A model generated the notes under the pieces. The model ran no database searches and had not been told where the DNA came from. It saw only the letters and a program-made list of their open reading frames with translations. A program made the translations under genes and the position numbers. Shown here piece after piece: positions 1 through 64,000 of a stretch of 64,000 nucleotides of DNA; positions within the stretch are counted from its first letter, which is position 1; every line of letters begins with the position of its first letter. The stretch lies in the IMG/VR virus record IMGVR_UViG_3300025640_001000. One strand, 5' to 3'. This DNA comes from a virus (lineage: Duplodnaviria; Caudoviricetes).

Positions 1-1787
1 GAGATTTAAGTGGCGATAATAAATTGTCAGGTAAAGATATAGACATCAATTGGGCATACCTTCAAACAAAATTACTTGCAGAATCCGAGTGGTCGGAAAA
101 TATAGCAAAATCAAACGAAACTGATAAATGCAATGACAATCCTGCAAAATGCTCACCAGTTGATGCTCAAGGCAATGTTACTCAGGCAGTAAATAAATGT
201 GGAGATCCTGCAAACTGGAGGTTAAATGACACATATACAGGTAATGGTTCGAACGAATGCCCACCGTGTTGTCAATATCTTCCTACAAATTTCATTGAAA
301 AAATGCTCGATTTGTATGAAGCAAATCAGGGTGCGGGTATTGCAGAAACCAACACTGAATTTGGTCCTACTGTTGAAGACAATGTTGCCGATCTCCCTGG
401 TACACTTGAACTTGGTTCTCCACTTGGAAAACCTCAAGTAAATCTTTTAAAAAGGTGGACATTAGACGATCAACCAAACTCTTCATCTGACAACGGTGCT
501 ACCAGCAAAGCAGTGGAATCATTTTCAGGTGACTTGAGTGCAACTTTGAATGACGCGTGGTGGAGGGCAAAAACTACTGCAACGGATATGTTGCAACTCG
601 GGTCAACAGCTAGTGTAGAATTTGACACAGGTGGTGCTTTAAGCAACGAAGGAAACTGGACTATACATTTTAAAGCTATTCCAAACTGGGGATCGAGTGG
701 GAGCAATCAAATCCTTTCCATTGGAAACATGACCCTCTCAACTGGAAAAAAACTTTTGACTCTAAGAGAAGCAAATAACCGACCATATTATTTTGTATTT
801 CCTAATGAAGTAGAAAAATCTACATATAATAATCAGCTTATTGATTTTTATTTTCAAAGAGTTACACAGGGTGTTAAAATGTTTATAGATACTGGTACGG
901 GACCTAAATTATGTCCACAATCTGTTGTAGGTGTGATTCCTGTGATAATAGAAGACAACGATTCTCCTTTAATTATATACGGTACTGGTGTTAAGCACTT
1001 GAAAGATCTTTGGATTGCTGATGGTTCATTGAGTTCAACACAAATCACTAAAATGACTCAAGATAGGTTTGATGTATATAGAGCAAAAAATGATTTAAAT
1101 GTTAGTGAAGCATTTATCGGATTTTTGGATCAAACTAACGATATATACGGAAACTGGTTAAGAATTTTCCGAACCAATGACTCGGCTTTATGGAAAGGTC
1201 AACGACCAGACTTGTGGCAAACACCACCAGCTGGTTCGGCAAATGGATTTTCAACAAACAATAGAAATCATTGCTTGAAGTTAGGAGCCGATACTCGTAA
1301 CATGAAATTGGAAAATATAAATTTTAAAGGTAATTTTACCGTAGGGGCATGGATTAGAACTGGTAAGGTAGATGAACCTTTTATTAAATTTCAGGATATG
1401 TCAGACACGAAATCATTTGGTATCCAGGTGAATGGTGCTAAAACAAAACTGCAAACTAAAGCAACGGGATTATCTATGGCTTGGCCAGGACCTATAAATC
1501 ATGATTTTTCCACAATGGAAACTGACTGGTTTCATATTGTTATTGTCAAAAATCGTAATACAATTGGATTTTGGATAAACGGAGCAACGGGTGACGATAT
1601 GCACGTTACACTTTCTGATGCTGATATAAATGCACTTGGAAATACTAGATTTTGTTTTTTCGGAAGTACATCAAATCCGGTTTATATAGCAGATGTTCGT
1701 GCTTATCATTATGCATTAAGTCATGTTCCTGCAAATGGATTTGGACCAAGAAGTTCGTGGCCATTCATAGATGATATAAAAGCATAA
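1..1787 (+). CDS. 5'-truncated modular protein: dockerin/EF-hand-like motif, Cys-rich segment, two LamG/concanavalin-like domains (putative virion protein)
   Basis: The frame is open to the window edge (nt 3 onward reads DLSGDNKLSGKDIDINWAYL, dockerin-like), so TTG at 24 is probably not the start. The C-terminus has LamG motifs (FTVGAWIR, WFHIVIV, FWING, IADVRAY). Confidence 0.65.
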   Translation, partial: DLSGDNKLSGKDIDINWAYLQTKLLAESEWSENIAKSNETDKCNDNPAKCSPVDAQGNVTQAVNKCGDPANWRLNDTYTGNGSNECPPCCQYLPTNFIEKMLDLYEANQGAGIAETNTEFGPTVEDNVADLPGTLELGSPLGKPQVNLLKRWTLDDQPNSSSDNGATSKAVESFSGDLSATLNDAWWRAKTTATDMLQLGSTASVEFDTGGALSNEGNWTIHFKAIPNWGSSGSNQILSIGNMTLSTGKKLLTLREANNRPYYFVFPNEVEKSTYNNQLIDFYFQRVTQGVKMFIDTGTGPKLCPQSVVGVIPVIIEDNDSPLIIYGTGVKHLKDLWIADGSLSSTQITKMTQDRFDVYRAKNDLNVSEAFIGFLDQTNDIYGNWLRIFRTNDSALWKGQRPDLWQTPPAGSANGFSTNNRNHCLKLGADTRNMKLENINFKGNFTVGAWIRTGKVDEPFIKFQDMSDTKSFGIQVNGAKTKLQTKATGLSMAWPGPINHDFSTMETDWFHIVIVKNRNTIGFWINGATGDDMHVTLSDADINALGNTRFCFFGSTSNPVYIADVRAYHYALSHVPANGFGPRSSWPFIDDIKA

Positions 1788-1794
1788 TTTTACA

Positions 1795-2394
1795 ATGATA
1801 AACGATAAGCATAAGTTTATCTTTGTAAGAGTTACTAAAACTGCATCAACTTCTATAACTGATTGTTTAGAAAAAAGTGTAAAATTGGACTCATATAAAT
1901 GGTCAGTTGTCCAACTAGAAATAAAAGAAAAATGGCAGGATGACGAGAATCATATTCCGATGTGGTTCATAGAAGAAAATATTTCTGATAAAAAGTTTAA
2001 ATCTTACTTTAAATTTTCGTTTGTAAGAAATCCATTTGACAAGTTAGTATCAGCATATGGGTATGATATAAATTGGCATTGCAAGAATAAAATAAAAAAT
2101 GATAATTTAGATACCTTTGCTAGATATATTAAAAGTGGTTTTGGGACACGATTGAAAAACTCATCACAGTATGATTTTACATATGGATGTGATTTCATCG
2201 GAAGATTTGAAAACCTTCAAGAAGACATCAATGTTGTCTGCGACAAAATTAAAATTCCACAACAACAACTTCCACATAAAAACAAATCAAAACACAAATC
2301 TTACAGTGAATACTACGATGACGAAACAAAGCAAATTGTTGCGGAAAAATTCGCAAAAGACATTGAGTATTTCGGTTATGAATTTGGAGAATAG
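1795..2394 (+). CDS. Sulfotransferase family 2 protein
   Basis: KFIFVRVTKTASTS (5'-PSB loop), FSFVRNPFDKLVS (3'-PB motif), C-terminal DFIGRFENLQED...YFGYEFGE. Confidence 0.8.
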   Translation: MINDKHKFIFVRVTKTASTSITDCLEKSVKLDSYKWSVVQLEIKEKWQDDENHIPMWFIEENISDKKFKSYFKFSFVRNPFDKLVSAYGYDINWHCKNKIKNDNLDTFARYIKSGFGTRLKNSSQYDFTYGCDFIGRFENLQEDINVVCDKIKIPQQQLPHKNKSKHKSYSEYYDDETKQIVAEKFAKDIEYFGYEFGE

Positions 2395-2396
2395 GA

Positions 2397-2999
2397 ATGA
2401 AAAAATATACAATTACAAAATCGAAAGAAAGCAAGTATGTTTGGTTTCAAATAGCAAAAAATGCGTCGCGTACGACTGTCAATTATTTAAATGAAAACAC
2501 AAAGGTAGACTTTGGATTTCCACTCTACCTTAACAAAGATGCTGGATATCAAAAACCATATGAAAGTGAATATGATGACTATTTTAAATTTACAATAGTT
2601 AGAAATCCGTGGGATAGAATTTTAAGTTTTTATTTAAATAAAATACATGGCAAAGATGTGTACACAGAAAATTATTCCAGTTTTTCTGAATGTAAAACAC
2701 TTAGAGATACTATTTCAATATTAATGACAAAAAATCTTAAAGATTGTGATGTTCATTATCAACTACAAATCGAATGCTTTCCATCTGATAATATTGACTT
2801 TATAGGTCGTTTCGAAAACCTCCAACACGACTTCAATATAATCTGCGACAAAATCGGAATTCCACGACAACAACTTCCACACAAAAACAAAACAAAACAC
2901 AAACACTACACAGAATATTACGATGATGAAACTCGTCAAATTGTTGCAGAAAGATATGCACAGGACATTGAGTATTTCGGATATAAATTTGGAGAGTGA
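2397..2999 (+). CDS. Sulfotransferase family 2 protein
   Basis: WFQIAKNASRT, TIVRNPWDRILS, same conserved C-terminal block. Confidence 0.8.
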   Translation: MKKYTITKSKESKYVWFQIAKNASRTTVNYLNENTKVDFGFPLYLNKDAGYQKPYESEYDDYFKFTIVRNPWDRILSFYLNKIHGKDVYTENYSSFSECKTLRDTISILMTKNLKDCDVHYQLQIECFPSDNIDFIGRFENLQHDFNIICDKIGIPRQQLPHKNKTKHKHYTEYYDDETRQIVAERYAQDIEYFGYKFGE

Positions 3000-3002
3000 G
3001 GG

Positions 3003-3596
3003 ATGATTATATCTAAAAAACATAATTTTATTTATATTGCAGTTTCTAAAACAGGATCGACGTCGATACATAAAGCATTTTCAAATTTAGATGATGAAAC
3101 ACTTTTTATTGAAAAAGAAAATGAAGATAATAAAGATAGAGTTAATAAATTTATATATAAACATATTAAAGCAACTGACTTAAAAAAACAAATTGAAAAC
3201 TATGATGAACATTTTAAGTTTTCTTTCGTTAGAAATCCATATGATAGAGCTGTGTCTTGGGTTTACTATTATTATAGAAACAGAAAGATTAATTTAGATG
3301 AACACTCCTTTAAAGAATTAATTTTTAAATTCCCAGACTGGATATGGACCGGCCAACATGAGTTTCTATTTGAAGATAATAAAAATTCAATGAATTTTGT
3401 AGGTAAAGTTGAAAACTTCCAACAAGACTTCAACATAATCTGCGACAAAATTGGAATTCCAAAACAAGAACTTCCACACAAAAACAAAACAAAACATAAA
3501 CACTACACCGAATACTACGATAAAGAAACAAAACAAATTGTTGCAGAAAAATACAGGAAAGACATTGAGTATTTCGGATATGAATTTGGAGAATAA
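3003..3596 (+). CDS. Sulfotransferase family 2 protein
   Basis: FIYIAVSKTGSTS, FVRNPYDRAVS, same conserved C-terminal block. Confidence 0.8.
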   Translation: MIISKKHNFIYIAVSKTGSTSIHKAFSNLDDETLFIEKENEDNKDRVNKFIYKHIKATDLKKQIENYDEHFKFSFVRNPYDRAVSWVYYYYRNRKINLDEHSFKELIFKFPDWIWTGQHEFLFEDNKNSMNFVGKVENFQQDFNIICDKIGIPKQELPHKNKTKHKHYTEYYDKETKQIVAEKYRKDIEYFGYEFGE

Positions 3597-3599
3597 ACC

Positions 3600-4259
3600 G
3601 TGAATATATTTGAAGAAATGATTAATAAAACTGGAAAATCTAAAGATTTTTTTTTCATTCAGATAGGATCAAATGATGGAGTTCGAAACGATCCGTTATA
3701 CAAGTTTATCTGTAAATTTAATTGGTCTGGTATCTGTGTAGAACCTGTTCCTTATTTATATAATAAATTGCAAAAACTTCATGTGATGCGTAAAAATATT
3801 AGTTGCAGGAATGTTGCAGTTTCCTCCACTGGTGGTAATATGACTTTTTATTATATTAAAGAAAACCAACACGACCAAACAGACTGGGCGAGTGGTAACG
3901 GCCTGGGTTCTTTTAATAAAGAAATAGTAATGAAACATCAAAACGGAGTGTATGACTTTGATGATAATTTTTCTAAGATGGAGGTTAAGACGATTACATT
4001 TAGTGACTTAACTAGTGGTGTACCTAAAATTGATTTACTTCATATTGATGCAGAGGGGTATGATTTTGAAATAATTAAAACAATAGATTTTACTAAAACA
4101 ATACCTTCATTTATTTTGTTTGAACATAAGTGGTTAGATGATAAAAATGAAGTTTATGAATTTTTAAAAGAACATAAATATAAATGCTTAGACTTAAACA
4201 ATAAGTCGGATACACTTGCAATACACGAAGATTGCAAGCTTGCAGAGTACAATCGATGA
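3600..4259 (+). CDS. FkbM family SAM-dependent methyltransferase
   Basis: FIQIGSNDG, GICVEP, IDLLHIDAEGYDFEII motifs. Confidence 0.85.
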   Translation: MNIFEEMINKTGKSKDFFFIQIGSNDGVRNDPLYKFICKFNWSGICVEPVPYLYNKLQKLHVMRKNISCRNVAVSSTGGNMTFYYIKENQHDQTDWASGNGLGSFNKEIVMKHQNGVYDFDDNFSKMEVKTITFSDLTSGVPKIDLLHIDAEGYDFEIIKTIDFTKTIPSFILFEHKWLDDKNEVYEFLKEHKYKCLDLNNKSDTLAIHEDCKLAEYNR

Positions 4260-4969
4260 AAAAGGCAATTTACCAACTTACTATAAAACCATTAGAGTTT
4301 ACTGACATACGAAATAAAAAACAGGAATTCGAAGTAACCCGATGTATACCTACTGTGGTCGAGTATGCAAAAAATGTAAATGCAGATTATATAATGTTAA
4401 ACGAGGATAATCTACCGAGTTGGGTTCTAAATGAAATTATAAAAAAAGATGGTAGTTATGTAAGAGCATTGATTGCCAAATGTTTGTTATTTAAGGTATG
4501 GGCATCAACTGAATATGATCAAATTTTGTTTTTAGATAATGATATCCAAGTAATTGGAGAACGTGACATATTTAATGAAAATTTTGACATAGCAACTCGT
4601 CACTATGAAAAAATTAGACAAGACCGTGCGACTAAATACTTTGGTCGTCCAATGACCCCGTGTAATACCGCGGTCATGGTAATGAATAAAGAATATATTA
4701 AAAAGTTATCAAAAATAAAATTTAATTGGGAAGAGATGTTGAAAAAATGCCATGAATATAAAGGTAAAGTTGGCGAACGATACTTTAGTGGATATTTAGG
4801 TGAGTTTTTTTATATGCATTGTCTAGATGAATTAAAAACTAAACCAGTGGATTTATCTGTTGATAAATGGACTAAAGATTATATAGGATATAAATACAAT
4901 CCGAATTTCTTCAAAGATATTTCAGAATATAATTTTATTCACTGGGTTGGCACAGAATATTTAAAATAA
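4256..4969 (+). CDS. Putative GT-A glycosyltransferase
   Basis: YDQILFLDND (DxD), NTAVMV, terminal FIHWVG. The ATG at 4256 overlaps the upstream stop (ATGA). Confidence 0.6.
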   Translation: MKKAIYQLTIKPLEFTDIRNKKQEFEVTRCIPTVVEYAKNVNADYIMLNEDNLPSWVLNEIIKKDGSYVRALIAKCLLFKVWASTEYDQILFLDNDIQVIGERDIFNENFDIATRHYEKIRQDRATKYFGRPMTPCNTAVMVMNKEYIKKLSKIKFNWEEMLKKCHEYKGKVGERYFSGYLGEFFYMHCLDELKTKPVDLSVDKWTKDYIGYKYNPNFFKDISEYNFIHWVGTEYLK

Positions 4970-4979
4970 TATATGGTAA

Positions 4980-5003
4980 TTCGGATATGAGTTCGGAAAG
5001 TAA
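4980..5003 (+). pseudogene. Orphan 3' remnant of a sulfotransferase gene (FGYEFGK*)
   Basis: ttc gga tat gag ttc gga aag taa matches the paralogue ends (FGYEFGE*) but has no ORF upstream. Confidence 0.55.
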
Positions 5004-5019
5004 GTTTTTATAAAAACTC
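5003..5019. promoter_or_regulatory. Palindromic element AGTTTTTATAAAAACT(C), copy 1
   Basis: 16-bp perfect palindrome, 10 nt upstream of TACTTAT (5030). The same element recurs at 6990 and 47536. Confidence 0.55.
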
Positions 5020-5043
5020 GTATATACCATACTTATTATAATC

Positions 5044-5169
5044 ATGGAAACGATATTATTCATATTATTGGGAATGTTTATTGGTTGGAATTTCCCACAA
5101 CCTGCATATGCGAAATTTATTCAGAACAAGGTTCTTGATTTCGTAAGAAAACTTGTAAGCAAAAAGTAA
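5044..5169 (+). CDS. Small membrane protein, 41 aa (METILFILLGMFIGWNFPQPAYAKFIQNKVLDFVRKLVSKK)
   Basis: Below the ORF-track cutoff; preceded by the TACTTAT motif; N-terminal hydrophobic helix and basic tail. Confidence 0.6.
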   Translation: METILFILLGMFIGWNFPQPAYAKFIQNKVLDFVRKLVSKK

Positions 5170-5199
5170 TCTAATTTAAAAATTTTAGGAGAGATTGAT

Positions 5200-5310
5200 A
5201 TGGATATTATATTATTGTATATCGTTGTGGGTATGTTTGCGGAACACTTTCTTGGTATCGCAGGTAAAATTACAGAAGTAACTTACAACTACATCAAAAG
5301 AAAATTATAA
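5200..5310 (+). CDS. Small membrane protein, 36 aa (MDIILLYIVVGMFAEHFLGIAGKITEVTYNYIKRKL)
   Basis: AGGAG SD upstream; hydrophobic N-terminus resembling the previous ORF. Confidence 0.6.
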   Translation: MDIILLYIVVGMFAEHFLGIAGKITEVTYNYIKRKL

Positions 5311-5317
5311 AAACCAC

Positions 5318-5350
5318 TTGACATTTTCAGAACAATATACTATATTTATA
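5318..5350 (+). promoter_or_regulatory. Sigma70-type promoter for tmRNA, overlapping the TATTTATA motif
   Basis: TTGACA(5318)-17 nt-TATATT(5341); TATTTATA at 5343-5350. Confidence 0.65.
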
Positions 5351-5384
5351 TTCTTACTTGTTCATTGATAGTCAAATTTCTGTT

Positions 5385-5793
5385 GGGGGTATTCTGGATT
5401 CGATTTGTATTTAGATATCCAAACTGCACGTGAAGGATAATACACGGCCTTCTCAAAATGTATTAAATTGTTTAAATGGCGAAGATACATTCGTTGCAGA
5501 CCTTCTCGCAGACGCAGAAGCAGAATTCTCTGCTTTAGAAGAAGCGGAAGCTGTGTTGGTGGCATAAATAAGCCCACCCCGTCACCCAAATGATCACACG
5601 ACTAGTTTGGTGTTGGCGTCAACAATCGTGGAACCAGAGATTGTTTTTTCGTTGGAAACTCTGTATAACAATAAAACGAATAGAAAAGGTAGACTTGTTT
5701 GTTGGGTAACTTTTTGAAATTTACGACAAAATAAACGTGTAGACGTTTGGAAAGAAGAATAGAAAGACGCGGGTTCGACTCCCGCTACCTCCA
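5385..5793 (+). ncRNA. ssrA: tmRNA (SsrA); predicted tag (A)GEDTFVADLLADAEAEFSALEEAEAVLVA at 5478-5567
   Basis: Acceptor stem GGGGGTA/TACCTCC with G3:U70 and discriminator A; 5' GGATTCGA; T-arm GCGGG-TTCGACT-CCCGC; helix 2 TCCAAAC..GCACGT / ACGTGT..GTTTGGA; PK1 GAAGG/CCTTC plus TAATACA/TGTATTA; TAAAT before the resume codon; CCA not encoded. Confidence 0.93.
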
Positions 5794-5898
5794 GAAGTCT
5801 TTTAATTTAATATTGGAAGATTACTGAAGGTAGTTGAAAAACTACTTCCAACAGAGATTTGATTTGACAAATTATAAAAACTATCATATTTATATTGT

Positions 5899-6990
5899 AT
5901 GAGAATTGGTGTACCGAAAGAAATTAAAAAACACGAATATCGTGTGGGTCTTACACCCAGTGCAGTTAGCAAGTATGTTGCAGAAGGGCATCAACTTTTT
6001 GTGGAATCAAGTGCCGGACTAGGAACAGGATTCACAGACGATGATTATATTCAAGCAGGTGCTAGTATTTGTAATGTTAAAGATACATTCGGCAACGCAG
6101 ATATGATTATCAAAGTAAAAGAACCACAAATTTCAGAGTTACCAAATTTCCGCCGAGACCAAATACTTTTTACTTATCTGCATTTAGCTGCTGACAAAAA
6201 ATTAACCGAAGAACTGATAAACATTGGATTAACTTCAATTGCATACGAAACAATTCAGTTGCCAAATCATAGTCATCCTTGTCTTACTCCAATGAGTGAG
6301 ATTGCAGGTCGTTTAAGTGTCCAAGAAGGTGCTAAATACTTGGAAACACCCTTCGGAGGAGCAGGTATCCTTCTTGGTGGTATACCCGGTGTTAAACGAG
6401 GCAAGGTGGTCATTTTAGGAGGAGGTGTTGTTGGATTCAATGCAGCTAAAATTGCACAAGGAATTGGAGCATACACAAGTATACTTGATATATCACAAGA
6501 ACGACTTGCATATCTCGATGATGTATTTGGTTCGTCAGTTCAAACGTTGTTCAGTAACGATGCAAACATTGAATCGGAAATAGCAGATGCAGACGTTGTA
6601 ATCGGAAGTGTTTATGTTCACGGAGCATCTGCACCAAAACTAATTCGCAAGCATCATTTAAAAAGCATGAAGAAAGGTGCGGTGTTGGTTGACGTGGCAA
6701 TTGATCAAGGTGGATGCTTTGAAACAAGCAAAGCAACAACACACGATAAACCCATTTATGATGTTGATGGAATTGTTCATTACTGCGTAGCAAATATGCC
6801 AGGTGTAGTTCCACAAACAAGCACGGTTGCATTAAACAACCAAACACTTCGTTATGGTCTTGAAATTGCAAGTGGGATTTCACCCGACAAATACAATGAT
6901 GCTTTGAAATTGGGTGTTAATACACACGATGGTAAATTAATTTGCGAAGCAGTTGCGAATACGCACAATCTTCCTTTTTCTGCAATTTAA
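5899..6990 (+). CDS. ald: Alanine dehydrogenase
   Basis: MRIGVPKEIKKHEYRVGLTP, KVKEP, FTYLHLAA, PMSEIAGR, GGGVVG, DVAIDQGGCFETS, HYCVANMPG. Confidence 0.95.
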   Translation: MRIGVPKEIKKHEYRVGLTPSAVSKYVAEGHQLFVESSAGLGTGFTDDDYIQAGASICNVKDTFGNADMIIKVKEPQISELPNFRRDQILFTYLHLAADKKLTEELINIGLTSIAYETIQLPNHSHPCLTPMSEIAGRLSVQEGAKYLETPFGGAGILLGGIPGVKRGKVVILGGGVVGFNAAKIAQGIGAYTSILDISQERLAYLDDVFGSSVQTLFSNDANIESEIADADVVIGSVYVHGASAPKLIRKHHLKSMKKGAVLVDVAIDQGGCFETSKATTHDKPIYDVDGIVHYCVANMPGVVPQTSTVALNNQTLRYGLEIASGISPDKYNDALKLGVNTHDGKLICEAVANTHNLPFSAI

Positions 6991-7060
6991 GTTTTTATAA
7001 AAACTCTCCCTTCTCCATATTTATAGTTGGAGATTTTGTGATTTATTGTAAGGGAGAGTT
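6990..7060 (+). promoter_or_regulatory. Palindrome copy 2 plus TATTTATA promoter motif inside an RBS-sequestering hairpin
   Basis: AACTCTCCCTT(7002-7012) pairs with AAGGGAGAGTT(7050-7060); CTCCA(7013-7017) pairs with TGGAG(7028-7032); loop is TATTTATAGT. Confidence 0.65.
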
Positions 7061-7061
7061 G

Positions 7062-7295
7062 ATGATGGAATATGAAGTAATTGATACTTTTGGTAATCGA
7101 GTTATTGGTGTATACGAAACGAGGGATGCCGCGATATATGCAATTAGATTGTATTGTGTACAAAAGATGATGAACAAGGTGAGTTTGTTTGACCAAGACT
7201 TTGTGAATCTTGTTGAAAACGGAACTGAGATAACATATGAAAACCCACTTGGTTATTTCCCCACAAAACCAAAGTTTTTATTAAACGAAGTATGA
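7062..7295 (+). CDS. Hypothetical protein (MMEYEVIDTFGNRVIG...)
   Basis: Start moved to the ATG after the AGGGAG SD; stop overlaps the next start. Confidence 0.6.
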   Translation: MMEYEVIDTFGNRVIGVYETRDAAIYAIRLYCVQKMMNKVSLFDQDFVNLVENGTEITYENPLGYFPTKPKFLLNEV

Positions 7296-7855
7296 TAAGT
7301 CATACCCACAATTTTATTTTTATTCACATTCCCAAAACAGGAGGATCTTCAGTTGATGATGTATTGAAGAAGTATGTAAGGCGATGGGTTCTGCATGAAT
7401 ATGTATATCCAGATGCAGTACATAAAGCAGAAAAACGCAACGGATTCAAAAACTATTTTTCGTTTTGCTTTGTTAGAAATCCGTGGGATAAAATAGTTTC
7501 TCAGTATCATTTTAATCGGGATAAGTTCGGCATGACGGATTATACGTTTGACGAATATGTTCATGCGTTCAATGAAGGCAAAAGAATTTCTTGGTTTAAT
7601 CCGGACTTTTTGTCATGGATGACTGACGATGACGGTAATATGCTTATGGACTTTGTAGGAAGGTTTGAAAAATTGCAGGAAGATTTTGATTATGTATGTG
7701 ACCAAATTAAAATTCCAAAACAAGAACTTCCACATCACGTTAAAACTGAAAACAGAACACATTATACAGAATACTATAACGAAGAAACAAAGCAAATAAT
7801 TGCGGAAAAATACATGAACGACATCGAGTATTTCGGGTATGAATTTGGAATCTGA
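7292..7855 (+). CDS. Sulfotransferase family 2 protein
   Basis: MISHTHNFIFIHIPKTGGSS, FVRNPWDKIVS, YFGYEFG. Confidence 0.85.
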   Translation: MISHTHNFIFIHIPKTGGSSVDDVLKKYVRRWVLHEYVYPDAVHKAEKRNGFKNYFSFCFVRNPWDKIVSQYHFNRDKFGMTDYTFDEYVHAFNEGKRISWFNPDFLSWMTDDDGNMLMDFVGRFEKLQEDFDYVCDQIKIPKQELPHHVKTENRTHYTEYYNEETKQIIAEKYMNDIEYFGYEFGI

Positions 7856-7856
7856 T

Positions 7857-8744
7857 ATGATCACTCATAGTATGGCATATACATTGCACACATTTGGGTC
7901 ATTTCATAAGATATATTTCTCGGTTTGGTTTGCAGATGATGATACCGATTTACCAATGCATATCAAAACTATATTAAAATGGAATGCCAAGTGCTTGATA
8001 AAATTTAACATTCCTCTTGTAGTTTTATATACAGGAACAAAAGTTGGAAATACATTAAACAAACTACATAAAAATGTTTTGAGTATCAATGCTACATCTT
8101 ATATGAAAAATGAGTTGTCGGTTGCATTAACAAACACTTACACAAACGAACGAACTACTCCAGACGAATTTGAGATAATGTGCTATCAACGATTTATAGT
8201 TGCATCTCACATATTTAAAAAAACAAACACTCAATTAACTCATCTTGATTGTGACTTTATGATCACACGTGATTTGTTGCATGAGGTAGAATCAACATCA
8301 ATGAGTTGTGATATTAAATCATTCGGCACAGGATGTACTCCGTGTGTTTGGTTCAATGGAGTTCAGCAACTTGAAAACTTTTGCAATTACTTTTCAGAAA
8401 GTCCACAAAAATGTGACATGATTGCTTTGCAAAAATACATTGAAGAAATTCCTGTGCATTTTGAAAAAATTTTGTTGCATGAGCAGTTTCGTAAGTATTT
8501 AAAAAATAACGCATTTCCATCTTATTCAATTCGTGCTAAAATCGGAAAAATATGTAAATTATACAACATTGACATTCCTTCGGATAAAACAGACAAACAT
8601 TTTTTAAAACAGATATCAAATTTTTTTGAGTTTGATAAGTTTTCTATTCGGATGAATGAAGAGAGTGTTCCATTTATTCACTTTCAGGGTTGGTCACGTG
8701 GACTTGCAAAATATATTTTTAAACATTCTCCGTTGACATTGTAA
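7857..8744 (+). CDS. Putative glycosyltransferase-like protein
   Basis: CYQRFIV, HLDCD (DxD), CDM, C-terminal IHFQG. Confidence 0.45.
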   Translation: MITHSMAYTLHTFGSFHKIYFSVWFADDDTDLPMHIKTILKWNAKCLIKFNIPLVVLYTGTKVGNTLNKLHKNVLSINATSYMKNELSVALTNTYTNERTTPDEFEIMCYQRFIVASHIFKKTNTQLTHLDCDFMITRDLLHEVESTSMSCDIKSFGTGCTPCVWFNGVQQLENFCNYFSESPQKCDMIALQKYIEEIPVHFEKILLHEQFRKYLKNNAFPSYSIRAKIGKICKLYNIDIPSDKTDKHFLKQISNFFEFDKFSIRMNEESVPFIHFQGWSRGLAKYIFKHSPLTL

Positions 8745-8773
8745 GTTTTGTTGGGTAATATAATGTTTGTTAT

Positions 8774-9274
8774 ATGCCTAAAACCAAAAAAACTAAACCA
8801 AAGAAAAAACCTTCAAACAATTTAGGTCCTAAGAAAAAGACTTTGTTTGATCACATCAATCACATTCGTGAGAAAAAGAATGAAAGATATTTTGACACAC
8901 TCACCGATGAAGATAAAAAGACATTTGTAAATTACATGGTAAATCGTTTTTTGTCAATGGATATGAATCTCGTTGAAGTAATTGATGAGTTACAAAAACA
9001 CGCAGTTGGATTGAAACCCAAAGATTATTATCGTGTTCTTCGTGAAGTTGTTCCGAACGGCCGTGCTTTTCACAAGTATATTAAATCTGCAAAAGAAGAA
9101 AAAAACAATTCGGATTTGGTTTCATTGATTTCAGAGCATTATGAAGTTAGTAAAGCTAATGCCGATGAGTATATTGATTTGTTCAAGTCATCTGAAGACG
9201 GAACAAATGAACTTGAAGAGTTGCTCATTAAGTATGGCAAAGAACCCAAAGAAATTAAAAAGTTATGTTCGTAG
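8774..9274 (+). CDS. Clamp loader small subunit (T4 gp62-like)
   Basis: LFDHINHI...KKTFVNYMVNRFLSM...YIK pattern typical of T4-like clamp loader subunit A; TTGACA at 8733 upstream. Confidence 0.7.
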   Translation: MPKTKKTKPKKKPSNNLGPKKKTLFDHINHIREKKNERYFDTLTDEDKKTFVNYMVNRFLSMDMNLVEVIDELQKHAVGLKPKDYYRVLREVVPNGRAFHKYIKSAKEEKNNSDLVSLISEHYEVSKANADEYIDLFKSSEDGTNELEELLIKYGKEPKEIKKLCS

Positions 9275-9891
9275 TAGGAGTAAGTGGAGTTGCCCGTAGT
9301 GGCAAGAATTTGTTTTGTGATTTGATCATTGAAGAATTAGCAAAACAAGGTTATACAGCAAAGCAGTTTGCGTTGGCAAATGCTCTTAAACGAGATTGTG
9401 AAAACTTTCTGAAAACACAATGCAATCTTGATGTTTATACAGACAACACACAACAAAAAACATTGTTTCGTGAGTTTCTTGTGTGGTACGGAGATTTGCG
9501 AAGAAAGCAAACCAACGGCCGTCATTGGATTGAAACAATGGACGATACAATATCACGATATACAGGAGATGTTGCGTTGGTTAGTGATGTACGATATGCA
9601 CATTATACTAACGATGAACTTACTTGGGTTACACACGAACATGAAGGATTGCTTGTGCATCTTCGTAGATATGAACGTTCTTCAACTGCGGTTATTGATG
9701 CCAATGGCAATGTACAAATGAATTACGTTAAACCACCAAACGAACACGAACGAATCAATGATCCTAAATTAAGAGAAGGATCACACTTTCAACTCAATTG
9801 GCCAACCGTAGAAGACCCACGAAAAAGTTTGGAAATTATGAATATGGTCAATGAAGTAACAACAGAAATAATAGAATTGGTAAACAAGTAA
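9265..9891 (+). CDS. Deoxynucleoside monophosphate kinase
   Basis: P-loop GVSGVARSGK, FALANALK, REFLVWYG, LVSDVRY..E. Confidence 0.8.
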   Translation: MFVVGVSGVARSGKNLFCDLIIEELAKQGYTAKQFALANALKRDCENFLKTQCNLDVYTDNTQQKTLFREFLVWYGDLRRKQTNGRHWIETMDDTISRYTGDVALVSDVRYAHYTNDELTWVTHEHEGLLVHLRRYERSSTAVIDANGNVQMNYVKPPNEHERINDPKLREGSHFQLNWPTVEDPRKSLEIMNMVNEVTTEIIELVNK

Positions 9892-10434
9892 ATGGGAACA
9901 ACTAAAAGTAAACGAAGAGTTAAAATTGTAGAAAGCATTGCATCTGCAATTTCAAGTAAAAAGATTTTTGATACAATTGATTATCGTAATCGCAACGAAG
10001 ATTACATCAAGCAGTATATGCACCAACCACTCATAAGTGAGCTAGAAGAGTTGTATGAAAATTTAGAATTAAGCAAGTCTATGGACAAAGACCTTGTTAA
10101 GCAAAAAGCAAAAAATTGTTTGTTGTGGGAAGGTGATGTTAATACCACAGTAAACAACTTTACATTCTTTGGAACTCAGCATCGTCCTGATTTTGTTGTT
10201 AAGATTGATAAGTTGAGTGTCGCAGTTGAAGTCAAGAAGGGTGAAACTGGAAGTTCATTACGTGAAGGTATTGGACAAAGTTTAGTTTATTCAAGTTCGT
10301 TTGATTTTGTGGTTTATTTGTATGTGGATATTTCCAAAGATAAAAAGATTCGTGATAGTATGAATGGTGTAAAAGAACAAGAACTTATCAACGACCTTTG
10401 GGATAGTCACAACGCACTATTTCAAGTAGTGTAA
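9892..10434 (+). CDS. PD-(D/E)XK nuclease-like protein
   Basis: HRPDFVV...AVEVKK...GIGQSLVY. Confidence 0.6.
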   Translation: MGTTKSKRRVKIVESIASAISSKKIFDTIDYRNRNEDYIKQYMHQPLISELEELYENLELSKSMDKDLVKQKAKNCLLWEGDVNTTVNNFTFFGTQHRPDFVVKIDKLSVAVEVKKGETGSSLREGIGQSLVYSSSFDFVVYLYVDISKDKKIRDSMNGVKEQELINDLWDSHNALFQVV

Positions 10435-10967
10435 TGAATTTACTCGCAGAAACACGGTGTACTGTCATCGGTCATATGCAGTATGCGAATGGTCGTGATA
10501 TTCGTGAAAACATCAATCAGCAACTTAAAAAGATGAACATCAAGTTGTTTGATCATTACAAGCAACCTTTTTTGATGGACGTTAATGAAGATGAAGAAAC
10601 ACATGATGAACTTAGACTGGCATTAAAAAATAGTGACTATGAAAAAGTTGAAGCATACAAAGAAATTCGTAGTTACGATCTCAGTTTAATTGATAGAAGT
10701 GACTTTGTGATATTCGTTTACGATCCAGAAGTGGTAACTTGTGGAAGTTGGGAAGAATTTTTTACTGCAAACCGTATGAAGAAACCCGTCTTCTTTGTTA
10801 ATGTTAGAGGAAAGAATAAAACACCAATGTGGGTGTTTTGGACAATGCCACACAAATACATTTACAATTCAGTTGACGAAGTTGTAGAAAAACTGCAAAA
10901 CATTGATCAAGGTAAAATCCCTATTGATAGTGAACGGTGGAAATTGTTGCGTAATTGTTTTCGTTAA
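10434..10967 (+). CDS. Nucleoside 2-deoxyribosyltransferase-like / nucleotide N-glycosidase
   Basis: DLSLIDRSDFVI, GSWEEF, KKPVF; paralogue of the next gene. Confidence 0.65.
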   Translation: MNLLAETRCTVIGHMQYANGRDIRENINQQLKKMNIKLFDHYKQPFLMDVNEDEETHDELRLALKNSDYEKVEAYKEIRSYDLSLIDRSDFVIFVYDPEVVTCGSWEEFFTANRMKKPVFFVNVRGKNKTPMWVFWTMPHKYIYNSVDEVVEKLQNIDQGKIPIDSERWKLLRNCFR

Positions 10968-10974
10968 AAAACAC

Positions 10975-11013
10975 TTGACAAACTATAATAAATGTTATAA
11001 TATAATATTTATA
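10975..11013 (+). promoter_or_regulatory. Composite promoter
   Basis: TTGACA at 10975, TGnTATAAT at 10993-11001, TATTTATA at 11006-11013, ATG at 11019. Confidence 0.55.
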
Positions 11014-11018
11014 TAAAG

Positions 11019-11567
11019 ATGAAGAAAAGTAAAAACAATCTATGGCGCACCAAAACATATTTGGTTGGGCATATGCAGTATAAAAGTGGTCGTGATTGGA
11101 GAGGGTATGTAACCGAGGAATTGAATCCTATGGGTGTTACCGTTTTTGATCCATACCACAAACCATTCGTAGAAGACGTAGACGAAGATGAACCAGCAAG
11201 AGTAGAAATGCTTCAAATGATGGAAGATGGAAAATATGATGAACTTACTCGTAGAATGAAGAAAGTTCGTAATTATGATCTGAACCTCGTTGACAGAAGT
11301 GATTTCATTATTGCGAATCTTCAACCTGAAATTGCAAGTTGGGGTTCTGCTGAAGAAATCGTAACTGCGGTTCGTGAGCAAAAACCTGTGTTCGTTGCAA
11401 TTGAAGGTGGCAAAGTCAAAACTCCATTGTGGATGCTTGCGATGTTTCCACACAAATACATTTACAATAGTATTGAAGAAGTTGTAGACATTATCAAGGA
11501 CATTGACTCGGGTAAAAAACGTTTAGATAGTGGTAGATGGAAACTGCTGAAAAAAGAGTACCGGTAA
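11019..11567 (+). CDS. Nucleoside 2-deoxyribosyltransferase-like / nucleotide N-glycosidase
   Basis: TYLVGHM..GRDWR, VFDPY, DLNLVDRSDFIIA, WGSAEEI, KPVF. Confidence 0.7.
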   Translation: MKKSKNNLWRTKTYLVGHMQYKSGRDWRGYVTEELNPMGVTVFDPYHKPFVEDVDEDEPARVEMLQMMEDGKYDELTRRMKKVRNYDLNLVDRSDFIIANLQPEIASWGSAEEIVTAVREQKPVFVAIEGGKVKTPLWMLAMFPHKYIYNSIEEVVDIIKDIDSGKKRLDSGRWKLLKKEYR

Positions 11568-12052
11568 AGCAATTTTGCTTTGTATGTACAGGTAATCTGT
11601 ACCGAAGCAAGTATGCGGAGGCGTGCTTTAATTATTTGTGCATTAAAAACAATGTAACAAATCTCAGAGCATTTAGTCGTGGTCTTCGTGTACAACCAAC
11701 GGAACATTATGAACACGGAGAATCATTTACATTTCCAATTAGATTAGCAATTCCGACATACAAACGCATGGTTAAACGCAAAATACCATTTTGTTTGATT
11801 GGAGCAACTAATCAGATGCTTGATAATTACGATTGTGCAAGTAGTGATAAAATTATTTTAATGAATAAGAATGAGCATATGCCGTGGATGCAACAAAAGC
11901 ACTCTGAGTATCTTGATCGTGTTGAATGTCTTGAGATTGGTGATAAAAATTATCTTCCTGAAAATGGATACGATGGTCCTGCGTGGGAAATTGATGATGC
12001 TCTGAGTGCGATTGAAGTGTTCGTAGAAAATTTTTTTAAAGAACACATATAA
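11537..12052 (+). CDS. Low-molecular-weight protein phosphatase (LMW-PTP/ArsC/YwlE fold)
   Basis: FVCTGNLYRSKYAE (CX5R), AFSRG, SDKIILM; start uncertain. Confidence 0.75.
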   Translation: METAEKRVPVKQFCFVCTGNLYRSKYAEACFNYLCIKNNVTNLRAFSRGLRVQPTEHYEHGESFTFPIRLAIPTYKRMVKRKIPFCLIGATNQMLDNYDCASSDKIILMNKNEHMPWMQQKHSEYLDRVECLEIGDKNYLPENGYDGPAWEIDDALSAIEVFVENFFKEHI

Positions 12053-12104
12053 AGTTATACAAATTCTTCTTGGATTTCATATTTATCTATGAAAGGAAGA
12101 CTGA

Positions 12105-12629
12105 ATGGACTATAAAAAAATACCAGTAGGCAAAGATTCTCCCCATACAGTAAATTGTGTAATTGAAATACCAAGAGATACCAATCAGAAGTATGAGTTT
12201 GATGACGAGATACAAGCATTTCGCTTAGATAGAATATTAAAGTCTGCTATGCGGTATCCTGCCAATTATGGTTTTATTCCATCAACATTAGGTGAAGACG
12301 GAGATCCAATTGATATGCTCACCTACAACTGGACACCAATGGCAATGGGTTGTGTGGTGCGATGTCATGTAGTTGGTGTTTTGGAAATGGAAGATGACGG
12401 TGAAATGGACTGGAAGGTTATTGGTCGTCCTGTGACATCTTACAAAAAAAGTATCGTTGATATACACAACATCAATGAATCATTTCTTGAAATGGCAACA
12501 AATTTCTTTCAACATTACAAAGACCTTGAAGGCAAACAAGTAAAAATTGGCAGTTGGTTACCAAAAGACAAAGCAGTAGAAATAATTCAACAAAGTATAC
12601 AAAGATATAACGACAATAAAAATATTTAA
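12105..12629 (+). CDS. ppa: Family I inorganic pyrophosphatase
   Basis: IEIP, KYE, LDR, YPANYGFIP, EDGDPID, DDGEMDWK, FFQHYKDLE. Confidence 0.93.
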   Translation: MDYKKIPVGKDSPHTVNCVIEIPRDTNQKYEFDDEIQAFRLDRILKSAMRYPANYGFIPSTLGEDGDPIDMLTYNWTPMAMGCVVRCHVVGVLEMEDDGEMDWKVIGRPVTSYKKSIVDIHNINESFLEMATNFFQHYKDLEGKQVKIGSWLPKDKAVEIIQQSIQRYNDNKNI

Positions 12630-12644
12630 TATATATTTATTGTT

Positions 12645-12950
12645 ATGAACATATCACCCGCATCTGGAAAACGAAGAGGTAGTAGTGGATTTATTCGTCC
12701 CGAGTTTTATGCTAAAGATAAAGCATACAAAGCAGATACCTGTGAAAAAACAACCGGATACACATTGGCAGAATATGAAGACAATGTAGAAAAAATGCTA
12801 ACAAGTGGAGATTATCGTTTATTTTACAAGCATTTTTATTATGCTGATGCAGACAAACAATTAAAATTTAGAACCGAGGGTGGTGATGATGATTACATCA
12901 TTGATAAACAAGATTTCCACAAAGATGAGGATTTAACAAAGGAATTGTAA
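12645..12950 (+). CDS. Hypothetical protein
   Basis: ORF with TATTTAT motif directly upstream. Confidence 0.6.
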   Translation: MNISPASGKRRGSSGFIRPEFYAKDKAYKADTCEKTTGYTLAEYEDNVEKMLTSGDYRLFYKHFYYADADKQLKFRTEGGDDDYIIDKQDFHKDEDLTKEL

Positions 12951-12951
12951 T

Positions 12952-13380
12952 ATGAATGTATATGATGACGGCCGTGCCGAAGATAAAAATCCTGCATTCG
13001 GTGGTGTAATGATCAAGTGCAAAAACAAAGTTCTTTTGTGCAAACGAAGAGAAGATATTCCAGATACTGCATTACCAGATTATTGGAGTGTTCCGTGTGG
13101 ATATGTAGAAGAAGACGAAGAAATCAAAGCAGCTGCAATCCGAGAAACATTAGAAGAAACACAAATTGAATTGGATGTTGCATCGGTGAGATTTTTATCA
13201 GCATATCCTGCTCATGGTGGTCGTGGAGTATTTTACGATTACGTTTGCGAAATAGAAGAAGAAGCAGAACCTATTATAGATGAAGAGCATTCTGAGTGGG
13301 GATATTTTTCAAAAGATGAAATTCCAACTCCAATCACAGACGAAATGCGAAACGATGTATTGATTGCACTTGGAGAGTGA
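12952..13380 (+). CDS. NUDIX hydrolase
   Basis: Nudix box GYVEEDEEIKAAAIRETLEET; EHSEWGYF. Confidence 0.88.
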   Translation: MNVYDDGRAEDKNPAFGGVMIKCKNKVLLCKRREDIPDTALPDYWSVPCGYVEEDEEIKAAAIRETLEETQIELDVASVRFLSAYPAHGGRGVFYDYVCEIEEEAEPIIDEEHSEWGYFSKDEIPTPITDEMRNDVLIALGE

Positions 13381-13381
13381 T

Positions 13382-13942
13382 GTGATTAGTTTGACGGATA
13401 TAGTTGCGGAAATAACCGACAAACAAACTTGGCAAATTTTATCCAATGTATTTCATACTATGCCCAAATATGTGTTTGATGATTTCATTATGTCTAAAGA
13501 CGGATTTTTTCAAAAAGAATTAAAACGAATATTGAAAGATGATCCAGATGCAGACGAAGATGATATCGCATTTGAATTTGAAGATTGGATTGATGTAAAG
13601 TGGAAACTAAAAGTGATTGAAGTAAGTCCATCAAACTTCACCAAGAAAAATTTACAGAATATGATTCAAAGAAAATTCGGAAATGCAAATCCAAGTAAAA
13701 TACCTGATGACGAAAAACGAACTGAGTATCAAAGAGACCTCGCAAAGAAATTAAAACCAGGAACAAACGAACCCGTGATTATATTATCCAATGGCAACGA
13801 GTTAAAGTTGCTTGAAGGGTGGCATCGTACTATGGCCATTTTAAGTTTAGGAAACAACGGAGAAAACAATCCAACCAAGTGGAACAAAATTAAAATAAAA
13901 GCATGGATTGGAACAGGTTCTACAGTCAAGAATGTGTGGTAG
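13382..13942 (+). CDS. ParB/Srx-like domain protein
   Basis: EPVII...LLEGWHRTMA; likely GTG start at 13382 (MISLTDIVAE). Confidence 0.5.
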   Translation: MISLTDIVAEITDKQTWQILSNVFHTMPKYVFDDFIMSKDGFFQKELKRILKDDPDADEDDIAFEFEDWIDVKWKLKVIEVSPSNFTKKNLQNMIQRKFGNANPSKIPDDEKRTEYQRDLAKKLKPGTNEPVIILSNGNELKLLEGWHRTMAILSLGNNGENNPTKWNKIKIKAWIGTGSTVKNVW

Positions 13943-13948
13943 TGATCA

Positions 13949-14344
13949 ATGAAACTCAACGGCAAGAAATATCTTAAACAAGATTCTGTTACCAACACAC
14001 TTGAGGATATGATAATTTTACTGGAAATGGGAAGTTATTATGAAATTTCTGATGCAATCAGAAATATAAAACCAGATCACGCAGATAATGTAGCAAAAAA
14101 ACTTGCTCAATTTCAAGATATGTTTTTGGTTTATTTTGAAACAGAAACACATTGTAAACTTGATACTTTATTGGAGATGACAGACGAAAACAAGTACGAT
14201 CCACATAAAGAAAAAGTTAGTTTATTTTCGCAGGGTGCATATGGTGTGACTGTTCACGCAGATGCTGATTCGTGTGAAAGATATATTTTTAATGTTTGTC
14301 TGCAAGTATTTGCAAGCAAATTAAAAAAAATAAATAAAGACTGA
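13949..14344 (+). CDS. Hypothetical protein
   Basis: Tightly packed co-directional ORF. Confidence 0.6.
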   Translation: MKLNGKKYLKQDSVTNTLEDMIILLEMGSYYEISDAIRNIKPDHADNVAKKLAQFQDMFLVYFETETHCKLDTLLEMTDENKYDPHKEKVSLFSQGAYGVTVHADADSCERYIFNVCLQVFASKLKKINKD

Positions 14345-14398
14345 GATATACAAACATCTTAACTAAATACTAATGTTGGGTATATTTATTTATAAAAA

Positions 14399-16234
14399 AT
14401 GGCCAGTTTATCAAAAAAATCATTTATATGGATTTCATCCACATTACCTAATCCAGTTTTAACTGAGTTGAGAAACTTGTCTGACTTGATAAGTTCAATT
14501 TCGATATATCAATCTGAGAAATCTTCAAACTATCTCAAAAAGGGTAGCAAGGCAAGTTATAGTGCTACGAAGCAATTTCAAAACGGAGTAGCTTACAACC
14601 AAACTTCAACTGGTTCAATGGGAGTAAATCATGTTATTCAAACTGCGATGGACTTTGACGCAGGTAGAATTATACCCACATTTAGTGAGGGATTTGAAAT
14701 AACTGGATTAACAGGACATTATTCCAACGGAAATGGACCATATAAAATGTCTACTAATTTTAAAAACGACAATGTCGTTTATTTTAACGAAAATAAGTGG
14801 GCAATATGGTATGATTCAGATAAAAATGAATGGGTTCTTACAAATGAACTAATAAAGCACAAGTCACGAACTGAGTATGAATTTATATTAAGAAACGGCA
14901 ACACAGAACCTGATGCCGGCACTTACACCTCGGCCGATGGTACACAAAATGGATACACACCAAGTTCAGTTGGTTCACAAGTTAAAGTGATCATGCCATC
15001 ATTTAGTGAGTCAAGTTCTGTAATTAAAGTTGCAGCCGGTGGAACACACACGCTATTTCTTGATAAATCAAATAATGTGTGGGCTGTGGGGTTGTCTAAC
15101 TATGGCCAAGCAGTCCCAACTGAAATATCTTCACTTCCAAAACGAATTTCAAAACATGATGCGATTGACATAGCAGTTGGTCCTGGTGTATCATTTATTA
15201 CAAAACAAGATGGTTCTGTGTGGACTGTGGGTCAAAACACGAAGGGTACTGGTTTACTAGATAAAAATACACTTCGTAGGCATTCGACTCGGACCATAGG
15301 AACTCTTTTATACAAAGAAAACTTCGGAACTATTCCAAGTTTAACCAAAGCATCAAACGGGGGGCAAGATGATATAATACTTCAGATTAAAGCAAGTGAG
15401 GCAAATTCGTATGTTTTGAAATATGAAAAAATCGATGGTGTATCACGAAAAAACTTATATTCATACGGAAGTAATGAATTCGGACAACTGGGTACTGGAG
15501 ATGCATATTTTGGACTGAACAAAACTCCTGTGTTCGCACAAAACCAATTGGTAACATCAGATTCGGCACGAAATGAAATTCAATTTGACACAGGACGAAA
15601 TTTTTTAATGTGGATTCGTCAAGGTAGATTGTATGGCATTGGCAATTCAAGTTATGGCAATCTTGGGAGACTTCGGACCTCCAATTATGGAAATTCGGTA
15701 GCACAACCAAATCCGTGGGGAAATCTCAAAGCAGTTAAGGTATGTTGTGGCCAGGATTTTTCTGTTGTACTACTAGACGATGGATCTGTTTGGGCAAGTG
15801 GTAATCGTGAAATGAATCGTTTTCCTTCGGCAATAGGTGGAAGCAAAGATACACGTGCTGGAAGTTATTACGTACATGAACAATTTTATAGAATTCTCGC
15901 GGGTGGAGCTCAAGATATAGAGACTGGTCAATTTCATACAATTGTGTTGATGGAAGATGGACGATTGATGAGTTCAGGAGACAACCGATTTGGCCAACTT
16001 GGCCATCCTGGAGCAGTGCAAAATAAACGATCAGTTACTGCTAAATTTCAAAGTATATTGGTTGATGGTAAACCGGTGGTATCTGGTGTGACATATATAC
16101 ACGCAGGTGACTTAAGTACATTTTTCATTATGGACGATTCGTTGTATGCAGTTGGACTCAATAATTACGGACAACTTGGTGATGGTTCCCGAAACAATCT
16201 GACTTCTGCATCAAAAATTTATCCAACTGGATAA
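14399..16234 (+). CDS. RCC1/BLIP-II repeat protein with degenerate N-terminal shared domain (putative virion protein)
   Basis: Repeats VAAGGTHTLFL, GSNEFGQLGTG, GDNRFGQLG, GLNNYGQLGDG. Confidence 0.75.
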   Translation: MASLSKKSFIWISSTLPNPVLTELRNLSDLISSISIYQSEKSSNYLKKGSKASYSATKQFQNGVAYNQTSTGSMGVNHVIQTAMDFDAGRIIPTFSEGFEITGLTGHYSNGNGPYKMSTNFKNDNVVYFNENKWAIWYDSDKNEWVLTNELIKHKSRTEYEFILRNGNTEPDAGTYTSADGTQNGYTPSSVGSQVKVIMPSFSESSSVIKVAAGGTHTLFLDKSNNVWAVGLSNYGQAVPTEISSLPKRISKHDAIDIAVGPGVSFITKQDGSVWTVGQNTKGTGLLDKNTLRRHSTRTIGTLLYKENFGTIPSLTKASNGGQDDIILQIKASEANSYVLKYEKIDGVSRKNLYSYGSNEFGQLGTGDAYFGLNKTPVFAQNQLVTSDSARNEIQFDTGRNFLMWIRQGRLYGIGNSSYGNLGRLRTSNYGNSVAQPNPWGNLKAVKVCCGQDFSVVLLDDGSVWASGNREMNRFPSAIGGSKDTRAGSYYVHEQFYRILAGGAQDIETGQFHTIVLMEDGRLMSSGDNRFGQLGHPGAVQNKRSVTAKFQSILVDGKPVVSGVTYIHAGDLSTFFIMDDSLYAVGLNNYGQLGDGSRNNLTSASKIYPTG

Positions 16235-16238
16235 AATT

Positions 16239-19200
16239 ATGGCCATTGTTAAAAAACGAACCTCTCATGTATGGATCACCTCAGTAGATGGATGTGAAAA
16301 TAAACCTATTGATGATTATTCTGAATATGTTAATTCACTTCTTGCGGTAAATGGTGATAAACAAGAATATATCAGTAAATCACCACACAACATTACCGAA
16401 TTTAATTGTGGTTCTACATATACTTTATTTTCCGACAAAGTAAATTATTATGTTCCCAACTTGGTTGAATCAAATATTGATAAAGATGAAGGTAGAATAA
16501 GTCCTCATATTTTTGAACGATTTGTAATGTATGGTTTAGATGAATATTACCTTGATGCCAACGGAATTTATATTTTAACATCCACATTCAAAAACAGAAA
16601 ACCCACATACACTAATCGTGAGGGAACATGGAAAATATTTTGGGAAACCGACACAAAGTGGAATTTAGTGCCAACTGCATTCAATTCAGTTGAACCTCCA
16701 TTTCTTGATAAACCTTTATTGAATGATCACAATGAACCAACAAGTGGTTTTTATACAGGTCAAAATCAAAAAGGATATACTTCTCATTCTATTAAATCAT
16801 TTGAAATAACTGATTTGATTGATTACTATGTTACTGCAAATGGAAACTACAATGTTACGTTTTTCTTTAAAAATGATCGTCAAACATATCGTCACGAAAC
16901 TAATCGTTGGTGGATTTGGTGGGATTCAAATAAAAACAGATGGGAACTCACTTACTCAGAAAACGATTCATACGAACGACCATATACAGATAGATTGTTC
17001 AATTTAGATGATGATGTAATTGGAGGTTTGTGGGAAAGTTTAGATGGAGTGCAAAAAGGATTGGGTCCCAATTCTCCTGCGTTACCTCCCACACCAACAC
17101 CAACTGCCACTCCGACACCAACTGCTACACCAACTCCGACACCAACTCCGACACCAACTCCGACTGAAGTTATAAATGAAATTGTGGATGTAGCTTCAGG
17201 TGATGATTTTACTTTGATTTTAAAAACCACCGGAAAAGTGGAAGTAACTGGTAACAACGAACATGGTTCGTTGGCAACCGGAGATAGACTTACAAAAGAT
17301 TACAAACGAGAATCAAAAATTTCTGATGTAAAAGCAATTGCGGCGGGAAAACGACATTCTTTATTTTTGAAAAATGATGGTTCTTTGTATGTGTGTGGTG
17401 ACAATTCATATGGTCAATTGGGAAATACTGATGTAACAAGTTCGGTGTCAGACCCAATGTTGGTGGAATCTGCTGACGTGATAAGTATCTCATGTACTGC
17501 GTTTGGTTCTTTGTTCGTTAAAAATAATGGAAAAGTTTATGCGTTCGGATACAATAAAAACGGAACACTTGGAACAGGATCGTTTGATAATATAACAACT
17601 CCTATTGAAATCAACAACAAACATACTTTGACAAATGTCACGATGGGATATGATCCAAAAACCGTGACAAATACAAACGGAAATCAAATGATTCGGGATG
17701 AAGTTTCTAGAAGCTTCAAATCAGTAAACAATAATTGTATAAATTATACAGAAGAACGAGGTTTGGTTTTCGATTTCAATGAAAGAAACGATTTCTTTGA
17801 TATGGGAAATGTTCACAATGAAATATTCAAAACAGGAACATTTTCATTTTCATTTTGGTGCAATCTACGTTCTCATCAATCAACCGAACACAATACACGT
17901 GGTGGAATGTTAATTTCAAAGTGGTATTCAAGTGATGCGTTGTGGTTGAGAAATTCATTTATAATTTATGCTTCAGGAACATTTGTATCTGCACATGAAA
18001 ACTCAGTAACACATATACTTGATGAATCTGGAAACTCTGCTAGTTTACCTCTTAATACTTGGTTGCATATGGCATATGTACTTGAAGACGGAAAACTTAA
18101 CATTTATATAAACGGAGAACAACAACACATTTCCAACAAAAATCACATACATAGATTTTCTGATCAAGCAACCTCCCGATTAGCTTTGGGTATTTTGCAC
18201 CACAACAAAAGCTATGCACTCAATGGAATGATGGATGATTTCAGAATGTTTGATAAAACTTTATCTGATGGTGACATTATGTCGTTGTACAAAAACGATG
18301 CTTATTTTGGTGACGATGTAGAATTAACTGAGTTTCCTGAAATGAAAGAAGTAACATCAGGTTACTCTCATTCATTTTTAATATCAAAGCACAACGAACT
18401 TTATGGTTTTGGTCAAAACGACCACGGACAACTTGGTGATTCAACTCTTGAAAACTCATTTGCTCCAAAAAAAGTGTATGAAGGTAGAATTAAAAAAGTT
18501 TCTGCTGGATCTGCTCATAGTATCGCATTAACTGAAGATGACCGATTATTAATGGCAGGTAGAAACGATGTAGGGCAAATTGGAGCAGGAGCTGCACCTG
18601 GATACAGAAAGTTCACATACATTCAAAAACCAGAGATTGTCAACTTTGCAGCCGGTGCTGGTCATAGTTTGATTTTAAACTATAAAGGCAATCTGATGGT
18701 CACCGGTAAAAATACTGATGGTCAACTTGGAACAGGAAACTTTAGAAATCAAAATACATTTTTAGCAAACAATATTCAAAAGGTTATCAATGTATTTGCT
18801 GGTGCGAAAAATAGTTACTTGTTGTTGTCTAATGGTAAGTTACTTGGAATGGGTGACAATGATTTATATCAGTTAGCAGATGGAACAACATCTGACAGAA
18901 CAGATCCAGTTGAAGTTGGAAACGAAGCAATTCCTCCGGAGACTCCTACTCCTACTCCTACTCCTACTCCAACCTACAATGAGTTTGATACAGATATGGA
19001 GTGTGATGTAACCTTTGATTATTGGTTGCAAAATGCACCAACAAAACAAGGAATGTCAGATTTTGCAAAATATCAAAAAACATTCACATTGAATCCATTC
19101 TCTGTTCAAAGAGTAATGCAATTCGAATTTGCATCTACTCACATAAACGAAGGTAGGCATCTTGAAATAAAAGACTTGGAGTTATCGTCAGAAAAAACTG

Positions 19201-22200
19201 CTCCATTTTTAGTTGAAATTTTGAATCAAGAAATAATTCCACCACCCGAATTACCAGATTATCAATCATATGTTATTACTGATAAATCATACGACTTGGT
19301 TGCATTGAAAAACGAAAATATCGATTTGCAATCATCAATTGCAAATGATTACAAACCAGTCGGACTAACTTCAACCATTTTAACAATAGAAGATTTAATT
19401 GAAAATCCCAATCTAATAACCGAACTTGGAGGTCCTCAGGCACTTGACAACATCGGTATTGGGGTAAGAGAACCATTGAAACTTTTCGGAGGAAGTACAA
19501 GCACCAATTTATATTATGAAAGTTCTATAATTCGTCCATTTTATTTGCAGTTGGGAAGAAAGGGATTGTTGCACACTTACAACAATGCTCATGTATTTGC
19601 TCCACACGGATTGTTTATTAAATCGTGGAGAGGTTCACGTAAGTATGCGATTAGAACAAATAGTTTAAATGATAACATAGATACCAGTTACAAATTAAAT
19701 GTAACAATAAACGTTCCACCATTAACTAGTGCGTGTGTGCTACTAGCAGAAAATTCGGAGGGTACACCCAAAATTTCTCAAAAACTATTTTCATTGGACA
19801 CCAATGCAATAAATGATAAATTCGGTGAATCAGTTGCAATGACAAAAACTGATGCGATTGTTGGTTCTCATTATGATAGTGACACAACTTCACAGGCCGG
19901 TTCGGTTTACTTTATGCAACTTAAAACCCAAAATGAAATTGATAGTTGGGTGTTGCAACAAAAAATACCCAATCCAGATAGACACACAGGAGATCATTTT
20001 GGAATTAGTGTGGCAATTTCTGATTATGTTGCAGTCGTGGGTGCAAATAATGCAAATGGTGTAAACCGAAACACAGGTGCAGTTTATGTATTCTATAAAA
20101 GTGTTGAAAACTATTGGCAGTTTGCTCAGAAACTTGAAGCACCTGATGGTGAAACGGGTGATAACTTTGGTATGTCAGTTACAATAGATGCAACAGATGA
20201 TGTTCAGAGAATTGTAGTGGGTGCATATACCCACGGAGAAACTGATTCGGGTGGAGCATATGTGTTTGAAACAAATCCAATTAGAAACACCGAAGCAATA
20301 AATTTAAAACCTGTGTACACATTCACACAGAAACTAGTTCCCAATTCACCTGATACAAACAATAACTACTTTGGTCGGTCACTTTCGTTGTTTAAGCATC
20401 AACTTGTAGTTGGAGCATGGGGAGATTCTAATGAAGCACACAAATCAGGTTGTGTTTACTTTTACAATTTGATGCCGAAAAATGCTCCTGCCCCGAGATT
20501 ATCAGAAGATATTGAATTGGTAGATGGTCCGTCTGCATTAAGTAGCAACTCACCATTTGGATTTAAACTTATTGGTAAGTCATTTCATCCAACTGATATG
20601 GCAGATGCGTATTTCGGATTTTCTGTTGCAATTCATTCAACGATTGCTCTGGTGGGTTGTCACGGAGATTCCACCAAAGGTGAAAAGGCAGGTTCGGTAT
20701 TTGTATTTAGAAAATCAGAAGGAACTTGGAAGCATTACACAACATTGTACCCTGATAACAAAGTAAATTCAAACCACGAATATGGATATCAAGTTGCGGT
20801 TCATTACAATCGTTTTATAGTATCTGCATTCAGAGATGATGTAGAAAAGCAAGATGCAGGAAGTTGTTATCTTTATGCATTTGATGGAGAAGACTGTAGA
20901 AAACTAAAAAGAATTGTTTCATTGGATTCAAGTGCAGGTGATATGCTTGGAAGTGGTGTAACAATTCACAAAGATTATGCGATGGTCGGTGCAAGTGGTG
21001 AAGATTTCAAAAATGCGAAAGATTCGGGATGTGTGTATACCATTGACATTCCAGATAACATTACATTTGTGGATCACGAACCCACCCCAACTCCCACACC
21101 AACCCCAACACCAACCCCAACACCAAGTCCATCAATTGCATCTGACGAATGTGAAGTAACTTTGTATTACGATGTGCATTTAAAAGACGGAGAAGAATCT
21201 TCAATTTTAAATAAAGAATATCATCTCAAAAAGGTGTTTAAAAAATCGGATAAATCACAAACAATAACTGAGAAACTTATTGTGTTGACTGATCCAATGT
21301 TGATAAATGGTGATCCTAAACTCAATTTTATTAAAACATTCAAAGCATTGCCAGGTGAGCATACTAAACTCGATGTAATGCGTGATGGAGTTGATATTCA
21401 TTTTTACAATAAAGTAATTGATGACGGAGATTGCCAAAAGAAACTTGAGGATTGCCACATAATTTACAGTTATGTACTTCCACCAATTCATTATGAATGT
21501 AGTTTTGGTGAAATTCCACCTACTCCCACTCCCACACCAACTCCCACACCTGAACCTATATTAGATTATGAGGTTACTGAATATGGATTAACTGCAAACA
21601 ATTATGATCTGCTTGCAATCGGTCAAAAATTATTTAGACACACAATTGCTCAAGATTACGAAGAATTTAATATGATTCCGACTTTAATTTATATCGAAGA
21701 TTTAATTGAAAATCCAAGATTGATTACAGAAATCGGAGTAACGAATTTAAACAACGCAGGTATAGTGTGTAGAGTACCGGGTAAGTTATCTGCAACGTTG
21801 GGTGGTTCAACAAACGAATACTATTACGACTCGGGTACAAAATATAGACCTTACTATTTACAAATTGGTAAAGCTGGATATTTACACACATACGGTGGAA
21901 CTCATGTATTTGCTCGTCATGACATTTATATAAAGTCATGGCCACACAACTATAGATACTTGGTAAAAACCGTAGGAAAATCAATTGAAGAGGTTAAACC
22001 TTTAAGTGTTCAGTATACATCTACTTCTAGAGAAATGTATGAACCATCTGGATTTAGAAATCACAAACCATTTTGGACAGGTAGTGTTACGATTCCGAGT
22101 AGTTTGGGTGGAAGTGGTCGTCCAGTTGATTCATATATTTGGTATGAAAATAATCATTGGAACTGGAACACACAATTTTCAGGAAACGAAAAACTGCATT

Positions 22201-23600
22201 GTCGTGGCAACTCTGAAGGTGGTGATGGACCATGGGAAGTTTCTCCGTTCGTTCATGCTCCTGAACCAAAGGGTTGGAAAAATGACGGAATCAGTGTAAT
22301 TGTAGAAACAGACGCACCCAAAGGAGTAAATTTAATTGACGAGTCACTTCGTGCATCTTGGCACGTATCATCAGGAACATTACCAAATACCGCGGAGGTA
22401 AACGGAAGTCCTGTTGGATTCGTTGAATATACAGGTGACATTAATTTTGATAAACCAACTCATGTTAAAAATATAAAAGTATCTGCTTCTTCGCAACAAG
22501 ATACTTGGATACGTGGAATTGAACTTCAGCAAAATAAAACTCCATCCGAAAATGTTGCACCTTATTACTACATAGATAGTAAAATCTCATCTGAACATCT
22601 TCCTGCGTTTACTTTATCGTTTTTCTATAATGTTCAAGATTACAACGAAGTTGATATTGCAGATATGACAAGTCCAATGTCAGGTGCACAAGGAGTATTT
22701 TGTTTTAACTATAAACCATCTGAGTTTGTTAGAATGTTTACATTAAAAAACAAACAATTTTCACCAAGTGTTCCAACTAAATATTTTGATAATATAGTTC
22801 CTACCACGGGTACTAGTTTATACATTGATGGAGGACCTTTTAAAACTCCTCAACTATTGGCCGCAGATTTACAACGAAATAAAACATATAGTGTAACAAT
22901 TCGGTATGCTGAACCAGATGAACAAGCAACTCAAGAAGATAATCCATCAAGATACATTAGAACTGAAACTGGTTATGATTTTGGAACTGATCCAGGATCA
23001 GTAGAAACTCAGGTAGTAAATGAACACACAGATTCCGAGGAATCTGCCGAAGTTATGACATTAGAGTATTTGTTGGAAAACATACATTTGATAGATGAAT
23101 ACGGAGTAGATTTCTTTGACAATGTTTTTATCAAAGTAACAAATACAGGAAAACTATCAGGTTACAATTCATCTTATACAAAATATGCAACTGGCAACCG
23201 CACATGGTATCTTCAAAAAGGAACGAACGGAGCTCGTTGGGCATACGATAATAGACATCCATTTAAACGATTTAATTTGTATTTAAAATCATGGCCAGGA
23301 TCAAGAAGATGTATAGTGATCAAAAAACAAATCAAAACAAGAGATTTAAGTAAAGGTCAGTTTGATGTGACACTAGTTGACACAAGTACAACTTCTAAAA
23401 CAAAAATCGTAAAGTCGGTGGAAAATCACAATTTCATATTTGATTGGACTAAAATTAATAAACTTAGTTTCGGTGGTGGAGCAAATTCTGCATTTGGAGG
23501 ATTTAGAATGTATGATAGAATATTATCAGACCAAGAAGCAGAAAAAATTTATGATTTGAGTAATCCAAGATTCAATCAACTTGGTAATACATATCCCTAG
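16239..23600 (+). CDS. Giant mosaic protein (2453 aa): shared N-terminal domain, RCC1 propeller with inserted LamG, FG-GAP propeller, three internal repeats, PT linkers
   Basis: GDNSYGQLG-type repeats; WLHMAYV..DDFRMFD (LamG); DKFGESVA/DHFGISVA/GAVYVF (FG-GAP); four (PT)n tracts; IEDLIENP..RPxYLQ..IKSW repeated. Confidence 0.8.
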   Translation: MAIVKKRTSHVWITSVDGCENKPIDDYSEYVNSLLAVNGDKQEYISKSPHNITEFNCGSTYTLFSDKVNYYVPNLVESNIDKDEGRISPHIFERFVMYGLDEYYLDANGIYILTSTFKNRKPTYTNREGTWKIFWETDTKWNLVPTAFNSVEPPFLDKPLLNDHNEPTSGFYTGQNQKGYTSHSIKSFEITDLIDYYVTANGNYNVTFFFKNDRQTYRHETNRWWIWWDSNKNRWELTYSENDSYERPYTDRLFNLDDDVIGGLWESLDGVQKGLGPNSPALPPTPTPTATPTPTATPTPTPTPTPTPTEVINEIVDVASGDDFTLILKTTGKVEVTGNNEHGSLATGDRLTKDYKRESKISDVKAIAAGKRHSLFLKNDGSLYVCGDNSYGQLGNTDVTSSVSDPMLVESADVISISCTAFGSLFVKNNGKVYAFGYNKNGTLGTGSFDNITTPIEINNKHTLTNVTMGYDPKTVTNTNGNQMIRDEVSRSFKSVNNNCINYTEERGLVFDFNERNDFFDMGNVHNEIFKTGTFSFSFWCNLRSHQSTEHNTRGGMLISKWYSSDALWLRNSFIIYASGTFVSAHENSVTHILDESGNSASLPLNTWLHMAYVLEDGKLNIYINGEQQHISNKNHIHRFSDQATSRLALGILHHNKSYALNGMMDDFRMFDKTLSDGDIMSLYKNDAYFGDDVELTEFPEMKEVTSGYSHSFLISKHNELYGFGQNDHGQLGDSTLENSFAPKKVYEGRIKKVSAGSAHSIALTEDDRLLMAGRNDVGQIGAGAAPGYRKFTYIQKPEIVNFAAGAGHSLILNYKGNLMVTGKNTDGQLGTGNFRNQNTFLANNIQKVINVFAGAKNSYLLLSNGKLLGMGDNDLYQLADGTTSDRTDPVEVGNEAIPPETPTPTPTPTPTYNEFDTDMECDVTFDYWLQNAPTKQGMSDFAKYQKTFTLNPFSVQRVMQFEFASTHINEGRHLEIKDLELSSEKTAPFLVEILNQEIIPPPELPDYQSYVITDKSYDLVALKNENIDLQSSIANDYKPVGLTSTILTIEDLIENPNLITELGGPQALDNIGIGVREPLKLFGGSTSTNLYYESSIIRPFYLQLGRKGLLHTYNNAHVFAPHGLFIKSWRGSRKYAIRTNSLNDNIDTSYKLNVTINVPPLTSACVLLAENSEGTPKISQKLFSLDTNAINDKFGESVAMTKTDAIVGSHYDSDTTSQAGSVYFMQLKTQNEIDSWVLQQKIPNPDRHTGDHFGISVAISDYVAVVGANNANGVNRNTGAVYVFYKSVENYWQFAQKLEAPDGETGDNFGMSVTIDATDDVQRIVVGAYTHGETDSGGAYVFETNPIRNTEAINLKPVYTFTQKLVPNSPDTNNNYFGRSLSLFKHQLVVGAWGDSNEAHKSGCVYFYNLMPKNAPAPRLSEDIELVDGPSALSSNSPFGFKLIGKSFHPTDMADAYFGFSVAIHSTIALVGCHGDSTKGEKAGSVFVFRKSEGTWKHYTTLYPDNKVNSNHEYGYQVAVHYNRFIVSAFRDDVEKQDAGSCYLYAFDGEDCRKLKRIVSLDSSAGDMLGSGVTIHKDYAMVGASGEDFKNAKDSGCVYTIDIPDNITFVDHEPTPTPTPTPTPTPTPSPSIASDECEVTLYYDVHLKDGEESSILNKEYHLKKVFKKSDKSQTITEKLIVLTDPMLINGDPKLNFIKTFKALPGEHTKLDVMRDGVDIHFYNKVIDDGDCQKKLEDCHIIYSYVLPPIHYECSFGEIPPTPTPTPTPTPEPILDYEVTEYGLTANNYDLLAIGQKLFRHTIAQDYEEFNMIPTLIYIEDLIENPRLITEIGVTNLNNAGIVCRVPGKLSATLGGSTNEYYYDSGTKYRPYYLQIGKAGYLHTYGGTHVFARHDIYIKSWPHNYRYLVKTVGKSIEEVKPLSVQYTSTSREMYEPSGFRNHKPFWTGSVTIPSSLGGSGRPVDSYIWYENNHWNWNTQFSGNEKLHCRGNSEGGDGPWEVSPFVHAPEPKGWKNDGISVIVETDAPKGVNLIDESLRASWHVSSGTLPNTAEVNGSPVGFVEYTGDINFDKPTHVKNIKVSASSQQDTWIRGIELQQNKTPSENVAPYYYIDSKISSEHLPAFTLSFFYNVQDYNEVDIADMTSPMSGAQGVFCFNYKPSEFVRMFTLKNKQFSPSVPTKYFDNIVPTTGTSLYIDGGPFKTPQLLAADLQRNKTYSVTIRYAEPDEQATQEDNPSRYIRTETGYDFGTDPGSVETQVVNEHTDSEESAEVMTLEYLLENIHLIDEYGVDFFDNVFIKVTNTGKLSGYNSSYTKYATGNRTWYLQKGTNGARWAYDNRHPFKRFNLYLKSWPGSRRCIVIKKQIKTRDLSKGQFDVTLVDTSTTSKTKIVKSVENHNFIFDWTKINKLSFGGGANSAFGGFRMYDRILSDQEAEKIYDLSNPRFNQLGNTYP

Positions 23601-23672
23601 AATTTTTTATCGTTTTTTCTTATTTTCATAGTTTTTGTTGTTTTTACTCAGTATATACATATATATAATAAT

Positions 23673-24140
23673 ATGAAGATACATCGTCCACTTTTAGAAA
23701 GTGAGATAAAAGTTGCCCAAGATGCCAGTCACTCAGCAGCGGAAGCAGCCAGAAAACTCAATGTAAGTTACAACACATATAAAAAATATGCTAAACTTTA
23801 TGGCATCATGGAAAGATGTAAATGTTTAGATGCTTCAGGTTTACCAAAAGTTCATAATCCATATCGTGGAAAATATCCATTAGAACAAATTTTAATGGGA
23901 ATGCATCCAGATTATCCACCACACCGTTTGCGAAAAAAATTATTCGCATCTAATCTTAAACAGCAAGTGTGTGAAGTGTGTGGGTATAACGAACCAAGAG
24001 TAACTGACGGAAAACTTCCATTGGTGCTTGCATTCAAAGATGGAGATCGAAGCAACCATCTATTAGAAAACCTAGAAATTATTTGTTACAATTGTTATCA
24101 TAACACTCACGGAAATTTGTTTGGAATAACCATCAAATAA
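23673..24140 (+). CDS. HNH endonuclease with N-terminal HTH (homing endonuclease-like)
   Basis: AAEAARKLNVSYNTYKKYAK (HTH); CEVCG...DGDRSNHLLENLEIICYNCY. Confidence 0.75.
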   Translation: MKIHRPLLESEIKVAQDASHSAAEAARKLNVSYNTYKKYAKLYGIMERCKCLDASGLPKVHNPYRGKYPLEQILMGMHPDYPPHRLRKKLFASNLKQQVCEVCGYNEPRVTDGKLPLVLAFKDGDRSNHLLENLEIICYNCYHNTHGNLFGITIK

Positions 24141-24187
24141 CACAATTGTTTTATTATATTAAGTAGATTGGGTTCTATTTATATAAT

Positions 24188-26533
24188 ATGAGATATATTG
24201 CGAGATTCGTAGATGGTGATTCTGTGCAAACATTCAAGGATCAGTTTGATGGTGACATCCTTGTAGAGTTTGCATTACTTAAAATGTTAGTGCTTGAGTT
24301 GACTGATGATAATTCAGCTTATTCAAAAGACGATCTTGAAGATTTTCCTGGTGTACTTTACATCAAAGAAGATTTGATAGTTGCATTGGATGATAAAACT
24401 CCTATCAATGAAAAGCAAGTTAACAAACAAAAAGTAGATGCGTATGGTTCTACTTTGCTTGGTACTGTTAATGGTACTACTGAATATATCACTCATTTAG
24501 AGATACTCAATTCGCAAAATTATGAGTATGCAACTGATGCACATGATTATACAACAACTGCGAGTGGTAAAAATGTTGATTGCTTTATCCTCGATACAGG
24601 CATTTTATCTAATAATTATTTTTTATCAAACCGAGTTTTCAAAACAGATTTTTCTACTACGATAAATGTTGAAGGAACTAATCAAGAAGACAACGATGGC
24701 CACGGAACAGTATGTGCAATGTTGATAGCAGGAGATGAATATGGAGTTGCGATTGATACCAATCTATATTCATTGAAAGTATTAAATTCATCTGGCACAG
24801 GAAGTTTTTCAACGATCATCGCAGCCATTGATAATGTTTTGAAATTTCATTCAAATAAAATCAACAACAATCCAAGTATAATAAACATGAGTTTAGGTTA
24901 TGTACCAAGTCCTGAGTCTCCTGTGATTCACAGTGATTTTACAAGTAATGACGATAATCCATTTAAGGATGCGATAAAAGAAGCAATAACAAGTGGAATT
25001 CATGTGGTACTTGCAGCGGGAAATGGATTTAACTCAGATTCAGTTCATTATGGTCCAATGTTATCTGTGTATAGCAATGGAAGTTTAAATTTATCACCGG
25101 AAGAATCTGGTAACAATGATCCTGGTCAAGGAATACCAATTGTGGTGGGAAGTCTTGATAGTGCATCTGCTCATTTAAATAGTAGTCCAAATATTATGTC
25201 TTCGTTTAGCAACTATGGCAAAGGAAACACAATCAATAGTACAGGAGGTCAATTATTGATGCCCAGATGGAATACAACTCAATCAATGGTTGATTCAAAC
25301 GATGGAAATTATTTTGTTGACGAAGAAAGTGGAACTAGTTTTTCTGCTCCGATTGTAACCGGATTATTGTGTATGCACTTAGAAAAAAATCCAAATGCAA
25401 CACCTTTGGAAGCACGTAATTGGTTGTTGCAAACTGCATCTTCAAATCAAATAGATAATTTATTCGAATATACTTCAGTTGAAAGTACATTTGATGTGTC
25501 ATGGAACAAAGAATCAGAAATTCTGATTTACGAAACAAACACACCAGGTGTGAACTTAACGGAAACTGCGTCTGCAAACTCGGTTGTTCAGATTTTAAGA
25601 ACTTCGGTAAATGATATTAGTGATGTAGAAGATAATATTGCCCAACTGAATTTAGTAAACGAAGATTGGTGGAATGTTGTATCGGTATCTGAGCAGAAAC
25701 TTAAATTAACACCATTTACAACAGGTCAAGATATAAGTTATGATGTAGATGATTTTAATCTTAGTTATGAAGGCCAACTAAAAATAGCAAATTTAGTAGG
25801 TACACACGAATCATCGGATGGAGTAAAATTTTGGCAAAGAATGTCTACCGAGAACCGATTGTATGATGAAAATACATCAATATCAGTTTATCTTGGTGCA
25901 TTAGAACAAACTAATAATATACGAGCATTTAATCCGTATCAAATATATAATCCCGTGTGGGGTGCAAACGAAGAATTGGATTTAAATTCTATGTTTTCAG
26001 ATTCTCCTTTGCTGAATGTAAAACTTGAAACTTCACGTGGAGAGCAACCTATGCCTATAACTTTTAAATTAGTTGCAGGTAATTTTCCGACTGGAGTTGC
26101 TTTAAATGAAGATGGAACTTTTTCAAAATCTATTGACTATGAACGATCTGTTTATGAGCATGGTTCGGTTATCATTGAAATAAGTTCCGAATACTCGTCA
26201 CCATTCGCAAAGGTGTATAAGGTGATTGATAACGGAGTACCTACAAAAATGACAACAACTGAAATCACAAAAGATGGATTCGTATGGATGGGAAGTGAGT
26301 GTGGCCAAACAACGAATATTATGTTAAACACTCAAACATCTTTAATAAAAGAAGTTATCAGAGTCAGAGATAACAAATGCGAAGTTTGGAGAAACGATAT
26401 GCCGACCACATTAACCCCATTTGAATCAATAGAAGTAGGTAACATTTACTATATAAAATTGGTTGATGAAAAAACCGGAACTTTGTCTGATGTATTTCGT
26501 GACAACCAAAATATGTTGATTATTAGTTGTTAA
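24188..26533 (+). CDS. Subtilisin-like serine protease (S8) with prodomain and C-terminal shared domain
   Basis: Catalytic motifs ILDTG, GHGT, AAGN, SGTSFSAP. Confidence 0.9.
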   Translation: MRYIARFVDGDSVQTFKDQFDGDILVEFALLKMLVLELTDDNSAYSKDDLEDFPGVLYIKEDLIVALDDKTPINEKQVNKQKVDAYGSTLLGTVNGTTEYITHLEILNSQNYEYATDAHDYTTTASGKNVDCFILDTGILSNNYFLSNRVFKTDFSTTINVEGTNQEDNDGHGTVCAMLIAGDEYGVAIDTNLYSLKVLNSSGTGSFSTIIAAIDNVLKFHSNKINNNPSIINMSLGYVPSPESPVIHSDFTSNDDNPFKDAIKEAITSGIHVVLAAGNGFNSDSVHYGPMLSVYSNGSLNLSPEESGNNDPGQGIPIVVGSLDSASAHLNSSPNIMSSFSNYGKGNTINSTGGQLLMPRWNTTQSMVDSNDGNYFVDEESGTSFSAPIVTGLLCMHLEKNPNATPLEARNWLLQTASSNQIDNLFEYTSVESTFDVSWNKESEILIYETNTPGVNLTETASANSVVQILRTSVNDISDVEDNIAQLNLVNEDWWNVVSVSEQKLKLTPFTTGQDISYDVDDFNLSYEGQLKIANLVGTHESSDGVKFWQRMSTENRLYDENTSISVYLGALEQTNNIRAFNPYQIYNPVWGANEELDLNSMFSDSPLLNVKLETSRGEQPMPITFKLVAGNFPTGVALNEDGTFSKSIDYERSVYEHGSVIIEISSEYSSPFAKVYKVIDNGVPTKMTTTEITKDGFVWMGSECGQTTNIMLNTQTSLIKEVIRVRDNKCEVWRNDMPTTLTPFESIEVGNIYYIKLVDEKTGTLSDVFRDNQNMLIISC

Positions 26534-26550
26534 TCTATATATTTAGATAT

Positions 26551-26967
26551 GTGAAAATAAAAAATAGTAAGTTTACTAGTTCTGTTAAGATAATTTATCT
26601 TACCGAGTCAGATGAAGAGTATGAACGAGTAAGCAAAATGTTTAAAATTCATGGTTATGCATTCATCGCAAACTCGGTAATATTCGTGGATGTTCCTTCT
26701 TTGAAAAAAGACGGATGGTTTAAAAAGCAATATCTTGAATTCATAGAGTCACACGAAATTGCTCATAAAGTATTAAAGCATCGTGATGGAGCAAGAAGTC
26801 GTGTACAAGAAGCAGAAGCAGATTATTTAGGTGTTAAGTTGTGCCAAGATAAAGGATTCAATGCAGCTGCCAACGTTGGTATAAAACATTTTGCAAATAG
26901 AAATTCACTTTCATTCACAGAGTATGATGAAAAGTACGGAGAAAAAATACTAAATTCAATAAAATAA
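26551..26967 (+). CDS. HExxH metallopeptidase-like protein
   Basis: SHEIAH...QEAEAD; GTG start after TATATTTAG. Confidence 0.55.
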   Translation: MKIKNSKFTSSVKIIYLTESDEEYERVSKMFKIHGYAFIANSVIFVDVPSLKKDGWFKKQYLEFIESHEIAHKVLKHRDGARSRVQEAEADYLGVKLCQDKGFNAAANVGIKHFANRNSLSFTEYDEKYGEKILNSIK

Positions 26968-26991
26968 TTGTTTGATTCAATAGTTAAATAT

Positions 26992-27282
26992 ATGGATGAT
27001 AACAATAAAAAAAATGATGAATTGAAACCTGACGATTTAGGAACCGTTGCAGGAAATTTTGTAAATGCCATGAAATCATGGCAATCAGCAGGTCGTCCCG
27101 TTGTTTCAAAGACAATTTGGAATGAACGACTTGCAATTTGCCGAGGATGTGAATGGTGGCAAGAAATAGCAAAAACTAAAATAGCACGATGCAAAAAGTG
27201 TGGATGTAGTAGTGCTAAATTGTTGCTTGGTACAAGTAAATGTCCACTGAACCCACCAAAGTGGAACTCACTAAGTTCATAA
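26992..27282 (+). CDS. Small Cys-rich Zn-binding protein
   Basis: RLAICRGC...RCKKCGC...CPLNPPKW; paralogue of 27843. Confidence 0.6.
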   Translation: MDDNNKKNDELKPDDLGTVAGNFVNAMKSWQSAGRPVVSKTIWNERLAICRGCEWWQEIAKTKIARCKKCGCSSAKLLLGTSKCPLNPPKWNSLSS

Positions 27283-27287
27283 TAATC

Positions 27288-27316
27288 TTGATATTTTGTG
27301 GCTAATATACTATAAT
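27288..27316 (+). promoter_or_regulatory. Sigma70-type promoter (leaderless or near-leaderless transcript)
   Basis: TTGATA-17 nt-TATAAT, ATG 8 nt downstream. Confidence 0.65.
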
Positions 27317-27324
27317 GTTGGTAT

Positions 27325-27846
27325 ATGTTTGAATTAGCTTACAACAAAACAAAAGAATGGGGACCTGGTTCATGCTTCGTCACATTTTACTTGATGTCAA
27401 TAAGTTTAATATTTACTTTATTTTTCTACAGAGTTTATACAGAATCTTTTACTAAGATTTTAGAAAATTTCACAATTCAAGAAAATCTTCCGTTATTTAT
27501 AGATTCATTGTTTTTTGCTCCTCCGTTTGAAACACTATTATATAATGTATTTTTGACATTTGTATTTTCTTGGTTTAAATGTAGACCACGTACAATTATA
27601 TTTGCAGTTGCACTTATATTTTCAGTATCTCATTATGCCAACGGAATTTTTGCTCCGTTGTTGGTTTTTATACCAGGATTGGCATTTTCTTGGAATTACT
27701 TTTTGTATCATATAAACAAACAATACATTTGGGGATTTTTAAGTACCACGATTTTGCACTTTGCTTACAACTTCACTTTGTGTGTTGTAATTCCGATGAT
27801 TTATGTCGTGATTGATATTTATTATGGTATAAACTTGATAAAATGA
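27325..27846 (+). CDS. CPBP/Abi (CAAX protease-like) intramembrane protein
   Basis: Multiple TM helices; APPFETLLY, FSVSHY, ILHFAYN. Confidence 0.65.
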   Translation: MFELAYNKTKEWGPGSCFVTFYLMSISLIFTLFFYRVYTESFTKILENFTIQENLPLFIDSLFFAPPFETLLYNVFLTFVFSWFKCRPRTIIFAVALIFSVSHYANGIFAPLLVFIPGLAFSWNYFLYHINKQYIWGFLSTTILHFAYNFTLCVVIPMIYVVIDIYYGINLIK

Positions 27847-28079
27847 ATATCGTAGAACAAGAGTATTTGAATAGTATAAATAAAATAAAAACTTCTGGAG
27901 TAAAAGTTGTTGACAAATCTACATGGAACTATAGACTTAGTAATTGTAAAAAATGCGAACATTATCAAACATTCTCTCAAAATCAAAATATGTTCAGATG
28001 CACAAAATGTGGTTGCGCTGGATTCAAGTTTATGGTAGAGTCTGTTAAATGTCCTTTATTAAAACCAAAATGGAAATGA
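27843..28079 (+). CDS. Small Cys-rich Zn-binding protein
   Basis: RLSNCKKC...RCTKCGC...KCPLLKPKW. Confidence 0.6.
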   Translation: MNIVEQEYLNSINKIKTSGVKVVDKSTWNYRLSNCKKCEHYQTFSQNQNMFRCTKCGCAGFKFMVESVKCPLLKPKWK

Positions 28080-28089
28080 ATAAAATATT

Positions 28090-30615
28090 ATGATGGGAGA
28101 CCTTACACCAAGAGCACAACAAGCACTTGCTTTAAGCAAGCGAGTAGCAGTAGAAATGGAATCAACCTATGTAGGAACAGAACACCTACTTGTCGGTATT
28201 ATCACACTCGGTCAGGGTGTCGCAGTTAATGCCCTTCTTAGAATGGGAGTGGATTTTGTGTCAGTTCGTGCAGAAGTTGAAAAAGAATCAGCAAAAAACA
28301 AAAAGCAAAACAAAAAAAGTGATATTACTCATACACCTCGTTTGAAAAAAGTAATTGCACTTGCTGGAAAAGAAGCAAAGGAATTGAGTCATAGTTATGT
28401 TGGAACAGAGCATTTATTGCTCGGGTTACTTCGTGACAATGAAGGTATTGCATATAAAATTCTTAAAAACCTCGATATTGATTTAGAAACTTGCAGAAAA
28501 GAAATTCTTGCAGAAATTGATCCCAATTTTGAAGCAGACAACATGGAATCTGCGGTTGCAGGTGGTTCTGAAAAGTCATCTACTTCAAATTCTAAAACTC
28601 CTGCGTTAAAATCGTTTGGACGAGAATTGGTTGAACTTGCCAATGAAGGAAAAATTGATCCGGTTATTGGTAGAAAAGATGAAATCGCAAGAATGATTCA
28701 GATATTGTGCAGACGAACCAAAAATAATCCAATTCTTATTGGAGAAGCAGGTGTAGGAAAAACTGCAATCGTTGAAGGCCTTGCCCAAGAAATTGCGTTG
28801 GGTACCGTACCTGAAATGTTGTTAGACAAAAAAGTTTATATGCTTGATTTGGCAGCTATGGTTGCAGGAACAAAATATCGTGGTCAATTTGAAGAACGTA
28901 TCAAGTCGGTAATGAAAGAAGTTCAAGTTGCCGGAAACATTATTTTGTTTATTGATGAAATGCATACTATCGTAGGAGCAGGTGCAGCCGAAGGTTCTAT
29001 GGATGCATCTAATATCATTAAACCTGCGTTGAGCAGAGGAGAAATGCAATGTATTGGTGCTACCACAATGGAAGAGTATCGCAAGTATATTGAAAAGGAT
29101 AATGCTCTTGAAAGACGATTTCAACAAGTTCAAGTTGCTCCACCATCTGTTGATGATTCAATTTTAATTCTTCGTGGCATTCGTCACAAATATGAAGAAC
29201 ATCACAAAGTTGAATACTCCGATGAAGCACTTGTGTCTACGGTTAAATTAGCAGATAGATACATTACAGGTAGATTTCTTCCTGATAAAGCAATTGACAT
29301 TTTAGATGAAACTGGTTCACGTGTACGCATCGAATCTTTAAAGAAACCAAAAGAACTTGATCATCTTGAAACCAAGATTAAAGAATCTTGTATTGGTAAA
29401 GAAGAAGCAGTTTCAAAACAAGACTTTGAAAATGCGGCTGCTTGGAGAGACAAAGAAAGAAAACAAAAAGACAGACGAGACAAACTTCTTGATCGTTGGA
29501 AAAATACTCGCAAGGATGCTATTATTCCTGTGCAAGAAGACGATATATTGAAAGTTATATCTGCATGGACGGGAGTTCCTCTTAGTCGTATGGAAAAAAC
29601 CGAAGCACAACGATTGCTTGGATTGGAAAAACGATTACAAACAAAAGTTATTGGTCAAGATTATGCCGGAAACATTATTTCCAAGGCATTGCGTAGAAGT
29701 AGGGTTGATTTGAAAGACCCAAAACGACCCATTGGTTCATTTATGTTTCTAGGACCGACAGGTGTAGGTAAAACTTATTTGGCAAAGTGTTTAGCAGAAG
29801 ATATTTTCGGAAATCAAGATACCATTCTTCAGATTGATATGAGTGAGTATATGGAAAAACACTCGGTGTCTCGTTTGATTGGATCTCCTCCTGGATATGT
29901 TGGATATGAAGATGCGGGTCAATTAACCGAGGCAGTTAGACGAAATCCTTATTCGGTGGTGTTGTTTGACGAAATTGAAAAAGCACATCCTGATATTTGT
30001 CAGTTGTTGTTGCAAGTATTAGAAGAAGGACATCTTACCGACAACGTCGGAAGACGAATTGATTTCCGTAATACAATTGTTATTATGACTTCTAATGTAG
30101 GTGCAGAAATATTGCAAAGAAGTGTTTCGTTGGGATTTGGTGCAGGTCAAGATGTTGAAAATGATTACGAAAATACCAAAGCAAAAATCTTGGAAGAAGC
30201 AAAGAAAACATTTCGTCCTGAGTTTTTAAATCGTCTTGATGATCTCGTTATTTTCAGAAAATTGACAAAAGATCACATCACTCATATTGTTGATTTAGAA
30301 ATTGAAAAACTGCGTGAACGAGTTAAAGAAAAAGGATACGCAATCAGAATTTCCAAAGCAGTTAAAGAATTTCTTGTGGAAGAAGGATACGATGACAAAA
30401 TGGGTGCAAGGCCTTTACGTCGTGCAGTTGAACGATATTTAGAAGACACCTTGGCAGAATCAATTTTGCAAGAGGAAATAACAAGTGAAGGAAACAATCT
30501 ACTTGTTGCTAAAATCAAAGATAAAAAAGAAATCTATTTTGAAGCATCCTCAACTCCAACTCCAACTCCAATCAAAAAAGAAAACAAGGACACAAAAACC
30601 AACCAAAAGAAGTAG
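28090..30615 (+). CDS. clpC: ATP-dependent Clp protease ATP-binding subunit ClpC
   Basis: Two Clp-N repeats (YVGTEHLL), Walker A GEAGVGKT and [17 protein letters not shown] pore loop, UVR-type M domain, LGFG ClpP-docking loop. Confidence 0.93.
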
Positions 30616-30635
30616 TTCATATATATTTATGCTAT

Positions 30636-31184
30636 ATGAAACTTAAAAGCTTACTGTCAGAAGCAAAGCAGTATAAAATATATTGCGACATGGATGGAGT
30701 TCTCACAGATTTTAGTGGGGATTTTATGAAACTTGCAAAGCAACTTGGTGAGATTGATATTTCAGAACGAGATGATGTACCCAACAACGCAGCTGCTCGT
30801 TACGAAAAAATTCACGGAGCAGAAGCATTTTGGAAAGTAGTTGAAGATGGTGGTTTAAAGTTTTGGTCTGATATGAGTTGGATGCCCGGCGGTAAGAAAT
30901 TGTGGAGTTACATTTCTAAACTTGATACTGAAATATTAAGTGCTCCTAGCAAACGAGTTTTACAAACTTGTATGAAAGGAAAAAAAATGTGGTGTTCTAA
31001 ACTCGGTTCACCGAAAATTCACTTTCGTTCAGCAAGTAAAAAAAGAGAGTTCGCAAACAAAAATTCTATACTAATTGATGACCTCAAATCAAACATTTCT
31101 GCGTGGAACGCATCAGGTGGTGTAGGCATTCATCACAAAACTACCAATTCTACAATAGCACAACTCAAAGAATTGGGTATGTAA
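30636..31184 (+). CDS. HAD 5'(3')-deoxyribonucleotidase-like protein
   Basis: IYCDMDGVLTDF, ILSAP, ILIDD; N-terminal MKLKSLLSE. Confidence 0.8.
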   Translation: MKLKSLLSEAKQYKIYCDMDGVLTDFSGDFMKLAKQLGEIDISERDDVPNNAAARYEKIHGAEAFWKVVEDGGLKFWSDMSWMPGGKKLWSYISKLDTEILSAPSKRVLQTCMKGKKMWCSKLGSPKIHFRSASKKREFANKNSILIDDLKSNISAWNASGGVGIHHKTTNSTIAQLKELGM

Positions 31185-31212
31185 TTGATTATTAAGTCTA
31201 TTTATAATAGAC

Positions 31213-34200
31213 ATGGCAGACAATAATTCAGTTAGACCAGGAGATGTATCTGATACAGGTGATGGAATAAATGTAAAAGATTTATTGCATTTAAGTGATG
31301 TTATTGATAATCGTTCAAGTGCAACGGCAAATTCAAATCTTTATGATATCAACGAAGATTCTACCATTTCTCAACAAGATGCAGATGATTTGTATGATAT
31401 ATTAAGAGGAGACAAACCTGCACCTGATGCAATCCAGAGAGTTGAATTCAGATGGGTATATAACGAAGAACAAGATGACCGATTTCTTCAAATCAAAAAT
31501 TGGAATGGTTATCAAAATTTTGTGGCCATGGGTAATGTATCTGAGTATGCGAATGTATATTGGTTTTATGAAAATACTTTTAATGCACTTGATGAAGATG
31601 AATCCAGGTTGGTTTTACGACCATCCGTTGCTGATAACTATCCGTTTGAAAAAAACTTTGATGTAGATGAAGATACACACATAGAGTTTATACTTAAAGA
31701 AGGAGTTTATAGATTATACATAAATGGGTTTCCTGCTATAATGTATTGGGTCGGAGCTGGTGGACAAGTTAAACTAGACGATGCGAATCCACCGGTTTAT
31801 ACAGACGGAGAATCTGAAAGTGGTTATTATCCACTTTCTAAAAAGTCGATGTCTTGTTTTATTTCCACGTGGGAAATTGGTGCAGACTCACTTGAAATTG
31901 AACTTCCGTTGGGTGAACACAGTCACTGGCCAATAAATCAGTTTAGTGTTGATTATGGTGATGGCACACCTGTATTTTATACAGGCGACACCGAAACACC
32001 CGAGAAAGTTTCTCACACATATGCTCAGGCAGGAACTTATGAAATTAAAATCACAGGGAAACTTAAAACTTGGTCATTTAATAACGATGAGTTTTCATCA
32101 AATATAACAAACATATCAAGTTGGGGTTGTTTGGATTTAACAACAACTACACATCAATTTGATGGATGCATTAATCTTGATGTCACTGCAACTGATTATC
32201 CTACTATTGGCAATAACACTAGTTTAGAATGTTGTTTTCAGAATTGCTCTTCGTTGACAGGTGGAGTCAGTAATTGGAAAGTAAACAATGTGGTAAACTT
32301 TGAAAAGATGTTTAACGGATGCATAAACTTTAATGACGATGTTTCAAACTGGAATACATCATCTGCAACAAACATGATTTCAATGTTTATGAATGCTTCG
32401 TCTTTTAATATTGATGTTAACACCAAGCAAATCGGAAACGAAACTGCGTGGGATGTATCAAAAGTGACGGATGCGAATAGAATGTTTGCGGGGTGTACAC
32501 TTTACGATCAATCAATTCATTTATGGAACATTAGTATTATACAAAATATGGAATTAATTTTCAATGGTGTAACTCTTTCTTTGTGTAATTACGTAAAAAT
32601 GATAAGAAACTGGGCAGGATTAACATTTGAAAACACTAATATAAAATTCGGAGCTTCATCGTGTAAATATGATTATGCTACTCAGTCATATCGAATACGA
32701 TTACAACAATCTATGAATATAACAGATGAAGGCTTAGATACAGAAAATGTATGTGAGGGGTCTGTGCTTTATGCAACACTTGTAAACCCAACACTTGCTC
32801 ATTTAAATTCTGGAAATGATCTTATGGATTCACGAAAATGGCAAGCCGTGTGGGACGATCCCAATAATCAATATCAGTATGAGGCAATATTTCTTCCTTT
32901 TTATGATATAGATTATCAATTAAGTAAGTCACTTTATGATGCGGAAAACAATAAACTTAGTGATCATGTTAATGTAAACACTAAACCTTATTTAATGTTT
33001 GATGTAACATTTGAAAATTCTACATACAATTATGAACATACATGGTCTATAGACATCGGAACAGTTTTAATAATTGATGAACCGATGACAGATGATTGGA
33101 AAGCAACATTAAAAACTCAATATCCAACTGCTAGTATCGTAGATAATATAACAGAAATTGACTCTTTGGATGCAACCACGACCACAAAAATAATAATCCC
33201 AGTTGGAAATTTATATGTTGCAACGGTTGAAGATTACATTTCAATGGAAAGACCGTTACCTACACAATTACCTTGGCCTGGAGAGCATATGTATGTTTTT
33301 CGTAAAAATGAAACATCTACTGATATGATAAATTCCGAAAAGGTACGAGTGGATAATTTCGACTTAGGATATGTAAGTGCAAATTTTGCAGGTTACCCAC
33401 AAACGATGTGTATGTATGTAGATAATGGATTATCTGGTATGATGGTGTATATGGTGAGAAGAACTCCCACAGATGCAAAAGATGATCGCATACAAGAAAT
33501 TGTTAACATTGAAGTGGTGATGAAAACATCCGGAGTTTGGAAAGATGCTCGTAAAATTGAGGACATAATTCCCGAAATAAGTCAATCAACACTTATGCCT
33601 AATATAAAAAAGTCAGGAAAAATTGTTTATTGTTCTCATGTTAAAAAATTATTGTTGTATTGTCACACAGGTTGTATTTGGTTAAATTATGATGATGTAT
33701 CAAATTCACTTTCATATCATCTTGAGAGTACTCCGGGTGGTGACCACGATTTTCCTGCACCCACTTACTCCGCATTTATAGATGCGAATCAAAACTTGGA
33801 TCTTTTGTATGAAGATGGAATTCGTAAGTTTTCGGATTCCGGATATTCAGAGAAACTGACGGTTGAATATACAATTCCAGGTGTATGTCGTGATCCACAT
33901 ATAAGATATAATCGTAAAAATGATACTATTGAAGTTACTTACTTTACTAGTGTAGATACATGGATTCCATTTAGTGGAAATTTAGTTTGTGTAAAAGATA
34001 GTTACACACTAGATCAAACTCTTCGTCCACAGAAAGTTACTTCATCTACAATGACAAAAAAGGTGGTTGATGAAACAGGAGAATCTATATATCCACAACT
34101 TTTTCCGAATCTGGGAGATCAACCACATTTTCATTACTCTGATGACTTCGCTTGTATGTCCATTTTTCCAGTAGGAGCATCTGATGATGTAAATTCTATT

Positions 34201-34629
34201 TACTTTCCTACAGAGTTTTATTGGAATGTAGGATCAGATAGAATGCCGCTGTTGTATCATAACACAGAAACACATCACACTCAATCATTTGAATTAGAGT
34301 GTGGTGTGTTGTTGTATGCCTGTATATCACATGGAATGTTAATTACACTTGAATATGACGAAGATGTTACACTTGCATCTAATAACATTTATATAAGATT
34401 CACTCAAATAAACACAAACGATCCAGTGAACATTCAATTGTCTCAAATTGGTGAACGAAAAAATATAAAAGATATGGGATTTCAGATTCCTGATCCTGAG
34501 GGTAATAATAAATATAATCCTACTCCAGATAGATTTACTTCATGGCAATATGGAGTATCTGGAGACGGTGATTGGTTATCGTTTGCTCCGAACGCAAACA
34601 AAGATATATTTTCTGTGTTGATAACTTAA
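31213..34629 (+). CDS. Dockerin-like + PKD-like + DUF285/BspA repeat mosaic protein
   Basis: GDVSDTGDGINVKDLLHL...DINEDSTISQQDADDL; VDYGDG..HTYAQAGTYEIKITG; WNTSSATNMISMF/WDVSKVT repeats. Confidence 0.75.
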   Translation: MADNNSVRPGDVSDTGDGINVKDLLHLSDVIDNRSSATANSNLYDINEDSTISQQDADDLYDILRGDKPAPDAIQRVEFRWVYNEEQDDRFLQIKNWNGYQNFVAMGNVSEYANVYWFYENTFNALDEDESRLVLRPSVADNYPFEKNFDVDEDTHIEFILKEGVYRLYINGFPAIMYWVGAGGQVKLDDANPPVYTDGESESGYYPLSKKSMSCFISTWEIGADSLEIELPLGEHSHWPINQFSVDYGDGTPVFYTGDTETPEKVSHTYAQAGTYEIKITGKLKTWSFNNDEFSSNITNISSWGCLDLTTTTHQFDGCINLDVTATDYPTIGNNTSLECCFQNCSSLTGGVSNWKVNNVVNFEKMFNGCINFNDDVSNWNTSSATNMISMFMNASSFNIDVNTKQIGNETAWDVSKVTDANRMFAGCTLYDQSIHLWNISIIQNMELIFNGVTLSLCNYVKMIRNWAGLTFENTNIKFGASSCKYDYATQSYRIRLQQSMNITDEGLDTENVCEGSVLYATLVNPTLAHLNSGNDLMDSRKWQAVWDDPNNQYQYEAIFLPFYDIDYQLSKSLYDAENNKLSDHVNVNTKPYLMFDVTFENSTYNYEHTWSIDIGTVLIIDEPMTDDWKATLKTQYPTASIVDNITEIDSLDATTTTKIIIPVGNLYVATVEDYISMERPLPTQLPWPGEHMYVFRKNETSTDMINSEKVRVDNFDLGYVSANFAGYPQTMCMYVDNGLSGMMVYMVRRTPTDAKDDRIQEIVNIEVVMKTSGVWKDARKIEDIIPEISQSTLMPNIKKSGKIVYCSHVKKLLLYCHTGCIWLNYDDVSNSLSYHLESTPGGDHDFPAPTYSAFIDANQNLDLLYEDGIRKFSDSGYSEKLTVEYTIPGVCRDPHIRYNRKNDTIEVTYFTSVDTWIPFSGNLVCVKDSYTLDQTLRPQKVTSSTMTKKVVDETGESIYPQLFPNLGDQPHFHYSDDFACMSIFPVGASDDVNSIYFPTEFYWNVGSDRMPLLYHNTETHHTQSFELECGVLLYACISHGMLITLEYDEDVTLASNNIYIRFTQINTNDPVNIQLSQIGERKNIKDMGFQIPDPEGNNKYNPTPDRFTSWQYGVSGDGDWLSFAPNANKDIFSVLIT

Positions 34630-35168
34630 TGATTTCACACGATAAGAAATTTATTTTTGTTCATGTTCCAAGAACTGGTGGAACGAGTTTAGAATCTTTT
34701 TTTTGTGAATCGCAACTTAAACACATCCATTTTAAACAAAAACATTCTAGGCATGAACATGAGTTACAAGATCATATTGATTATTTTTCTTTTTCTTTTG
34801 TAAGAAATCCGTGGGAAAGAATGTTGTCGTTTTACCTTTTTGATATAGTAGGTAGCACTAAATACTCTTTGTATAATTGGTTAAAATTAACTCGTATAAG
34901 AAATCGTTTTGCTCAATCTATGAGTTTTTTTATTATGCACAACGAAAAACCTAGAGTTAATTTTGTTGGAAGATATGAAAATTATCATACAGATGTGAAA
35001 TATATTTGTAACAAATTAAACATAGAATACGCAGAACTACCTGTTTTGAACAAAACAAATCATAATTATTATGTTGATTACTATGACGAGAAAACAAAAA
35101 AACTAGTTGAAAGTATGTATAAAGAAGACATACTGAATTTTGAATATGAATTTGGAAAAAATAACTGA
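34629..35168 (+). CDS. Sulfotransferase family 2 protein
   Basis: MISHDKKFIFVHVPRTGGTS, FVRNPWERMLS; start overlaps the previous stop (TAATG). Confidence 0.8.
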   Translation: MISHDKKFIFVHVPRTGGTSLESFFCESQLKHIHFKQKHSRHEHELQDHIDYFSFSFVRNPWERMLSFYLFDIVGSTKYSLYNWLKLTRIRNRFAQSMSFFIMHNEKPRVNFVGRYENYHTDVKYICNKLNIEYAELPVLNKTNHNYYVDYYDEKTKKLVESMYKEDILNFEYEFGKNN

Positions 35169-35783
35169 ATGATTTCTCACGACAACGGAGTAATTTATAT
35201 AGATATACCATTTTCGGGTGGAAGCTCTTTCAAAGAATTTTATATTGACAAGCATAAAGATTCAATGAAAACTATAGAAGGTGAAAATCGTCAAGCAGTT
35301 GATAAAGCAACGGGTAAGTATATAAAACAATTTTTTGATTATGATATTTTCACAATAGTCAAAAATCCATATCATCGTGCAGTTGATATGTGGTCAGTTG
35401 CTCAATCTAAATATAAAAAAACAAACATCAAAAAACAAACAATAGGTGAGTATTACGAGAATTTATTGAACAAGTGGGATTGTGCTGATGGAGATGCCAT
35501 TGTTCGTCAAGTTGATTATTTAAAAAGCAACAATGATTGTTACTTTGGAGTATCTGATGTTTCATTTGAAACAGAGCATTTGTTTTATTTTGAAGACTTG
35601 ATTGATTCAAAGTTAGATTCAATAAATTTGTTTTTTTCCGAAAATTATATGCCAAGGTTAGCATTTTATGTAGAGTTTTCTCCAAACGAATCTTGGAGGG
35701 ATCATTACGACAAACATTCTATTGAAATTATTAACTATATTTTTGACGAAGATTTTGAATATTGTGGTTATGGAAAAATTTAA
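35169..35783 (+). CDS. Divergent sulfotransferase family 2 protein
   Basis: IYIDIPFSGGSS (PSB Lys replaced by Phe), IVKNPYHRAV, DFEYCGY. Confidence 0.6.
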   Translation: MISHDNGVIYIDIPFSGGSSFKEFYIDKHKDSMKTIEGENRQAVDKATGKYIKQFFDYDIFTIVKNPYHRAVDMWSVAQSKYKKTNIKKQTIGEYYENLLNKWDCADGDAIVRQVDYLKSNNDCYFGVSDVSFETEHLFYFEDLIDSKLDSINLFFSENYMPRLAFYVEFSPNESWRDHYDKHSIEIINYIFDEDFEYCGYGKI

Positions 35784-35804
35784 TTTTACTATTTATTTAT
35801 AAGT

Positions 35805-38441
35805 ATGGAAGAGGATTTTTACTGCGGAGACATCGTTGAACCTGGTAGTCACATCTCATTGGATGATGTGATTCATTATTTTAATATATTTAATGGAGAC
35901 GTTCGTGAGTCTTCGTTATCGCCAACTCAACGCAAATTGCTAAACATTTTAAACTCAGAGCAATATGCTGGAGTAGACAAAACAAATCTTGATGAACTAT
36001 ATAATGTATTATCAGGAATTGCAGCTTCAGTATTATGCGTGGATCGTCCTGTTGAATGTTGTTTAGGAAAAAACGAAATTCAAACATACGGAACAACTGA
36101 AGAATATCCTGCTATAAAAGGAGTATCAGTTCAAGTATTTGAAGAAAACGGCCTTGTTTGTTTTAATGATTTAGAACTAGATGGATTGAGTTATCCATAT
36201 GGAGTTACTGTAAATAAAAAAGATGGAAGTTTCGTTTATGGTAAAATAAAAGCAACTGGAAAATTTACAAACAATGAAATTGTTTATTATTCACCTGCCG
36301 GAGATTTTTACACTGGTCGTTTAACAACAACTTCTGGATTTGATAATCAACTTGATTATGCGGGTGAATGTATCTTAGACGGAGAACCCATACCAAATCC
36401 AACACCAACACCAACATATGTTCCGAAACCTCCGTGTGAAGATCATGCGTGTAATTTAACATTAACTCCACATGATGAATATGTTAATTTCCAACGATCA
36501 TTTAGTATTCTTGGAAATGCCGGAACAGGAGAACGAGAATTAGATGGAAGTTCACAGGTAAAATACTTGGTTCCTGAAAAACTTCAAGTTAATACAATTA
36601 GTTCTCCTGGATATGCTTCTAATTGGGTTTGTGTACTTTTTGATAAACGGTACACTTTGCAAAATAGATTTGAATTTTTATGTACCACTCTTGAGTTTAC
36701 TGCAACCAGTGATCGTGATACAAGTGTTGGTTTTCTTGTTAAGCAGAACGATAGTTACTATCGTTATCAAATGGCCATTGGAACTAACTTTGATTTAAAC
36801 ATCAACGAGTTGCAATTATCACAAGATAGTTTCAAGAAAATTTATGGTGGTGGACCTGAACAACTTGATTTTTACAAAAATGCAGATTTTGAATTTGGAT
36901 TGGATTTTTCAAGTACAGGTTCTTCTACTTTTAGTGTAATAACAAAATTAAGCATTTGTCTTGGTGGAGATTTTCTAGAATCTGAAGAAGCACCCACAGG
37001 ACCAGTTCAACCTACTCCTACTCCTACTCCTACTTATATAGATGATTCTGGAAGTTTGTATCTTGCGAGTGGTGAAGAAACTGAAGTTCATATTCCAAGC
37101 ATAGAATTTTTTGGTTGTGCAGGAACTCCGTGGGCAAGTGTTAAACGAACGGGTGCTAAACCACGATTCGCAGCTAAATATGGTCATGGTCAGACTGGTG
37201 ATGAAAATGGTGGATTTAGTAGTTACTCACTTCAACAAAAAGCATTTGAATTTCGTGGCAATACAATTGTCATAGGAGCACCACAAAGCAGAAATACTGC
37301 GGGTAATGTATATGTGTGGAATAAAAATAAAAGTCTGCAATCTGATGTGATCACCGAAACGGTATGGAAAACTTCAGGTGGAGCAAATCCAAATCAATCG
37401 TGTGATCCAATAAATCAACAATTTAGAGGTGACATTGTTAATAGTGGTTCTAACCTCGGTGACTTCGTTGCACTTAATATAAACGGAACAACTGCATTTT
37501 GTGGAGTTCCGAATTTACCACAAGGAAATCAAACTTCTCAAGTCGCAGGTGGTTATATGGATGTACCGATCAATTCCAGTAATGGTCTTGCAACTTTAAA
37601 TCAAAGCACAACCAAGTGCCACCGTATGATAAATTATGCAAATGGTGCGATGAACATTTCAGGTATTGCAGTAGATGGAAGCAACAATACAGCATTTGCT
37701 CGTCCTGCGTATAGCAATGGAATTGGGGCTGTTCAAATTGGAACTAGTTATGTTTTTTCTCCTACCAGTTCCAACGGACGATTCGGATTGAGTAAAGCAG
37801 GATCAAGAGTGCTTGCATCAGGTAACAATTTCTTTGTTGTTTCAAATTATTCTATAGGTGTAGTTTATATAATAACAAAACAAGGAAATGTGTGGGCAAT
37901 TCGTTCAACGATAAGTGCGGATAATTTACCTCCTGAATTTTCGGACTTGAATGATTTTGGTTTTAATGTAAGTGCTACACCACCAAACAAAACTTCACAA
38001 TACATTGCAGTTCAGGGCAAAAAAACAAATGATCATGTTGTAACTGCGATATTTGGAATTAGTATAATGGGTATTGCAACTTATGCAAATGTAATTGATC
38101 ATGGTTATACAACTATGATGGGATTGTGTGTAAATCAACGAGAAAATTCTATGCTTGGTAACATGGTAGATGTGTATGTTGGAAATGCAACTTCAACAAT
38201 TGATCATTACAATGGATTAACAGGAACAAAAGTTTCAAATACAATTGCTCCTGAGCATGGAAAAATAATAGTAGCAGGAGAAAAAACAACATCTGTGTCT
38301 AATTTAGGTGCGTGTATATCCACGAACGGAACACAGGTCGCAGTTTCGTGTTCTGCATTTGCGTATCAACCAGATGCTCAAGGCAACAAAGTAAATGCGG
38401 GTAACAATTCGTTTATAATATTCGACGTACAAAATAGTTAA
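35805..38441 (+). CDS. Mosaic protein: degenerate dockerin-like N-terminus, PT linkers, C-terminal FG-GAP-like propeller
   Basis: CGDIVEPGSHISLDDVIHYF...VDKTNLDELYNVLSG; IVIGAP..AGNVYVW; NLGDFVAL. Confidence 0.6.
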   Translation: MEEDFYCGDIVEPGSHISLDDVIHYFNIFNGDVRESSLSPTQRKLLNILNSEQYAGVDKTNLDELYNVLSGIAASVLCVDRPVECCLGKNEIQTYGTTEEYPAIKGVSVQVFEENGLVCFNDLELDGLSYPYGVTVNKKDGSFVYGKIKATGKFTNNEIVYYSPAGDFYTGRLTTTSGFDNQLDYAGECILDGEPIPNPTPTPTYVPKPPCEDHACNLTLTPHDEYVNFQRSFSILGNAGTGERELDGSSQVKYLVPEKLQVNTISSPGYASNWVCVLFDKRYTLQNRFEFLCTTLEFTATSDRDTSVGFLVKQNDSYYRYQMAIGTNFDLNINELQLSQDSFKKIYGGGPEQLDFYKNADFEFGLDFSSTGSSTFSVITKLSICLGGDFLESEEAPTGPVQPTPTPTPTYIDDSGSLYLASGEETEVHIPSIEFFGCAGTPWASVKRTGAKPRFAAKYGHGQTGDENGGFSSYSLQQKAFEFRGNTIVIGAPQSRNTAGNVYVWNKNKSLQSDVITETVWKTSGGANPNQSCDPINQQFRGDIVNSGSNLGDFVALNINGTTAFCGVPNLPQGNQTSQVAGGYMDVPINSSNGLATLNQSTTKCHRMINYANGAMNISGIAVDGSNNTAFARPAYSNGIGAVQIGTSYVFSPTSSNGRFGLSKAGSRVLASGNNFFVVSNYSIGVVYIITKQGNVWAIRSTISADNLPPEFSDLNDFGFNVSATPPNKTSQYIAVQGKKTNDHVVTAIFGISIMGIATYANVIDHGYTTMMGLCVNQRENSMLGNMVDVYVGNATSTIDHYNGLTGTKVSNTIAPEHGKIIVAGEKTTSVSNLGACISTNGTQVAVSCSAFAYQPDAQGNKVNAGNNSFIIFDVQNS

Positions 38442-38445
38442 TATA

Positions 38446-40302
38446 ATGGCAGAGTTAGCACAAAGTGAAGATACCTTAAAATATTACCTCGGTTGGTACG
38501 GTGAGTGCAGCGATGAATTGTTGTGTGCAAATTTCGATTTAACATTCGGAGCAAATCGTGACAAAATTTTTAAAGTTTATCAAATAAACAATATTGGTGA
38601 CAATTATGCTTATTTTGATGGAATGCTTACACCTGAGTTGGATCAACTACAAGGATTCACAGAACTTTTATGTGGTCATGCGTATTTGATTGTTTTAAAT
38701 GATGGTGACGGAGTGCTAGATATACCTGGATTTGTTCACACGAACAGTGAAGATTCAGAACTTCAACGATATTTAACTGCGAGTTGTGAAAATCAAGATT
38801 TACTTGCACAACAAGAATTGGTACAAGATAGAAAAGCACTTACCTATTATCTTGGTTGGTATGGTGGATGTGGTGATATATGTGAAAATTTTGATTTATC
38901 ACCGGTTCATGTTAGAAGCAAATTATTTCGTGTATTTCAAATAAACAAATTTAACGACAATTATACGATTTTTGAACCAACATATACTCAAAAGCAAGAT
39001 GCACTTGGTTTACAAGGTTTTACTCAACTTGAATGTAGTAAAATGTATTTGTTGGTGTTGGAAATGGGTGATGCAGTTTTAGAACTTGATAATTTCACTT
39101 ATACAAAAATTGATTCAGACGATTCTGGACGAATAATCAATGAATGCCTCACAGGTCCCCGTGGATTGAATCCTGGAATACCAAGAGTTGAATTGTTACC
39201 CGAAAGCATAGATATATTCAACGATAAATGGTACGATACAATTGAAGAACCAAAAGCAGATGCAGATTTGTTTAATGTTAATCTTAACTCTGATGGACAA
39301 GTCGTAGAAGACAATTCAATTTATTGTGGAAAATCTATTGTATTTGACGGAGTGATGGGTGCGTATGCTAATCTTGGTACATACAAAGAAAAATTACAAC
39401 TTATGACAATGTGTGTTGAATTTACGATTGATAGCAATGTTGGTAATCGTGAAATCGGAGAAGCAAGTAAAAACTCACAATATATTGTATTTCAGCAAAA
39501 CGAACGAAAAGATGAAAAAAATAGTGGTTTTTATGTTAAATATTTAGAAGATGAAGACACAGAAACTCAGGGACGATTAGAAGTTGGTGTAGTTAAAAAC
39601 AACGGAACTCGGTATTATTTAAAGTCGAATCCATTTTCAATAGTTGCTGACAAACGGTACATGGTATTTTTTGTGATATCAAAAACGATGATTTATTTGT
39701 ATGTTGAAGGTAATCTTGTTGGTACGATGAATAAAACTCCGGGAATCGATTACCACGAAACTCATACAATTCATCTTGGAAGAAAAAGACCAATTGGAAC
39801 AATTCAGGATGCGTATTTTAAAGGAAGAATACATAGATTTGTAATTTGGGCAGAATCACTTGGTACAGACTTTATATATAATTATTATTTACAAAATCGT
39901 TGTAAACCACCGATTGGAGTTGTATATAAATCATGTGAGTATATTTGGAATCCTCCTGCAATACCTGACTTTACAATATCCGCACCAACCACACGAACAT
40001 CTAGAATAGGTGTTGTATACCAAGTATGTTCAACTGGAGGTTCTGATGATTCAATTCAGTTGCCGGCATTACATACACTTGTGGTTCGTCCAAAAGTTCC
40101 ATATCCAAAAGTAATTGGTGTTAAGTATACACCTGGTAATTGCCCATCAGATACCAATTTTTCAAACTACTTTGAAAATTTGGAAAATCAACAAAAATGG
40201 ACCAAACCAAATTCCACAACCGGGGTGATCAATCACGATCCAATGCAATTGCCATCCGACCAAAATACTCCTATACCTGATGATGGTTGGGGAGACAAAT
40301 AA
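38446..40302 (+). CDS. Protein with two tandem GWYG domains and a LamG-like domain
   Basis: YYLGWYG..C..F.L...QIN..DNY..QGFT.L.C..YL.VL occurs twice; LYVEG..IHLGR..FKGRIHRFVIW. Confidence 0.7.
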   Translation: MAELAQSEDTLKYYLGWYGECSDELLCANFDLTFGANRDKIFKVYQINNIGDNYAYFDGMLTPELDQLQGFTELLCGHAYLIVLNDGDGVLDIPGFVHTNSEDSELQRYLTASCENQDLLAQQELVQDRKALTYYLGWYGGCGDICENFDLSPVHVRSKLFRVFQINKFNDNYTIFEPTYTQKQDALGLQGFTQLECSKMYLLVLEMGDAVLELDNFTYTKIDSDDSGRIINECLTGPRGLNPGIPRVELLPESIDIFNDKWYDTIEEPKADADLFNVNLNSDGQVVEDNSIYCGKSIVFDGVMGAYANLGTYKEKLQLMTMCVEFTIDSNVGNREIGEASKNSQYIVFQQNERKDEKNSGFYVKYLEDEDTETQGRLEVGVVKNNGTRYYLKSNPFSIVADKRYMVFFVISKTMIYLYVEGNLVGTMNKTPGIDYHETHTIHLGRKRPIGTIQDAYFKGRIHRFVIWAESLGTDFIYNYYLQNRCKPPIGVVYKSCEYIWNPPAIPDFTISAPTTRTSRIGVVYQVCSTGGSDDSIQLPALHTLVVRPKVPYPKVIGVKYTPGNCPSDTNFSNYFENLENQQKWTKPNSTTGVINHDPMQLPSDQNTPIPDDGWGDK

Positions 40303-40362
40303 AATAATTTGTAACTGAAATAAAAGAAAAGATAATATTTATATATACAGGAAATATCTGCT

Positions 40363-43300
40363 ATGAAAAACGACAACAATTCAAACAACGACAATGTAAC
40401 TGCATTTGATAACCAAGACAATCCAATTGTGATTTTAGTTGGTGCTGGAAACATGAATACAGCACCTTACTATCCATTTACCTTTGAAGAGGGGGGTGAG
40501 GTTGTCACACAACTTGTTGCAGGTACTTCGTACAAATTTAAAGCTGGTGAAGAATACACCGGTCACCCACTTAATATAGGAACAGGTGGTAGTACGGCAG
40601 AACCACTTGAGGGACTTCAACCTTTTCGTGATGGTGAAGATCCATCACCTGCGGGAATCATGCCATTAAATCCAAATAGTTACTTTAACATCACAGTACC
40701 TGAATCTGCCGAATCTTTAAATTATCAATGTAGTAGTCATATGTCAATGTTCGGTACTTTAACTGTTGTTGAACCTTCAGCAGAAGATACAACTGACGAT
40801 TCATCAACTGAAGAAACTACTGATACTGGTTCAACTGCACCGGGTGCAGTAACAATGTCATTACCAGACGAAATTGTAGTTGATAAAGATAATCCAAATG
40901 CTGGTGACTTTATTTACGTAAGTGGTCGTTGTTATGAAAAAACGAACACCTCGGGGGAAGAACATGAAGTAACACACGATCAAGTATTTGGAGGAATGTT
41001 AGATACCAAATCTGTTACTGTTGTATCACCCAAAGACTCACCCACGGTTACCTCTATATCCAGATATGATGTAATACAAAAGCAATTTACCGGTTGTGAC
41101 GATTGTGGTTCTTATGGTACCAGATATCGTGGTCAATCAAAAGAAACAGGAAAAGATTTTAAAATCAAGGTCATTAAGGAAATTGATTCTGATAACGGAA
41201 GTGTATATAGATACAAATTAAACGGAGAAGATAGAAATGGTTTCTTTAATCTTGTGACCAACCGAGATTTATTATTTTATGATAATGATTCGGTGACATT
41301 TGATATCGGATCGTTGAGTAGTGCTGATAAATCAAACTTTAATGTGACTGCTCAGAACGCTGCCGATGGTGAAAACAAACGGATTGTGGGAAACACACGC
41401 AGTGACCCTGGGTTATATTCAAAATTAAGAAATACAACATCTTCTATTAACGTCGGAGAGTATGCATACAACGAGAATGGCAACTCAGACGATATGGGTG
41501 GAACTATTTTAGTTAAAAAAAATCCATACGAAGACAACATATATTACGATGAAGCAAAACTCAAACAATTTCCTGATAGATTGCTTGCAACTAAAAGTCA
41601 CTCGTTACTTATTAAAAATGATGGTCGTGTTTACGGAACTGGATACAATTCCAGTTTTCAGCTGGGAATTGATCGTGATAGATCAAATTCGTCTCGTCGA
41701 GATACCCTGACGAATTGGACACCAACCTTAATCAATGAAATTGGCCCCATAAAAAAGATTTCAGGATGTGGCAATCATCATTGTTATATTACATACGATA
41801 ATAAATTGTATTTATCTGGACAAAACGATAGAGGTCAACTTGGTCGTGGTGACACCGCACACTCACCAAAACCCCAAATGGCAGAAATCAATCACGCAAC
41901 TGCTTCCGAGGAAGGTAGTGAAACACTTTATTTAAGTGAAGATATTCACACACGAATCATTGATGCAGATGCAGGTATGTATCATACCGTTGCATTGGAT
42001 GTAAATCAACGAATTTGGGTATGGGGAACAAGTGGTACAGCTGGTAATATGCTACTTAGTTTCAACAATAGAACAGGTAGTACCTCCGGATGGAGATATC
42101 AAGAAAGTCCATATAATACTTATGACCCGAGTGGTGCTGGTGGATTTAATACTGGAGGTCATGCTTACATTCAGACACGATCTATTTTGGCATATTGGGG
42201 AGAAACTTCTACAACAAATTCAAATCCTGCGAAGATAACAAATCCAGACCAATTCGATTCATCGACACACATACGACAAGTTGCGTGTGGGTTGTACACA
42301 ACATTTATACTAAATAGTGCCGGAAAGGTTTATAGTTGTGGATACAATGCCAATGGAGAACTCGGTCAAAGTTCTATCGATGGCAGAGAAAATGCAGATG
42401 CCGGTTATGCCCAAAACCCACATAGATCACTCGGAGCGGTATCTAGCACAGGAGGTAACGGAGAGGATACCGAACTGATTCATGTAAAAAAAGTAATAAC
42501 AGGTGATCGTCACACTTTACTATTAACATACGATGAGAAATTATATGGATTTGGAAAAAACACAAATGGATGTTTGGGTAAAGATCCTACTGATGATGCT
42601 TACGAATCAAAACCAATATTGTTATCAGGAGAAGATAAAGTTTATGCAGCTTCTGCTGGTGCCAATTCCACAGCATATATTACATATGAAGGAAAAGTTA
42701 AAGTTGCAGGAAGCAACATAAACGGAAAACTTGGAATAGATAGATTCATCGAAGCACCTGTACCACAAGTGCGAGCATCGACTGAGGAAATAACTTCATT
42801 CACAGAATCACCCAACTTAACGGGTGTAATTGAAATTAAAATGGGTGATCAATATACTCTTGGGTTAATGACCGATGGCCAGATAATCGCATTGGGTGAT
42901 AATCAATATGGTTCTCTTGGAACTCGGGGTAGTATTGATGGAAATTCTGATACGTATTCAAGGTATGACGATGCAGATGCAGGAGTCAATTCCAACAATT
43001 TGCAAAATTTTGGAAGAACCATTGATTTTAAAAACACAGACAAAACATTGATATGTATGCCGAATACCACATTAATTTGGCAAAAAGAAGCCACTACTCA
43101 GAAAGTACAAGCTGCCGGCCGCAGTGCTGAATATCAAGGGGGCTACTATAATGATGTTGCAACGGCTATTGCAGCTGAAAAAGATTTAACCCTAATTAAT
43201 AATACATTGTCAGGTACGGTTACTGAAGACAATGCGACTATTACAAAAATTGTAGCAACACACTCTAATACCGTAAAAATGATAAATAGCAAAGGTGAAT

Positions 43301-44517
43301 TGTGGAGTTATGGGGCAGGAGATCGATATCAACACGGCAACAACAGTGCAAGTAACTCAGCAACTCCTGTTCAACCTATTGCTAATGATGCTCCACTGGA
43401 AAACATTGTAAATGTTGCGGGTGGCCACTATTTTACTCTTGCCTTGGATACAAACAATAGATTGTGGGGATACGGAACTTCCGGAACATACGGTTCATTC
43501 GCAAGAACCTACAACAATAGAACAGGTAGTACCTCCGGATGGAGATATCAAGCAAGTCCATATAATACTTATGACCCGAGTGGTGCTGGTGGATTTAATT
43601 CTGGAGGTCATGCTTACACACAAAACACTGCACAACTATTAAATGACGGTGGACTTCGGGTTATTCCTGATTATGTTGGAAGAATTGTTGATATACAATG
43701 TGGGGGATATACAACATACATTTTAAACGAAGATGGAGAGTTGTTTAGTTGTGGATACAATGGCAATGGAGAACTTGGTCAACGTCACCTCCGTGGAAGA
43801 GAAGATGCGGATGCGGGTGTTACTGCTGGTAATTTACATAGTAGTTTTGGTCAAGTTTATCCGTATACATCAGTTCTTGATGCTCGTGTTAAAAAAATAA
43901 TTCCTGGTGGAAGTCATTGCTTGGTCATAATGGAAGATAATAAATTATATGGATGGGGAGCAAATAATCATTATCAACTTGGATTGTCCGAAGGAAATAC
44001 TGAGGGTCGTATTTTTAAAGATAAGCATCATACTCCTGTATTAATTGCAGACGATGTAGAAGATGCGTTCGCAGGAACATCCAATTCAGCATACAAGAAA
44101 TTAGACGGAAGTGTTTATGCAATGGGTTACAACATTGATGGTCAGATTGCTGGTTGGGGTGATGGTAGAACACTTGGTCTTGATAGACACGATGATATAT
44201 TCGGACTGAAAGACGAAACATCTCATGCTAAAACACCAATTTCTTGGTTTGAATCAAGTGATAGAATATTGGAAATTGCATTCGGAAATCACCACTCGGT
44301 GATAAAACGTGCCAAGGTGAATAGTGCCGAGAAAACTCAGATTGAGTGGTATTCTGCAGGAAGCAATCAATTTGGTCAACGTGCAATTGGACGTGATCCT
44401 GCAGGTGAAAACGGAAAGTGGACGGCAGACGATCACCAAGTATTGGATGTTACTAATATACCAGATTATGTCGGTTCGGATAAATGGGTGAAAATTCAAT
44501 CCATCACATTGGATTAA
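40363..44517 (+). CDS. Cupredoxin-like + double RCC1 repeat protein
   Basis: GHPL...YQCSSHMSM; many GxNxxGQ/ELG repeats; internal 107-bp duplication. Confidence 0.75.
42063..43618 (+). repeat. 107-bp near-identical intragenic direct repeat (42063-42169 and 43512-43618)
   Basis: Only two mismatches seen (GAA/GCA, ACT/TCT). Confidence 0.9.
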
Positions 44518-44519
44518 TT

Positions 44520-47513
44520 ATGACAGATTGTTTTCCAGCATCCTTCACAGAATTTAACTCAGACAACTTGTCTGCGTCAGGTGTAAGTGTATCTATTTTT
44601 CAGGCAGGTTTAAAACTTGCGTTGAATTCGGATTTGTTTACAACTGAAGGTAAACTTCCGATTGAAGGTAAGATATTTTTTAATTCGTTTAAACTTGCAA
44701 CTATTGCCTGCAAACCATTTGCAACAACGAATGATAAAATTCAAGATATATCCAAGTGGGTTGAAATTGCCGATAGAAAAATTTACTGCATGATAAATGG
44801 AAACTGCTATGAAGGAACAATCACCGATCCAGACGGATCACAATACTCAGGATCATCATTTCAGGTAAATTTAACACAGGTGGGTGAAACGGTTGTTTGT
44901 ACAGAAGATGCTAAAGAATGTCCTGATGGAAGTTTTGTATCAAGAGATCCTAATAATAATTGCGAGTTTCCTGAGTGTCCGTTGGTATCAGAACCATCTA
45001 CAACACCCACTCCTACTCCCACACCAACTCCACAAGTAACAATTCCAGATTCATCAACCAAGTTTACGGACATAAAAAATTGTATTGATAAAAAACCACA
45101 ATATCATTCATTGTTTAATTTGCAAGAAAATACTATGGATGACGGAGAGTTTGTGTGTACAGATGAATTGGATGGTCAAATTTCATTTTCAGTTCGTTCT
45201 GGTATGCCATTAACATTTCAATTATACTATAATAAATTACAATCAGGTGCATTTTCTTCGGCAGAGGATGTTCCTTTGGGTCGCATTGGTTCTCTTGTAT
45301 TTTTTGAAAAAGATGTTTCTGATTTATCACCTTCTAATTTTTCTGACCGAAAAGTTTGTTCGTTTTCAAAATACATTTATGGTGATGACGAATTGTTGAT
45401 TCAAATTGACTCAGCAACTGCAAGTAAGTTTGAAGTTAAAGAAGGATGTTATATTGCCGAATTTGGAAACTCAGATGATGTAAGTGTGAGTGAATGGGCA
45501 ACAGAAACTTTATTAGACGGTGATCTTACTATAACGGTGCTTAAAGAGTATAACGTTGCAACACCAACTCCTACACCTACACTTACACCAACTCCAACTG
45601 GAACTCTCACACCCACACCTACACCGACTCCCACACCAACTCCTACTGCACAATCATACAAAATATTTCCACTTCAACAAAAACCAGAGTCGTTGACATA
45701 TTACATGGGTTGGTATGGAATATGTGGATATGATTGCAAACCATACTCGTTGGTTGACGATCCACAAATAAGAAACAAGATTTTCAGAGTTTTGCAAATA
45801 AATAAACTCAACGACAATTATTCAATTTTTAATGCCGAATATGAACCTGCAATTGATGCATTTCAAGATTTTCTTGAATTGGAATGTCAACGACCTTACT
45901 TGATTGTATTAAGACCAGGTACCGATTCTATTCATATACCTGGATTTGTAGAAGCATCTGCAATTTCAGAAAATGCAGGTTTATTGACATTGTGGTGTGG
46001 ACCTATTACATATACCGCAGGTACACCAACTCCGACACCAACTCCGACACCAACTCCGTCACCTACGGGTACACCAACCGATACAACACCACCAACTCCA
46101 ACTCCATCACCATCACCAACTGTATCACCAACTGCAACATTGACCCCGACTCCAACTGTATCACCAACTGCAACATTGACCCCGACTGCAACCGAAACAC
46201 CTACTGCTACACCAACTTCAATGGTTGATCATTGTATCAAAAAAGATTGCGAAATATCGGTAGTAGATAGCAAGTATAATTTTGGAGATATGGGTTATGT
46301 AATGCCATATAAATTGAATGTGGGTATATACAAATTAACCGGAGTTCCAACCAATCATCCTATATTTCTAAAAGACCACGATGAATCAAAAATAAAGTTG
46401 GAAGGTGACGAAGCAAACAAAGTTACTGACTCAGGAAAAACAGGATACACGGGAGATGTTACATTGACTGTTTACTCTGACTTTGGTGTGGTGAGTTATG
46501 CGTGTGTATATCACGGATATATGGGTGGAGAAAACAATTTACAATTTAGTAATTCATGTGGTGTGGGTTACGATGGTTTACCGGAAACGAACGATTCAAC
46601 CGAAGGTGAAACTGAAGAACCACCTGCCGAAGAACCACCTGAAGGTGAAACTGAAGAACCACCTGTTGAAGAACCACCTGTTGAAGAACCAACTGAAGGT
46701 GAAACTGAAGAACCAATTTTAGAACTTGAATTTAGGTGGTATGAAATAAACGGAAAAGAGATACTGCAAGTTAAAAATCTTTTGCAACCGACACACGAAG
46801 TGGACGGAGAAAAAGCATTTGGTAACAGAGATATGTCGTATTGGTCAACGTTGTATGGTGTAGCACCAACTTCAATGGAATCAAGTTATACACTTGCCCA
46901 CCAAGCATGGCCAGATGCAGCTGTAAGTGAGAGTCATTCTGATGCAGAAATCTCATTTGATGGATTAACAATTAAATTAGATGGTTCTCAATCGTCTAAC
47001 GATGGTTATTTACAACTTTATGTCAATTTAGCAGAATCAAAACATATATTTCTTGGTGCAAGTGATGCGGTAAATTTATCTGGAGATGTTCCAATGTTTA
47101 TTTATTCAGGTGACAACTCGGATTCAGAAAATAGCGCACTCGGTAAAACCAATATGTGGCCAGTTGTTGTAAAAGGTGCTGATTCAGAATCTACAATGGA
47201 CTTTGAATCAATGTCCAACGAATATCAACAACTTCCACAGGCCGACCGGAATGATCATTCTGAGGCAAAGGGTGAAGTGGTTTATGAAAATTTAGAAGGT
47301 GGGTTTTATGGAATCGTAGTTTATGATGCGAGTGGAAATCCACTTGCAAAATATCTACCAATTAATCTTCAGGATAAACTAAAAGAAGACGTAGGTAATA
47401 CCATAAAATTGCAAAGTTTTTATTCAGAGAAAGATGCAATGAGTATCTTCATGTGGGGTACACTTGTGTATGTGGAAGCATATACAATTGAAGCAGATCA
47501 AATTGCATTTTAA
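44520..47513 (+). CDS. Mosaic protein with central GWYG domain, long PT linkers, CTxDAKxCPDG module, cupredoxin-like domain and E/P-rich repeats
   Basis: [10 protein letters not shown]; [28 protein letters not shown]; [15 protein letters not shown]; (EEPP)n. Confidence 0.7.
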
Positions 47514-47535
47514 ATTCAACAATTGTTGTTTGTCT

Positions 47536-47600
47536 AGTTATTATAAAAACTCCTTCCGTTGACTATTTATAATCAGAAATGATTATTAAATGGGGGGTGT
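47536..47600 (+). promoter_or_regulatory. Palindrome copy 3 (one mismatch), TATTTATA motif and possible anti-RBS hairpin
   Basis: AGTTATTATAAAAACTC, 11 nt, then TATTTATA; ACTCCTTCCGTT can pair (with G:U) with AATGGGGGGTGT just before ATG 47604. Confidence 0.5.
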
Positions 47601-47603
47601 TAA

Positions 47604-48239
47604 ATGAAGCAAATAAGTTGGCAATATAAACTTAGAAACTTTACATCGGTTGATGTAGGTGTATTTGAAAATTACTTTGAAGAATTACCGTATGATCCGT
47701 ATGTTAAAGGCAATTTTAGAAAACGAAGATTTTCTTCTATCAAAAAAGATCATTACGGAAAATTTGAGATTCTTCCACATAAAACTTTCACTCAGTCAGC
47801 AGATGTAAATGATTTGCTTGGTGATGTTGTTAGAGAATATGAAGAAATTGAAGAGAACCTTATTTTATCAGATGACTTTTCTAAAATTGTAGAAGGATTC
47901 GCTGCTCTTGCAGGAGTTAATCCTTATATCCAAGAAATCGGAATTCATCAAATGCGTATTTTGTGTTCAGAATATATCAAAGGAGAACCTGCACCTGAAG
48001 GACGACATCAAGATGGATTTGATGTTATTGGTATTTTTTGTGCGAGACGAATCAAGGTTGATGGTGGTGTTAGTGAATTGTTTCTTGGTAAAGAGGACGA
48101 AGATGCAATTTTAGAAAAAATGCTCGAAGAAAATGAACTACTTGTGGTAAATGATCGTGAGGTATTTCACAACGCAACAAAATTGAGTCCAGTTGATATG
48201 GAACTTGGATACAGAGATGTATTCGTTTTTACTGCATGA
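47604..48239 (+). CDS. 2OG-Fe(II) dioxygenase, BsmA/IDO-like family
   Basis: DPY..RKRRFS, HQMRI, PAPEGRHQDG (HxD), FHNAT, GYRDVFV. Confidence 0.8.
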   Translation: MKQISWQYKLRNFTSVDVGVFENYFEELPYDPYVKGNFRKRRFSSIKKDHYGKFEILPHKTFTQSADVNDLLGDVVREYEEIEENLILSDDFSKIVEGFAALAGVNPYIQEIGIHQMRILCSEYIKGEPAPEGRHQDGFDVIGIFCARRIKVDGGVSELFLGKEDEDAILEKMLEENELLVVNDREVFHNATKLSPVDMELGYRDVFVFTA

Positions 48240-49465
48240 AAGATGTAGGTCAAATAAGAAGTTCGTTTCCTGCGTTGAAACGAAAAGCACAAAACGGAAA
48301 ACCGGCAATTTACTTTGACGGACCTGGTGCTTCTCAAATGCCGAAACAAGTGCATCGTGCTTACACGGATCATGTTTTAAACAACAAAGCAAATGCAGGT
48401 GGATACTTTGAAACGAGTGTAAATACAAACGAAGCAGTTGAATGTGCAAGAGCATCTCTTGCATTGTTTATGAATTGCGATGACAATGAAATAGTAATGG
48501 GAGCAAATGCAACCACAAGTATATTTCAGTTTAGTCGTGCATTAAGCAGAAATTGGACATCTGAAGATGAAATTATAGTTACCAAGTTGGATCACTTTGC
48601 AAATGTATCTCCTTGGTTGGAAGTTGCCAAAGATAAAAATTGCAAAACAACTTCAATTGGTTTTGATGCAGATACAGGTGAATACAATTTAGCAGACTTT
48701 GAAAAAGCAATTACCAATAAAACAAAATTAGTCGCAGTTAATTATGCTTGCAATGCAATTGGTACGATTAATCCAATCAAAGAAATTACAAAGATTGCTC
48801 ATGCGAAAGGTGCAATGGTATTCGTTGATGCAGTTCATTATGCACCACATGGTTTAATTGATGTACAGAACCTCGATTGTGACTTTTTGGTAACAAGTGT
48901 GTATAAGTATTTTGGACCTCATATAAGTGCAGTATTCGCAAAGAAAAAGCATTTGCAGAACTTTTCTCCGTACAAGGTTGAACCTGCGATTGATAAAATA
49001 CCAAATTGTTGGGAAACCGGTACTCCAGACTTTTCTGCAATATCAGCAATTCCAAGTACAATCAAATACATCATTTCATTGTCAGGCAATTCAAGTCCGA
49101 CACGTAAAAATTTAGAACTTGCTTATCAGAATATCGTTGAATATGAAAATGAGTTGAGTAGATACTTTCTGCAAAAGGTCTCGGCGTTAACACACGTTAA
49201 ATTGTATGGACTATCTGATGTCAACGATGTAGCAAAACGAACTCCTACATTTGGATTAACAGTCAACGGAAAAACATCACACCAAGTTGCGGAGTATCTT
49301 GCCAAACATGGTATATTTTCTTGGAGTGGTCATTTTTATGCTTTGGATGTGGTTCGTGAATACAATCTAGAGAAAGATGGTTTGTTGAGAATTGGAATGC
49401 TTCATTACAATACAAAACGAGAAATAAAAGAATTGATTTCTATATTGAGTCTTATAAAAACATAA
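48236..49465 (+). CDS. Cysteine desulfurase-like class V PLP enzyme lacking the catalytic Cys
   Basis: YFDGPGASQ, LDHFANVSPW, VDAVHYAPH, SVYKYFGPH (PLP Lys), ETGT; SGHFYA where SufS has GHHCA. Confidence 0.85.
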   Translation: MKDVGQIRSSFPALKRKAQNGKPAIYFDGPGASQMPKQVHRAYTDHVLNNKANAGGYFETSVNTNEAVECARASLALFMNCDDNEIVMGANATTSIFQFSRALSRNWTSEDEIIVTKLDHFANVSPWLEVAKDKNCKTTSIGFDADTGEYNLADFEKAITNKTKLVAVNYACNAIGTINPIKEITKIAHAKGAMVFVDAVHYAPHGLIDVQNLDCDFLVTSVYKYFGPHISAVFAKKKHLQNFSPYKVEPAIDKIPNCWETGTPDFSAISAIPSTIKYIISLSGNSSPTRKNLELAYQNIVEYENELSRYFLQKVSALTHVKLYGLSDVNDVAKRTPTFGLTVNGKTSHQVAEYLAKHGIFSWSGHFYALDVVREYNLEKDGLLRIGMLHYNTKREIKELISILSLIKT

Positions 49466-49514
49466 GTAAATAATATTTATATTAATCAAACTTAAATAAG
49501 AGTAGGGGGATAAA

Positions 49515-52154
49515 ATGGCAGTAGAAAGATTTATTACAGAAAGTGGTTCGTTGTCACTTGAACAAATGGGGTCACAAACTTCACCTGTTAGAGTGTATTT
49601 TGTGGTCGCATTAGACGAGTCACCTCAAATAAGTTGTGAAGTTCAATTTGCCGAAGAGTCTGGTTTAGGAAATGTAGAATCACTTGTATGTCCATACGTT
49701 AGTTCTATTGAAGGTGAGCATTTTTATTCATGTACATACAAACCACTTTTATATTTGTATTTAACTGGTGACGAAAACAATCAGGATAGTGATTTGTGTA
49801 TTGAAAATAATACCACTGTTACTGATGCCAATGGCAAACTTATATTAAACGGAGAAACTGTACATGGTAGATTTGCATTAAATGTCGGAGAATATAATTT
49901 AGTGGTAGCTGAAGCACATCCAATTCGTTTAATTGATAATGATACCTCTAAAATACGCATCACAGGTCAGTTCACACACACAAACGGTTCAAGTAATGTT
50001 GGTTATCATGGAAATGTGGTAATATCTGTATATGAAGATTTTGGTACAATTTCTTACGAATGTACCAAGCACGGAGCAATGGGTGGAACAGATAATTTAA
50101 TTTTTAATACAAAGTGTAAACTTGGAGAACCAATTATACCAACTCCAACCCCGAGTCCATCGGCAACTCCTTCTCCGAGTGTTACGTTAGATTCAGGACC
50201 TCAAGGACCAAGTGGAGAGGGTTATACATTTTCAACAAAAGCAGACCTTCAAACTGCGGTAAATGCTTGGAATGACGATTCAATCTCTGCAACAGAAACT
50301 TACGGAGATATCAATACATGGGATGTTAGTGCGATTACGAATATGGCACTGATGTTTAACAACAAAACTAATATTACCTCTCTTGATCTTAGTGGGTGGG
50401 ATACAAGTAATGTGACGATTACGAGTGCTATGTTCCAAGGTTGTTCATCTTTAACTTCTATAACTTTCGGAATCAATTTTGATACAAGTAATGTAGAGTA
50501 TATGAATGGTATGTTCTACGAATGCAATAACCTAATTTCTTTAGATTTAAGCAATTTTGATACAAGTAGTGTGACGAATATGGCTAATATGTTTTCCTAC
50601 TGCTCCTCTCTAACCTCTATAACTTTCGGAGAAATTTTTAGTGGGGATGACATGAACTGGATGTTCCAAAATTGTTCTGCTTTAACTTCTTTAGATTTAA
50701 GTTCTTTTGATACAAGTAGTGTGACGGGTATGACTGGAATGTTTGTTAATTGTTCTGCTTTAACTTCTATAACCTTCGGAGATAATTTTGATACAAGTGA
50801 TGTGACGAGTATGGGTTTTATGTTCCACAATTGTTCATCTTTAACTTCTCTTGATATAAGTGGTTGGTGTGTAACACAAATTGACTATGTACCATTTCGT
50901 TTCACCGAGAATGCACCATTTGCAAATGATCCAAGCAATCTTCCAAATTGGGGATATTGTCCTGTAACAGGAGTAATTTCTGGTGCCACTAACATTGGTG
51001 ATGATACTTTAAATGTAAGCAATTCTGCGGAATTTACAATCGGAGACCAACTTGTAATTGATCGTGGAACAAGTTCGGAAGAAACAACTACAATTATAGA
51101 TAAAGGATCGTTGGTCATTTATCCTGCATTAACAAAATCTCATGCAGATAATGCTACGGTAGAATCAAGACCCGCAGTTCCATCACCAACTCCTTCTCCG
51201 AGTCCATCACCAACTCCTTCTCTGAGTCCATCACCAACTCCTTCTCCGAGTCCATCACCAACTCCTTCTCCGAGTGTAACACCAAGTCCTTCTCCGAGTG
51301 TAACACCAAGTCCGAGTCCATCACCAACTCCTTCTCCAACTGAATCTCCTACTTATGTAGAAACTTACATTGATGATCCATCACCAACTCCTTCTCCAAC
51401 TGAATCTCCTACTTATGTAGAAACTTACATTGATGATCCATCACCAACTCCTTCTCCGAGTGTAACACCAAGTCCGACAATTACGACAAGTCCGTCACCA
51501 AGTCCGTCTGCAACCGAAACTCCCACACCAGTTCCATTCAATATGAAAACTGTTGATTTTACTGATCCAGATTTAATATTTTATGTTTCAATTAGCAATA
51601 TTCAAGGTGCATATTATAATAATGGAAAAACTTTGGTTGGTAACTTTAATCAAAATGATAACACTTCACTTAGTAATGAGGACGGCCTTATTTTGGGAAA
51701 TACCACTTCCTCTGCTCCCTACATGAACCACCTCCGGTACGTAATACAGGTAGATTTAATTGATCCAGTTAGTTCTGATATAAAAACATGGGCTTCTTCT
51801 TTCGATGCACCTGTGGAATTGGGCAGCTCCACAAACAGTTTGGGAGGCTCGTATAACGTTTCTGGATTTATCTTATTTGGTACAAAAGCAGATGCAAGTC
51901 AATTTGATGGATACATCTTACATGACATAAAAATCGATGAAAAATTCAAAACTTCCTCAAGTTATCCAGGTGCAGAATTTACTTTAAATTTATATTCTCA
52001 TAGTTCAAGTTCCAATCTATACAACGGAGTTAAACTTGGAACACTTTTATATACAACGTCTACGTGTGGTACACTCAGAAGTCCCGTGACCTCGCACAAC
52101 AATCAGGCGGGATATTGGTGGTCAGTTACATCTAGATCGTGGGATGCCAACTGA
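49515..52154 (+). CDS. Cupredoxin-like + DUF285/BspA repeat protein with long P/S/T linker
   Basis: [15 protein letters not shown]; FDTSxVTxMxxMF repeats; (PSPT)n tract. Confidence 0.8.
51180..51530 (+). repeat. Coding P/S/T tandem repeats including a perfect 60-bp duplication (about 51317-51457)
   Basis: ccatcaccaactccttctcc units; [20 protein letters not shown] twice. Confidence 0.9.
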
Positions 52155-52355
52155 GACATCAGTAACGGATCATCTTCAAATGAATATATGGTTTATTTAG
52201 ATGGTGGGGTGATCCTTGGAACTTTAAGCATTCCTGCTTAATACATTTTAAAAATAATTATATGTTCTAATTTTATAGTGTTTGTAAATATTCACGATAT
52301 TACTATATTGATTATATCAATCGTATAAAGTTTGAGTAATATATATTTATAGATT

Positions 52356-52880
52356 ATGCAATCTATAAAACTTAAAGATTTGTTACCCGAAGGATTATTT
52401 GATAAACCATCTTTTGCAAGAACTGAACGAGTTCATGCGGAAATGAATAAAATTGATTCTAAAACAATTCTTCGTAAATACAAAGCAACAAATCAGAAAC
52501 TTCATAAAAAACCAAATGGATTTTGGTATGCATTTGGAAACGAGTGGACGGATTATGTAAATGGTGTAGGGGGTGGTTTTGAATCACAATACAATTGGTA
52601 TTACAAAGTAAATGTAAACGGTTGTAAAATGCGTGAGTTAAAATCTGAAAAAGACATCGTAGAATTTACAAAAGAATACACAGACTTTGACGGTACAGAT
52701 GAAACTTTATTTGCAACATTTTTTATTGATTGGAATTTGGTTGCAAAAGATTATGACGGAATAGAAGTATTTCCATTTCCCAAGAAAAATATGCCTGAAG
52801 CAAAGTGGTTAAAGTCATGGGATGTAAGTAGTGGTTGCGTTTGGAACACAAACAAGGTAAAATTAGAATTTGTGGGATAA
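52356..52880 (+). CDS. Hypothetical protein (KPxGxWY...DW...DYDGI...WDV pattern)
   Basis: TATTTATA upstream; N-terminal IKLKDLLPE. Confidence 0.6.
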   Translation: MQSIKLKDLLPEGLFDKPSFARTERVHAEMNKIDSKTILRKYKATNQKLHKKPNGFWYAFGNEWTDYVNGVGGGFESQYNWYYKVNVNGCKMRELKSEKDIVEFTKEYTDFDGTDETLFATFFIDWNLVAKDYDGIEVFPFPKKNMPEAKWLKSWDVSSGCVWNTNKVKLEFVG

Positions 52881-52885
52881 TTAAA

Positions 52886-54331
52886 ATGGCAATTATTAAA
52901 TTAAAAGATTTATTGATGGAGGGTGCGAAAGAAAAAGCAACATTAGACTTCCTTAAACAACTTATTAGAAAAAGTCCATACGAAGGAAAGGTATTTCTTG
53001 CAGGTGGAGCAGTTCGTGATGAACTCATGGGAATTGATGCAAATGATTTGGACTTTGTTATTAATCTTGAGGATGGAGGAGCAAAGTTTGCAGAATGGGC
53101 AACCAAGAAGATCGGTAACTATAAAAAAGGATCGAATCCTGTAACCTATGAAACATACGGAACTGCGAAGTTTAATTTAGTTGGAGTAGAACACAAAGGA
53201 TTTAAATTGGATGACATGGATATTGATTGTGTTATGCCACGTACTGAGGAATACGAAGAAGGAAGTCGTAAACCAAAAGTTGATTCGGGATCACTTAAAG
53301 ATGATGTAGATCGCCGAGATTTCACAACAAATAGTTTGCTTAAAAATTTAAGCACAGGTGAAATACTTGATTTAACAGGTATGGGAAAGCAAGATATCAA
53401 AGACGGTGTAGTAAGAACACCTCTTGATCCTAACGTAATTTTCTCGGAAGACCCACTTCGTATGCTTCGTGCGATTCGTTTTACAATGAAATACAATTGG
53501 AAGTTACCATTGTTTATGATCAAGGCACTTAAAAACAATGCGAGCAAACTCAAGCAAATAAGTGTAGAACGAGTTCAAGAAGAACTCAACAAAATGCTGA
53601 TGACCGATTCTCCTGATCGTGCAATCAAACTTCTGCAAATTACAGGACTCAGCAAATATGTTTTTCCTGAATTAGATCGTTTGATAAAACTTGAACAAAA
53701 CAAGTATCACAAAGAAGATGCAATGGAACATACTTTAAGTGTTGTTAAAGGCACTCCCAAGAACCTTGTAACTCGTTTAATGGCATTGTTCCATGATATT
53801 GGTAAAGAAGCAACCAAAGAAGTTATCGGCAAAGAAATTCATTTTTATGGTCACGAAAAAATTGGTGCGGAAATGACCGAAAAGATTTTAACAAGATTGA
53901 AATATCCTAACAAAATCATAGATGCAGTTGTAAAGGGTGTTGCAAATCATATGAAATTGAAACACGGAGGACCTGATTCGTTTGGAGCAACCGACAAAAC
54001 ACTTCGTAAATTCAAAGTAAATATGGGTGACCACCTTGAAGATGTTCTTAATTTAATACACGCAGATAATATTGCCCACGAAGCAGGATTTGATATGCCG
54101 AATCAAATTGATGCAATTCGCAAACGTCTTGATACACTTGGAATACCACAGGGCAAATTGAAACTTCCAATCAACGGAAAAGACATACTGAAAAAATATA
54201 AGTTGAAATCTGGTAGCATTATTGGTGACCTTCTTGCAATCGTAAAAGACGAATATTTGGAAAATCCAAAAGTAACTGCAAATAAGATTTATCCAAAACT
54301 TGAAAAGTATTTGAAAGATCATCCTCAGTAA
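52886..54331 (+). CDS. cca: Class II tRNA nucleotidyltransferase (CCA-adding) with HD domain
   Basis: AGGAVRD, DLD, RRDFTTN, EDPLRMLRAIRF, SVERVQEEL, LFHDIGK; start MAIIKLKDLLME. A poly(A)- or A-adding specificity is not excluded. Confidence 0.85.
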   Translation: MAIIKLKDLLMEGAKEKATLDFLKQLIRKSPYEGKVFLAGGAVRDELMGIDANDLDFVINLEDGGAKFAEWATKKIGNYKKGSNPVTYETYGTAKFNLVGVEHKGFKLDDMDIDCVMPRTEEYEEGSRKPKVDSGSLKDDVDRRDFTTNSLLKNLSTGEILDLTGMGKQDIKDGVVRTPLDPNVIFSEDPLRMLRAIRFTMKYNWKLPLFMIKALKNNASKLKQISVERVQEELNKMLMTDSPDRAIKLLQITGLSKYVFPELDRLIKLEQNKYHKEDAMEHTLSVVKGTPKNLVTRLMALFHDIGKEATKEVIGKEIHFYGHEKIGAEMTEKILTRLKYPNKIIDAVVKGVANHMKLKHGGPDSFGATDKTLRKFKVNMGDHLEDVLNLIHADNIAHEAGFDMPNQIDAIRKRLDTLGIPQGKLKLPINGKDILKKYKLKSGSIIGDLLAIVKDEYLENPKVTANKIYPKLEKYLKDHPQ

Positions 54332-54855
54332 ATAACTTTACTAAGCAAACAAAATGAATGAGTTTTATTCCAAGCAGAAGTTTGAATAAACTCGAATCCA
54401 GATTTGTTTAGTTCGTTGATTTTGTCCTGTAGCAAATATCCTTGAGAAATTTCATACTGAAAGCATTTGTATTGAAATTTTATAGGACTTGTTTTATCAC
54501 CGATCAACTGCAACTTAAAAACAAATGCAGCGGTTCCACTTTTTTCATTAACAATTCCCATTCTATCTGTATGCCAACCATATTCTCCCATGTCGTTCAT
54601 AGACTTTTCAGTTGATTTATTTGTGACCATCAACGAAAGCATCATGTATTGAAACCGTTGATTTTTTCGTCTGATTTGAAATGGAATTTCAGGATCCCAT
54701 GAATAATCAGGATCACCTGTTTTATAAATGTAGTTATCGAACGACTTTGCTTTTTTAATTGCTTCGTCAACTGTACGGAATTTTGTGCGAATCCAAGAAT
54801 CATTGTAACTTGAACTTGAACCTGAACTTGAACTTGATGAATTTCTGAATGCCAT
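54325..54855 (-). CDS. Hypothetical protein with Ser-rich N-terminus (only convincing minus-strand gene)
   Basis: Fills the gap between two + genes; no competing + ORF in the track. Confidence 0.65.
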   Translation of the reverse strand: MAFRNSSSSSSGSSSSYNDSWIRTKFRTVDEAIKKAKSFDNYIYKTGDPDYSWDPEIPFQIRRKNQRFQYMMLSLMVTNKSTEKSMNDMGEYGWHTDRMGIVNEKSGTAAFVFKLQLIGDKTSPIKFQYKCFQYEISQGYLLQDKINELNKSGFEFIQTSAWNKTHSFCLLSKVIY

Positions 54856-54884
54856 GATTTGTAACGTATTTACTACTTATATAT

Positions 54885-55766
54885 ATGTTGGAAATGCCAA
54901 ACTTAATTCAATTGATACCAGAATCAAAAAAACTTATAGGAGCAACCATACCTGATTTATTAAATACTTTTTTAAATTTTGAAAACAAAGTGTTGATAAT
55001 GTTTGATGTTGAAACTCTTGGATTGAATCCTGGTTACGATTACGAACAGATCACCGAAATTGCCGCTTGTGCAATTTCGGGTGACAATATGCAAGAATTG
55101 AAAAAAATAAACTTTAAGGTTGAACTTTCCGAATCAGCAAAGGAACTGTTAGAAAACACAGATAGCATTCAAAGATTCAATTGGGAACGACGTCAGTCAA
55201 AGCGAGGAAAAACTGCGTTTACTGATCCAAACGAACTTTTAAAGATGACACACTATTATGAAATAAAAAGTAAATGTGAAACAGAAGAATTTGCTATAAA
55301 AAAGTTTTACGAGTTCGTTGAACAATATGAAGATGTCATTTTGGTTGCTCATAATGCAAACTTTGATGTGAGTTTTGTTCATATACGTGGCAATCAGTAT
55401 CAACTTAAATTCCCAACTACAACAATATTAGATACTCTTAGGTTATCTCAGTTTTTCTTTGTTCCTACGGTTGAAACACTTAAAACTTCAGTTGCAACCG
55501 AACTATATGAACGTTTATCTAGAAAAAACAGAAAACGAATTCATATTAGTTCTAGATTGGGGGATTTGGCAGACGCATTTAAAATAAATTCCGAGATGTG
55601 GCATTCTGCATCAGCAGACATTGACATGATGAATCAAGTTATGGTAAAAATTATAAAGTTTCTTGAAACCAACAAACAAACCAATATAAAACTTGCTCAA
55701 GAAAAAGCAATTTATAGAACATTAAAGAAAAAAAGAATACCAAGAAAACGAGGTGGCAACGGATAA
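54885..55766 (+). CDS. DEDDh 3'-5' exonuclease (DnaQ-like)
   Basis: FDVETLG, VAHNANFD, LDTL, WHSASAD. Confidence 0.85.
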   Translation: MLEMPNLIQLIPESKKLIGATIPDLLNTFLNFENKVLIMFDVETLGLNPGYDYEQITEIAACAISGDNMQELKKINFKVELSESAKELLENTDSIQRFNWERRQSKRGKTAFTDPNELLKMTHYYEIKSKCETEEFAIKKFYEFVEQYEDVILVAHNANFDVSFVHIRGNQYQLKFPTTTILDTLRLSQFFFVPTVETLKTSVATELYERLSRKNRKRIHISSRLGDLADAFKINSEMWHSASADIDMMNQVMVKIIKFLETNKQTNIKLAQEKAIYRTLKKKRIPRKRGGNG

Positions 55767-55792
55767 TAATGTGATTTTGTATCTATTTATAT

Positions 55793-56179
55793 GTGATGGA
55801 TGAAAAAGAATCAGAATCTAGCAAAAAACAGCATTTGCTTCAAAAGCATGGCATATTAAGTGAATTTGATATTATCAGTGTAACTTCTTTAGAGTCGTTT
55901 ATGAACACATACGATAAAATAGCAAATTCGTCCGATGATATCTCAGAATTGGCAAATGTATCTAAACTTCTTACTAAAAATAAAAGTGAAATTCCTGGTT
56001 TCATCATTAAAAATTCCAAAACAAATACCGATGATAACCCTGAACTTAATAAAATAGCATATGCACTTATTGAGTTTATAATGAAAAAAACGCAAGACCC
56101 AAGTGATTGGGCATACATTTTAACTTTTGTGATCAACAAGTTGGGATTGGATTTTGAAGACGAGGATTTGGAAGAATAA
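55793..56179 (+). CDS. Hypothetical protein
   Basis: TATTTATA immediately upstream. Confidence 0.6.
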   Translation: MMDEKESESSKKQHLLQKHGILSEFDIISVTSLESFMNTYDKIANSSDDISELANVSKLLTKNKSEIPGFIIKNSKTNTDDNPELNKIAYALIEFIMKKTQDPSDWAYILTFVINKLGLDFEDEDLEE

Positions 56180-56190
56180 TATCAGGTGAA

Positions 56191-56499
56191 ATGAATTTAA
56201 TTATAGATGCAGAGTTAACAGAACCACCATCAGAGGTGTCTGTTTTTAGAGATGTTACTTTGTATTCTAGTGTTTTTTTGAATATGGAGGTGTTGTTGTT
56301 TTGTGAATCTGACATGAAAGATTTGTACTGGTATTGGTTAAAACAAAGAGGTGCTTTCGATTTCGTGGAAGACATTGTATGCAAACGAGTAGAACCAGGA
56401 TATATAATGGCAACCAAAGATGCGAATCTCCAAATAAAGTTTCTTCGTGTAGAGACATTAAATTTTGTTATACAAAGATTACAAAGATTAAAAAATTAG
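56191..56499 (+). CDS. Hypothetical protein (possibly degenerate HAD fold)
   Basis: AGGTG SD; MNLIID start. Confidence 0.55.
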   Translation: MNLIIDAELTEPPSEVSVFRDVTLYSSVFLNMEVLLFCESDMKDLYWYWLKQRGAFDFVEDIVCKRVEPGYIMATKDANLQIKFLRVETLNFVIQRLQRLKN

Positions 56500-56535
56500 T
56501 ACAGTAAATTCAATATATTCTATATTTATAGTGTA

Positions 56536-57804
56536 ATGGCAACAATTAGTTCAAAATTTCAGTATGTTTGGTATGGCACGTGTGAGTCAGAACGTTGTGA
56601 CGATGTTCTGTTTGATAATTGGTATGAAATGAAAGATGAACTTGAAAGTGCGGTAGTCGAAATTTCAACTTATGAAGAAGGTGAGTTTAAATCATATTCT
56701 CCATCAGTAGCAAATTCTACTTCATCTTCATCTGATGACAAACCAAACACATTACTCGGATTGCGATGTGGACATATGTATTTGTTTACATTAAAAACAA
56801 ATAAAAGTATAACAATACCAAATACATACGTTTCGGGCCCTTTATCTAAAGTTTTGAAGTATGGTGCATCCGAAACTTGCTCAACAATAAGTGATGCAGA
56901 TTTACTTGGATGTGGTGGTCAAGATTATACTACATTCTACATGAACGATGCAGTTGTTGGAAATTGGACTCAACCTGACGGCACCGAATCAGTTAGTTCT
57001 CATAAAACTGCGATTTATACAAATGTTGCCGGAGAAATTTACACAGGATCACTTGGATTCAGTGAAAAACCGTCTGACGAGTCGGGTTATACATTGCTTA
57101 CCGAGTTGATTTGGTATCAAAGTAATGCTTCGGATCAAAATTCTTATATTTCAATTAAACTTGATGATTATGAAAAAACTGCATCAGGTGCATCAACAAC
57201 TCCGATAAATGTCGTTAATTTGACATTAAATGGAAAAACAATTGCGTGGTTTACCATCAATGGAGGCATAACAGAATCAACTCAAATTTATTATTTTGAA
57301 AATGCTTCTTGTTATCGTGGTAAAATATCTCCAGATGACTTTATACCAGACGCTGAAAATGGATTTGCAGGTAGAGTAAACGTATTACTCGGAACAGAGC
57401 AAGCAATTCATACATGGCCAGAACTTTGTACGTTCAGAGATCCGAATGAAGATGCAGAATCAGAAACTGCAATAACATTTGATGCATTTAATGTTAGCAG
57501 TTCTCCAAATGAAGATAACACACGAAGTGATATTGAATTGAGTCAATTTGTTTGGAAGGGTGTGTTACAACTTCCACCCGAACAAACTGGTACTGATGCG
57601 GTAACATTAGAATCTCCGAAAGTTATTACTGTGAAAAGTGAATCGGGTGCTGAATTAGGACGAGTTAAATATTTAAGACACGAACCTGTAAAAATAAATG
57701 ATAAAGTGTTTATGTATTTTTATGTAGAAAGTGGTCCACTTGATGGAAACTGCTTGTTTGGTGTGGTGAATAATGATGAATGTATATTAAGGGGTGTTAA
57801 TTAA
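56536..57804 (+). CDS. GWYG-domain modular protein
   Basis: YVWYGTC..RC...GLRCGHMYLFTL..ITIP; CYRGKI module. Confidence 0.65.
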   Translation: MATISSKFQYVWYGTCESERCDDVLFDNWYEMKDELESAVVEISTYEEGEFKSYSPSVANSTSSSSDDKPNTLLGLRCGHMYLFTLKTNKSITIPNTYVSGPLSKVLKYGASETCSTISDADLLGCGGQDYTTFYMNDAVVGNWTQPDGTESVSSHKTAIYTNVAGEIYTGSLGFSEKPSDESGYTLLTELIWYQSNASDQNSYISIKLDDYEKTASGASTTPINVVNLTLNGKTIAWFTINGGITESTQIYYFENASCYRGKISPDDFIPDAENGFAGRVNVLLGTEQAIHTWPELCTFRDPNEDAESETAITFDAFNVSSSPNEDNTRSDIELSQFVWKGVLQLPPEQTGTDAVTLESPKVITVKSESGAELGRVKYLRHEPVKINDKVFMYFYVESGPLDGNCLFGVVNNDECILRGVN

Positions 57805-57805
57805 A

Positions 57806-58537
57806 ATGGGAACAATAAATAATTTACATCAAATGGGTTGGTATGGTTCTTGTGGATTTGAACAAGAATGTGAAGATTTTTATATGGTCAATTTAGACAA
57901 CGCAAGTCGCGAAAATCTTGACTCAGTTGTTAGAACACATGATATATCAAATGGAAGAACATTCACCAAATTTACTGCATACGACTTACATGATAGTAAT
58001 ATCGCAAGTAAAATTGGTGGGGAAACAAATCGTTCAGTTAATTTTGATTCGTATTTCAATTATACATTTGAAAGTATGGAATGTGGTTCAGGATATACAG
58101 TTCATTTATCACAATCAAGAAATTCATCAGGAGCAAGTTCCGTTGAAATTGAAAACTTTAATGTAGCAGATGGTACATCATTTGTATCAAACGATTGTTC
58201 TAATGTAGTTGCTTCACCGTGTACAACTGATGGTTATTTGTCAATGATGGCAAATTCCACAAATACGGTTGAAATAACCGGAGTTGCAACTTTGATAACA
58301 AAGGATATTCAACTTGAAGGAACATTCTTTATTCCACCAAGAGATTCATCTGCTAGTTATTTACCGAAATCAATTGATGTTTCAATAGATGGTGGTTATT
58401 TTGCAACAATAACATACAATGGTGATTGGGACACAAGCATGGGTTCAATCATTTACTTTAAAACAGACACAGATTTGTGTTATAGTGGTGCAATTGCACC
58501 GGAAACAAATCAAGTTACTTTAACTTTAACTAATTAA
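57806..58537 (+). CDS. GWYG-domain modular protein
   Basis: MGWYGSCG..ECEDF...FESMECGSGYTV; C-terminal CYSGAI module. Confidence 0.65.
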   Translation: MGTINNLHQMGWYGSCGFEQECEDFYMVNLDNASRENLDSVVRTHDISNGRTFTKFTAYDLHDSNIASKIGGETNRSVNFDSYFNYTFESMECGSGYTVHLSQSRNSSGASSVEIENFNVADGTSFVSNDCSNVVASPCTTDGYLSMMANSTNTVEITGVATLITKDIQLEGTFFIPPRDSSASYLPKSIDVSIDGGYFATITYNGDWDTSMGSIIYFKTDTDLCYSGAIAPETNQVTLTLTN

Positions 58538-58552
58538 TGGGGTGAACAGAAA

Positions 58553-59881
58553 ATGATATTAAACAGAAGAATAAATTTAATTTGGTATGGTCGTGGAAAT
58601 ATAGAAAATGAGTGTGTTGCATTTGCGTTGCATAATGTTACAGAAGTATCAAATGCAATATCTGACGTGTATTGTGTAACAGACGGAGGTTCAAGTAACA
58701 CATTTCAAGAAAACACATGGAAGACATCAAAACCAAGTCAATTAGCCGGATTCACAGAATTGAAATGTGGAAATCTTTATGTGGTTGTATTGAATGATGG
58801 AGCAACTATTGATATTCCTGAAGCAGTTGTTGTTTATGGTGGTGAATCAGTGAATCCTGCTGATATAGTTAGTGTTCTTCCGAATAACGATGGTGGAACT
58901 AATCCAGGTCCTGATCCTGAACCACCAACGGGAATTTGTGGTCCTGTAGGTCACGATGAAATTGTAGTTATTGCTGGTTCGGGTGACGCCTACAACGCAA
59001 ACTTCAATCACAAAACTAATTCACAAATCTCAGCAGTAGCAACAATTACTCCAACTGCTGGTATGGTAGACAGTGCCTCGGATATTAAATTTTATTTTCC
59101 AACGAGTATGTTGACTAAAAACGATAGTCTTGGAAGTTATACTTTCTCTTTAGACGACAGTGAAATTATGTCTATGGATACAGAAATCAATTTAGCAGGT
59201 GCAGATTTTTATATATCAATAAACTCTGTGGTACCTGCTTTTAGTGGTTGTTATAAAACTACAGGTAATATTTCAGGACCTGATCCTTATCCAATTGAAA
59301 AAGTAGGTGAAACCGATGAGAGAACACCAACCCCATCTCCTTCGCATACGGTAACTCCAGATGTTCCCGTGGATGCACAAGCAACTTGTTTTGCGGACAA
59401 TGCAGCGGAATACAAAATGGTATACGAAGCAGCGTCCAATGCAACTGCCGAAACTCTGGTAACGACTGATAATGTTAAAGTTTACAAGAAGGGTAGTGCA
59501 GATGCCCTAGGCGATGCAGGATCCAACAATTCGGATTTAGCCGCAACTATGTTGCGTGATGAGATGATAGGAAAGGCTGCGAGTGACGGTGCTAACAGTA
59601 AACACTCGTTTTGTATTTGGTTTAATGTAGAACTTGTAGATAATGCAAACGACCCGAATGATGATGTCATTCTAAGTGCTACGAGTACGGGTAACGGGAT
59701 TACAACTGGGGATACACTTGTCGTTGCAAACGGCACACTGGTGAAGGATTTGAATAACGGGTCCAACAAGTATGGAAAATTTGTTTTGGTAAATACTCCG
59801 AAGATTTATGTAAATTCCGAAACTCCATCCTGTGTAACCACATCAGACGACGGTGACGGTGTGGTATCGTTTAACTTCTAA
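58553..59881 (+). CDS. GWYG-domain modular protein
   Basis: LIWYGRG..ECVAFAL...GFTELKCGNLYVVVL..IDIP; Pro linkers. Confidence 0.65.
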   Translation: MILNRRINLIWYGRGNIENECVAFALHNVTEVSNAISDVYCVTDGGSSNTFQENTWKTSKPSQLAGFTELKCGNLYVVVLNDGATIDIPEAVVVYGGESVNPADIVSVLPNNDGGTNPGPDPEPPTGICGPVGHDEIVVIAGSGDAYNANFNHKTNSQISAVATITPTAGMVDSASDIKFYFPTSMLTKNDSLGSYTFSLDDSEIMSMDTEINLAGADFYISINSVVPAFSGCYKTTGNISGPDPYPIEKVGETDERTPTPSPSHTVTPDVPVDAQATCFADNAAEYKMVYEAASNATAETLVTTDNVKVYKKGSADALGDAGSNNSDLAATMLRDEMIGKAASDGANSKHSFCIWFNVELVDNANDPNDDVILSATSTGNGITTGDTLVVANGTLVKDLNNGSNKYGKFVLVNTPKIYVNSETPSCVTTSDDGDGVVSFNF

Positions 59882-59901
59882 TTGAGTTAGCATGATTTGC
59901 A

Positions 59902-62900
59902 ATGACTGCACAACACGGTACAACAACTACAAGTAGTATAGGTTGGTACGGCAGTTATTCAGATGAATCAGGTGATTATTGCGAACCGTTTGACCAAGAA
60001 TTATACGAATCTCAATTAAGACACTTTATTCTTGTAGGATCAACGGGTAAACCATCTCGTTTGTTTTCCGAAAGTCAACATCCATGTGGATCAGCAAGTT
60101 TTGTTTATAGCAGAAAACATGAAGCAGTTGTTATTCCTGATTATCATGCAGGATACATCAATGAAGCAGACTCTGGTAGAGTTCGTCCAAAAACAAAATA
60201 TACTCTTGAATTTGAATTGCAAGGTTTAACTGATGATTTTTACGGTGCCAATGCAACAATCGATTCAAAATACAAAATTACCAACACGATAATCAATCGT
60301 AAACCTGTTTACAAAAAGTTATTTGAGGATTGGTTCATATTTTTTGATCAAGACCGACTGAGGTATGTTCTTGCCAACGGATTAATTGATTACAACAACT
60401 TTTTAGTTGGTGAAATACAAAGACCCAACGGAATATATCGTTCGTTGTTGGATGATGACCAAATTGGAATTTCAGAAGGAGTAGAAGAGTTCGCAGAAAA
60501 AACAACGTGTGAAGTGGATATACAATATCAAGTACGAACTGTATCTGGTGCATATTTTCCGAAAAAATACAAAGAGTATTTTGAAACATCTGAAATAAAA
60601 GGTTCTGCGAACAGAACCATTTCAGAAAATACTCATTTAGCATCTTCTTGTTTTCTTGATGTTAAAAAGTTAGAACTTTCCACCGAAATCGGTCGTGGAT
60701 TTGGTTCAACTGTTTCACCTAAGTTTACTCAAGAATTTGAAACAGATTGCACAAATTCAGGAACTTTAAAAATTTCATATGAAGCAGATGTTGATCCCAA
60801 TTGTGATGTAACCGCAGTTGAAATTGAGCATATAAATGAAGGTGAACGTATTGTAAATTTGGTGGAACGATACGATGCAAATTATACAACCACTTCATTG
60901 AGTGTAGATGAGGTTGTCAACAACAAAACGATGTATCTTGGAGACAATCCTCCAACAATTACACAAAATTCAAACGGACAAAAATCGTTTTTGTTTGACG
61001 GAACAAATTGTTTTAAAATCAGTTCTTTGTATGCTCAAAATGCAGTAAACAACGAAGAATTTTCAATATTCTTAAAATATAAACCTGCAACTGAATCACA
61101 AACAGGTGTATTAATGTCTAGGTGGCAAATCAACGAAGCATCAACTATCAATTTAAAATCAACTCATCTTGTATACACACACAAACTTCAAACTTACAAA
61201 AATACCAACATTTACTCACTTGATAAACCAACAAAAGATGTTTGGCATAATTTACTGATAACATACAACCAATCCACCACCACCGATAATCTGCAAATTT
61301 ATTTGGATGATCAAACTGCAATTCCATTTGATACAACTTCAGAAGAATTTAAAGATAGTGATTTACCATTTGTAATTGGTGGTTTTTTGTCAAACAATGG
61401 AACTTTAAAAAATGGTTACATTGGAGAAATAAATGATATACGATTTTACGACAGACAACTTACAATAGAAGAAAAACAACAATTATTTTCCGGAATCGAT
61501 TACGATTCGACTCGTCAAACTTACAATATTCCTGAAACATTCAATAAAACTGAGTACGAGCATTTGTTTTACGAAAACACAGAAACTCTTGTTAGTGAAA
61601 CAGATTTTAGTCTTCCTGTAGATATACAAATAAAAGAAATGCACTCAATTGATGATATAACTGCGATAAGTTACATGGAAAACGACAAATTGCAGTTGGA
61701 ATTTTTTCACGATGGAACAAGTTCGTATAAACGAACAACTGCATATCCAGAAGCAACTAAATTTAAGATCACGTCTGATAAAATATTTGTTTGTTATACA
61801 AATCATTTGTTTATATTAAATTTAAATAAATCAGAATCAGGTGCAGTTTCTGGAATCAGTTCATTTACAGAATTAACTTCTTATATTCACAATGATTTTT
61901 TTGATGTATCTGCAAGTGGAAAATTTGTATTTGTTACCAGATACATAGACGGAGAAAAAATTGCGACAAGTTATTTGCTAACGGGATCAACTCTTACTCC
62001 AGTATCATTTTCGGGAGACATTTCAAATGTAACTGATTTTTGTACACTTGATGAATTTGTGTTGATTACGTTGAGTGGAAAAACCATGATATTATATAAA
62101 GAACTTGATGACATTTATGAAATCAAGTGGTTACAGGATATACAAGAACCAGAAACGATAATCAAAAGTAAAATTATATCATGCGTTCAAGATGAAAAAA
62201 CCAAGTATTTTATTGCAAGTAGATACGAAACAAATGATTTAAGAAGTTATTCATCACGATTCAAGTCATCCACTTATATCAAAAATAACGTCGGAATTCT
62301 TAAATTAAGAAAAATCAATGAATCTTTGACTAAAATAAATGGTTATGAAATCGAAGAAACTCCGTTTCAAGTAATCTGCCCTCCGTATGATGTTCATGGC
62401 AACGGATTTTTAAATACAAAAATGTTTGGAGATCAACTTGGATTTTATGATAACTTTTTAGTTGTTGCTACTCCTGGATATAAATCGTGGTGTTATCAAC
62501 TTACATCTGATTCTCAGTATGTATTTGTTACTGCATTAAAATCTTTGACGATTGATGGGTCATTTGTAAATTCATTGAAAAACTCAATTCTGATAAACAC
62601 TAAAACAATTGGAAACGAAGCAGCTTTCTTTAACAACCGAGACAAACTTGGTAGTTTTTCATTCACATCAAAAAGTAACAGTGAACTTCTTTTGCATAAA
62701 CAAACTAAATTGCCGTTTACTGAATACGGACAAAAATTAAAAACATGGTTTCGTTTTGGTGATGATTATGTCAACAACGATGAAAAGTTTGTGATGTTGG
62801 ACCGATCAGGAAACTACAATCATCTTAATTGTTATTTTAAAAATTCAGATAATACATTTGTTTCTCCGTTTGATAATCGTTTCGTGGGACCAACCGAAGG

Positions 62901-63411
62901 AGATTCATCTATCTTTTTGAGTGGAAACACTAGAATGGATTTTTCATGTTCACTTGAAAACAAAAGTTTTTCAATTAATGTTTGGTATATGCCAACTCAA
63001 TTAAACACAGGAACAGAATACAATGTGGTAATATCTTCAAAATATGAAGCATCTGATACAGAAACTGGATTTTGTATATTGGCAGATGGAAGAACCAAGT
63101 CAGGAGATACTATTTTAGAACCAACACCATCGGTAACTAATGTATACGAATGGGTAATGGTAACTGTGTGCTATAATCACGAAGCAAAACGATTGAATCA
63201 TTATGTAAATTCAATTCCATCTGTGTGGTATGATGATGTTGATATTTCACTTGATGATGACATTTTTAGAATCGGAAGAGAATTCGAAACAAATGATACT
63301 AATGGATACATTGGGTATTTAGATGATATCAAAATATACGATACATTGTTAACTCCAACTGAGATTCAGAGTGAGTATAAAAAAAGTTGGAAATATGAAT
63401 GGTTACAGTGA
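59902..63411 (+). CDS. GWYG-domain + two LamG domains + possible beta-propeller protein
   Basis: IGWYGSY..YCEPF..PCG..IPDY..DSGRV; WHNLLITY..INDIRFYDR; WVMVTVCY..LDDIKIYD. Confidence 0.72.
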   Translation: MTAQHGTTTTSSIGWYGSYSDESGDYCEPFDQELYESQLRHFILVGSTGKPSRLFSESQHPCGSASFVYSRKHEAVVIPDYHAGYINEADSGRVRPKTKYTLEFELQGLTDDFYGANATIDSKYKITNTIINRKPVYKKLFEDWFIFFDQDRLRYVLANGLIDYNNFLVGEIQRPNGIYRSLLDDDQIGISEGVEEFAEKTTCEVDIQYQVRTVSGAYFPKKYKEYFETSEIKGSANRTISENTHLASSCFLDVKKLELSTEIGRGFGSTVSPKFTQEFETDCTNSGTLKISYEADVDPNCDVTAVEIEHINEGERIVNLVERYDANYTTTSLSVDEVVNNKTMYLGDNPPTITQNSNGQKSFLFDGTNCFKISSLYAQNAVNNEEFSIFLKYKPATESQTGVLMSRWQINEASTINLKSTHLVYTHKLQTYKNTNIYSLDKPTKDVWHNLLITYNQSTTTDNLQIYLDDQTAIPFDTTSEEFKDSDLPFVIGGFLSNNGTLKNGYIGEINDIRFYDRQLTIEEKQQLFSGIDYDSTRQTYNIPETFNKTEYEHLFYENTETLVSETDFSLPVDIQIKEMHSIDDITAISYMENDKLQLEFFHDGTSSYKRTTAYPEATKFKITSDKIFVCYTNHLFILNLNKSESGAVSGISSFTELTSYIHNDFFDVSASGKFVFVTRYIDGEKIATSYLLTGSTLTPVSFSGDISNVTDFCTLDEFVLITLSGKTMILYKELDDIYEIKWLQDIQEPETIIKSKIISCVQDEKTKYFIASRYETNDLRSYSSRFKSSTYIKNNVGILKLRKINESLTKINGYEIEETPFQVICPPYDVHGNGFLNTKMFGDQLGFYDNFLVVATPGYKSWCYQLTSDSQYVFVTALKSLTIDGSFVNSLKNSILINTKTIGNEAAFFNNRDKLGSFSFTSKSNSELLLHKQTKLPFTEYGQKLKTWFRFGDDYVNNDEKFVMLDRSGNYNHLNCYFKNSDNTFVSPFDNRFVGPTEGDSSIFLSGNTRMDFSCSLENKSFSINVWYMPTQLNTGTEYNVVISSKYEASDTETGFCILADGRTKSGDTILEPTPSVTNVYEWVMVTVCYNHEAKRLNHYVNSIPSVWYDDVDISLDDDIFRIGREFETNDTNGYIGYLDDIKIYDTLLTPTEIQSEYKKSWKYEWLQ

Positions 63412-63482
63412 TTCAACTGAAGAACAAAAAAACAAGCAAAAACCAATAAAATATTATACTTATAAATAAAGGAGTTTTACTT

Positions 63483-63977
63483 ATGGCAATTATTACATCA
63501 AGATATGCATTGGGTTGGTACGGAATATCGTATGCCTCAAATGACACATTGTGTTCAGAATTTAATTTAACGAAAAACATTGGAAGTTACAAAATGACTA
63601 ACAATGGAGGAAATTGGACAAAAACTTTTGTACGTGGAACATCACTTCCTGCAAGTGCAACTGAAGAAGTTGTTAATGGTTTGCTTATTTTTGGATACTC
63701 TTCCACAGGTGCACCTTGGGTTTGGAGTTTGCAAAAAGAAGAATCTGCTTTTTATGATCCAGAAAGTCCATTTGTTTCATCTGATCAAGCAGGCCAACCA
63801 TTTCGTGGAGGAATTGCATTCACCAAAAATGATGAAGGTGACGCAATTCTTGCGTGTGGAAGAATGTACTTTATTATCAACAATCGTAGTCTTGAGTTTG
63901 ATATACCAGGATTTGTTCCGAGTGCAGACGGAGTTGATATGGGAAGAATTGATACAACCAATAAAAGTGTTAAATAA
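63483..63977 (+). CDS. Stand-alone GWYG-domain protein
   Basis: LGWYGISY..CSEFNL...LACGRMYFII..FDIPGFV..MGRI; AAGGAG SD and TACTTAT upstream. Confidence 0.7.
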   Translation: MAIITSRYALGWYGISYASNDTLCSEFNLTKNIGSYKMTNNGGNWTKTFVRGTSLPASATEEVVNGLLIFGYSSTGAPWVWSLQKEESAFYDPESPFVSSDQAGQPFRGGIAFTKNDEGDAILACGRMYFIINNRSLEFDIPGFVPSADGVDMGRIDTTNKSVK

Positions 63978-63981
63978 TTAG

Positions 63982-64000
63982 ATGGCATTATTAAACACAA
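63982..64000 (+). CDS. Start of the next gene (MALLNT..., truncated)
   Basis: ATG 4 nt after the previous stop. Confidence 0.35.

Follow-up and report, generated by a model that had tools for sequence, protein, structure and literature searches.

A predicted dockerin-family module at the N-terminus of an adhesin-like protein from a huge-phage-like marine contig

Few protein-protein connectors are as strong, or as widely engineered, as the coupling of cohesin to dockerin. Cellulosomal dockerins are usually C-terminal modules. Dockerin-like modules are also found outside of cellulosomes, and many of these have no cohesin in the same genome. A survey of the non-cellulosomal modules from the three domains of life was reportedly made by Peer et al. 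in 2009 (cited in PMC2930009). The natural use of cohesin-dockerin pairs by phages is represented in the searchable literature by passing annotations only (PMC3558961; 10.1101/2024.01.25.577265).

The dockerin-like module described here is encoded in a 64-kb window (the whole stretch of DNA analysed, 64,000 nucleotides) of an uncultured, marine, huge-phage-like, one-stranded contig. The phage-like setting includes a clamp loader, an HNH endonuclease, a polymerase exonuclease and a tmRNA, and jumbo phages carry DUF285 relatives. No virion hallmark gene is present within the 64-kb window; thus, the association of the module-bearing protein, 31213, with a virion is putative (proteins are designated by the window position at which their reading frame starts; Table 1). 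In protein 31213, the N-terminal dockerin-like module is followed by an otherwise unnamed 'EFRW' domain (aa 75-235) and a PKD-like domain (aa 241-283); next come DUF285/BspA-type repeats (aa 336-454), and the C-terminal region is large and unnamed. A short hinge (GDKPAPD) connects the module to this payload, and neither a hydrophobic N-terminus nor a signal peptide is found in 31213.

Table 1. Positions of the dockerin-like module, its relatives and the PT linkers in the 64-kb window.
Feature	Position in window	Strand	Evidence
Adhesin-like protein 31213, 1138 aa	31213..34629	+	Pfam; orthologs share architecture; syntenic locus L001
Dockerin-family module (predicted), aa 10-66 (G10-G66) of 31213	31240..31410	+	Pfam sub-threshold, phmmer, hhalign, AF2, Foldseek, VIA-align
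Loop 2 of the module, DINEDSTISQQD, regular 12-residue spacing	31345..31380	+	Ca-loop pattern; ortholog alignment
Degenerate paralog of the 31213 module, aa 8-71 of the 878-aa protein 35805-38441	35826..36017	+	hhalign
Single Ca-loop and helix, N-terminus of LamG_3 protein (gene 1, 3-1787)	3..86	+	hhalign; Pfam LamG_3
Four (PT)n linkers in the 2453-aa RCC1/LamG/FG-GAP giant protein 16239-23600	17085-17168, 18933-18977, 21081-21134, 21516-21551	+	
Two PT linkers in 35805, bracketing unnamed domains	36387-36416, 37011-37037	+	
Three PT linkers in 44484-47513, separating mutually different modules	44988-45035, 45561-45650, 46023-46220	+	

An earlier, first-pass annotation of this DNA read the start of 31213 as a two-repeat dockerin type I pattern, and all of the peptides that it quoted are present where it had placed them. 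Protein 31213 indeed starts with the two-segment pattern cited there, as two tandem F-hand (loop-helix) segments and a short linker are contained within ~57 residues (aa 10-66). The parts are loop 1 (aa 11-23, with one extra residue), a helix (aa 21-31), a short helix (aa 41-44), loop 2 (aa 45-56) and a final helix (aa 54-65). Loop 2 is regular and retains ligand-type residues at positions 1, 3, 5, 9 and 12 in all eight of the orthologs compared (columns D/E, N/D/T, D, S/T/D and D). By contrast, loop 1 departs from the 12-residue consensus, with an insertion of 1-2 residues and T/P at position 5 (ligand columns D, S/D, T/P, N/D and D in the orthologs).

Relationship of the module to dockerins is indicated by several types of sequence comparison. 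The sole Pfam match of the N-terminal segment is Dockerin_1 (PF00404), which aligns to aa 18-58 of a 75-aa 31213 segment with 12.9 bits (E=0.13), below the gathering threshold of 22.9 bits that serves as an operational cut-off and is not a biological feature; Dockerin_1 is unlisted when the whole protein is scanned. For this segment, the HMM search proposed in the first-pass annotation gives a sub-threshold dockerin but no EF-hand and no cohesin match. An exhaustive phmmer search of 1.84e9 proteins with aa 1-75 of 31213 retrieves only the orthologs and the proteins P0017 (E 5e-6), P0018 (E 8.5e-5) and P0020 (E 5e-4), which by Pfam have nine (268 bits), three (77 bits) and three (59 bits) Dockerin_1 domains, respectively. 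By hhalign, the ortholog alignment matches 17 dockerin repeats at 89.7% (P 1.8e-6) over 26 columns, which span one F-hand only, while MAFFT places the 31213 module colinear with the P0018 and P0020 dockerins over the entire dockerin.

The predicted fold of the module is that of dockerins. A first AF2 model, based on seven close orthologs only, has a pLDDT of 52.6 and no Foldseek match. The subsequent model, with the three helices listed above, has a pLDDT of 68.7, where 3 of the 13 alignment rows are true dockerins and one of five models is above pLDDT 55. With this model as the query, dockerins occupy all of the first 30 Foldseek ranks (TM 0.71-0.86, rmsd 1.2-2.0) and all of the first 14 VIA-align ranks (Z 10.6 to 4.0), followed by an unrelated chain at Z 2.7. 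Transitive sequence similarity and predicted fold, thus, agree on the dockerin-like nature that had been assigned to the N-terminus of 31213. Residues 10-66 likely form a divergent dockerin-family module, with two F-hand segments in a predicted three-helix fold, a loop 2 that appears fully ligand-competent for Ca2+ and an atypical loop 1.

EF-hand pairs (e.g., KChIP2, CIB1 and calsenilin) resemble the module in having a D-x-D/N-x-D...D/E Ca loop that is followed by a helix, and these three proteins are the best matches among PDB sequences, with weak E values of 0.04-1. Profiles from the phage sequences alone have no significant match to PDB sequences (A4 none; A5 weak EF-hand, E 0.17-1). Such matches, together with the sub-threshold Pfam score and the presence of dockerin rows in the AF2 alignment, would be in keeping with a generic EF-hand-like pair of Ca-binding motifs, or a chance resemblance, unrelated to dockerins. 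This explanation is very improbable, as no EF-hand family of Pfam matches the 31213 segment even at E<=10, no EF-hand protein is listed in the fold searches with the module model (which give dockerins only, Z falling from 4.0 to 2.7 where unrelated chains begin), and the significant non-ortholog matches in the 1.84e9 proteins are dockerin arrays only. Loop 1 starts at residue 11, after MADNNSVRPG, and no helix is modelled before residue 21; thus, the ~10 residues that precede loop 1 are too few to accommodate an EF-hand entering helix. Chance is also opposed by the frequency of the strict 12-residue Ca-loop pattern, which occurs twice in the 20,805 aa of window ORFs compared to 0.16 expected from shuffles (P ~0.006), with both matches at most 50 residues from the protein start.

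Similarly to the type I dockerins of cellulosomes (2ccl_B, 4fl4_A, 4dh2_D, 5nrm_B and 1ohz_B), the 31213 module has ~57 residues, two loop-helix segments that start G-D-V and a regular 12-residue Ca loop in the second segment, and its predicted three-helix fold superposes on theirs across 56-67 residues with an rmsd of 1.2-2.0 A (maximal Z 10.6, 18-27% identity). The module differs from the type I dockerins in being located at the very N-terminus of a protein that lacks a signal peptide, in the extra residue and the T/P at position 5 of loop 1, and in its score below the Pfam gathering threshold. Its payload is a DUF285/PKD adhesin-like protein rather than a glycoside hydrolase, and it is encoded on a huge-phage-like contig with no cohesin or scaffoldin detected nearby in the 64-kb window. 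The non-cellulosomal dockerin-like modules, including those of P0017, P0018 and P0020, share with 31213 a payload unrelated to plant cell-wall degradation and a cohesin partner that is often not evident. These proteins are cellular and mostly exported, while 31213 is phage-borne, with a single-copy, N-terminal module and no export signal.

The closest non-orthologous relatives of the module are cellular-type dockerin arrays, of which P0017 and P0018 have features of membrane-anchored or secreted proteins, and among the 50,697 phage records deposited, real dockerins are nearly absent, a scarcity compatible with the recent acquisition of the module from a host system. Both observations would fit a plug that targets a cohesin-like protein on the surface of the host or prey, not the phage particle, and that acts in adsorption or host-surface attachment. 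Such a role is improbable given that the module is only 32-36% identical to cellular dockerins and that phage fibres typically bear their receptor-binding parts at the C-terminal end, the PKD-like and DUF285 domains of 31213 likewise being C-terminal of the module.

The module is conserved but of narrow distribution. In orthologs down to ~41% identity, the ligand columns and helices are conserved, with conservation stronger in the helices than in the Ca loops, as an interface formed by the helices would predict. A codon-difference comparison finds the module under no special constraint relative to the remainder of the 31213 gene. The module is retained at a syntenic locus of 6.3 kb (L001), a single locus from one metagenome scan. 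It is carried by one ortholog family (the DUF285 proteins) and one degenerate paralog (35805), with none found in deposited phages and no IMG/VR relatives detected with either the 31213 protein or the alignment of the module. Limited in this way, the module is unlike a general plug-in tag on many payloads. The paralog is the N-terminal segment of 35805, which ends LDELYNVLSG and matches the 31213 module family by hhalign at 82% (P=1e-5, 60 columns), with no direct match to dockerins. As the helices are kept and the acidic ligands of loop 2 are lost, the earlier description of this segment as a degenerate version is borne out.

Confinement to one protein family and retention of the 35805 copy despite the loss of its Ca ligands, along with the lack of a cohesin signal in the 64-kb window, are consistent with a dockerin-fold Ca2+-binding cap that has no dedicated protein partner and stabilises or switches the N-terminal fold at high external Ca2+. 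Non-cellulosomal dockerin-like modules, many of which lack a cohesin in the same genome, may offer a parallel. The partnerless cap is nonetheless unlikely, since the more conserved helices correspond to the cohesin-contact face in solved complexes and the extreme N-terminal position parallels that of the GWYG module in neighbouring adhesin-like genes.

That the module has a partner is suggested by its setting. Its extreme N-terminal position, the lack of a signal peptide, the binding-type domains (PKD-like, DUF285/BspA) toward the C-terminus, the huge-phage-like one-stranded contig and the GWYG module at the same N-terminal position in the neighbouring genes together point, tentatively and at slightly below even probability, to the 31213 module as the attachment end of the protein and a Ca-dependent plug. 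The combined description of family and role, a divergent dockerin-family tag for Ca-dependent attachment at the N-terminus of adhesin-like proteins that have no signal peptide, is slightly favoured. In this role, the module would fasten the adhesin either to the virion, via a partner located there, or to another large phage protein, and the C-terminal domains of 31213 would face outward. The N-terminal anchors of phage tail fibres and tailspikes provide a functional analogy, as these also combine a small N-terminal module with a C-terminal part that is long, variable and of the binding type. The known fibre anchor domains have no sequence or fold relation to the 31213 module, and the virion association of 31213 is itself inferred.

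As 31213 has no export signal, a speculative step may be added in which full folding or docking of the module requires Ca2+ at external (seawater) levels. In an extended scheme, which is rather improbable, interchangeable adhesins would be mounted on the huge phage via small N-terminal plugs. The dockerin, made without an export signal, would meet millimolar Ca2+ after lysis and undergo Ca-gated folding and docking onto a virion socket (a non-canonical cohesin-like beta domain), possibly post-assembly, to give a cellulosome-style, environment-triggered display. If the module does fasten the adhesin to the virion or to a phage protein, huge phages would have borrowed the connector for modular, exchangeable host-recognition gear, and the module would offer a phage-derived tag, small and Ca-switchable, for testing. 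If partnerless, it would be one more non-cellulosomal dockerin-like Ca module, of value for annotation and little else.

Candidate sockets were sought in the window. Pfam finds no cohesin in the 16 large proteins of the 64-kb window, nor, at E<=10, in 10 unnamed modules that were excised. For the beta module of 35805 (aa 75-200), Atlas neighbours have TM<0.5 and include no cohesin, PDB-sequence neighbours are uninformative, and an iterative HMM search leaves the Cys-bracketed beta module of 35805 unlinked to the other window ORFs. The tandem GWYG modules reported for 38446 are confirmed, this protein having two copies and a LamG domain. Proteins 38446 and 44484 (44520 in the first-pass annotation) had also been described as scaffoldin-like; this description is not upheld because scaffoldins are defined by repeated cohesins, of which none is detected in the window. 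No two of the 44484 modules are alike; they, thus, form no array of repeated sockets, and no such array is present in the 64-kb window. The PT linkers that had been proposed to separate modules occur in 16239 (four), 35805 (two) and 44484 (three), but a linker scan of the window finds none between the module and payload of 31213. The cellulosome-like assembly principle that had been proposed for this phage is, therefore, hypothetical, and can draw on a single good plug, a decayed one and no socket found in the window.

The first-pass annotation also regarded the start of gene 1 as a dockerin-like module truncated by the window edge. The gene 1 frame begins DLSGDNKLSGKDIDINWAYL, and its full-length orthologs are 602 aa; thus, only 8 residues lie beyond the edge and no two-repeat dockerin is hidden there. 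One Ca loop-helix is present, which matches dockerins by hhalign at 35-45% (P 2-4e-4) with the second half absent; a second F-hand around SPVDAQGNV was considered and is unsupported. Similarly to 35805, the gene 1 N-terminus has no Pfam match. It represents at most half a dockerin, and the relation of this lone Ca loop-helix to the 31213 module is uncertain. A relative of gene 1, P0024, is encoded on a 566-kb contig.

The N-terminal module of the adhesin-like protein 31213 adds a new and divergent member to a known domain family, on an unusual carrier, and is very probably homologous to the type I dockerins. Pfam returns nothing dockerin-like for the whole protein; when aa 1-75 are scanned alone, Dockerin_1 is the sole match, at 12.9 bits (E 0.13). 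The first-pass annotation read a two-repeat type I pattern here, and this holds in part: Dockerin_1 is all that the segment matches, but the score lies below the cut-off of 22.9 bits and loop 1 is off-pattern. A word-indexed homology search recovers only close orthologs, all DUF285 proteins sharing the N-terminus. When 1.84 billion representatives are searched exhaustively with phmmer (E<=1e-3), eight proteins are retrieved, five of them orthologs; the others, P0017 (5e-6), P0018 (8.5e-5) and P0020 (5e-4), carry Pfam Dockerin_1 arrays of nine (268 bits), three (77 bits) and three domains (59 bits), respectively. With an HMM built from 17 repeats excised from these three proteins, 31213 is the only ORF of the window with E < 0.1. 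In hhalign, the 31213 ortholog N-termini match the same repeats at 89.7% probability (P 1.8e-6) over 26 columns only, with loop 2 and helix 3 aligned to one F-hand, while MAFFT places the module colinear with whole P0018 and P0020 dockerins, its loop 1 being one residue longer.

The three peptides quoted in support of dockerin-like elements are found where they were reported. The 20,805 ORF residues contain two instances of a strict Ca-loop pattern, D-x-[DNST]-x-[DN]-x-x-[ILVF]-[STDN]-x-x-[DE], compared to 0.16 expected from shuffles (P ~0.006), each within 50 residues of a protein N-terminus; thus, the pattern is real rather than chance. An EF-hand-like motif unrelated to dockerins is an alternative source of such loops, and direct comparison with PDB sequences yields weak matches only, to EF-hand and dockerin. 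The exhaustive phmmer search, by its E<=1e-3 threshold, includes no EF-hand protein, and loop 1 begins at residue 11 irrespective of any model, too near the N-terminus for an entering helix, as a true EF-hand would require, and in keeping with the F-hand (loop then helix) of dockerins.

The predicted fold is likewise of the dockerin family. AF2 with seven close orthologs gives helices 21-31 and 54-65 at pLDDT 52.6, a model without a Foldseek match. When divergent orthologs and P0017, P0018 and P0020 are added, for 13 rows in total, the best model has pLDDT 68.7, pTM 0.51 and helices 21-31, 41-44 and 54-65, where three rows are true dockerins and only one of five models exceeds pLDDT 55. Foldseek with this model against 350,542 chains returns dockerins from cohesin-dockerin complexes at all of ranks 1-30 (TM 0.71-0.86, rmsd 1.2-2.0 Å, 56-67 columns), with E-values of only 0.03-1, as would be expected of a domain this short. 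VIA-align against 48,161 representatives ranks dockerins 1-14 (Z 10.6 down to 4.0), led by 2ccl_B (rmsd 1.2 over 61 residues); after these comes an unrelated chain (Z 2.7).

Across eight 31213 orthologs (identity down to ~41%), conservation within the module is highest in the helices (0.85 and 0.78), with values of 0.76 and 0.54 for the loops and 0.64 for the linker. Loop 2 retains ligand-type residues at positions 1, 3, 5, 9 and 12 in 8/8 and, judged by these residues, is Ca-competent; in loop 1, position 5 is T/P and 1-2 residues are inserted. The module is retained in an 83%-identical ortholog at the metagenome locus L001, flanked by ClpC-like, deoxyribonucleotidase and sulfotransferase genes in shared order. 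Non-synonymous/synonymous codon differences number 8/7 for the module and 174/156 for the gene as a whole; thus, constraint on the module is similar to that elsewhere in the gene. His26 (helix 1) and Tyr61 (helix 3) are invariant in the aligned family and in a decayed copy in protein 35805 (aa 24 and 66), and are candidate interface or core residues.

The module is N-terminal on adhesin-like proteins that lack signal peptides (no signal-peptide-like N-terminus is present in 31213, 35805 or the gene 1 protein). It may form the attachment end of the protein and bind a partner through its conserved helices, perhaps not until it encounters external Ca2+. No Cohesin is detected by Pfam on any large protein of the window, nor at E<=10 in ten unnamed window modules scanned separately, in the way that brought out the weak dockerin signal of 31213. 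Alternatives are a Ca-stabilised cap without a partner, to be weighed against helices more conserved than the loops, and a plug for a host-surface socket. The module works like type I dockerins, yet falls under Pfam's numerical threshold; compared to a cellulosome, the window has no detected cohesin, no scaffoldin and not many cargoes. Proteins 38446 (two GWYG copies plus LamG) and 44484 (each module different from the rest) do not resemble the scaffoldins they were taken for. The proposed PT linkers do exist in 16239, 35805 and 44484, but the 31213 module is not connected to its payload by one. A cellulosome-like assembly principle in a phage is thus unproven.

The module is carried by one protein family and the decayed 35805 copy, and is found neither in 50,697 deposited phage records nor in IMG/VR. 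A 9-dockerin query matches two deposited phage records, both short gut-metagenome fragments, and phage dockerins in the searchable literature are passing annotations only. A survey of non-cellulosomal dockerin-like modules covers all three domains of life (work of Peer et al. 2009, as cited by PMC2930009).

The degenerate version noted at 35805 is related to the 31213 family (hhalign 82%, P 1e-5, 60 columns across both halves), has no direct match to dockerins and is without acidic ligands in loop 2; a decayed paralog is the best reading. Neighbours of the Cys-bracketed beta module that follows it are uninformative. Gene 1, described as edge-truncated, is scarcely so: its orthologs (602 aa) start eight residues before the window. 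Its one regular loop and helix may be related to dockerins (hhalign 35-45%, P 2-4e-4); a second half of the motif was sought and none is supported. A 33%-identical relative, P0024, is recorded on a 566,177 bp contig, and relatives of the element may have genomes > 0.5 Mb.

Features of the window
Feature	Position	Strand	Remarks
tmRNA, full-length	5385-5796	+	ORF-free gap between 4969 and 5899; ARAGORN, Rfam RF00023
GWYG...C module	N-termini of 38446, 56536, 57794, 58553, 59902, 63483; 44484 aa ~397-513; possibly 14399 and 16239		unnamed, ~100-115 aa; tandem in 38446
Dockerin-like module	31213 aa 10-66		
VEFRW...LQIKN domain	31435-31917		follows 31213 module
LEFRW...LQVKN domain	46686-47510		44484 C-terminus
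~115-aa domain	46206-46583 (44484); 49515 aa 93-204		phrog_15511
S8 subtilase-like protein	24188-26533		781 aa
ClpC/ClpB-like AAA+ chaperone	28090-30615		841 aa
Sulfotransfer_2-like paralogs	1795-3596, 7292-7855, 34572-35783		six genes, ~200 aa each

The window is AT-rich (GC 0.32-0.38), with tightly packed long ORFs almost all on the + strand. Its phage origin is well supported, and the phage-type functions it encodes are a clamp-loader subunit, HNH endonuclease, deoxyribonucleotidase, polymerase exonuclease and CCA-adding enzyme. Huge phages are known to carry tmRNAs, and the tmRNA gene (122.8 bits, cut-off 47 bits; ARAGORN tag peptide AEAEFSALEEAEAVLVA) supports a phage-like context. Many jumbo phages carry DUF285 relatives, the best match being a 462-kb uncultured phage. 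As the 64-kb window contains neither a capsid nor a portal or terminase gene, we can only infer virion association of the adhesin-like proteins.

The subtilase-like and chaperone genes lie just upstream of 31213; the chaperone is ~50% identical to bacterial homologs and syntenic in L001. The Sulfotransfer_2-like paralogs (30-50% mutual identity) may modify neighbouring surface proteins or glycans; two lie directly between 31213 and 35805 and are adjacent in L001 too. The GWYG...C module, a possible partner according to the first-pass annotation, heads many adhesin-like genes, sharing the N-terminal position of the dockerin-like module and being far more recurrent, with no match in deposited phages. 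The VEFRW and LEFRW domains give two weak collinear matches (E 0.013 and 0.035), and in P0016 too the VEFRW domain comes next after the dockerin-like module; it may be a further shared module. The ~115-aa domain common to 44484 and 49515 (BLAST 1.5e-18) has a C...H..M-like motif, similar-looking to one at the 40363 N-terminus, and by eye is possibly cupredoxin-like.

What the first reader, a model, noticed from the sequence alone, without database searches (positions are those of the whole stretch)
5385..5793. Phage tmRNA with a very long, acidic, Ala-rich tag
Seen: the tag frame 5478-5567 encodes 29 residues, GEDTFVADLLADAEAEFSALEEAEAVLVA (9 D/E, no K/R, 8 Ala), built partly from repeated GCAGA units, with the stop in a GGTGG/CCACC hairpin loop. 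Established: most bacterial tags are about 10 residues ending in a hydrophobic/Ala degron. Inference: the extended amphipathic acidic segment may add an adaptor or unfoldase-specific site, redirecting tagged proteins (for example to the phage ClpC) or changing their stability. The resume codon is inferred from TAAT-GGC-like context (TAAAT|GGC) just after PK1.
Basis: partly seen in the sequence, partly recalled or inferred. Interest (0 to 1): 0.75.

Follow-up and report, generated by a model that had tools for sequence, protein, structure and literature searches.

The report
Megaphage tmRNA with 29-codon tag
A giant marine phage carries its own ribosome-rescue RNA (tmRNA) whose degradation tag really is 29 residues long and acidic, about three times longer than the tags of its probable host phylum, but phage tmRNAs and long tags are both already known, so this is an interesting member of a known kind and not a new system.

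Summary
Observation confirmed. ARAGORN and Rfam RF00023 (122.8 bits, full length) place a one-piece tmRNA at 5385-5793.

Evidence: - All 43 related copies from marine metagenomes keep exactly 29 codons.
- The 12 disputed upstream codons give pN/pS 0.11 in this frame only.
- GGC lies 12 nt after PK1, with U at -5 and A at -4.
- It sits at gene position 94, like 55 Verrucomicrobiota tmRNAs (93-106).
- ARAGORN itself calls the 29-residue tag in three relatives.

Compensatory changes support PK1, helix 5 (stop in its loop), later hairpins and the T-arm.

The phage ClpC is closest to Verrucomicrobiota, at 60-62% identity. Tags there are 8-20 residues, and 47 of 55 are 9-10.

Long tags are not unprecedented. 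ARAGORN gives 20-27 residues in Chlamydiota, up to 31 in a probable Omnitrophota group, and 25 acidic residues in mycobacteriophage Bxz1.

The "amphipathic" claim fails a hydrophobic-moment test. The "GCAGA repeats" are preferred Ala-Asp/Glu codons. Redirection to the phage ClpC is untested.

Earlier notes of this scan flagged the same stretch in an overlapping window of this genome.

Verdict: new member of a known kind, moderate interest.

The parts
5318..5346 (+). sigma-70-like promoter TTGACA-17 nt-TATATT, ending 38 nt before the mature 5' end
   Evidence: 11 of 12 consensus matches. TTGAC[AT]-N17-TATATT sits at the same distance (37-38 nt) in 35 of 50 related copies. Function is inferred.
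5385..5793 (+). one-piece tmRNA gene (mature RNA up to discriminator A5793; no encoded CCA)
   Evidence: ARAGORN; Rfam RF00023 122.8 bits, full length; 27 distinct full-length relatives at 93% mean column identity.
5385..5391 (+). acceptor stem 5' strand, pairing with 5786-5792; the third pair is G-U (alanine identity element)
   Evidence: Pairs 1-7 with 403-409 are invariant, and pair 3/407 is G-U in 27 of 27.
5432..5465 (+). pseudoknot PK1: stem 1 GAAGG 5432-5436 with CCTTC 5448-5452; stem 2 TAATACA 5438-5444 with TGTATTA 5459-5465
   Evidence: Stem 1 comes from RNAalifold. Stem 2 comes from the Rfam alignment, with a compensatory A-T to G-C change at columns 55/80 in 3 of 27.
5472..5477 (+). 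resume-codon determinant, positions -6 to -1 (TTAAAT: U at -5, A at -4)
   Evidence: Columns 84-99 and 101-103 are invariant in all 27 distinct sequences, and column 100 varies in one. The same TAAAT|G context is seen in many Verrucomicrobiota tmRNAs. The role of -6..+1, U-5 and -4 is from PMC3929946.
5478..5567 (+). tag reading frame: 29 codons GGC..GCA (5478-5564) plus TAA (5565-5567)
   Evidence: Intact and exactly 29 codons in 43 of 43 related copies. pN/pS is 0.11 for codons 1-12 and 0.38 for codons 13-29 in this frame, and 0.8-3 or undefined (no synonymous differences) in the other frames. Rfam aligns the consensus resume codon here. ARAGORN calls this start in L016-L018.
5558..5578 (+). 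helix 5 hairpin with the stop codon in its loop
   Evidence: Six pairs. Pair 175/193 is A-U in 15 and G-C in 12 of 27, a compensatory change that also changes residue 28 between Val and Met.
5769..5785 (+). T-arm of the tRNA-like domain
   Evidence: GCGGG..CCCGC. Pair 387/401 is C-G in 18 and U-A in 9 of 27. Rfam alignment.
52835..54331 (+). CCA-adding tRNA nucleotidyltransferase; it could complete the CCA-less tmRNA (inference)
   Evidence: PF01743, PF12627, HD, PF13735; phrog_2244 tRNA nucleotidyltransferase, 1.1e-55.
28090..30615 (+). ClpC-type AAA+ unfoldase; a candidate reader of the tag only by speculation
   Evidence: Clp_N x2, AAA, AAA_lid_9, UVR, AAA_2, ClpB_D2-small. SLGFGAG loop at residue 681. 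Best bacterial relatives are Verrucomicrobiota at 60-62% identity.

Best explanation
This is a functional, phage-encoded one-piece tmRNA that works by ordinary trans-translation. It is transcribed from its own sigma-70-like promoter and trimmed at both ends. In this strain, which lacks an encoded CCA, it is completed by a CCA-adding enzyme, either the phage's own or the host's. Host AlaRS charges it with alanine through the G3-U70 pair. It then enters stalled ribosomes with SmpB. Translation resumes at GGC 5478 and adds Ala plus 29 encoded residues (GEDTFVADLLADAEAEFSALEEAEAVLVA), stopping at UAA in the loop of helix 5. The hydrophobic C-terminus (VLVA or VLMA) most likely serves as the degron for a host AAA+ protease of the ClpXP type. 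The strongly conserved first dozen residues suggest a second selected recognition site for an adaptor or another unfoldase, whose identity is unknown. Shown here: the gene, its structure, its conservation, the reading frame and the likely resume point. Inferred: processing, charging, the SmpB partner, and the fate of tagged proteins.
For: Gene identity: ARAGORN and Rfam at 122.8 bits over the full model. Selection on the RNA structure: 27 distinct relatives have 16 of 95 predicted pairs with compensatory double changes, in helix 5, the PK2/PK3/PK4 hairpins and the T-arm, and in PK1 stem 2. G-U at the third acceptor pair is present in 27 of 27. Frame and length: 43 of 43 copies keep 29 codons. 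In codons 1-12, 6 of 9 variable sites are third positions and all 6 are synonymous; pN/pS is 0.11 against about 3 or undefined in the other frames. Frame +1 loses its stop in some variants (read from the sequences). Resume point: Rfam aligns the consensus GCa to GGC. GGC lies 12 nt after PK1, with U-5/A-4, matching the literature rule of about 10 nt and -6..+1 (PMC3929946). ARAGORN puts the resume codon at gene positions 93-99 in 54 of 55 Verrucomicrobiota tmRNAs (one at 106), and the phage GGC is at position 94. Two verrucomicrobial tmRNAs start taaat|GGCGAACAA and taatt|GGCGAAGAA, against the phage's taaat|GGCGAAGAT. ARAGORN calls the 29-residue tag in L016-L018. Phage context: all large ORFs lie on one strand and the window is about 35% GC. 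It encodes a T4-type clamp-loader A subunit, a dNMP kinase and a CCA enzyme. Relatives lie on contigs up to 566 kb. The 5' 19-mer is absent from 185,579 species genomes but present in 37 marine metagenome contigs.
Against: There is no experimental evidence for expression, charging or tagging. ARAGORN's default call for the window starts at 5514 and gives 17 residues. The third-position excess in codons 1-12 is modest on its own (P about 0.04), and the sequences are closely related, so events are few. No smpB was looked for outside this 64-kb window because the rest of the genome is not held. The host is unknown, and the similarity of the tmRNA to any bacterial tmRNA is weak (at most 48 bits with nhmmer). 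Nothing links the tag to a particular protease.
Confidence: 0.8

Rival explanations
1. The tag is shorter. Translation resumes downstream at GCA 5514, as ARAGORN calls for the window, giving AEAEFSALEEAEAVLVA (17 residues). The 36 nt before it would then be untranslated spacer.
For: ARAGORN's default output for the window and for most relatives. GCA (Ala) is the commonest resume codon.
Against: This start lies 48 nt after PK1 and has C at -5, not U. The supposed spacer shows coding-type substitutions: pN/pS 0.11, with 6 of 9 variable sites synonymous third positions. Rfam aligns the resume codon to 5478. ARAGORN switches to position 94 in L016-L018. In ARAGORN's calls for Verrucomicrobiota, all but one of 55 tmRNAs resume at positions 93-99 (one at 106).
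Confidence: 0.07
2. The long acidic tag is simply inherited from a host lineage whose own tags are long (a Chlamydiota-like or Omnitrophota-like host). It would then say nothing about phage-specific redirection.
For: ARAGORN tags of 20-27 residues in 26 of 31 sampled Chlamydiota tmRNAs. Tags of up to 29-31 residues in the phylum-level group reached from L076, many of them acidic and Ala-rich (ANYNPVAEAEEILASEALAVA). One of these (L244) aligns to the phage tag better than shuffles (p about 0.006, one of nine uncorrected tests).
Against: The phage ClpC is closest to Verrucomicrobiota (60-62% identity against 55% or less for others). The nearest bacterial Ald homologues with a source-given name include Verrucomicrobiota and Lentisphaerales. 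The six best nhmmer hits of the phage tmRNA profile are verrucomicrobial, though weak. The resume context matches Opitutales-type GGCGAA starts. Verrucomicrobiota tags are 8-20 residues, mostly 9-10.
Confidence: 0.2
3. The RNA is a decoy and not a tagging tmRNA. It would titrate host SmpB or block host trans-translation, as proposed for the TLD-only tmRNA of mycobacteriophage DS6A.
For: Phage TLD-only molecules exist and can inhibit tmRNA (PMC4131195). Ten of 33 copies lack an encoded CCA.
Against: The full mRNA-like domain, the four pseudoknot regions and a 29-codon frame are kept under purifying selection in every copy. A CCA-adding enzyme is encoded in the window.
Confidence: 0.05
4. The gene belongs to a bacterium and not a phage. 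The contig would be a piece of a small or unusual bacterial genome, and the tmRNA its housekeeping copy.
For: One related contig was deposited in a MAG labelled Flavobacteriaceae TMED42. The window holds no capsid or terminase gene that I identified.
Against: The window encodes a T4-type clamp loader, a dNMP kinase and PHROG-matching large proteins. It has single-strand gene order. The 19-mer has no hit in 185,579 species genomes. The tmRNA matches sampled bacterial tmRNAs only weakly. Bacteroidota tags sampled are 9-10 residues. Earlier AI notes of this scan, unchecked by me, call it a megaphage.
Confidence: 0.05

Closest known systems
Bacterial one-piece tmRNA (SsrA, Rfam RF00023), for example the Verrucomicrobiota tmRNAs sampled here
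   Same: A full-length match to the model: acceptor stem with G3-U70, PK1, a resume context with U-5/A-4, the stop codon in the helix 5 loop, downstream pseudoknot hairpins and a T-arm. The tag ends in hydrophobic and Ala residues. The resume codon is at the same gene position (94).
   Different: It is encoded by a phage-like genome. The gene is 409 nt, against about 345-363 nt for most sampled Verrucomicrobiota. The tag has 29 residues against mostly 9-10. The ending is VLVA/VLMA and not LAA. This strain has no encoded CCA. Sequence similarity to any sampled bacterial tmRNA is weak (48 bits or less with nhmmer).
Mycobacteriophage Bxz1 (cluster C1) tmRNA
   Same: Phage-encoded. It has a long, acidic, Ala-rich tag without K/R (ATDTDATVTDAEIEAFFAEEAAALV, 25 residues). 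From my own recollection this is much longer than the host tag; one search shows only that the M. tuberculosis tag ends in LAA.
   Different: Unrelated phage and host phylum. The tag similarity is compositional, not positional (shuffle p about 0.15). Bxz1's tmRNA sits in a tRNA cluster, whereas the megaphage tmRNA stands alone next to ald.
Bacillus phage G and huge-phage tmRNAs (Al-Shayeb et al. 2020; Mar_Mega_1)
   Same: Very large phages that carry one tmRNA among other translation genes (PMC7162821, PMC9723777, PMC12484599).
   Different: The phage G tag is ordinary in length (AKLNITNNELQVA, 13 residues). The tag sequences of Mar_Mega_1 and of the huge phages could not be compared, because their records are not held.
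Long SsrA tags of Chlamydiota and of Mollicutes
   Same: Tags of 20-27 residues with an acidic middle and a hydrophobic/Ala C-terminus (for example AEPKAECEIISFADLEDLRVAA). From my own knowledge, Mycoplasma tags are about 27 residues and are read by Lon and not ClpXP. That shows that tag lengthening can go with a change of protease.
   Different: No sequence relationship was detected (shuffle p 0.2-0.4). Those tags are host-encoded. The protease that reads the megaphage tag is unknown.

Membership tests
tmRNA (RF00023, one-piece) | Covariance-model match above the gathering score over the whole model | tested here: met
   122.8 bits against a cut-off of 47, model positions 1-374 of 374, E 1.7e-47. 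ARAGORN tmRNA call.
tmRNA (RF00023, one-piece) | tRNA-like domain: 7-bp acceptor stem with G3-U70, T-arm, discriminator A and a 3' CCA | tested here: met
   Acceptor pairs are invariant and 3/407 is G-U in 27 of 27. The T-arm has a compensatory C-G/U-A pair. CCA is encoded in 23 of 33 relatives but not in the window, which needs CCA addition. A CCA enzyme is present.
tmRNA (RF00023, one-piece) | PK1 followed after about 10 nt by a resume codon with a conserved -6..+1 context | tested here: met
   PK1 is at 5432-5465 with a compensatory pair. There are 12 nt to GGC 5478. U-5/A-4 are present and the context is invariant in the relatives. The rule is from PMC3929946.
tmRNA (RF00023, one-piece) | Short open frame ending in hydrophobic/Ala residues, with its stop in or near helix 5 | tested here: met
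   29 codons ending VLVA, TAA in the helix 5 loop, frame conserved in 43 of 43.
tmRNA (RF00023, one-piece) | Alanylation, SmpB binding and tagging activity | not testable with these tools
   Needs biochemistry or mass spectrometry. smpB could not be sought in the rest of the genome.
Phage-encoded tmRNA | The gene lies within a phage genome and not in host DNA flanking a prophage | tested here: inconclusive
   Phage-type replication genes are in the window. Synteny with ald and sulfotransferase genes is kept on contigs of 120-566 kb. The 19-mer is absent from 185,579 species genomes. No capsid, portal or terminase gene was identified by me in this window.
ClpX/SspB-type SsrA degron | C-terminal LAA-like motif read by ClpX plus an upstream adaptor site | not testable with these tools
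   The C-terminus is VLVA/VLMA. The conserved residues 1-12 (pN/pS 0.11) are compatible with a second site, but no binding test was possible. The tag is under the 30-residue limit of the complex predictor.

The most novel reading that the evidence does not exclude
Large phages that carry their own tmRNA may repeatedly evolve tags that are much longer and more acidic than their hosts'. Examples are this marine megaphage clade (29 residues against mostly 9-10 in Verrucomicrobiota), mycobacteriophage Bxz1 (25 residues) and several IMG/VR contigs (21-25 residues). The purpose would be to give rescued polypeptides a different fate during infection, for example handing them to a phage-encoded unfoldase such as the ClpC here, or keeping them away from host ClpXP and its adaptors. 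The tightly conserved first 12 residues would be the phage-specific recognition site.
Probability: 0.15. Interest if true: 0.7.

Novelty: new member of a known kind. Interest (0 to 1): 0.38.

Why it matters
Phage-encoded tmRNAs have been listed in genome surveys but hardly studied, and automatic tag calls for them are unreliable: here ARAGORN gives two different tags for near-identical genes. This clade is abundant in marine metagenomes (TARA, Saanich Inlet and other marine samples). It offers a well-sampled natural alignment that fixes the reading frame, and it shows a tag about three times the length of those in the probable host phylum. If tag length reflects a change of protease or adaptor, as happened in Mycoplasma, this would be a tractable case of a virus re-wiring host protein quality control. 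If not, it is simply a well-documented long tag. The result also gives a cautionary example for tmRNA annotation pipelines.

Tried and rejected
1. BLASTN of the tmRNA against 50,697 GenBank phage records gave no match. The 5' 19-mer has no hit in IMG/VR or in 185,579 species genomes.

2. Mar_Mega_1 (OU342829) is not in the held phage collection, so I could not test whether the window is that phage. Its supplementary annotation lists Clp and CCA enzymes but no alanine dehydrogenase.

Presence of smpB or clpP in the genome is therefore untested.

4. TRF found no tandem repeat in the gene, so the idea of a repeat-built tag is dropped.

5. The hydrophobic-moment test did not support an amphipathic helix.

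6. Smith-Waterman scores with shuffles against the Bxz1, Chlamydiota, IMG/VR and Verrucomicrobiota tags showed only compositional similarity. One Omnitrophota-like tag scored p about 0.006, uncorrected for nine tests.

7. nhmmer with the phage tmRNA profile against about 140 bacterial tmRNAs gave at most 48 bits, too weak to name a donor lineage.

8. RNAalifold predicted some helices inside the tag frame. I do not regard these as real, since their pairs are mostly invariant or broken.

9. My hand-guessed register for helix 2 was off and is not used.

10. No complex prediction was run. The tag is shorter than the 30-residue minimum, and the tool's recall for such pairs is low.

Full report
**1. 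What is there**

ARAGORN finds one RNA gene in the window, a tmRNA at 5385-5793 on the + strand. Rfam's tmRNA model RF00023 matches 5385-5796 over its whole length at 122.8 bits, against a gathering score of 47 (E 1.7e-47). It runs from GGC at 5478 through 29 codons to TAA at 5565-5567 and reads GEDTFVADLLADAEAEFSALEEAEAVLVA. That is nine acidic residues, no basic ones and eight alanines. ARAGORN's own call for this window differs: it starts at gene position 130 (window 5514) and gives AEAEFSALEEAEAVLVA. The main question was which start is right.

**2. Context**

- All large ORFs lie on the + strand, and GC is about 30-39%.
- The tmRNA's neighbours are sulfotransferases, an FkbM methyltransferase and an alanine dehydrogenase 105 nt downstream.
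- Further along are a T4-type clamp-loader A subunit, a dNMP kinase, a CCA-adding enzyme, an exonuclease, a subtilase, large adhesin-like proteins and a full ClpC-type ATPase at 28090-30615.
- No whole genome is held for the window.
- Earlier unchecked notes of this scan call it a marine megaphage, and they had already flagged the same tag in an overlapping window of the same genome.
- A sigma-70-like promoter, TTGACA-17-TATATT, ends 38 nt before the tmRNA 5' end. It recurs at the same distance in 35 of 50 related copies.

**3. Relatives**

The tmRNA has no match in GenBank phages. Its first 19 nt occur neither in IMG/VR nor in one genome each of 185,579 prokaryote species. They do occur in 37 marine metagenome contigs.

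Independently, the neighbouring alanine dehydrogenase has about 70 clusters at 81-97% identity, on contigs up to 566 kb. Fetching several of these showed the tmRNA in the same place upstream of ald.

In all I obtained 43 copies covering the tag region, with 25 distinct tag DNAs, and 27 distinct full-length tmRNAs at 93% mean column identity.

**4. The RNA is under selection as a tmRNA**

- On the 27 sequences, RNAalifold finds 95 pairs, 16 of them with compensatory double changes.
- These include helix 5 (pair 175/193: A-U in 15, G-C in 12), the hairpins of the downstream pseudoknot regions, and the T-arm (C-G in 18, U-A in 9).
- PK1 stem 2 has an A-T to G-C swap in three sequences.
- The third acceptor pair is G-U in all 27, which is the alanine identity element.

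**5. Which resume codon**

Six lines of evidence favour GGC 5478.

- All 43 copies keep an open frame of exactly 29 codons from GGC to TAA.
- The frame one base later loses its stop in variants carrying ATG at codon 20 (read).
- The 12 codons that ARAGORN leaves out have 9 variable sites. Six are third positions and all six are synonymous; the three replacements are D3N, T4K and L10I. Pairwise pN/pS there is 0.11 in this frame, against about 3 or undefined in the other two. For codons 13-29 it is 0.38. So the disputed stretch looks more strongly protein-constrained than the undisputed part. The positional excess alone is only P about 0.04, and the sequences are close relatives, so this evidence is supportive and not overwhelming.
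- Rfam aligns the consensus resume codon to GGC.
- GGC lies 12 nt after PK1 (5432-5465), with U at -5 and A at -4, and the region around the resume codon (-10 to +10) is invariant but for one site in one of the 27 sequences. The literature places the start about 10 nt after PK1 and gives positions -6 to +1, U-5 and -4 the determining role (PMC3929946). The ARAGORN start would lie 48 nt after PK1 with C at -5.
- ARAGORN puts the resume codon at gene positions 93-99 in 54 of 55 Verrucomicrobiota tmRNAs, and at 106 in one. The phage GGC is at position 94. Two of those tmRNAs begin taaat|GGCGAACAA and taatt|GGCGAAGAA, very like the phage's taaat|GGCGAAGAT. ARAGORN itself reports the 29-residue tag at position 94 for three relatives.

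I put the 29-codon reading at roughly 0.85-0.9.

**6. Is the tag unusual?**

*Against the probable host lineage: yes.*

- The phage ClpC's best bacterial relatives are a block of twelve loci at 60-62% identity, ten of them labelled Verrucomicrobiota (Opitutales, Akkermansia, Lacunisphaera, Chthoniobacterales); everything else is at 55% or below.
- The bacterial Ald relatives that carry a name, at about 59-65% identity, include Verrucomicrobiota and Lentisphaerales.
- The six best nhmmer hits of the phage tmRNA profile are verrucomicrobial, but weak (48 bits or less).
- I sampled 101 genomes of that phylum, of which 93 had a tmRNA, and read 55 tags, deliberately including all the longest genes. 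Tags run from 8 to 20 residues, and 47 of 55 have 9 or 10, typically ANEELALAA.
- A Bacteroidota-phylum sample gave only 9-10 residues.

*Against bacteria at large: not unprecedented.*

- Chlamydiota tags are mostly 20-27 residues.
- The phylum-level group reached from locus L076 is probably Omnitrophota, judging by similar tags in genomes labelled so. It has tags up to 29-31 residues, many of them acidic and Ala-rich (ANYNPVAEAEEILASEALAVA).

*Among phages:*

- Bacillus phage G has a 13-residue tag.
- Mycobacteriophage Bxz1 has ATDTDATVTDAEIEAFFAEEAAALV: 25 residues, eight acidic, none basic.
- Of 30 tmRNAs found on 80 IMG/VR loci, six have tags of 20 or more residues, though some of these contigs are prophages with host flanks.

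The resemblance between the megaphage and Bxz1 tags is compositional. After shuffling, the alignment score is not exceptional (p about 0.15).

**7.

- The 'amphipathic' segment is not supported. The best 18-residue helical hydrophobic moment is 0.26, against 0.25 +/- 0.07 for shuffles.
- The 'GCAGA units' are there (5496, 5508, 5514, 5520). But TRF sees no tandem repeat, and GCAGA is over-represented 2.5-fold across the whole window. They are simply preferred Ala-Asp/Glu codon pairs.
- The idea that the tag directs proteins to the phage ClpC rests only on both genes being in the same genome, 22 kb apart. The ClpC does have a ClpP-docking-type LGF loop.
- One thing the data do show: residues 1-12 are the most conserved part of the tag at protein level. 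That is what one would expect if a second recognition site existed, analogous to the SspB site in the E. coli tag. This is inference.

**8. Mechanism proposed**

Transcription starts from the gene's own promoter. RNase P and 3' trimming follow. CCA is added where it is not encoded: the window and 10 of 33 copies lack it and 23 of 33 encode it, and a CCA enzyme is confirmed at 52835-54331. AlaRS alanylates the RNA through G3-U70. It enters stalled ribosomes with SmpB, whose source is unknown. Translation resumes at GGC, Ala plus 29 residues are added, and translation terminates at UAA in helix 5. An AAA+ protease then recognises the VLVA/VLMA end. Every step after the gene anatomy is inferred from the family's established biology.

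**9. Verdict**

This is a genuine, well-conserved, phage-borne tmRNA with a genuine 29-codon acidic tag. It is a new member of a known kind. Phage tmRNAs are documented (PMC4131195, PMC7162821, PMC9723777), and long tags are documented in several lineages.

The contrast with the probable host phylum, and the parallel with Bxz1, leave open a more interesting reading: that phages lengthen tags to change the fate of rescued proteins. I rate that at about 0.15.

Noticed in passing
window 5787-5800; alignment A1: The window's tmRNA ends ...ACCTCCA followed by GAAG, with no encoded CCA, as do 10 of 33 full-length relatives. The other 23 encode ACCTCCACCA. The clade is therefore polymorphic for a templated CCA, which fits with the phage carrying its own CCA-adding enzyme (52835-54331).
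   Followed up: partly
L296:1501-1935 (Mycobacterium phage Bxz1, AY129337 100059-100495): Bxz1's tmRNA encodes a 25-residue acidic, Ala-rich tag without basic residues (ATDTDATVTDAEIEAFFAEEAAALV). It is compositionally similar to the megaphage tag, but not in residue order. This could be convergence among phage tmRNAs.
   Followed up: partly
L197, L231-L258 (genomes of the phylum-level group reached from L076); L290-L292: A bacterial group with small genomes, probably Omnitrophota, has unusually long ARAGORN tags (20-31 residues). There are two recurring types: ANYNPVAEAEEILASEALAVA-like and AD/EKLSWNERAVGP...PLAA-like. ARAGORN's calls were not checked comparatively.
   Followed up: no
window 28090-30615: The phage ClpC's twelve best hits among species genomes are at 60-62% identity, ten of them labelled Verrucomicrobiota and two Bifidobacterium-type MAGs, against 55% or less for all other phyla. 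This gives a host or donor signal for this megaphage clade. The protein has an SLGFGAG ClpP-docking-type loop at residue 681.
   Followed up: partly
window 5318-5346 and 5859-5887: Both the tmRNA and the downstream ald gene are preceded by TTGA(C/T)-type -35 boxes, a 17-nt spacer and a TAT-rich -10 embedded in a TATATTTAT/CATATTTAT motif. The tmRNA promoter is conserved in relatives.
   Followed up: partly
L014 (TARA scaffold_1051, 36.8 kb; deposited as Flavobacteriaceae bacterium TMED42): In this relative, ald (89% identical) follows a LicD/cytidylyltransferase pair directly, and no tmRNA lies in the 2 kb fetched upstream. The tmRNA-ald linkage is therefore not universal in the clade. The MAG label is probably a binning error.
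   Followed up: no
window 5200-5310: A 36-codon ORF (MDIILLYIVVGMFAEHFLGIAGKITEVTYNYIKRKL) lies just upstream of the tmRNA promoter. Gene callers also report a 36-residue ORF at the corresponding place in several relatives. It may be a small membrane protein.
   Followed up: no

Follow-up and report, generated by a model that had tools for sequence, protein, structure and literature searches.

GWYG domain copies in the window and beyond

The window, by which we mean the whole 64-kb stretch of DNA analysed, carries eight clear copies of the GWYG domain across seven ORFs, as detected by a seed-profile search. For this, a seed HMM made from the eight clear copies listed in the original prediction was run against every six-frame ORF of the window. 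Exactly these eight copies were recovered, with i-E-values from 1e-22 to 1e-43, in ORFs 38446 (two copies), 44484 (aa 397-517), 56536, 57794/57806, 58553, 59902 and 63483, and nothing else was significant among the six-frame ORFs. A deeper profile was built from 165 domain instances of metagenomic relatives. The copies are as follows:

38452..38796, + strand: GWYG domain, first of a tandem pair, at the N-terminus of ORF 38446-40302 (deep profile i-E 4e-38; seed HMM 7e-43)
38815..39153, + strand: GWYG domain, second tandem copy of ORF 38446 (deep profile i-E 7.5e-35)
45672..46034, + strand: internal GWYG domain (aa 397-517) of ORF 44484-47513, 1009 aa (deep profile i-E 1.2e-34)
56542..56889, + strand: N-terminal GWYG domain of ORF 56536-57804, 422 aa (deep profile i-E 7e-22)
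57806..58231, + strand: N-terminal GWYG domain of ORF 57806-58537, 243 aa counted from the ATG (deep profile i-E 1.8e-24)
58553..58849, + strand: N-terminal GWYG domain of ORF 58553-59881, 442 aa (deep profile i-E 5e-24)
59908..60195, + strand: N-terminal GWYG domain of ORF 59902-63411, 1169 aa (deep profile i-E 1.1e-11)
63483..63977, + strand: stand-alone GWYG protein of 164 aa (seed HMM 2.5e-26; deep profile matches both halves)
26279..26470, + strand: divergent C-terminal GWYG domain (aa 698-761) of ORF 24188-26533, an S8 subtilase (deep profile, hhalign)
16293..16502, + strand: probable divergent GWYG domain at the N-terminus of ORF 16239-23600 (weak deep-profile match, hhalign)
14399..14680, + strand: possible, heavily degenerate N-terminal GWYG domain of ORF 14399-16234, an RCC1 protein (BLASTP to 16239 only)

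Most of the clear carriers have the domain at the protein N-terminus. In ORF 38446 (618 aa) the tandem pair lies there, followed by a LamG payload (Laminin_G_3, aa 344-473). The internal copy of ORF 44484 is bracketed by Pro/Thr runs (aa 360-390 and 514-543), and the relative L008 (8153-9988) shows the same internal placement. The Pro/Thr linkers, claimed to be frequent, flank only this copy in the window; in the family they follow 39 of 143 instances. The ORF list starts one gene at a GTG (57794), but its real start is the ATG at 57806 because the orthologues start MGKVNNL. In ORF 58553, the cysteine columns show that the domain is without the C21/C114 pair. ORF 59902 has two LamG domains, and its GWYG domain is followed by a second shared domain of about 70 aa, aa 90-164 resembling aa 87-154 of ORF 14399. 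The unit had been put at about 100-160 aa. Its core is in fact about 110 aa, the stand-alone protein being a single domain interrupted by a large insertion. Other details of the original prediction stood: the motif is as described, AAGGAG lies 8 nt 5' of the stand-alone gene, and there is no hydrophobic signal-like N-terminus.

The three degenerate copies that had been proposed fared differently. The subtilase (Peptidase_S8 at aa 134-424) holds at its C-terminus a copy found by the deep profile (i-E 6.5e-7 in six-frame ORFs, 9e-8 in called proteins) and by hhalign against the GWYG profile (probability 95%, E 5.6e-8); this copy has lost the C27/C76 pair. In ORF 16239, a 2453-aa protein with RCC1, LamG and FG-GAP payload domains, the N-terminus is a probable copy, with a weak deep-profile match (i-E 0.002-0.012) and an hhalign match of 74% (E 2.8e-5 over 80 columns). 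That of ORF 14399 gave no match to the deep profile. It is a possible carrier, linked only via the BLASTP similarity between its aa 1-193 and aa 1-187 of ORF 16239 (29% identity, 1e-11).

Eight further clear copies lie in the same genome within about 40 kb downstream of the window, giving at least 16 in about 105 kb, and copies are arranged in long head-to-tail gene runs. Paralogues of the window share 18-42% identity. An exhaustive search of metagenomes returned 337 GWYG clusters at E<=1e-3, 137 of them at E<=1e-10. By tblastn, the family was found in none of 50,697 deposited phage genomes, IMG/VR gave no match in scans with two window proteins and one subfamily alignment, and the domain is known from no characterised virion.

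Family membership and predicted fold

When the eight carrier proteins were compared with Pfam-A (2025 copy, hmmscan), matches were found only over the payloads, and with PHROGs v4 (hmmscan) the carriers had no match over the GWYG domain. We also scanned 127 isolated instances. Against PHROGs v4 they gave three single weak matches to three different families (E 4e-4 to 9e-3), and two Pfam families had one match each (E 0.002-0.009). A third Pfam family, PF21916 (the second domain of Mtd), matched weakly in 3 of the 127, with a best E of 2e-4. As the window copy does not match it, an identity with this Mtd domain was discarded. Searched against PDB sequences, the GWYG profile had as its best hit a plant abscisic acid receptor at E 0.32, which is noise. 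The copies are one homologous, foldable domain, as originally predicted, and by these searches it belongs to no Pfam or PHROGs family; the original prediction had not recognised the family either.

The AlphaFold2 model of aa 1-122 of ORF 38446 (pLDDT 88, pTM 0.82) is a beta sandwich whose first strand comprises residues 2-5. Foldseek against the PDB returned nothing at E<=0.001 (TM<=0.32), VIA-align against 48,161 chains reached a best Z of 4.2 with none >=5, BFVD gave no match, and in the ESM Atlas TM was at most 0.54. As judged from the prediction, this is a confident model without a close structural neighbour in the libraries searched. Altogether, the copies make up a single homologous family, a beta-sandwich domain of some 110 residues that had so far escaped annotation.

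Trp17, Tyr18 and Tyr80 are nearly invariant, and the four conserved cysteines behave as two pairs across the 127 instances. C21 and C114, which would join both ends of the domain, are both present in 107, both absent in 13 and mixed in 7 (Fisher p 6e-12, sequence kinship ignored); C27 and C76 are both present in 116, both absent in 7 and mixed in 4 (p 1.4e-8, sequence kinship likewise ignored). Cross pairs of the four showed no association. This joint presence or absence within each pair points to a domain stabilised by two disulfides.

Placement at the N-terminus and exchange of payloads

The domain starts within 20 residues of the N-terminus in 154 of 178 instances (87%), headed by Met1, as in the anchors of fibres and decoration proteins, and most of the remaining instances are the second copy of a tandem. 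It occurs once, rarely twice, per protein. Relative to Met1, the Trp of WYG falls at residue 17 (78 instances), 12 (34), 16 (12) or 11 (10), and of the 154 N-terminal instances in Met-starting proteins, 83 have Ala and 22 have Gly as residue 2. The module had been called position-independent; its placement within the first 20 residues, with the Trp at a fixed offset from Met1, contradicts this. Tandem doubles and the one C-terminal copy would be unexpected for a simple fibre anchor.

Payloads of the family are of the extracellular binding type: Big_13, Y_Y_Y, LamG, Calx-beta, Ig_J, fn3, Big_2 and PKD. The syntenic relative L008 served for comparing ORFs 58553, 38446 and 44484. Only the first 150 or so aa of ORF 58553 recur in its positional orthologue; ORF 38446 shares both ends with its orthologue, from which it differs by an insert of about 470 aa; and pieces of ORF 44484 are spread over two different genes of the relative. 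As predicted, the domain is fused to unrelated adhesin-type and enzyme-type payloads. In these three ORFs it is kept while the distal part is exchanged between relatives, as expected of a fibre or decoration anchor. The LamG payloads of carriers match PHROGs annotated as baseplate wedge subunit or as virion structural protein. These labels are the sole link to virions in the window and the 40 kb or so downstream.

Genome context

The genome is seen on contigs of up to 492,783 bp, and the same protein was found in 72 blocks of the assembly collection. The window contains a tmRNA, a CCA-adding enzyme, a ClpC-like ATPase and one-directional gene runs. tmRNA and CCA-adding enzymes are reported in huge phages (PMC7162821), and by its gene context the element would be typical of these and is a putative phage. 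Neither the 64-kb window nor the roughly 40 kb that follow it showed a recognisable capsid, portal, terminase, sheath, tube or baseplate gene. A promoter-like motif, TATTTATA, lies at 56523, at the head of the gene run starting with ORF 56536. Since it precedes GWYG genes, the tmRNA and metabolic genes alike, there is no sign of 'late structural' regulation. Several sulfotransferases and one FkbM methyltransferase are encoded in the window, and the genome seems able to make a sulfated glycan. ORFs 31213 and 35805, and a downstream protein of 3004 aa, have dockerin-like Asp-rich repeats at their N-termini; on the two ORFs, Pfam Dockerin_1 did not reach E<=0.001. No secretion-system genes were seen near the carriers.

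Possible roles of the domain

Tail fibres, tailspikes and head-decoration proteins have N-terminal domains that serve as constant attachment ends. We favour, tentatively and with somewhat less than even confidence, a comparable role for GWYG, as the N-terminal anchor of exchangeable adhesin-like surface proteins in a marine lineage of megaphage size. The domain would be the constant proximal end through which many distal payloads (LamG, Ig-like, RCC1 and FG-GAP propellers, a glycine-rich domain, a protease) are fixed to a single shared partner, most probably one of the particle's structural proteins. After the particle has left the cell, its disulfides would form and harden the joint. Docking on the capsid or tail, as in the original prediction, is thus a candidate role, whereas the idea that the stand-alone copy is a basic decoration subunit is speculative. 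A bolder version, which we consider doubtful, is a universal plug: one docking site on the particle would take at least 16 cargo proteins via the disulfide-locked N-terminal domain. Lectins, propellers, Ig arrays and a protease would then make up an exchangeable host-binding library on an abundant marine megaphage, by a logic comparable to that of the cellulosome but built on a virion.

A serious rival, though less likely, is a role in glycan binding: as a CBM-like or lectin-like module, GWYG would keep the proteins on host surface glycan or on the sulfated glycan presumably encoded by this genome. One cysteine pair would join the domain ends, the three aromatic residues are nearly invariant, PT-rich linkers occur after 39 of 143 instances, and the sulfotransferases and FkbM methyltransferase of the window fit such a role. 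Binding modules usually sit at the end of secreted hydrolases, and a GWYG copy ends a subtilase; the best structural matches, weak as they are (Z 4.1-4.2), are C-terminal beta-jelly-rolls of subtilases. However, no Pfam CBM family matched any of the 127 instances, no CBM was prominent in the fold searches, and placement at Met1 in 87% at a fixed offset is unexpected of a pure binding module. A second glycan binder would moreover be redundant, because many payloads are themselves lectin-like (LamG). The domain could instead lack any docking role and be the inherited first domain of a duplicating family, acting as folding nucleus, spacer or self-association unit, with downstream recombination yielding the payload diversity. 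The long head-to-tail gene runs, the tandem duplications inside one protein and the paralogue identity, as expected for an old local expansion, are in line with this. We nevertheless hold it to be unlikely: specific residues and two cysteine pairs are strongly conserved across 337 clusters, which suggests a specific constrained function, and the domain is retained while everything behind it changes.

Polymorphic secreted proteins combine a conserved N-terminal module with variable C-terminal parts, a layout matched here. With a protease among the payloads and a disulfide signature pointing outside the cytoplasm, the proteins could be released or host-surface adhesins and enzymes rather than virion parts, GWYG being an export or sorting tag. 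This is improbable, as the proteins open with the first strand of a folded domain and have no hydrophobic signal-like stretch, a folded, disulfide-prone 110-aa domain is unusual as an export tag, and no secretion-system genes were seen nearby. Least probable is a cohesin-like socket receiving the dockerin-like N-termini of the neighbouring giant proteins in a cellulosome-like array. It would suit the beta sandwich and the Asp-rich repeats of ORFs 31213 and 35805 and the 3004-aa protein, but one, rarely two, N-terminal domains per protein suggest a cargo plug and not a repeated scaffold socket, no cohesin is among the structural matches listed (Foldseek, VIA-align), and Dockerin_1 misses its threshold on both ORFs.

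The family is an annotation blind spot, absent from Pfam, PHROGs and the PDB, and it flags some 100 kb whose giant genes are otherwise unexplained, in a marine element recurring in many ocean metagenomes. If GWYG is the attachment point, it would offer a handle on the host-recognition apparatus of uncultured megaphages; particle-surface proteins would become predictable and a display scaffold could be built. Even if it is a glycan binder, its profile would annotate hundreds of protein clusters.

Comparison with known systems

Cohesin is a nine-stranded jelly roll that binds dockerin. As in cohesin-dockerin systems, many cargo proteins here bear a single small module each, PT linkers occur, and neighbouring genes have dockerin-like motifs. 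However, GWYG behaves as a per-cargo plug, no scaffold with repeated receptor domains was seen, and the matches listed include no cohesin fold.

CBM2 is a disulfide-clamped binding module on PT-linked secreted enzymes. GWYG is likewise a beta sandwich of about 100 residues with conserved aromatics and Pro/Thr linkers, and its C21/C114 would be comparable to the end-joining cysteine pair of CBM2 (p 6e-12 with kinship ignored, the bond itself being deduced from this). It differs in having a second, internal cysteine pair, no Pfam CBM match in 127 instances, no signal peptide and an almost constant position at Met1. In structure comparison, the best matches are the C-terminal beta-jelly-rolls of the subtilases KP-43 (1wmd) and Tk-SP (3afg), with Z 4.2 and rmsd 3.2 A over 76 residues, and Z 4.1 and rmsd 3.7 A over 78 residues. 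With 5-12% identity and Z well below the 7-8 commonly reached by unrelated models, this modelled likeness would reflect no more than a common small sandwich arrangement. The window's own subtilase likewise ends in a divergent GWYG copy.

T5 pb10 and T4 Hoc combine a small capsid-binding domain with exposed Ig-like domains. GWYG is also a small domain carrying Ig-like and lectin-like domains, and the payload repertoire is similar, although no similarity to GWYG was detected. Hoc binds via its C-terminal domain, and T5 and T4 each have one such decoration protein and not a library.

N-terminal anchors are exemplified by the particle-binding domain of the P22 tailspike and the N-terminal modules of the four CBA120 tailspikes. 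To our knowledge, at least 16 copies are far above the number in multi-fibre phages. Unlike these anchors, to which the searches revealed no sequence or fold similarity, GWYG has tandem and C-terminal copies and two probable disulfides, and its attachment to a particle is putative. Like them, it is conserved at the N-terminus and followed by receptor-binding or enzymatic parts that can be exchanged, several paralogues occur per genome, and relatives keep the N-terminus and swap the rest.

The GWYG domain recurs in the window and downstream

The eight clear copies named in the original prediction lie in seven carrier ORFs, named here by their start (two in tandem in ORF 38446 and one each in ORFs 44484, 56536, 57806, 58553, 59902 and 63483). 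An alignment of them spans about 110 columns, in which W, Y, G and two cysteines never vary. A search of the window's full set of 359 six-frame ORFs with a seed HMM made from these copies recovered exactly the eight, with i-E values of 1e-22 to 1e-43 and no other match below 0.02, confirming that they are homologous. For the degenerate copies that had also been proposed, a deeper profile was made from 165 domain instances of metagenomic proteins, and the outcome was mixed. The last ~90 residues of the S8 subtilase (ORF 24188-26533) matched this profile (i-E 6.5e-7 in the six-frame set, 9e-8 among called proteins; hhalign probability 95%, E 5.6e-8). The N-terminus of ORF 16239, a 2453-aa RCC1/LamG/FG-GAP protein, scored weakly (i-E 0.002-0.012; hhalign 74%, E 2.8e-5), and that of ORF 14399, an RCC1 protein, had no match to the deeper profile. 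The latter resembles ORF 16239 across the first ~190 residues (BLASTP 1e-11), and the two have in common with ORF 59902 a ~70-residue domain that directly follows the GWYG position, so that a copy there is plausible by position, yet statistically unsupported. The window thus holds eight clear copies, one supported, one probable and one possible. In the ~40 kb downstream in the same genome, eight more clear copies were found, on carriers of 309, 856, 121, 437, 1140, 1285, 681 and 1179 aa, giving at least 16 clear copies across ~105 kb.

When 1.84 billion cluster representatives were searched exhaustively with a profile, 337 proteins passed E<=1e-3, of which 137 also passed E<=1e-10. Word-indexed searching gave chiefly orthologues, some of them TARA-labelled, on contigs of up to 207 kb. 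The domain was noted at the outset as unrecognised, and it stayed so: it matched nothing in Pfam, PHROGs or the PDB sequences, the tandem unit had no tblastn match in 50,697 deposited phage genomes, and pattern scans of IMG/VR, for which two window proteins and a subfamily alignment were used, turned up no relatives within their reach. GTDB genome contigs gave a single 26-residue match in a Bacteroidetes MAG, which we do not count as a family member, and a literature search under 'GWYG' returned influenza fusion-peptide papers only. Synteny with the window is seen in two related contigs, L001 and L008, each with its own array of GWYG copies; the order conserved among the three is ClpC, NT5C, DUF285, sulfotransferases, 2OG-Fe oxygenase, aminotransferase, CCA enzyme and exonuclease. 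Another locus, L009, corresponds to the region downstream of the window.

The domain is mostly N-terminal and its payloads change

The domain had been predicted to be position-independent, and as a rule this is wrong. Of the 178 instances, which lie in 159 matching proteins, 154 begin no later than residue 20, and the remainder are mostly the second of a tandem pair, with only about six truly internal. The exceptions comprise the copy in ORF 44484, which is internal in the relative too, and the C-terminal copy in the subtilase. The Trp of WYG is found at residue 17 (78 instances), 12 (34), 16 (12) or 11 (10). Among the 154 N-terminal instances, which come from Met-starting proteins, residue 2 is Ala 83 times and Gly 22 times, and residues 2-5 form the first strand of the structural model with high confidence. 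The near-constant Met1 start, the Trp offset and this first strand indicate that the free N-terminus belongs to the domain, which also accounts for the lack of a signal peptide.

Fusion to unrelated payloads (the rest of each carrier protein), as originally described, was seen across the 69 longer members, with Big_13, Y_Y_Y, LamG, Calx-beta, Ig_J, fn3, Big_2, PKD, FG-GAP, a glycine-rich domain and DUF6174, all typical of extracellular binding proteins. Among PHROGs, the LamG payloads hit families that carry the annotation baseplate wedge or virion structural protein. Three comparisons at the sequence level show payloads exchanged between relatives with the GWYG domain kept. ORF 58553 (442 aa) and its positional orthologue in L008 (604 aa, with Y_Y_Y/Ig-type domains) have only their first ~150 residues in common; ORF 38446 agrees with its orthologue in the tandem GWYG unit and at the LamG end, but the stretch between these differs by ~470 residues; and the parts of ORF 44484 are spread over two different genes in the syntenic relative. 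Altogether, the GWYG domain family is real and undescribed, follows a clear architectural rule and reaches a striking copy number in an abundant marine megaphage-sized element.

Cysteine pairs and predicted fold

Four alignment columns are Cys in 87-93% of 127 instances. C21 and C114 are both present in 107, both missing in 13 and mixed in 7; the corresponding counts for C27 and C76 are 116, 7 and 4 (relatedness among the 127 is not corrected for in either count), and none of the four cross combinations is associated. In the window, the copies lacking C21 (ORFs 58553, 59902 and 63483) also lack C114, and the subtilase copy lacks both C27 and C76. Because the cysteines vanish in pairs, unlike those of a four-cysteine metal site, we favour and predict two disulfides, C21-C114 and C27-C76.

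AlphaFold2 on the eight window copies alone gave a poor model (pLDDT 64), with which Foldseek found no match. It was replaced by a model from 127 sequences, on which the fold searches rest: a small beta sandwich with two short helices (pLDDT 88.1, pTM 0.82). Foldseek found nothing at E<=0.001 in PDB or BFVD (TM<=0.35 by query length). Exhaustive alignment to 48,161 PDB representatives gave a best Z of 4.2, lower than unrelated models usually score there, and its top rows were subtilase C-terminal jelly-roll domains. ESM Atlas gave TM<=0.54, and its feature search no usable match. We conclude from this confident model that GWYG has no recognisable structural relative among those searched, and do not claim the fold as new. 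A three-copy complex prediction scored 0.00 against a mark of 0.42, which counts neither for nor against self-association.

The element carrying the array

The window is low in G+C (32-38%), and nearly all of its long ORFs are on the + strand. It codes for a ClpC-like double AAA ATPase, a CCA-adding enzyme, the S8 subtilase, alanine dehydrogenase, inorganic pyrophosphatase, a NUDIX hydrolase, a 2OG-Fe dioxygenase and a class V aminotransferase, in addition to the following features.

Further features of the window
5385-5796, +: full-length tmRNA gene (ARAGORN, tag peptide AEAEFSALEEAEAVLVA; Rfam RF00023, 122.8 bits)
1795-3596, 7292-7855 and 34572-35783: five to six sulfotransferase-like paralogues (PF03567; mutual identity 30-50%)
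3600-4259: FkbM methyltransferase
10434-10967 and 11019-11567: adjacent paralogue pair, 45% identical, with a weak nucleoside 2-deoxyribosyltransferase-like match

Capsid, portal, terminase, sheath, tube and baseplate families had no match among the window ORFs scanned, and the ~40 kb walked downstream held further giant modular genes only. Megablast with 20 kb of the window matched no deposited phage, and tblastn with the ClpC-like protein and alanine dehydrogenase gave distant or host-like matches that did not help to place the element. The genome was assembled from many marine metagenomes: identical copies of the 1169-aa protein of ORF 59902 occur in 72 assembly-collection blocks, on contigs of up to 492,783 bp, and a 5.5-kb stretch is mostly present in at least 14 DNA runs with the label marine metagenome. 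The 492,783-bp contig (ENA analysis ERZ807160, NODE_3) has the window region in reverse orientation, just above position 199,586. Both tmRNAs and CCA-adding enzymes are known from huge phages, yet large plasmids may carry similar gene suites (PMC7162821), and we therefore take the element as a probable, unproven megaphage. Three independent assemblies of its genome (L004, L005 and L006) stop within ~11 kb downstream of ORF 59902, where repeated modules may break short-read assemblies.

Other shared modules, motifs and transcripts

Directly behind the GWYG position, four proteins share a second domain of ~70 aa (GRI-P-x-F/Y-E-x-F-x-x-x-G-L...Y) with no Pfam match; three of them are in the window, and the fourth is the 309-aa protein just past it, in which the domain pair recurs. 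Giant proteins of the same gene array share a second class of N-terminal module, dockerin-like Asp-rich repeats (GD-x-x-x-x-G-x-I-x-x-x-D...), for which Pfam Dockerin_1 falls short of E 0.001. Downstream of the window, a 2017-aa protein with a glycine-rich domain and a 330-aa protein begin with a third recurring N-terminus (CC-H/Y-DD-Y/F ... V/I-Y-x-A/V-F).

Other shared modules and motif sites
Window 60169-60393 (ORF 59902, aa 90-164), 14657-14860 (ORF 14399, aa 87-154) and about 16500-16800 (ORF 16239); L011 5030-5959: second shared domain
Window 31213-31420 and 35805-36010; L013 20507 onward: dockerin-like repeats at giant-protein N-termini
L013 3908 and 19502; L009 3941: third recurring N-terminus
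Window 5887, 11006, 14387, 24176, 31199, 35794, 40336, 47564, 49474, 52344, 55784 and 56523, +: examples of TATTTATA sites
Window 5343: TATTTATA ~35 nt upstream of the tmRNA

The motif TATTTATA occurs 20 times in the window, where 6.9 matches would be expected, and 17 of the sites are on the + strand. The sites mostly lie 4-40 nt upstream of the start codon of the first gene of a run. Most genes headed by the motif have no Shine-Dalgarno sequence, and it resembles a promoter that would yield very short leaders. Two unrelated proteins have near-identical starting peptides, MQSIKLKDLLPEG (window 52356) and MAIIKLKDLLMEG (window 52883, an in-frame ATG inside ORF 52835), the latter being the CCA-adding enzyme; that of the relative (L008 15607) begins MPTIKLKDLLLEG. 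Short metatranscriptome contigs from three studies are 95-100% identical to parts of ORFs 56536, 57806, 58553 and 59902 (window 56566-61716); since DNA carry-over is possible, we do not claim transcription of these ORFs.

A putative docking module

The most economical reading would be that GWYG is an N-terminal attachment module. This is suggested by a constant domain that needs a free N-terminus and occurs once per protein, by its staying in place when the distal parts change, by payloads of binding type and by a chemistry suited to extracellular life; the virion annotation of the LamG matches helps circumstantially. Against it we count that TATTTATA precedes GWYG genes in the same way as it does the tmRNA and metabolic genes. 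A docking role is therefore plausible and putative, with a likelihood that we would place a little short of even. The main rival, a CBM-like glycan binder, draws support from the predicted disulfide between the two ends of the domain, from its conserved aromatics and PT linkers, and from the protease-borne copy and the neighbouring genes for glycan modification, but the strict N-terminal rule argues against it. GWYG is unlikely to play a cohesin-like role for the dockerin-like modules that begin ORFs 31213 and 35805 and a 3004-aa protein downstream, as its distribution is that of a plug carried by each cargo and not that of a repeated socket.

Phage fibres, spikes and some decoration proteins are laid out with an N-terminal attachment module. 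With GWYG as their putative attachment module, the carriers would share this layout.
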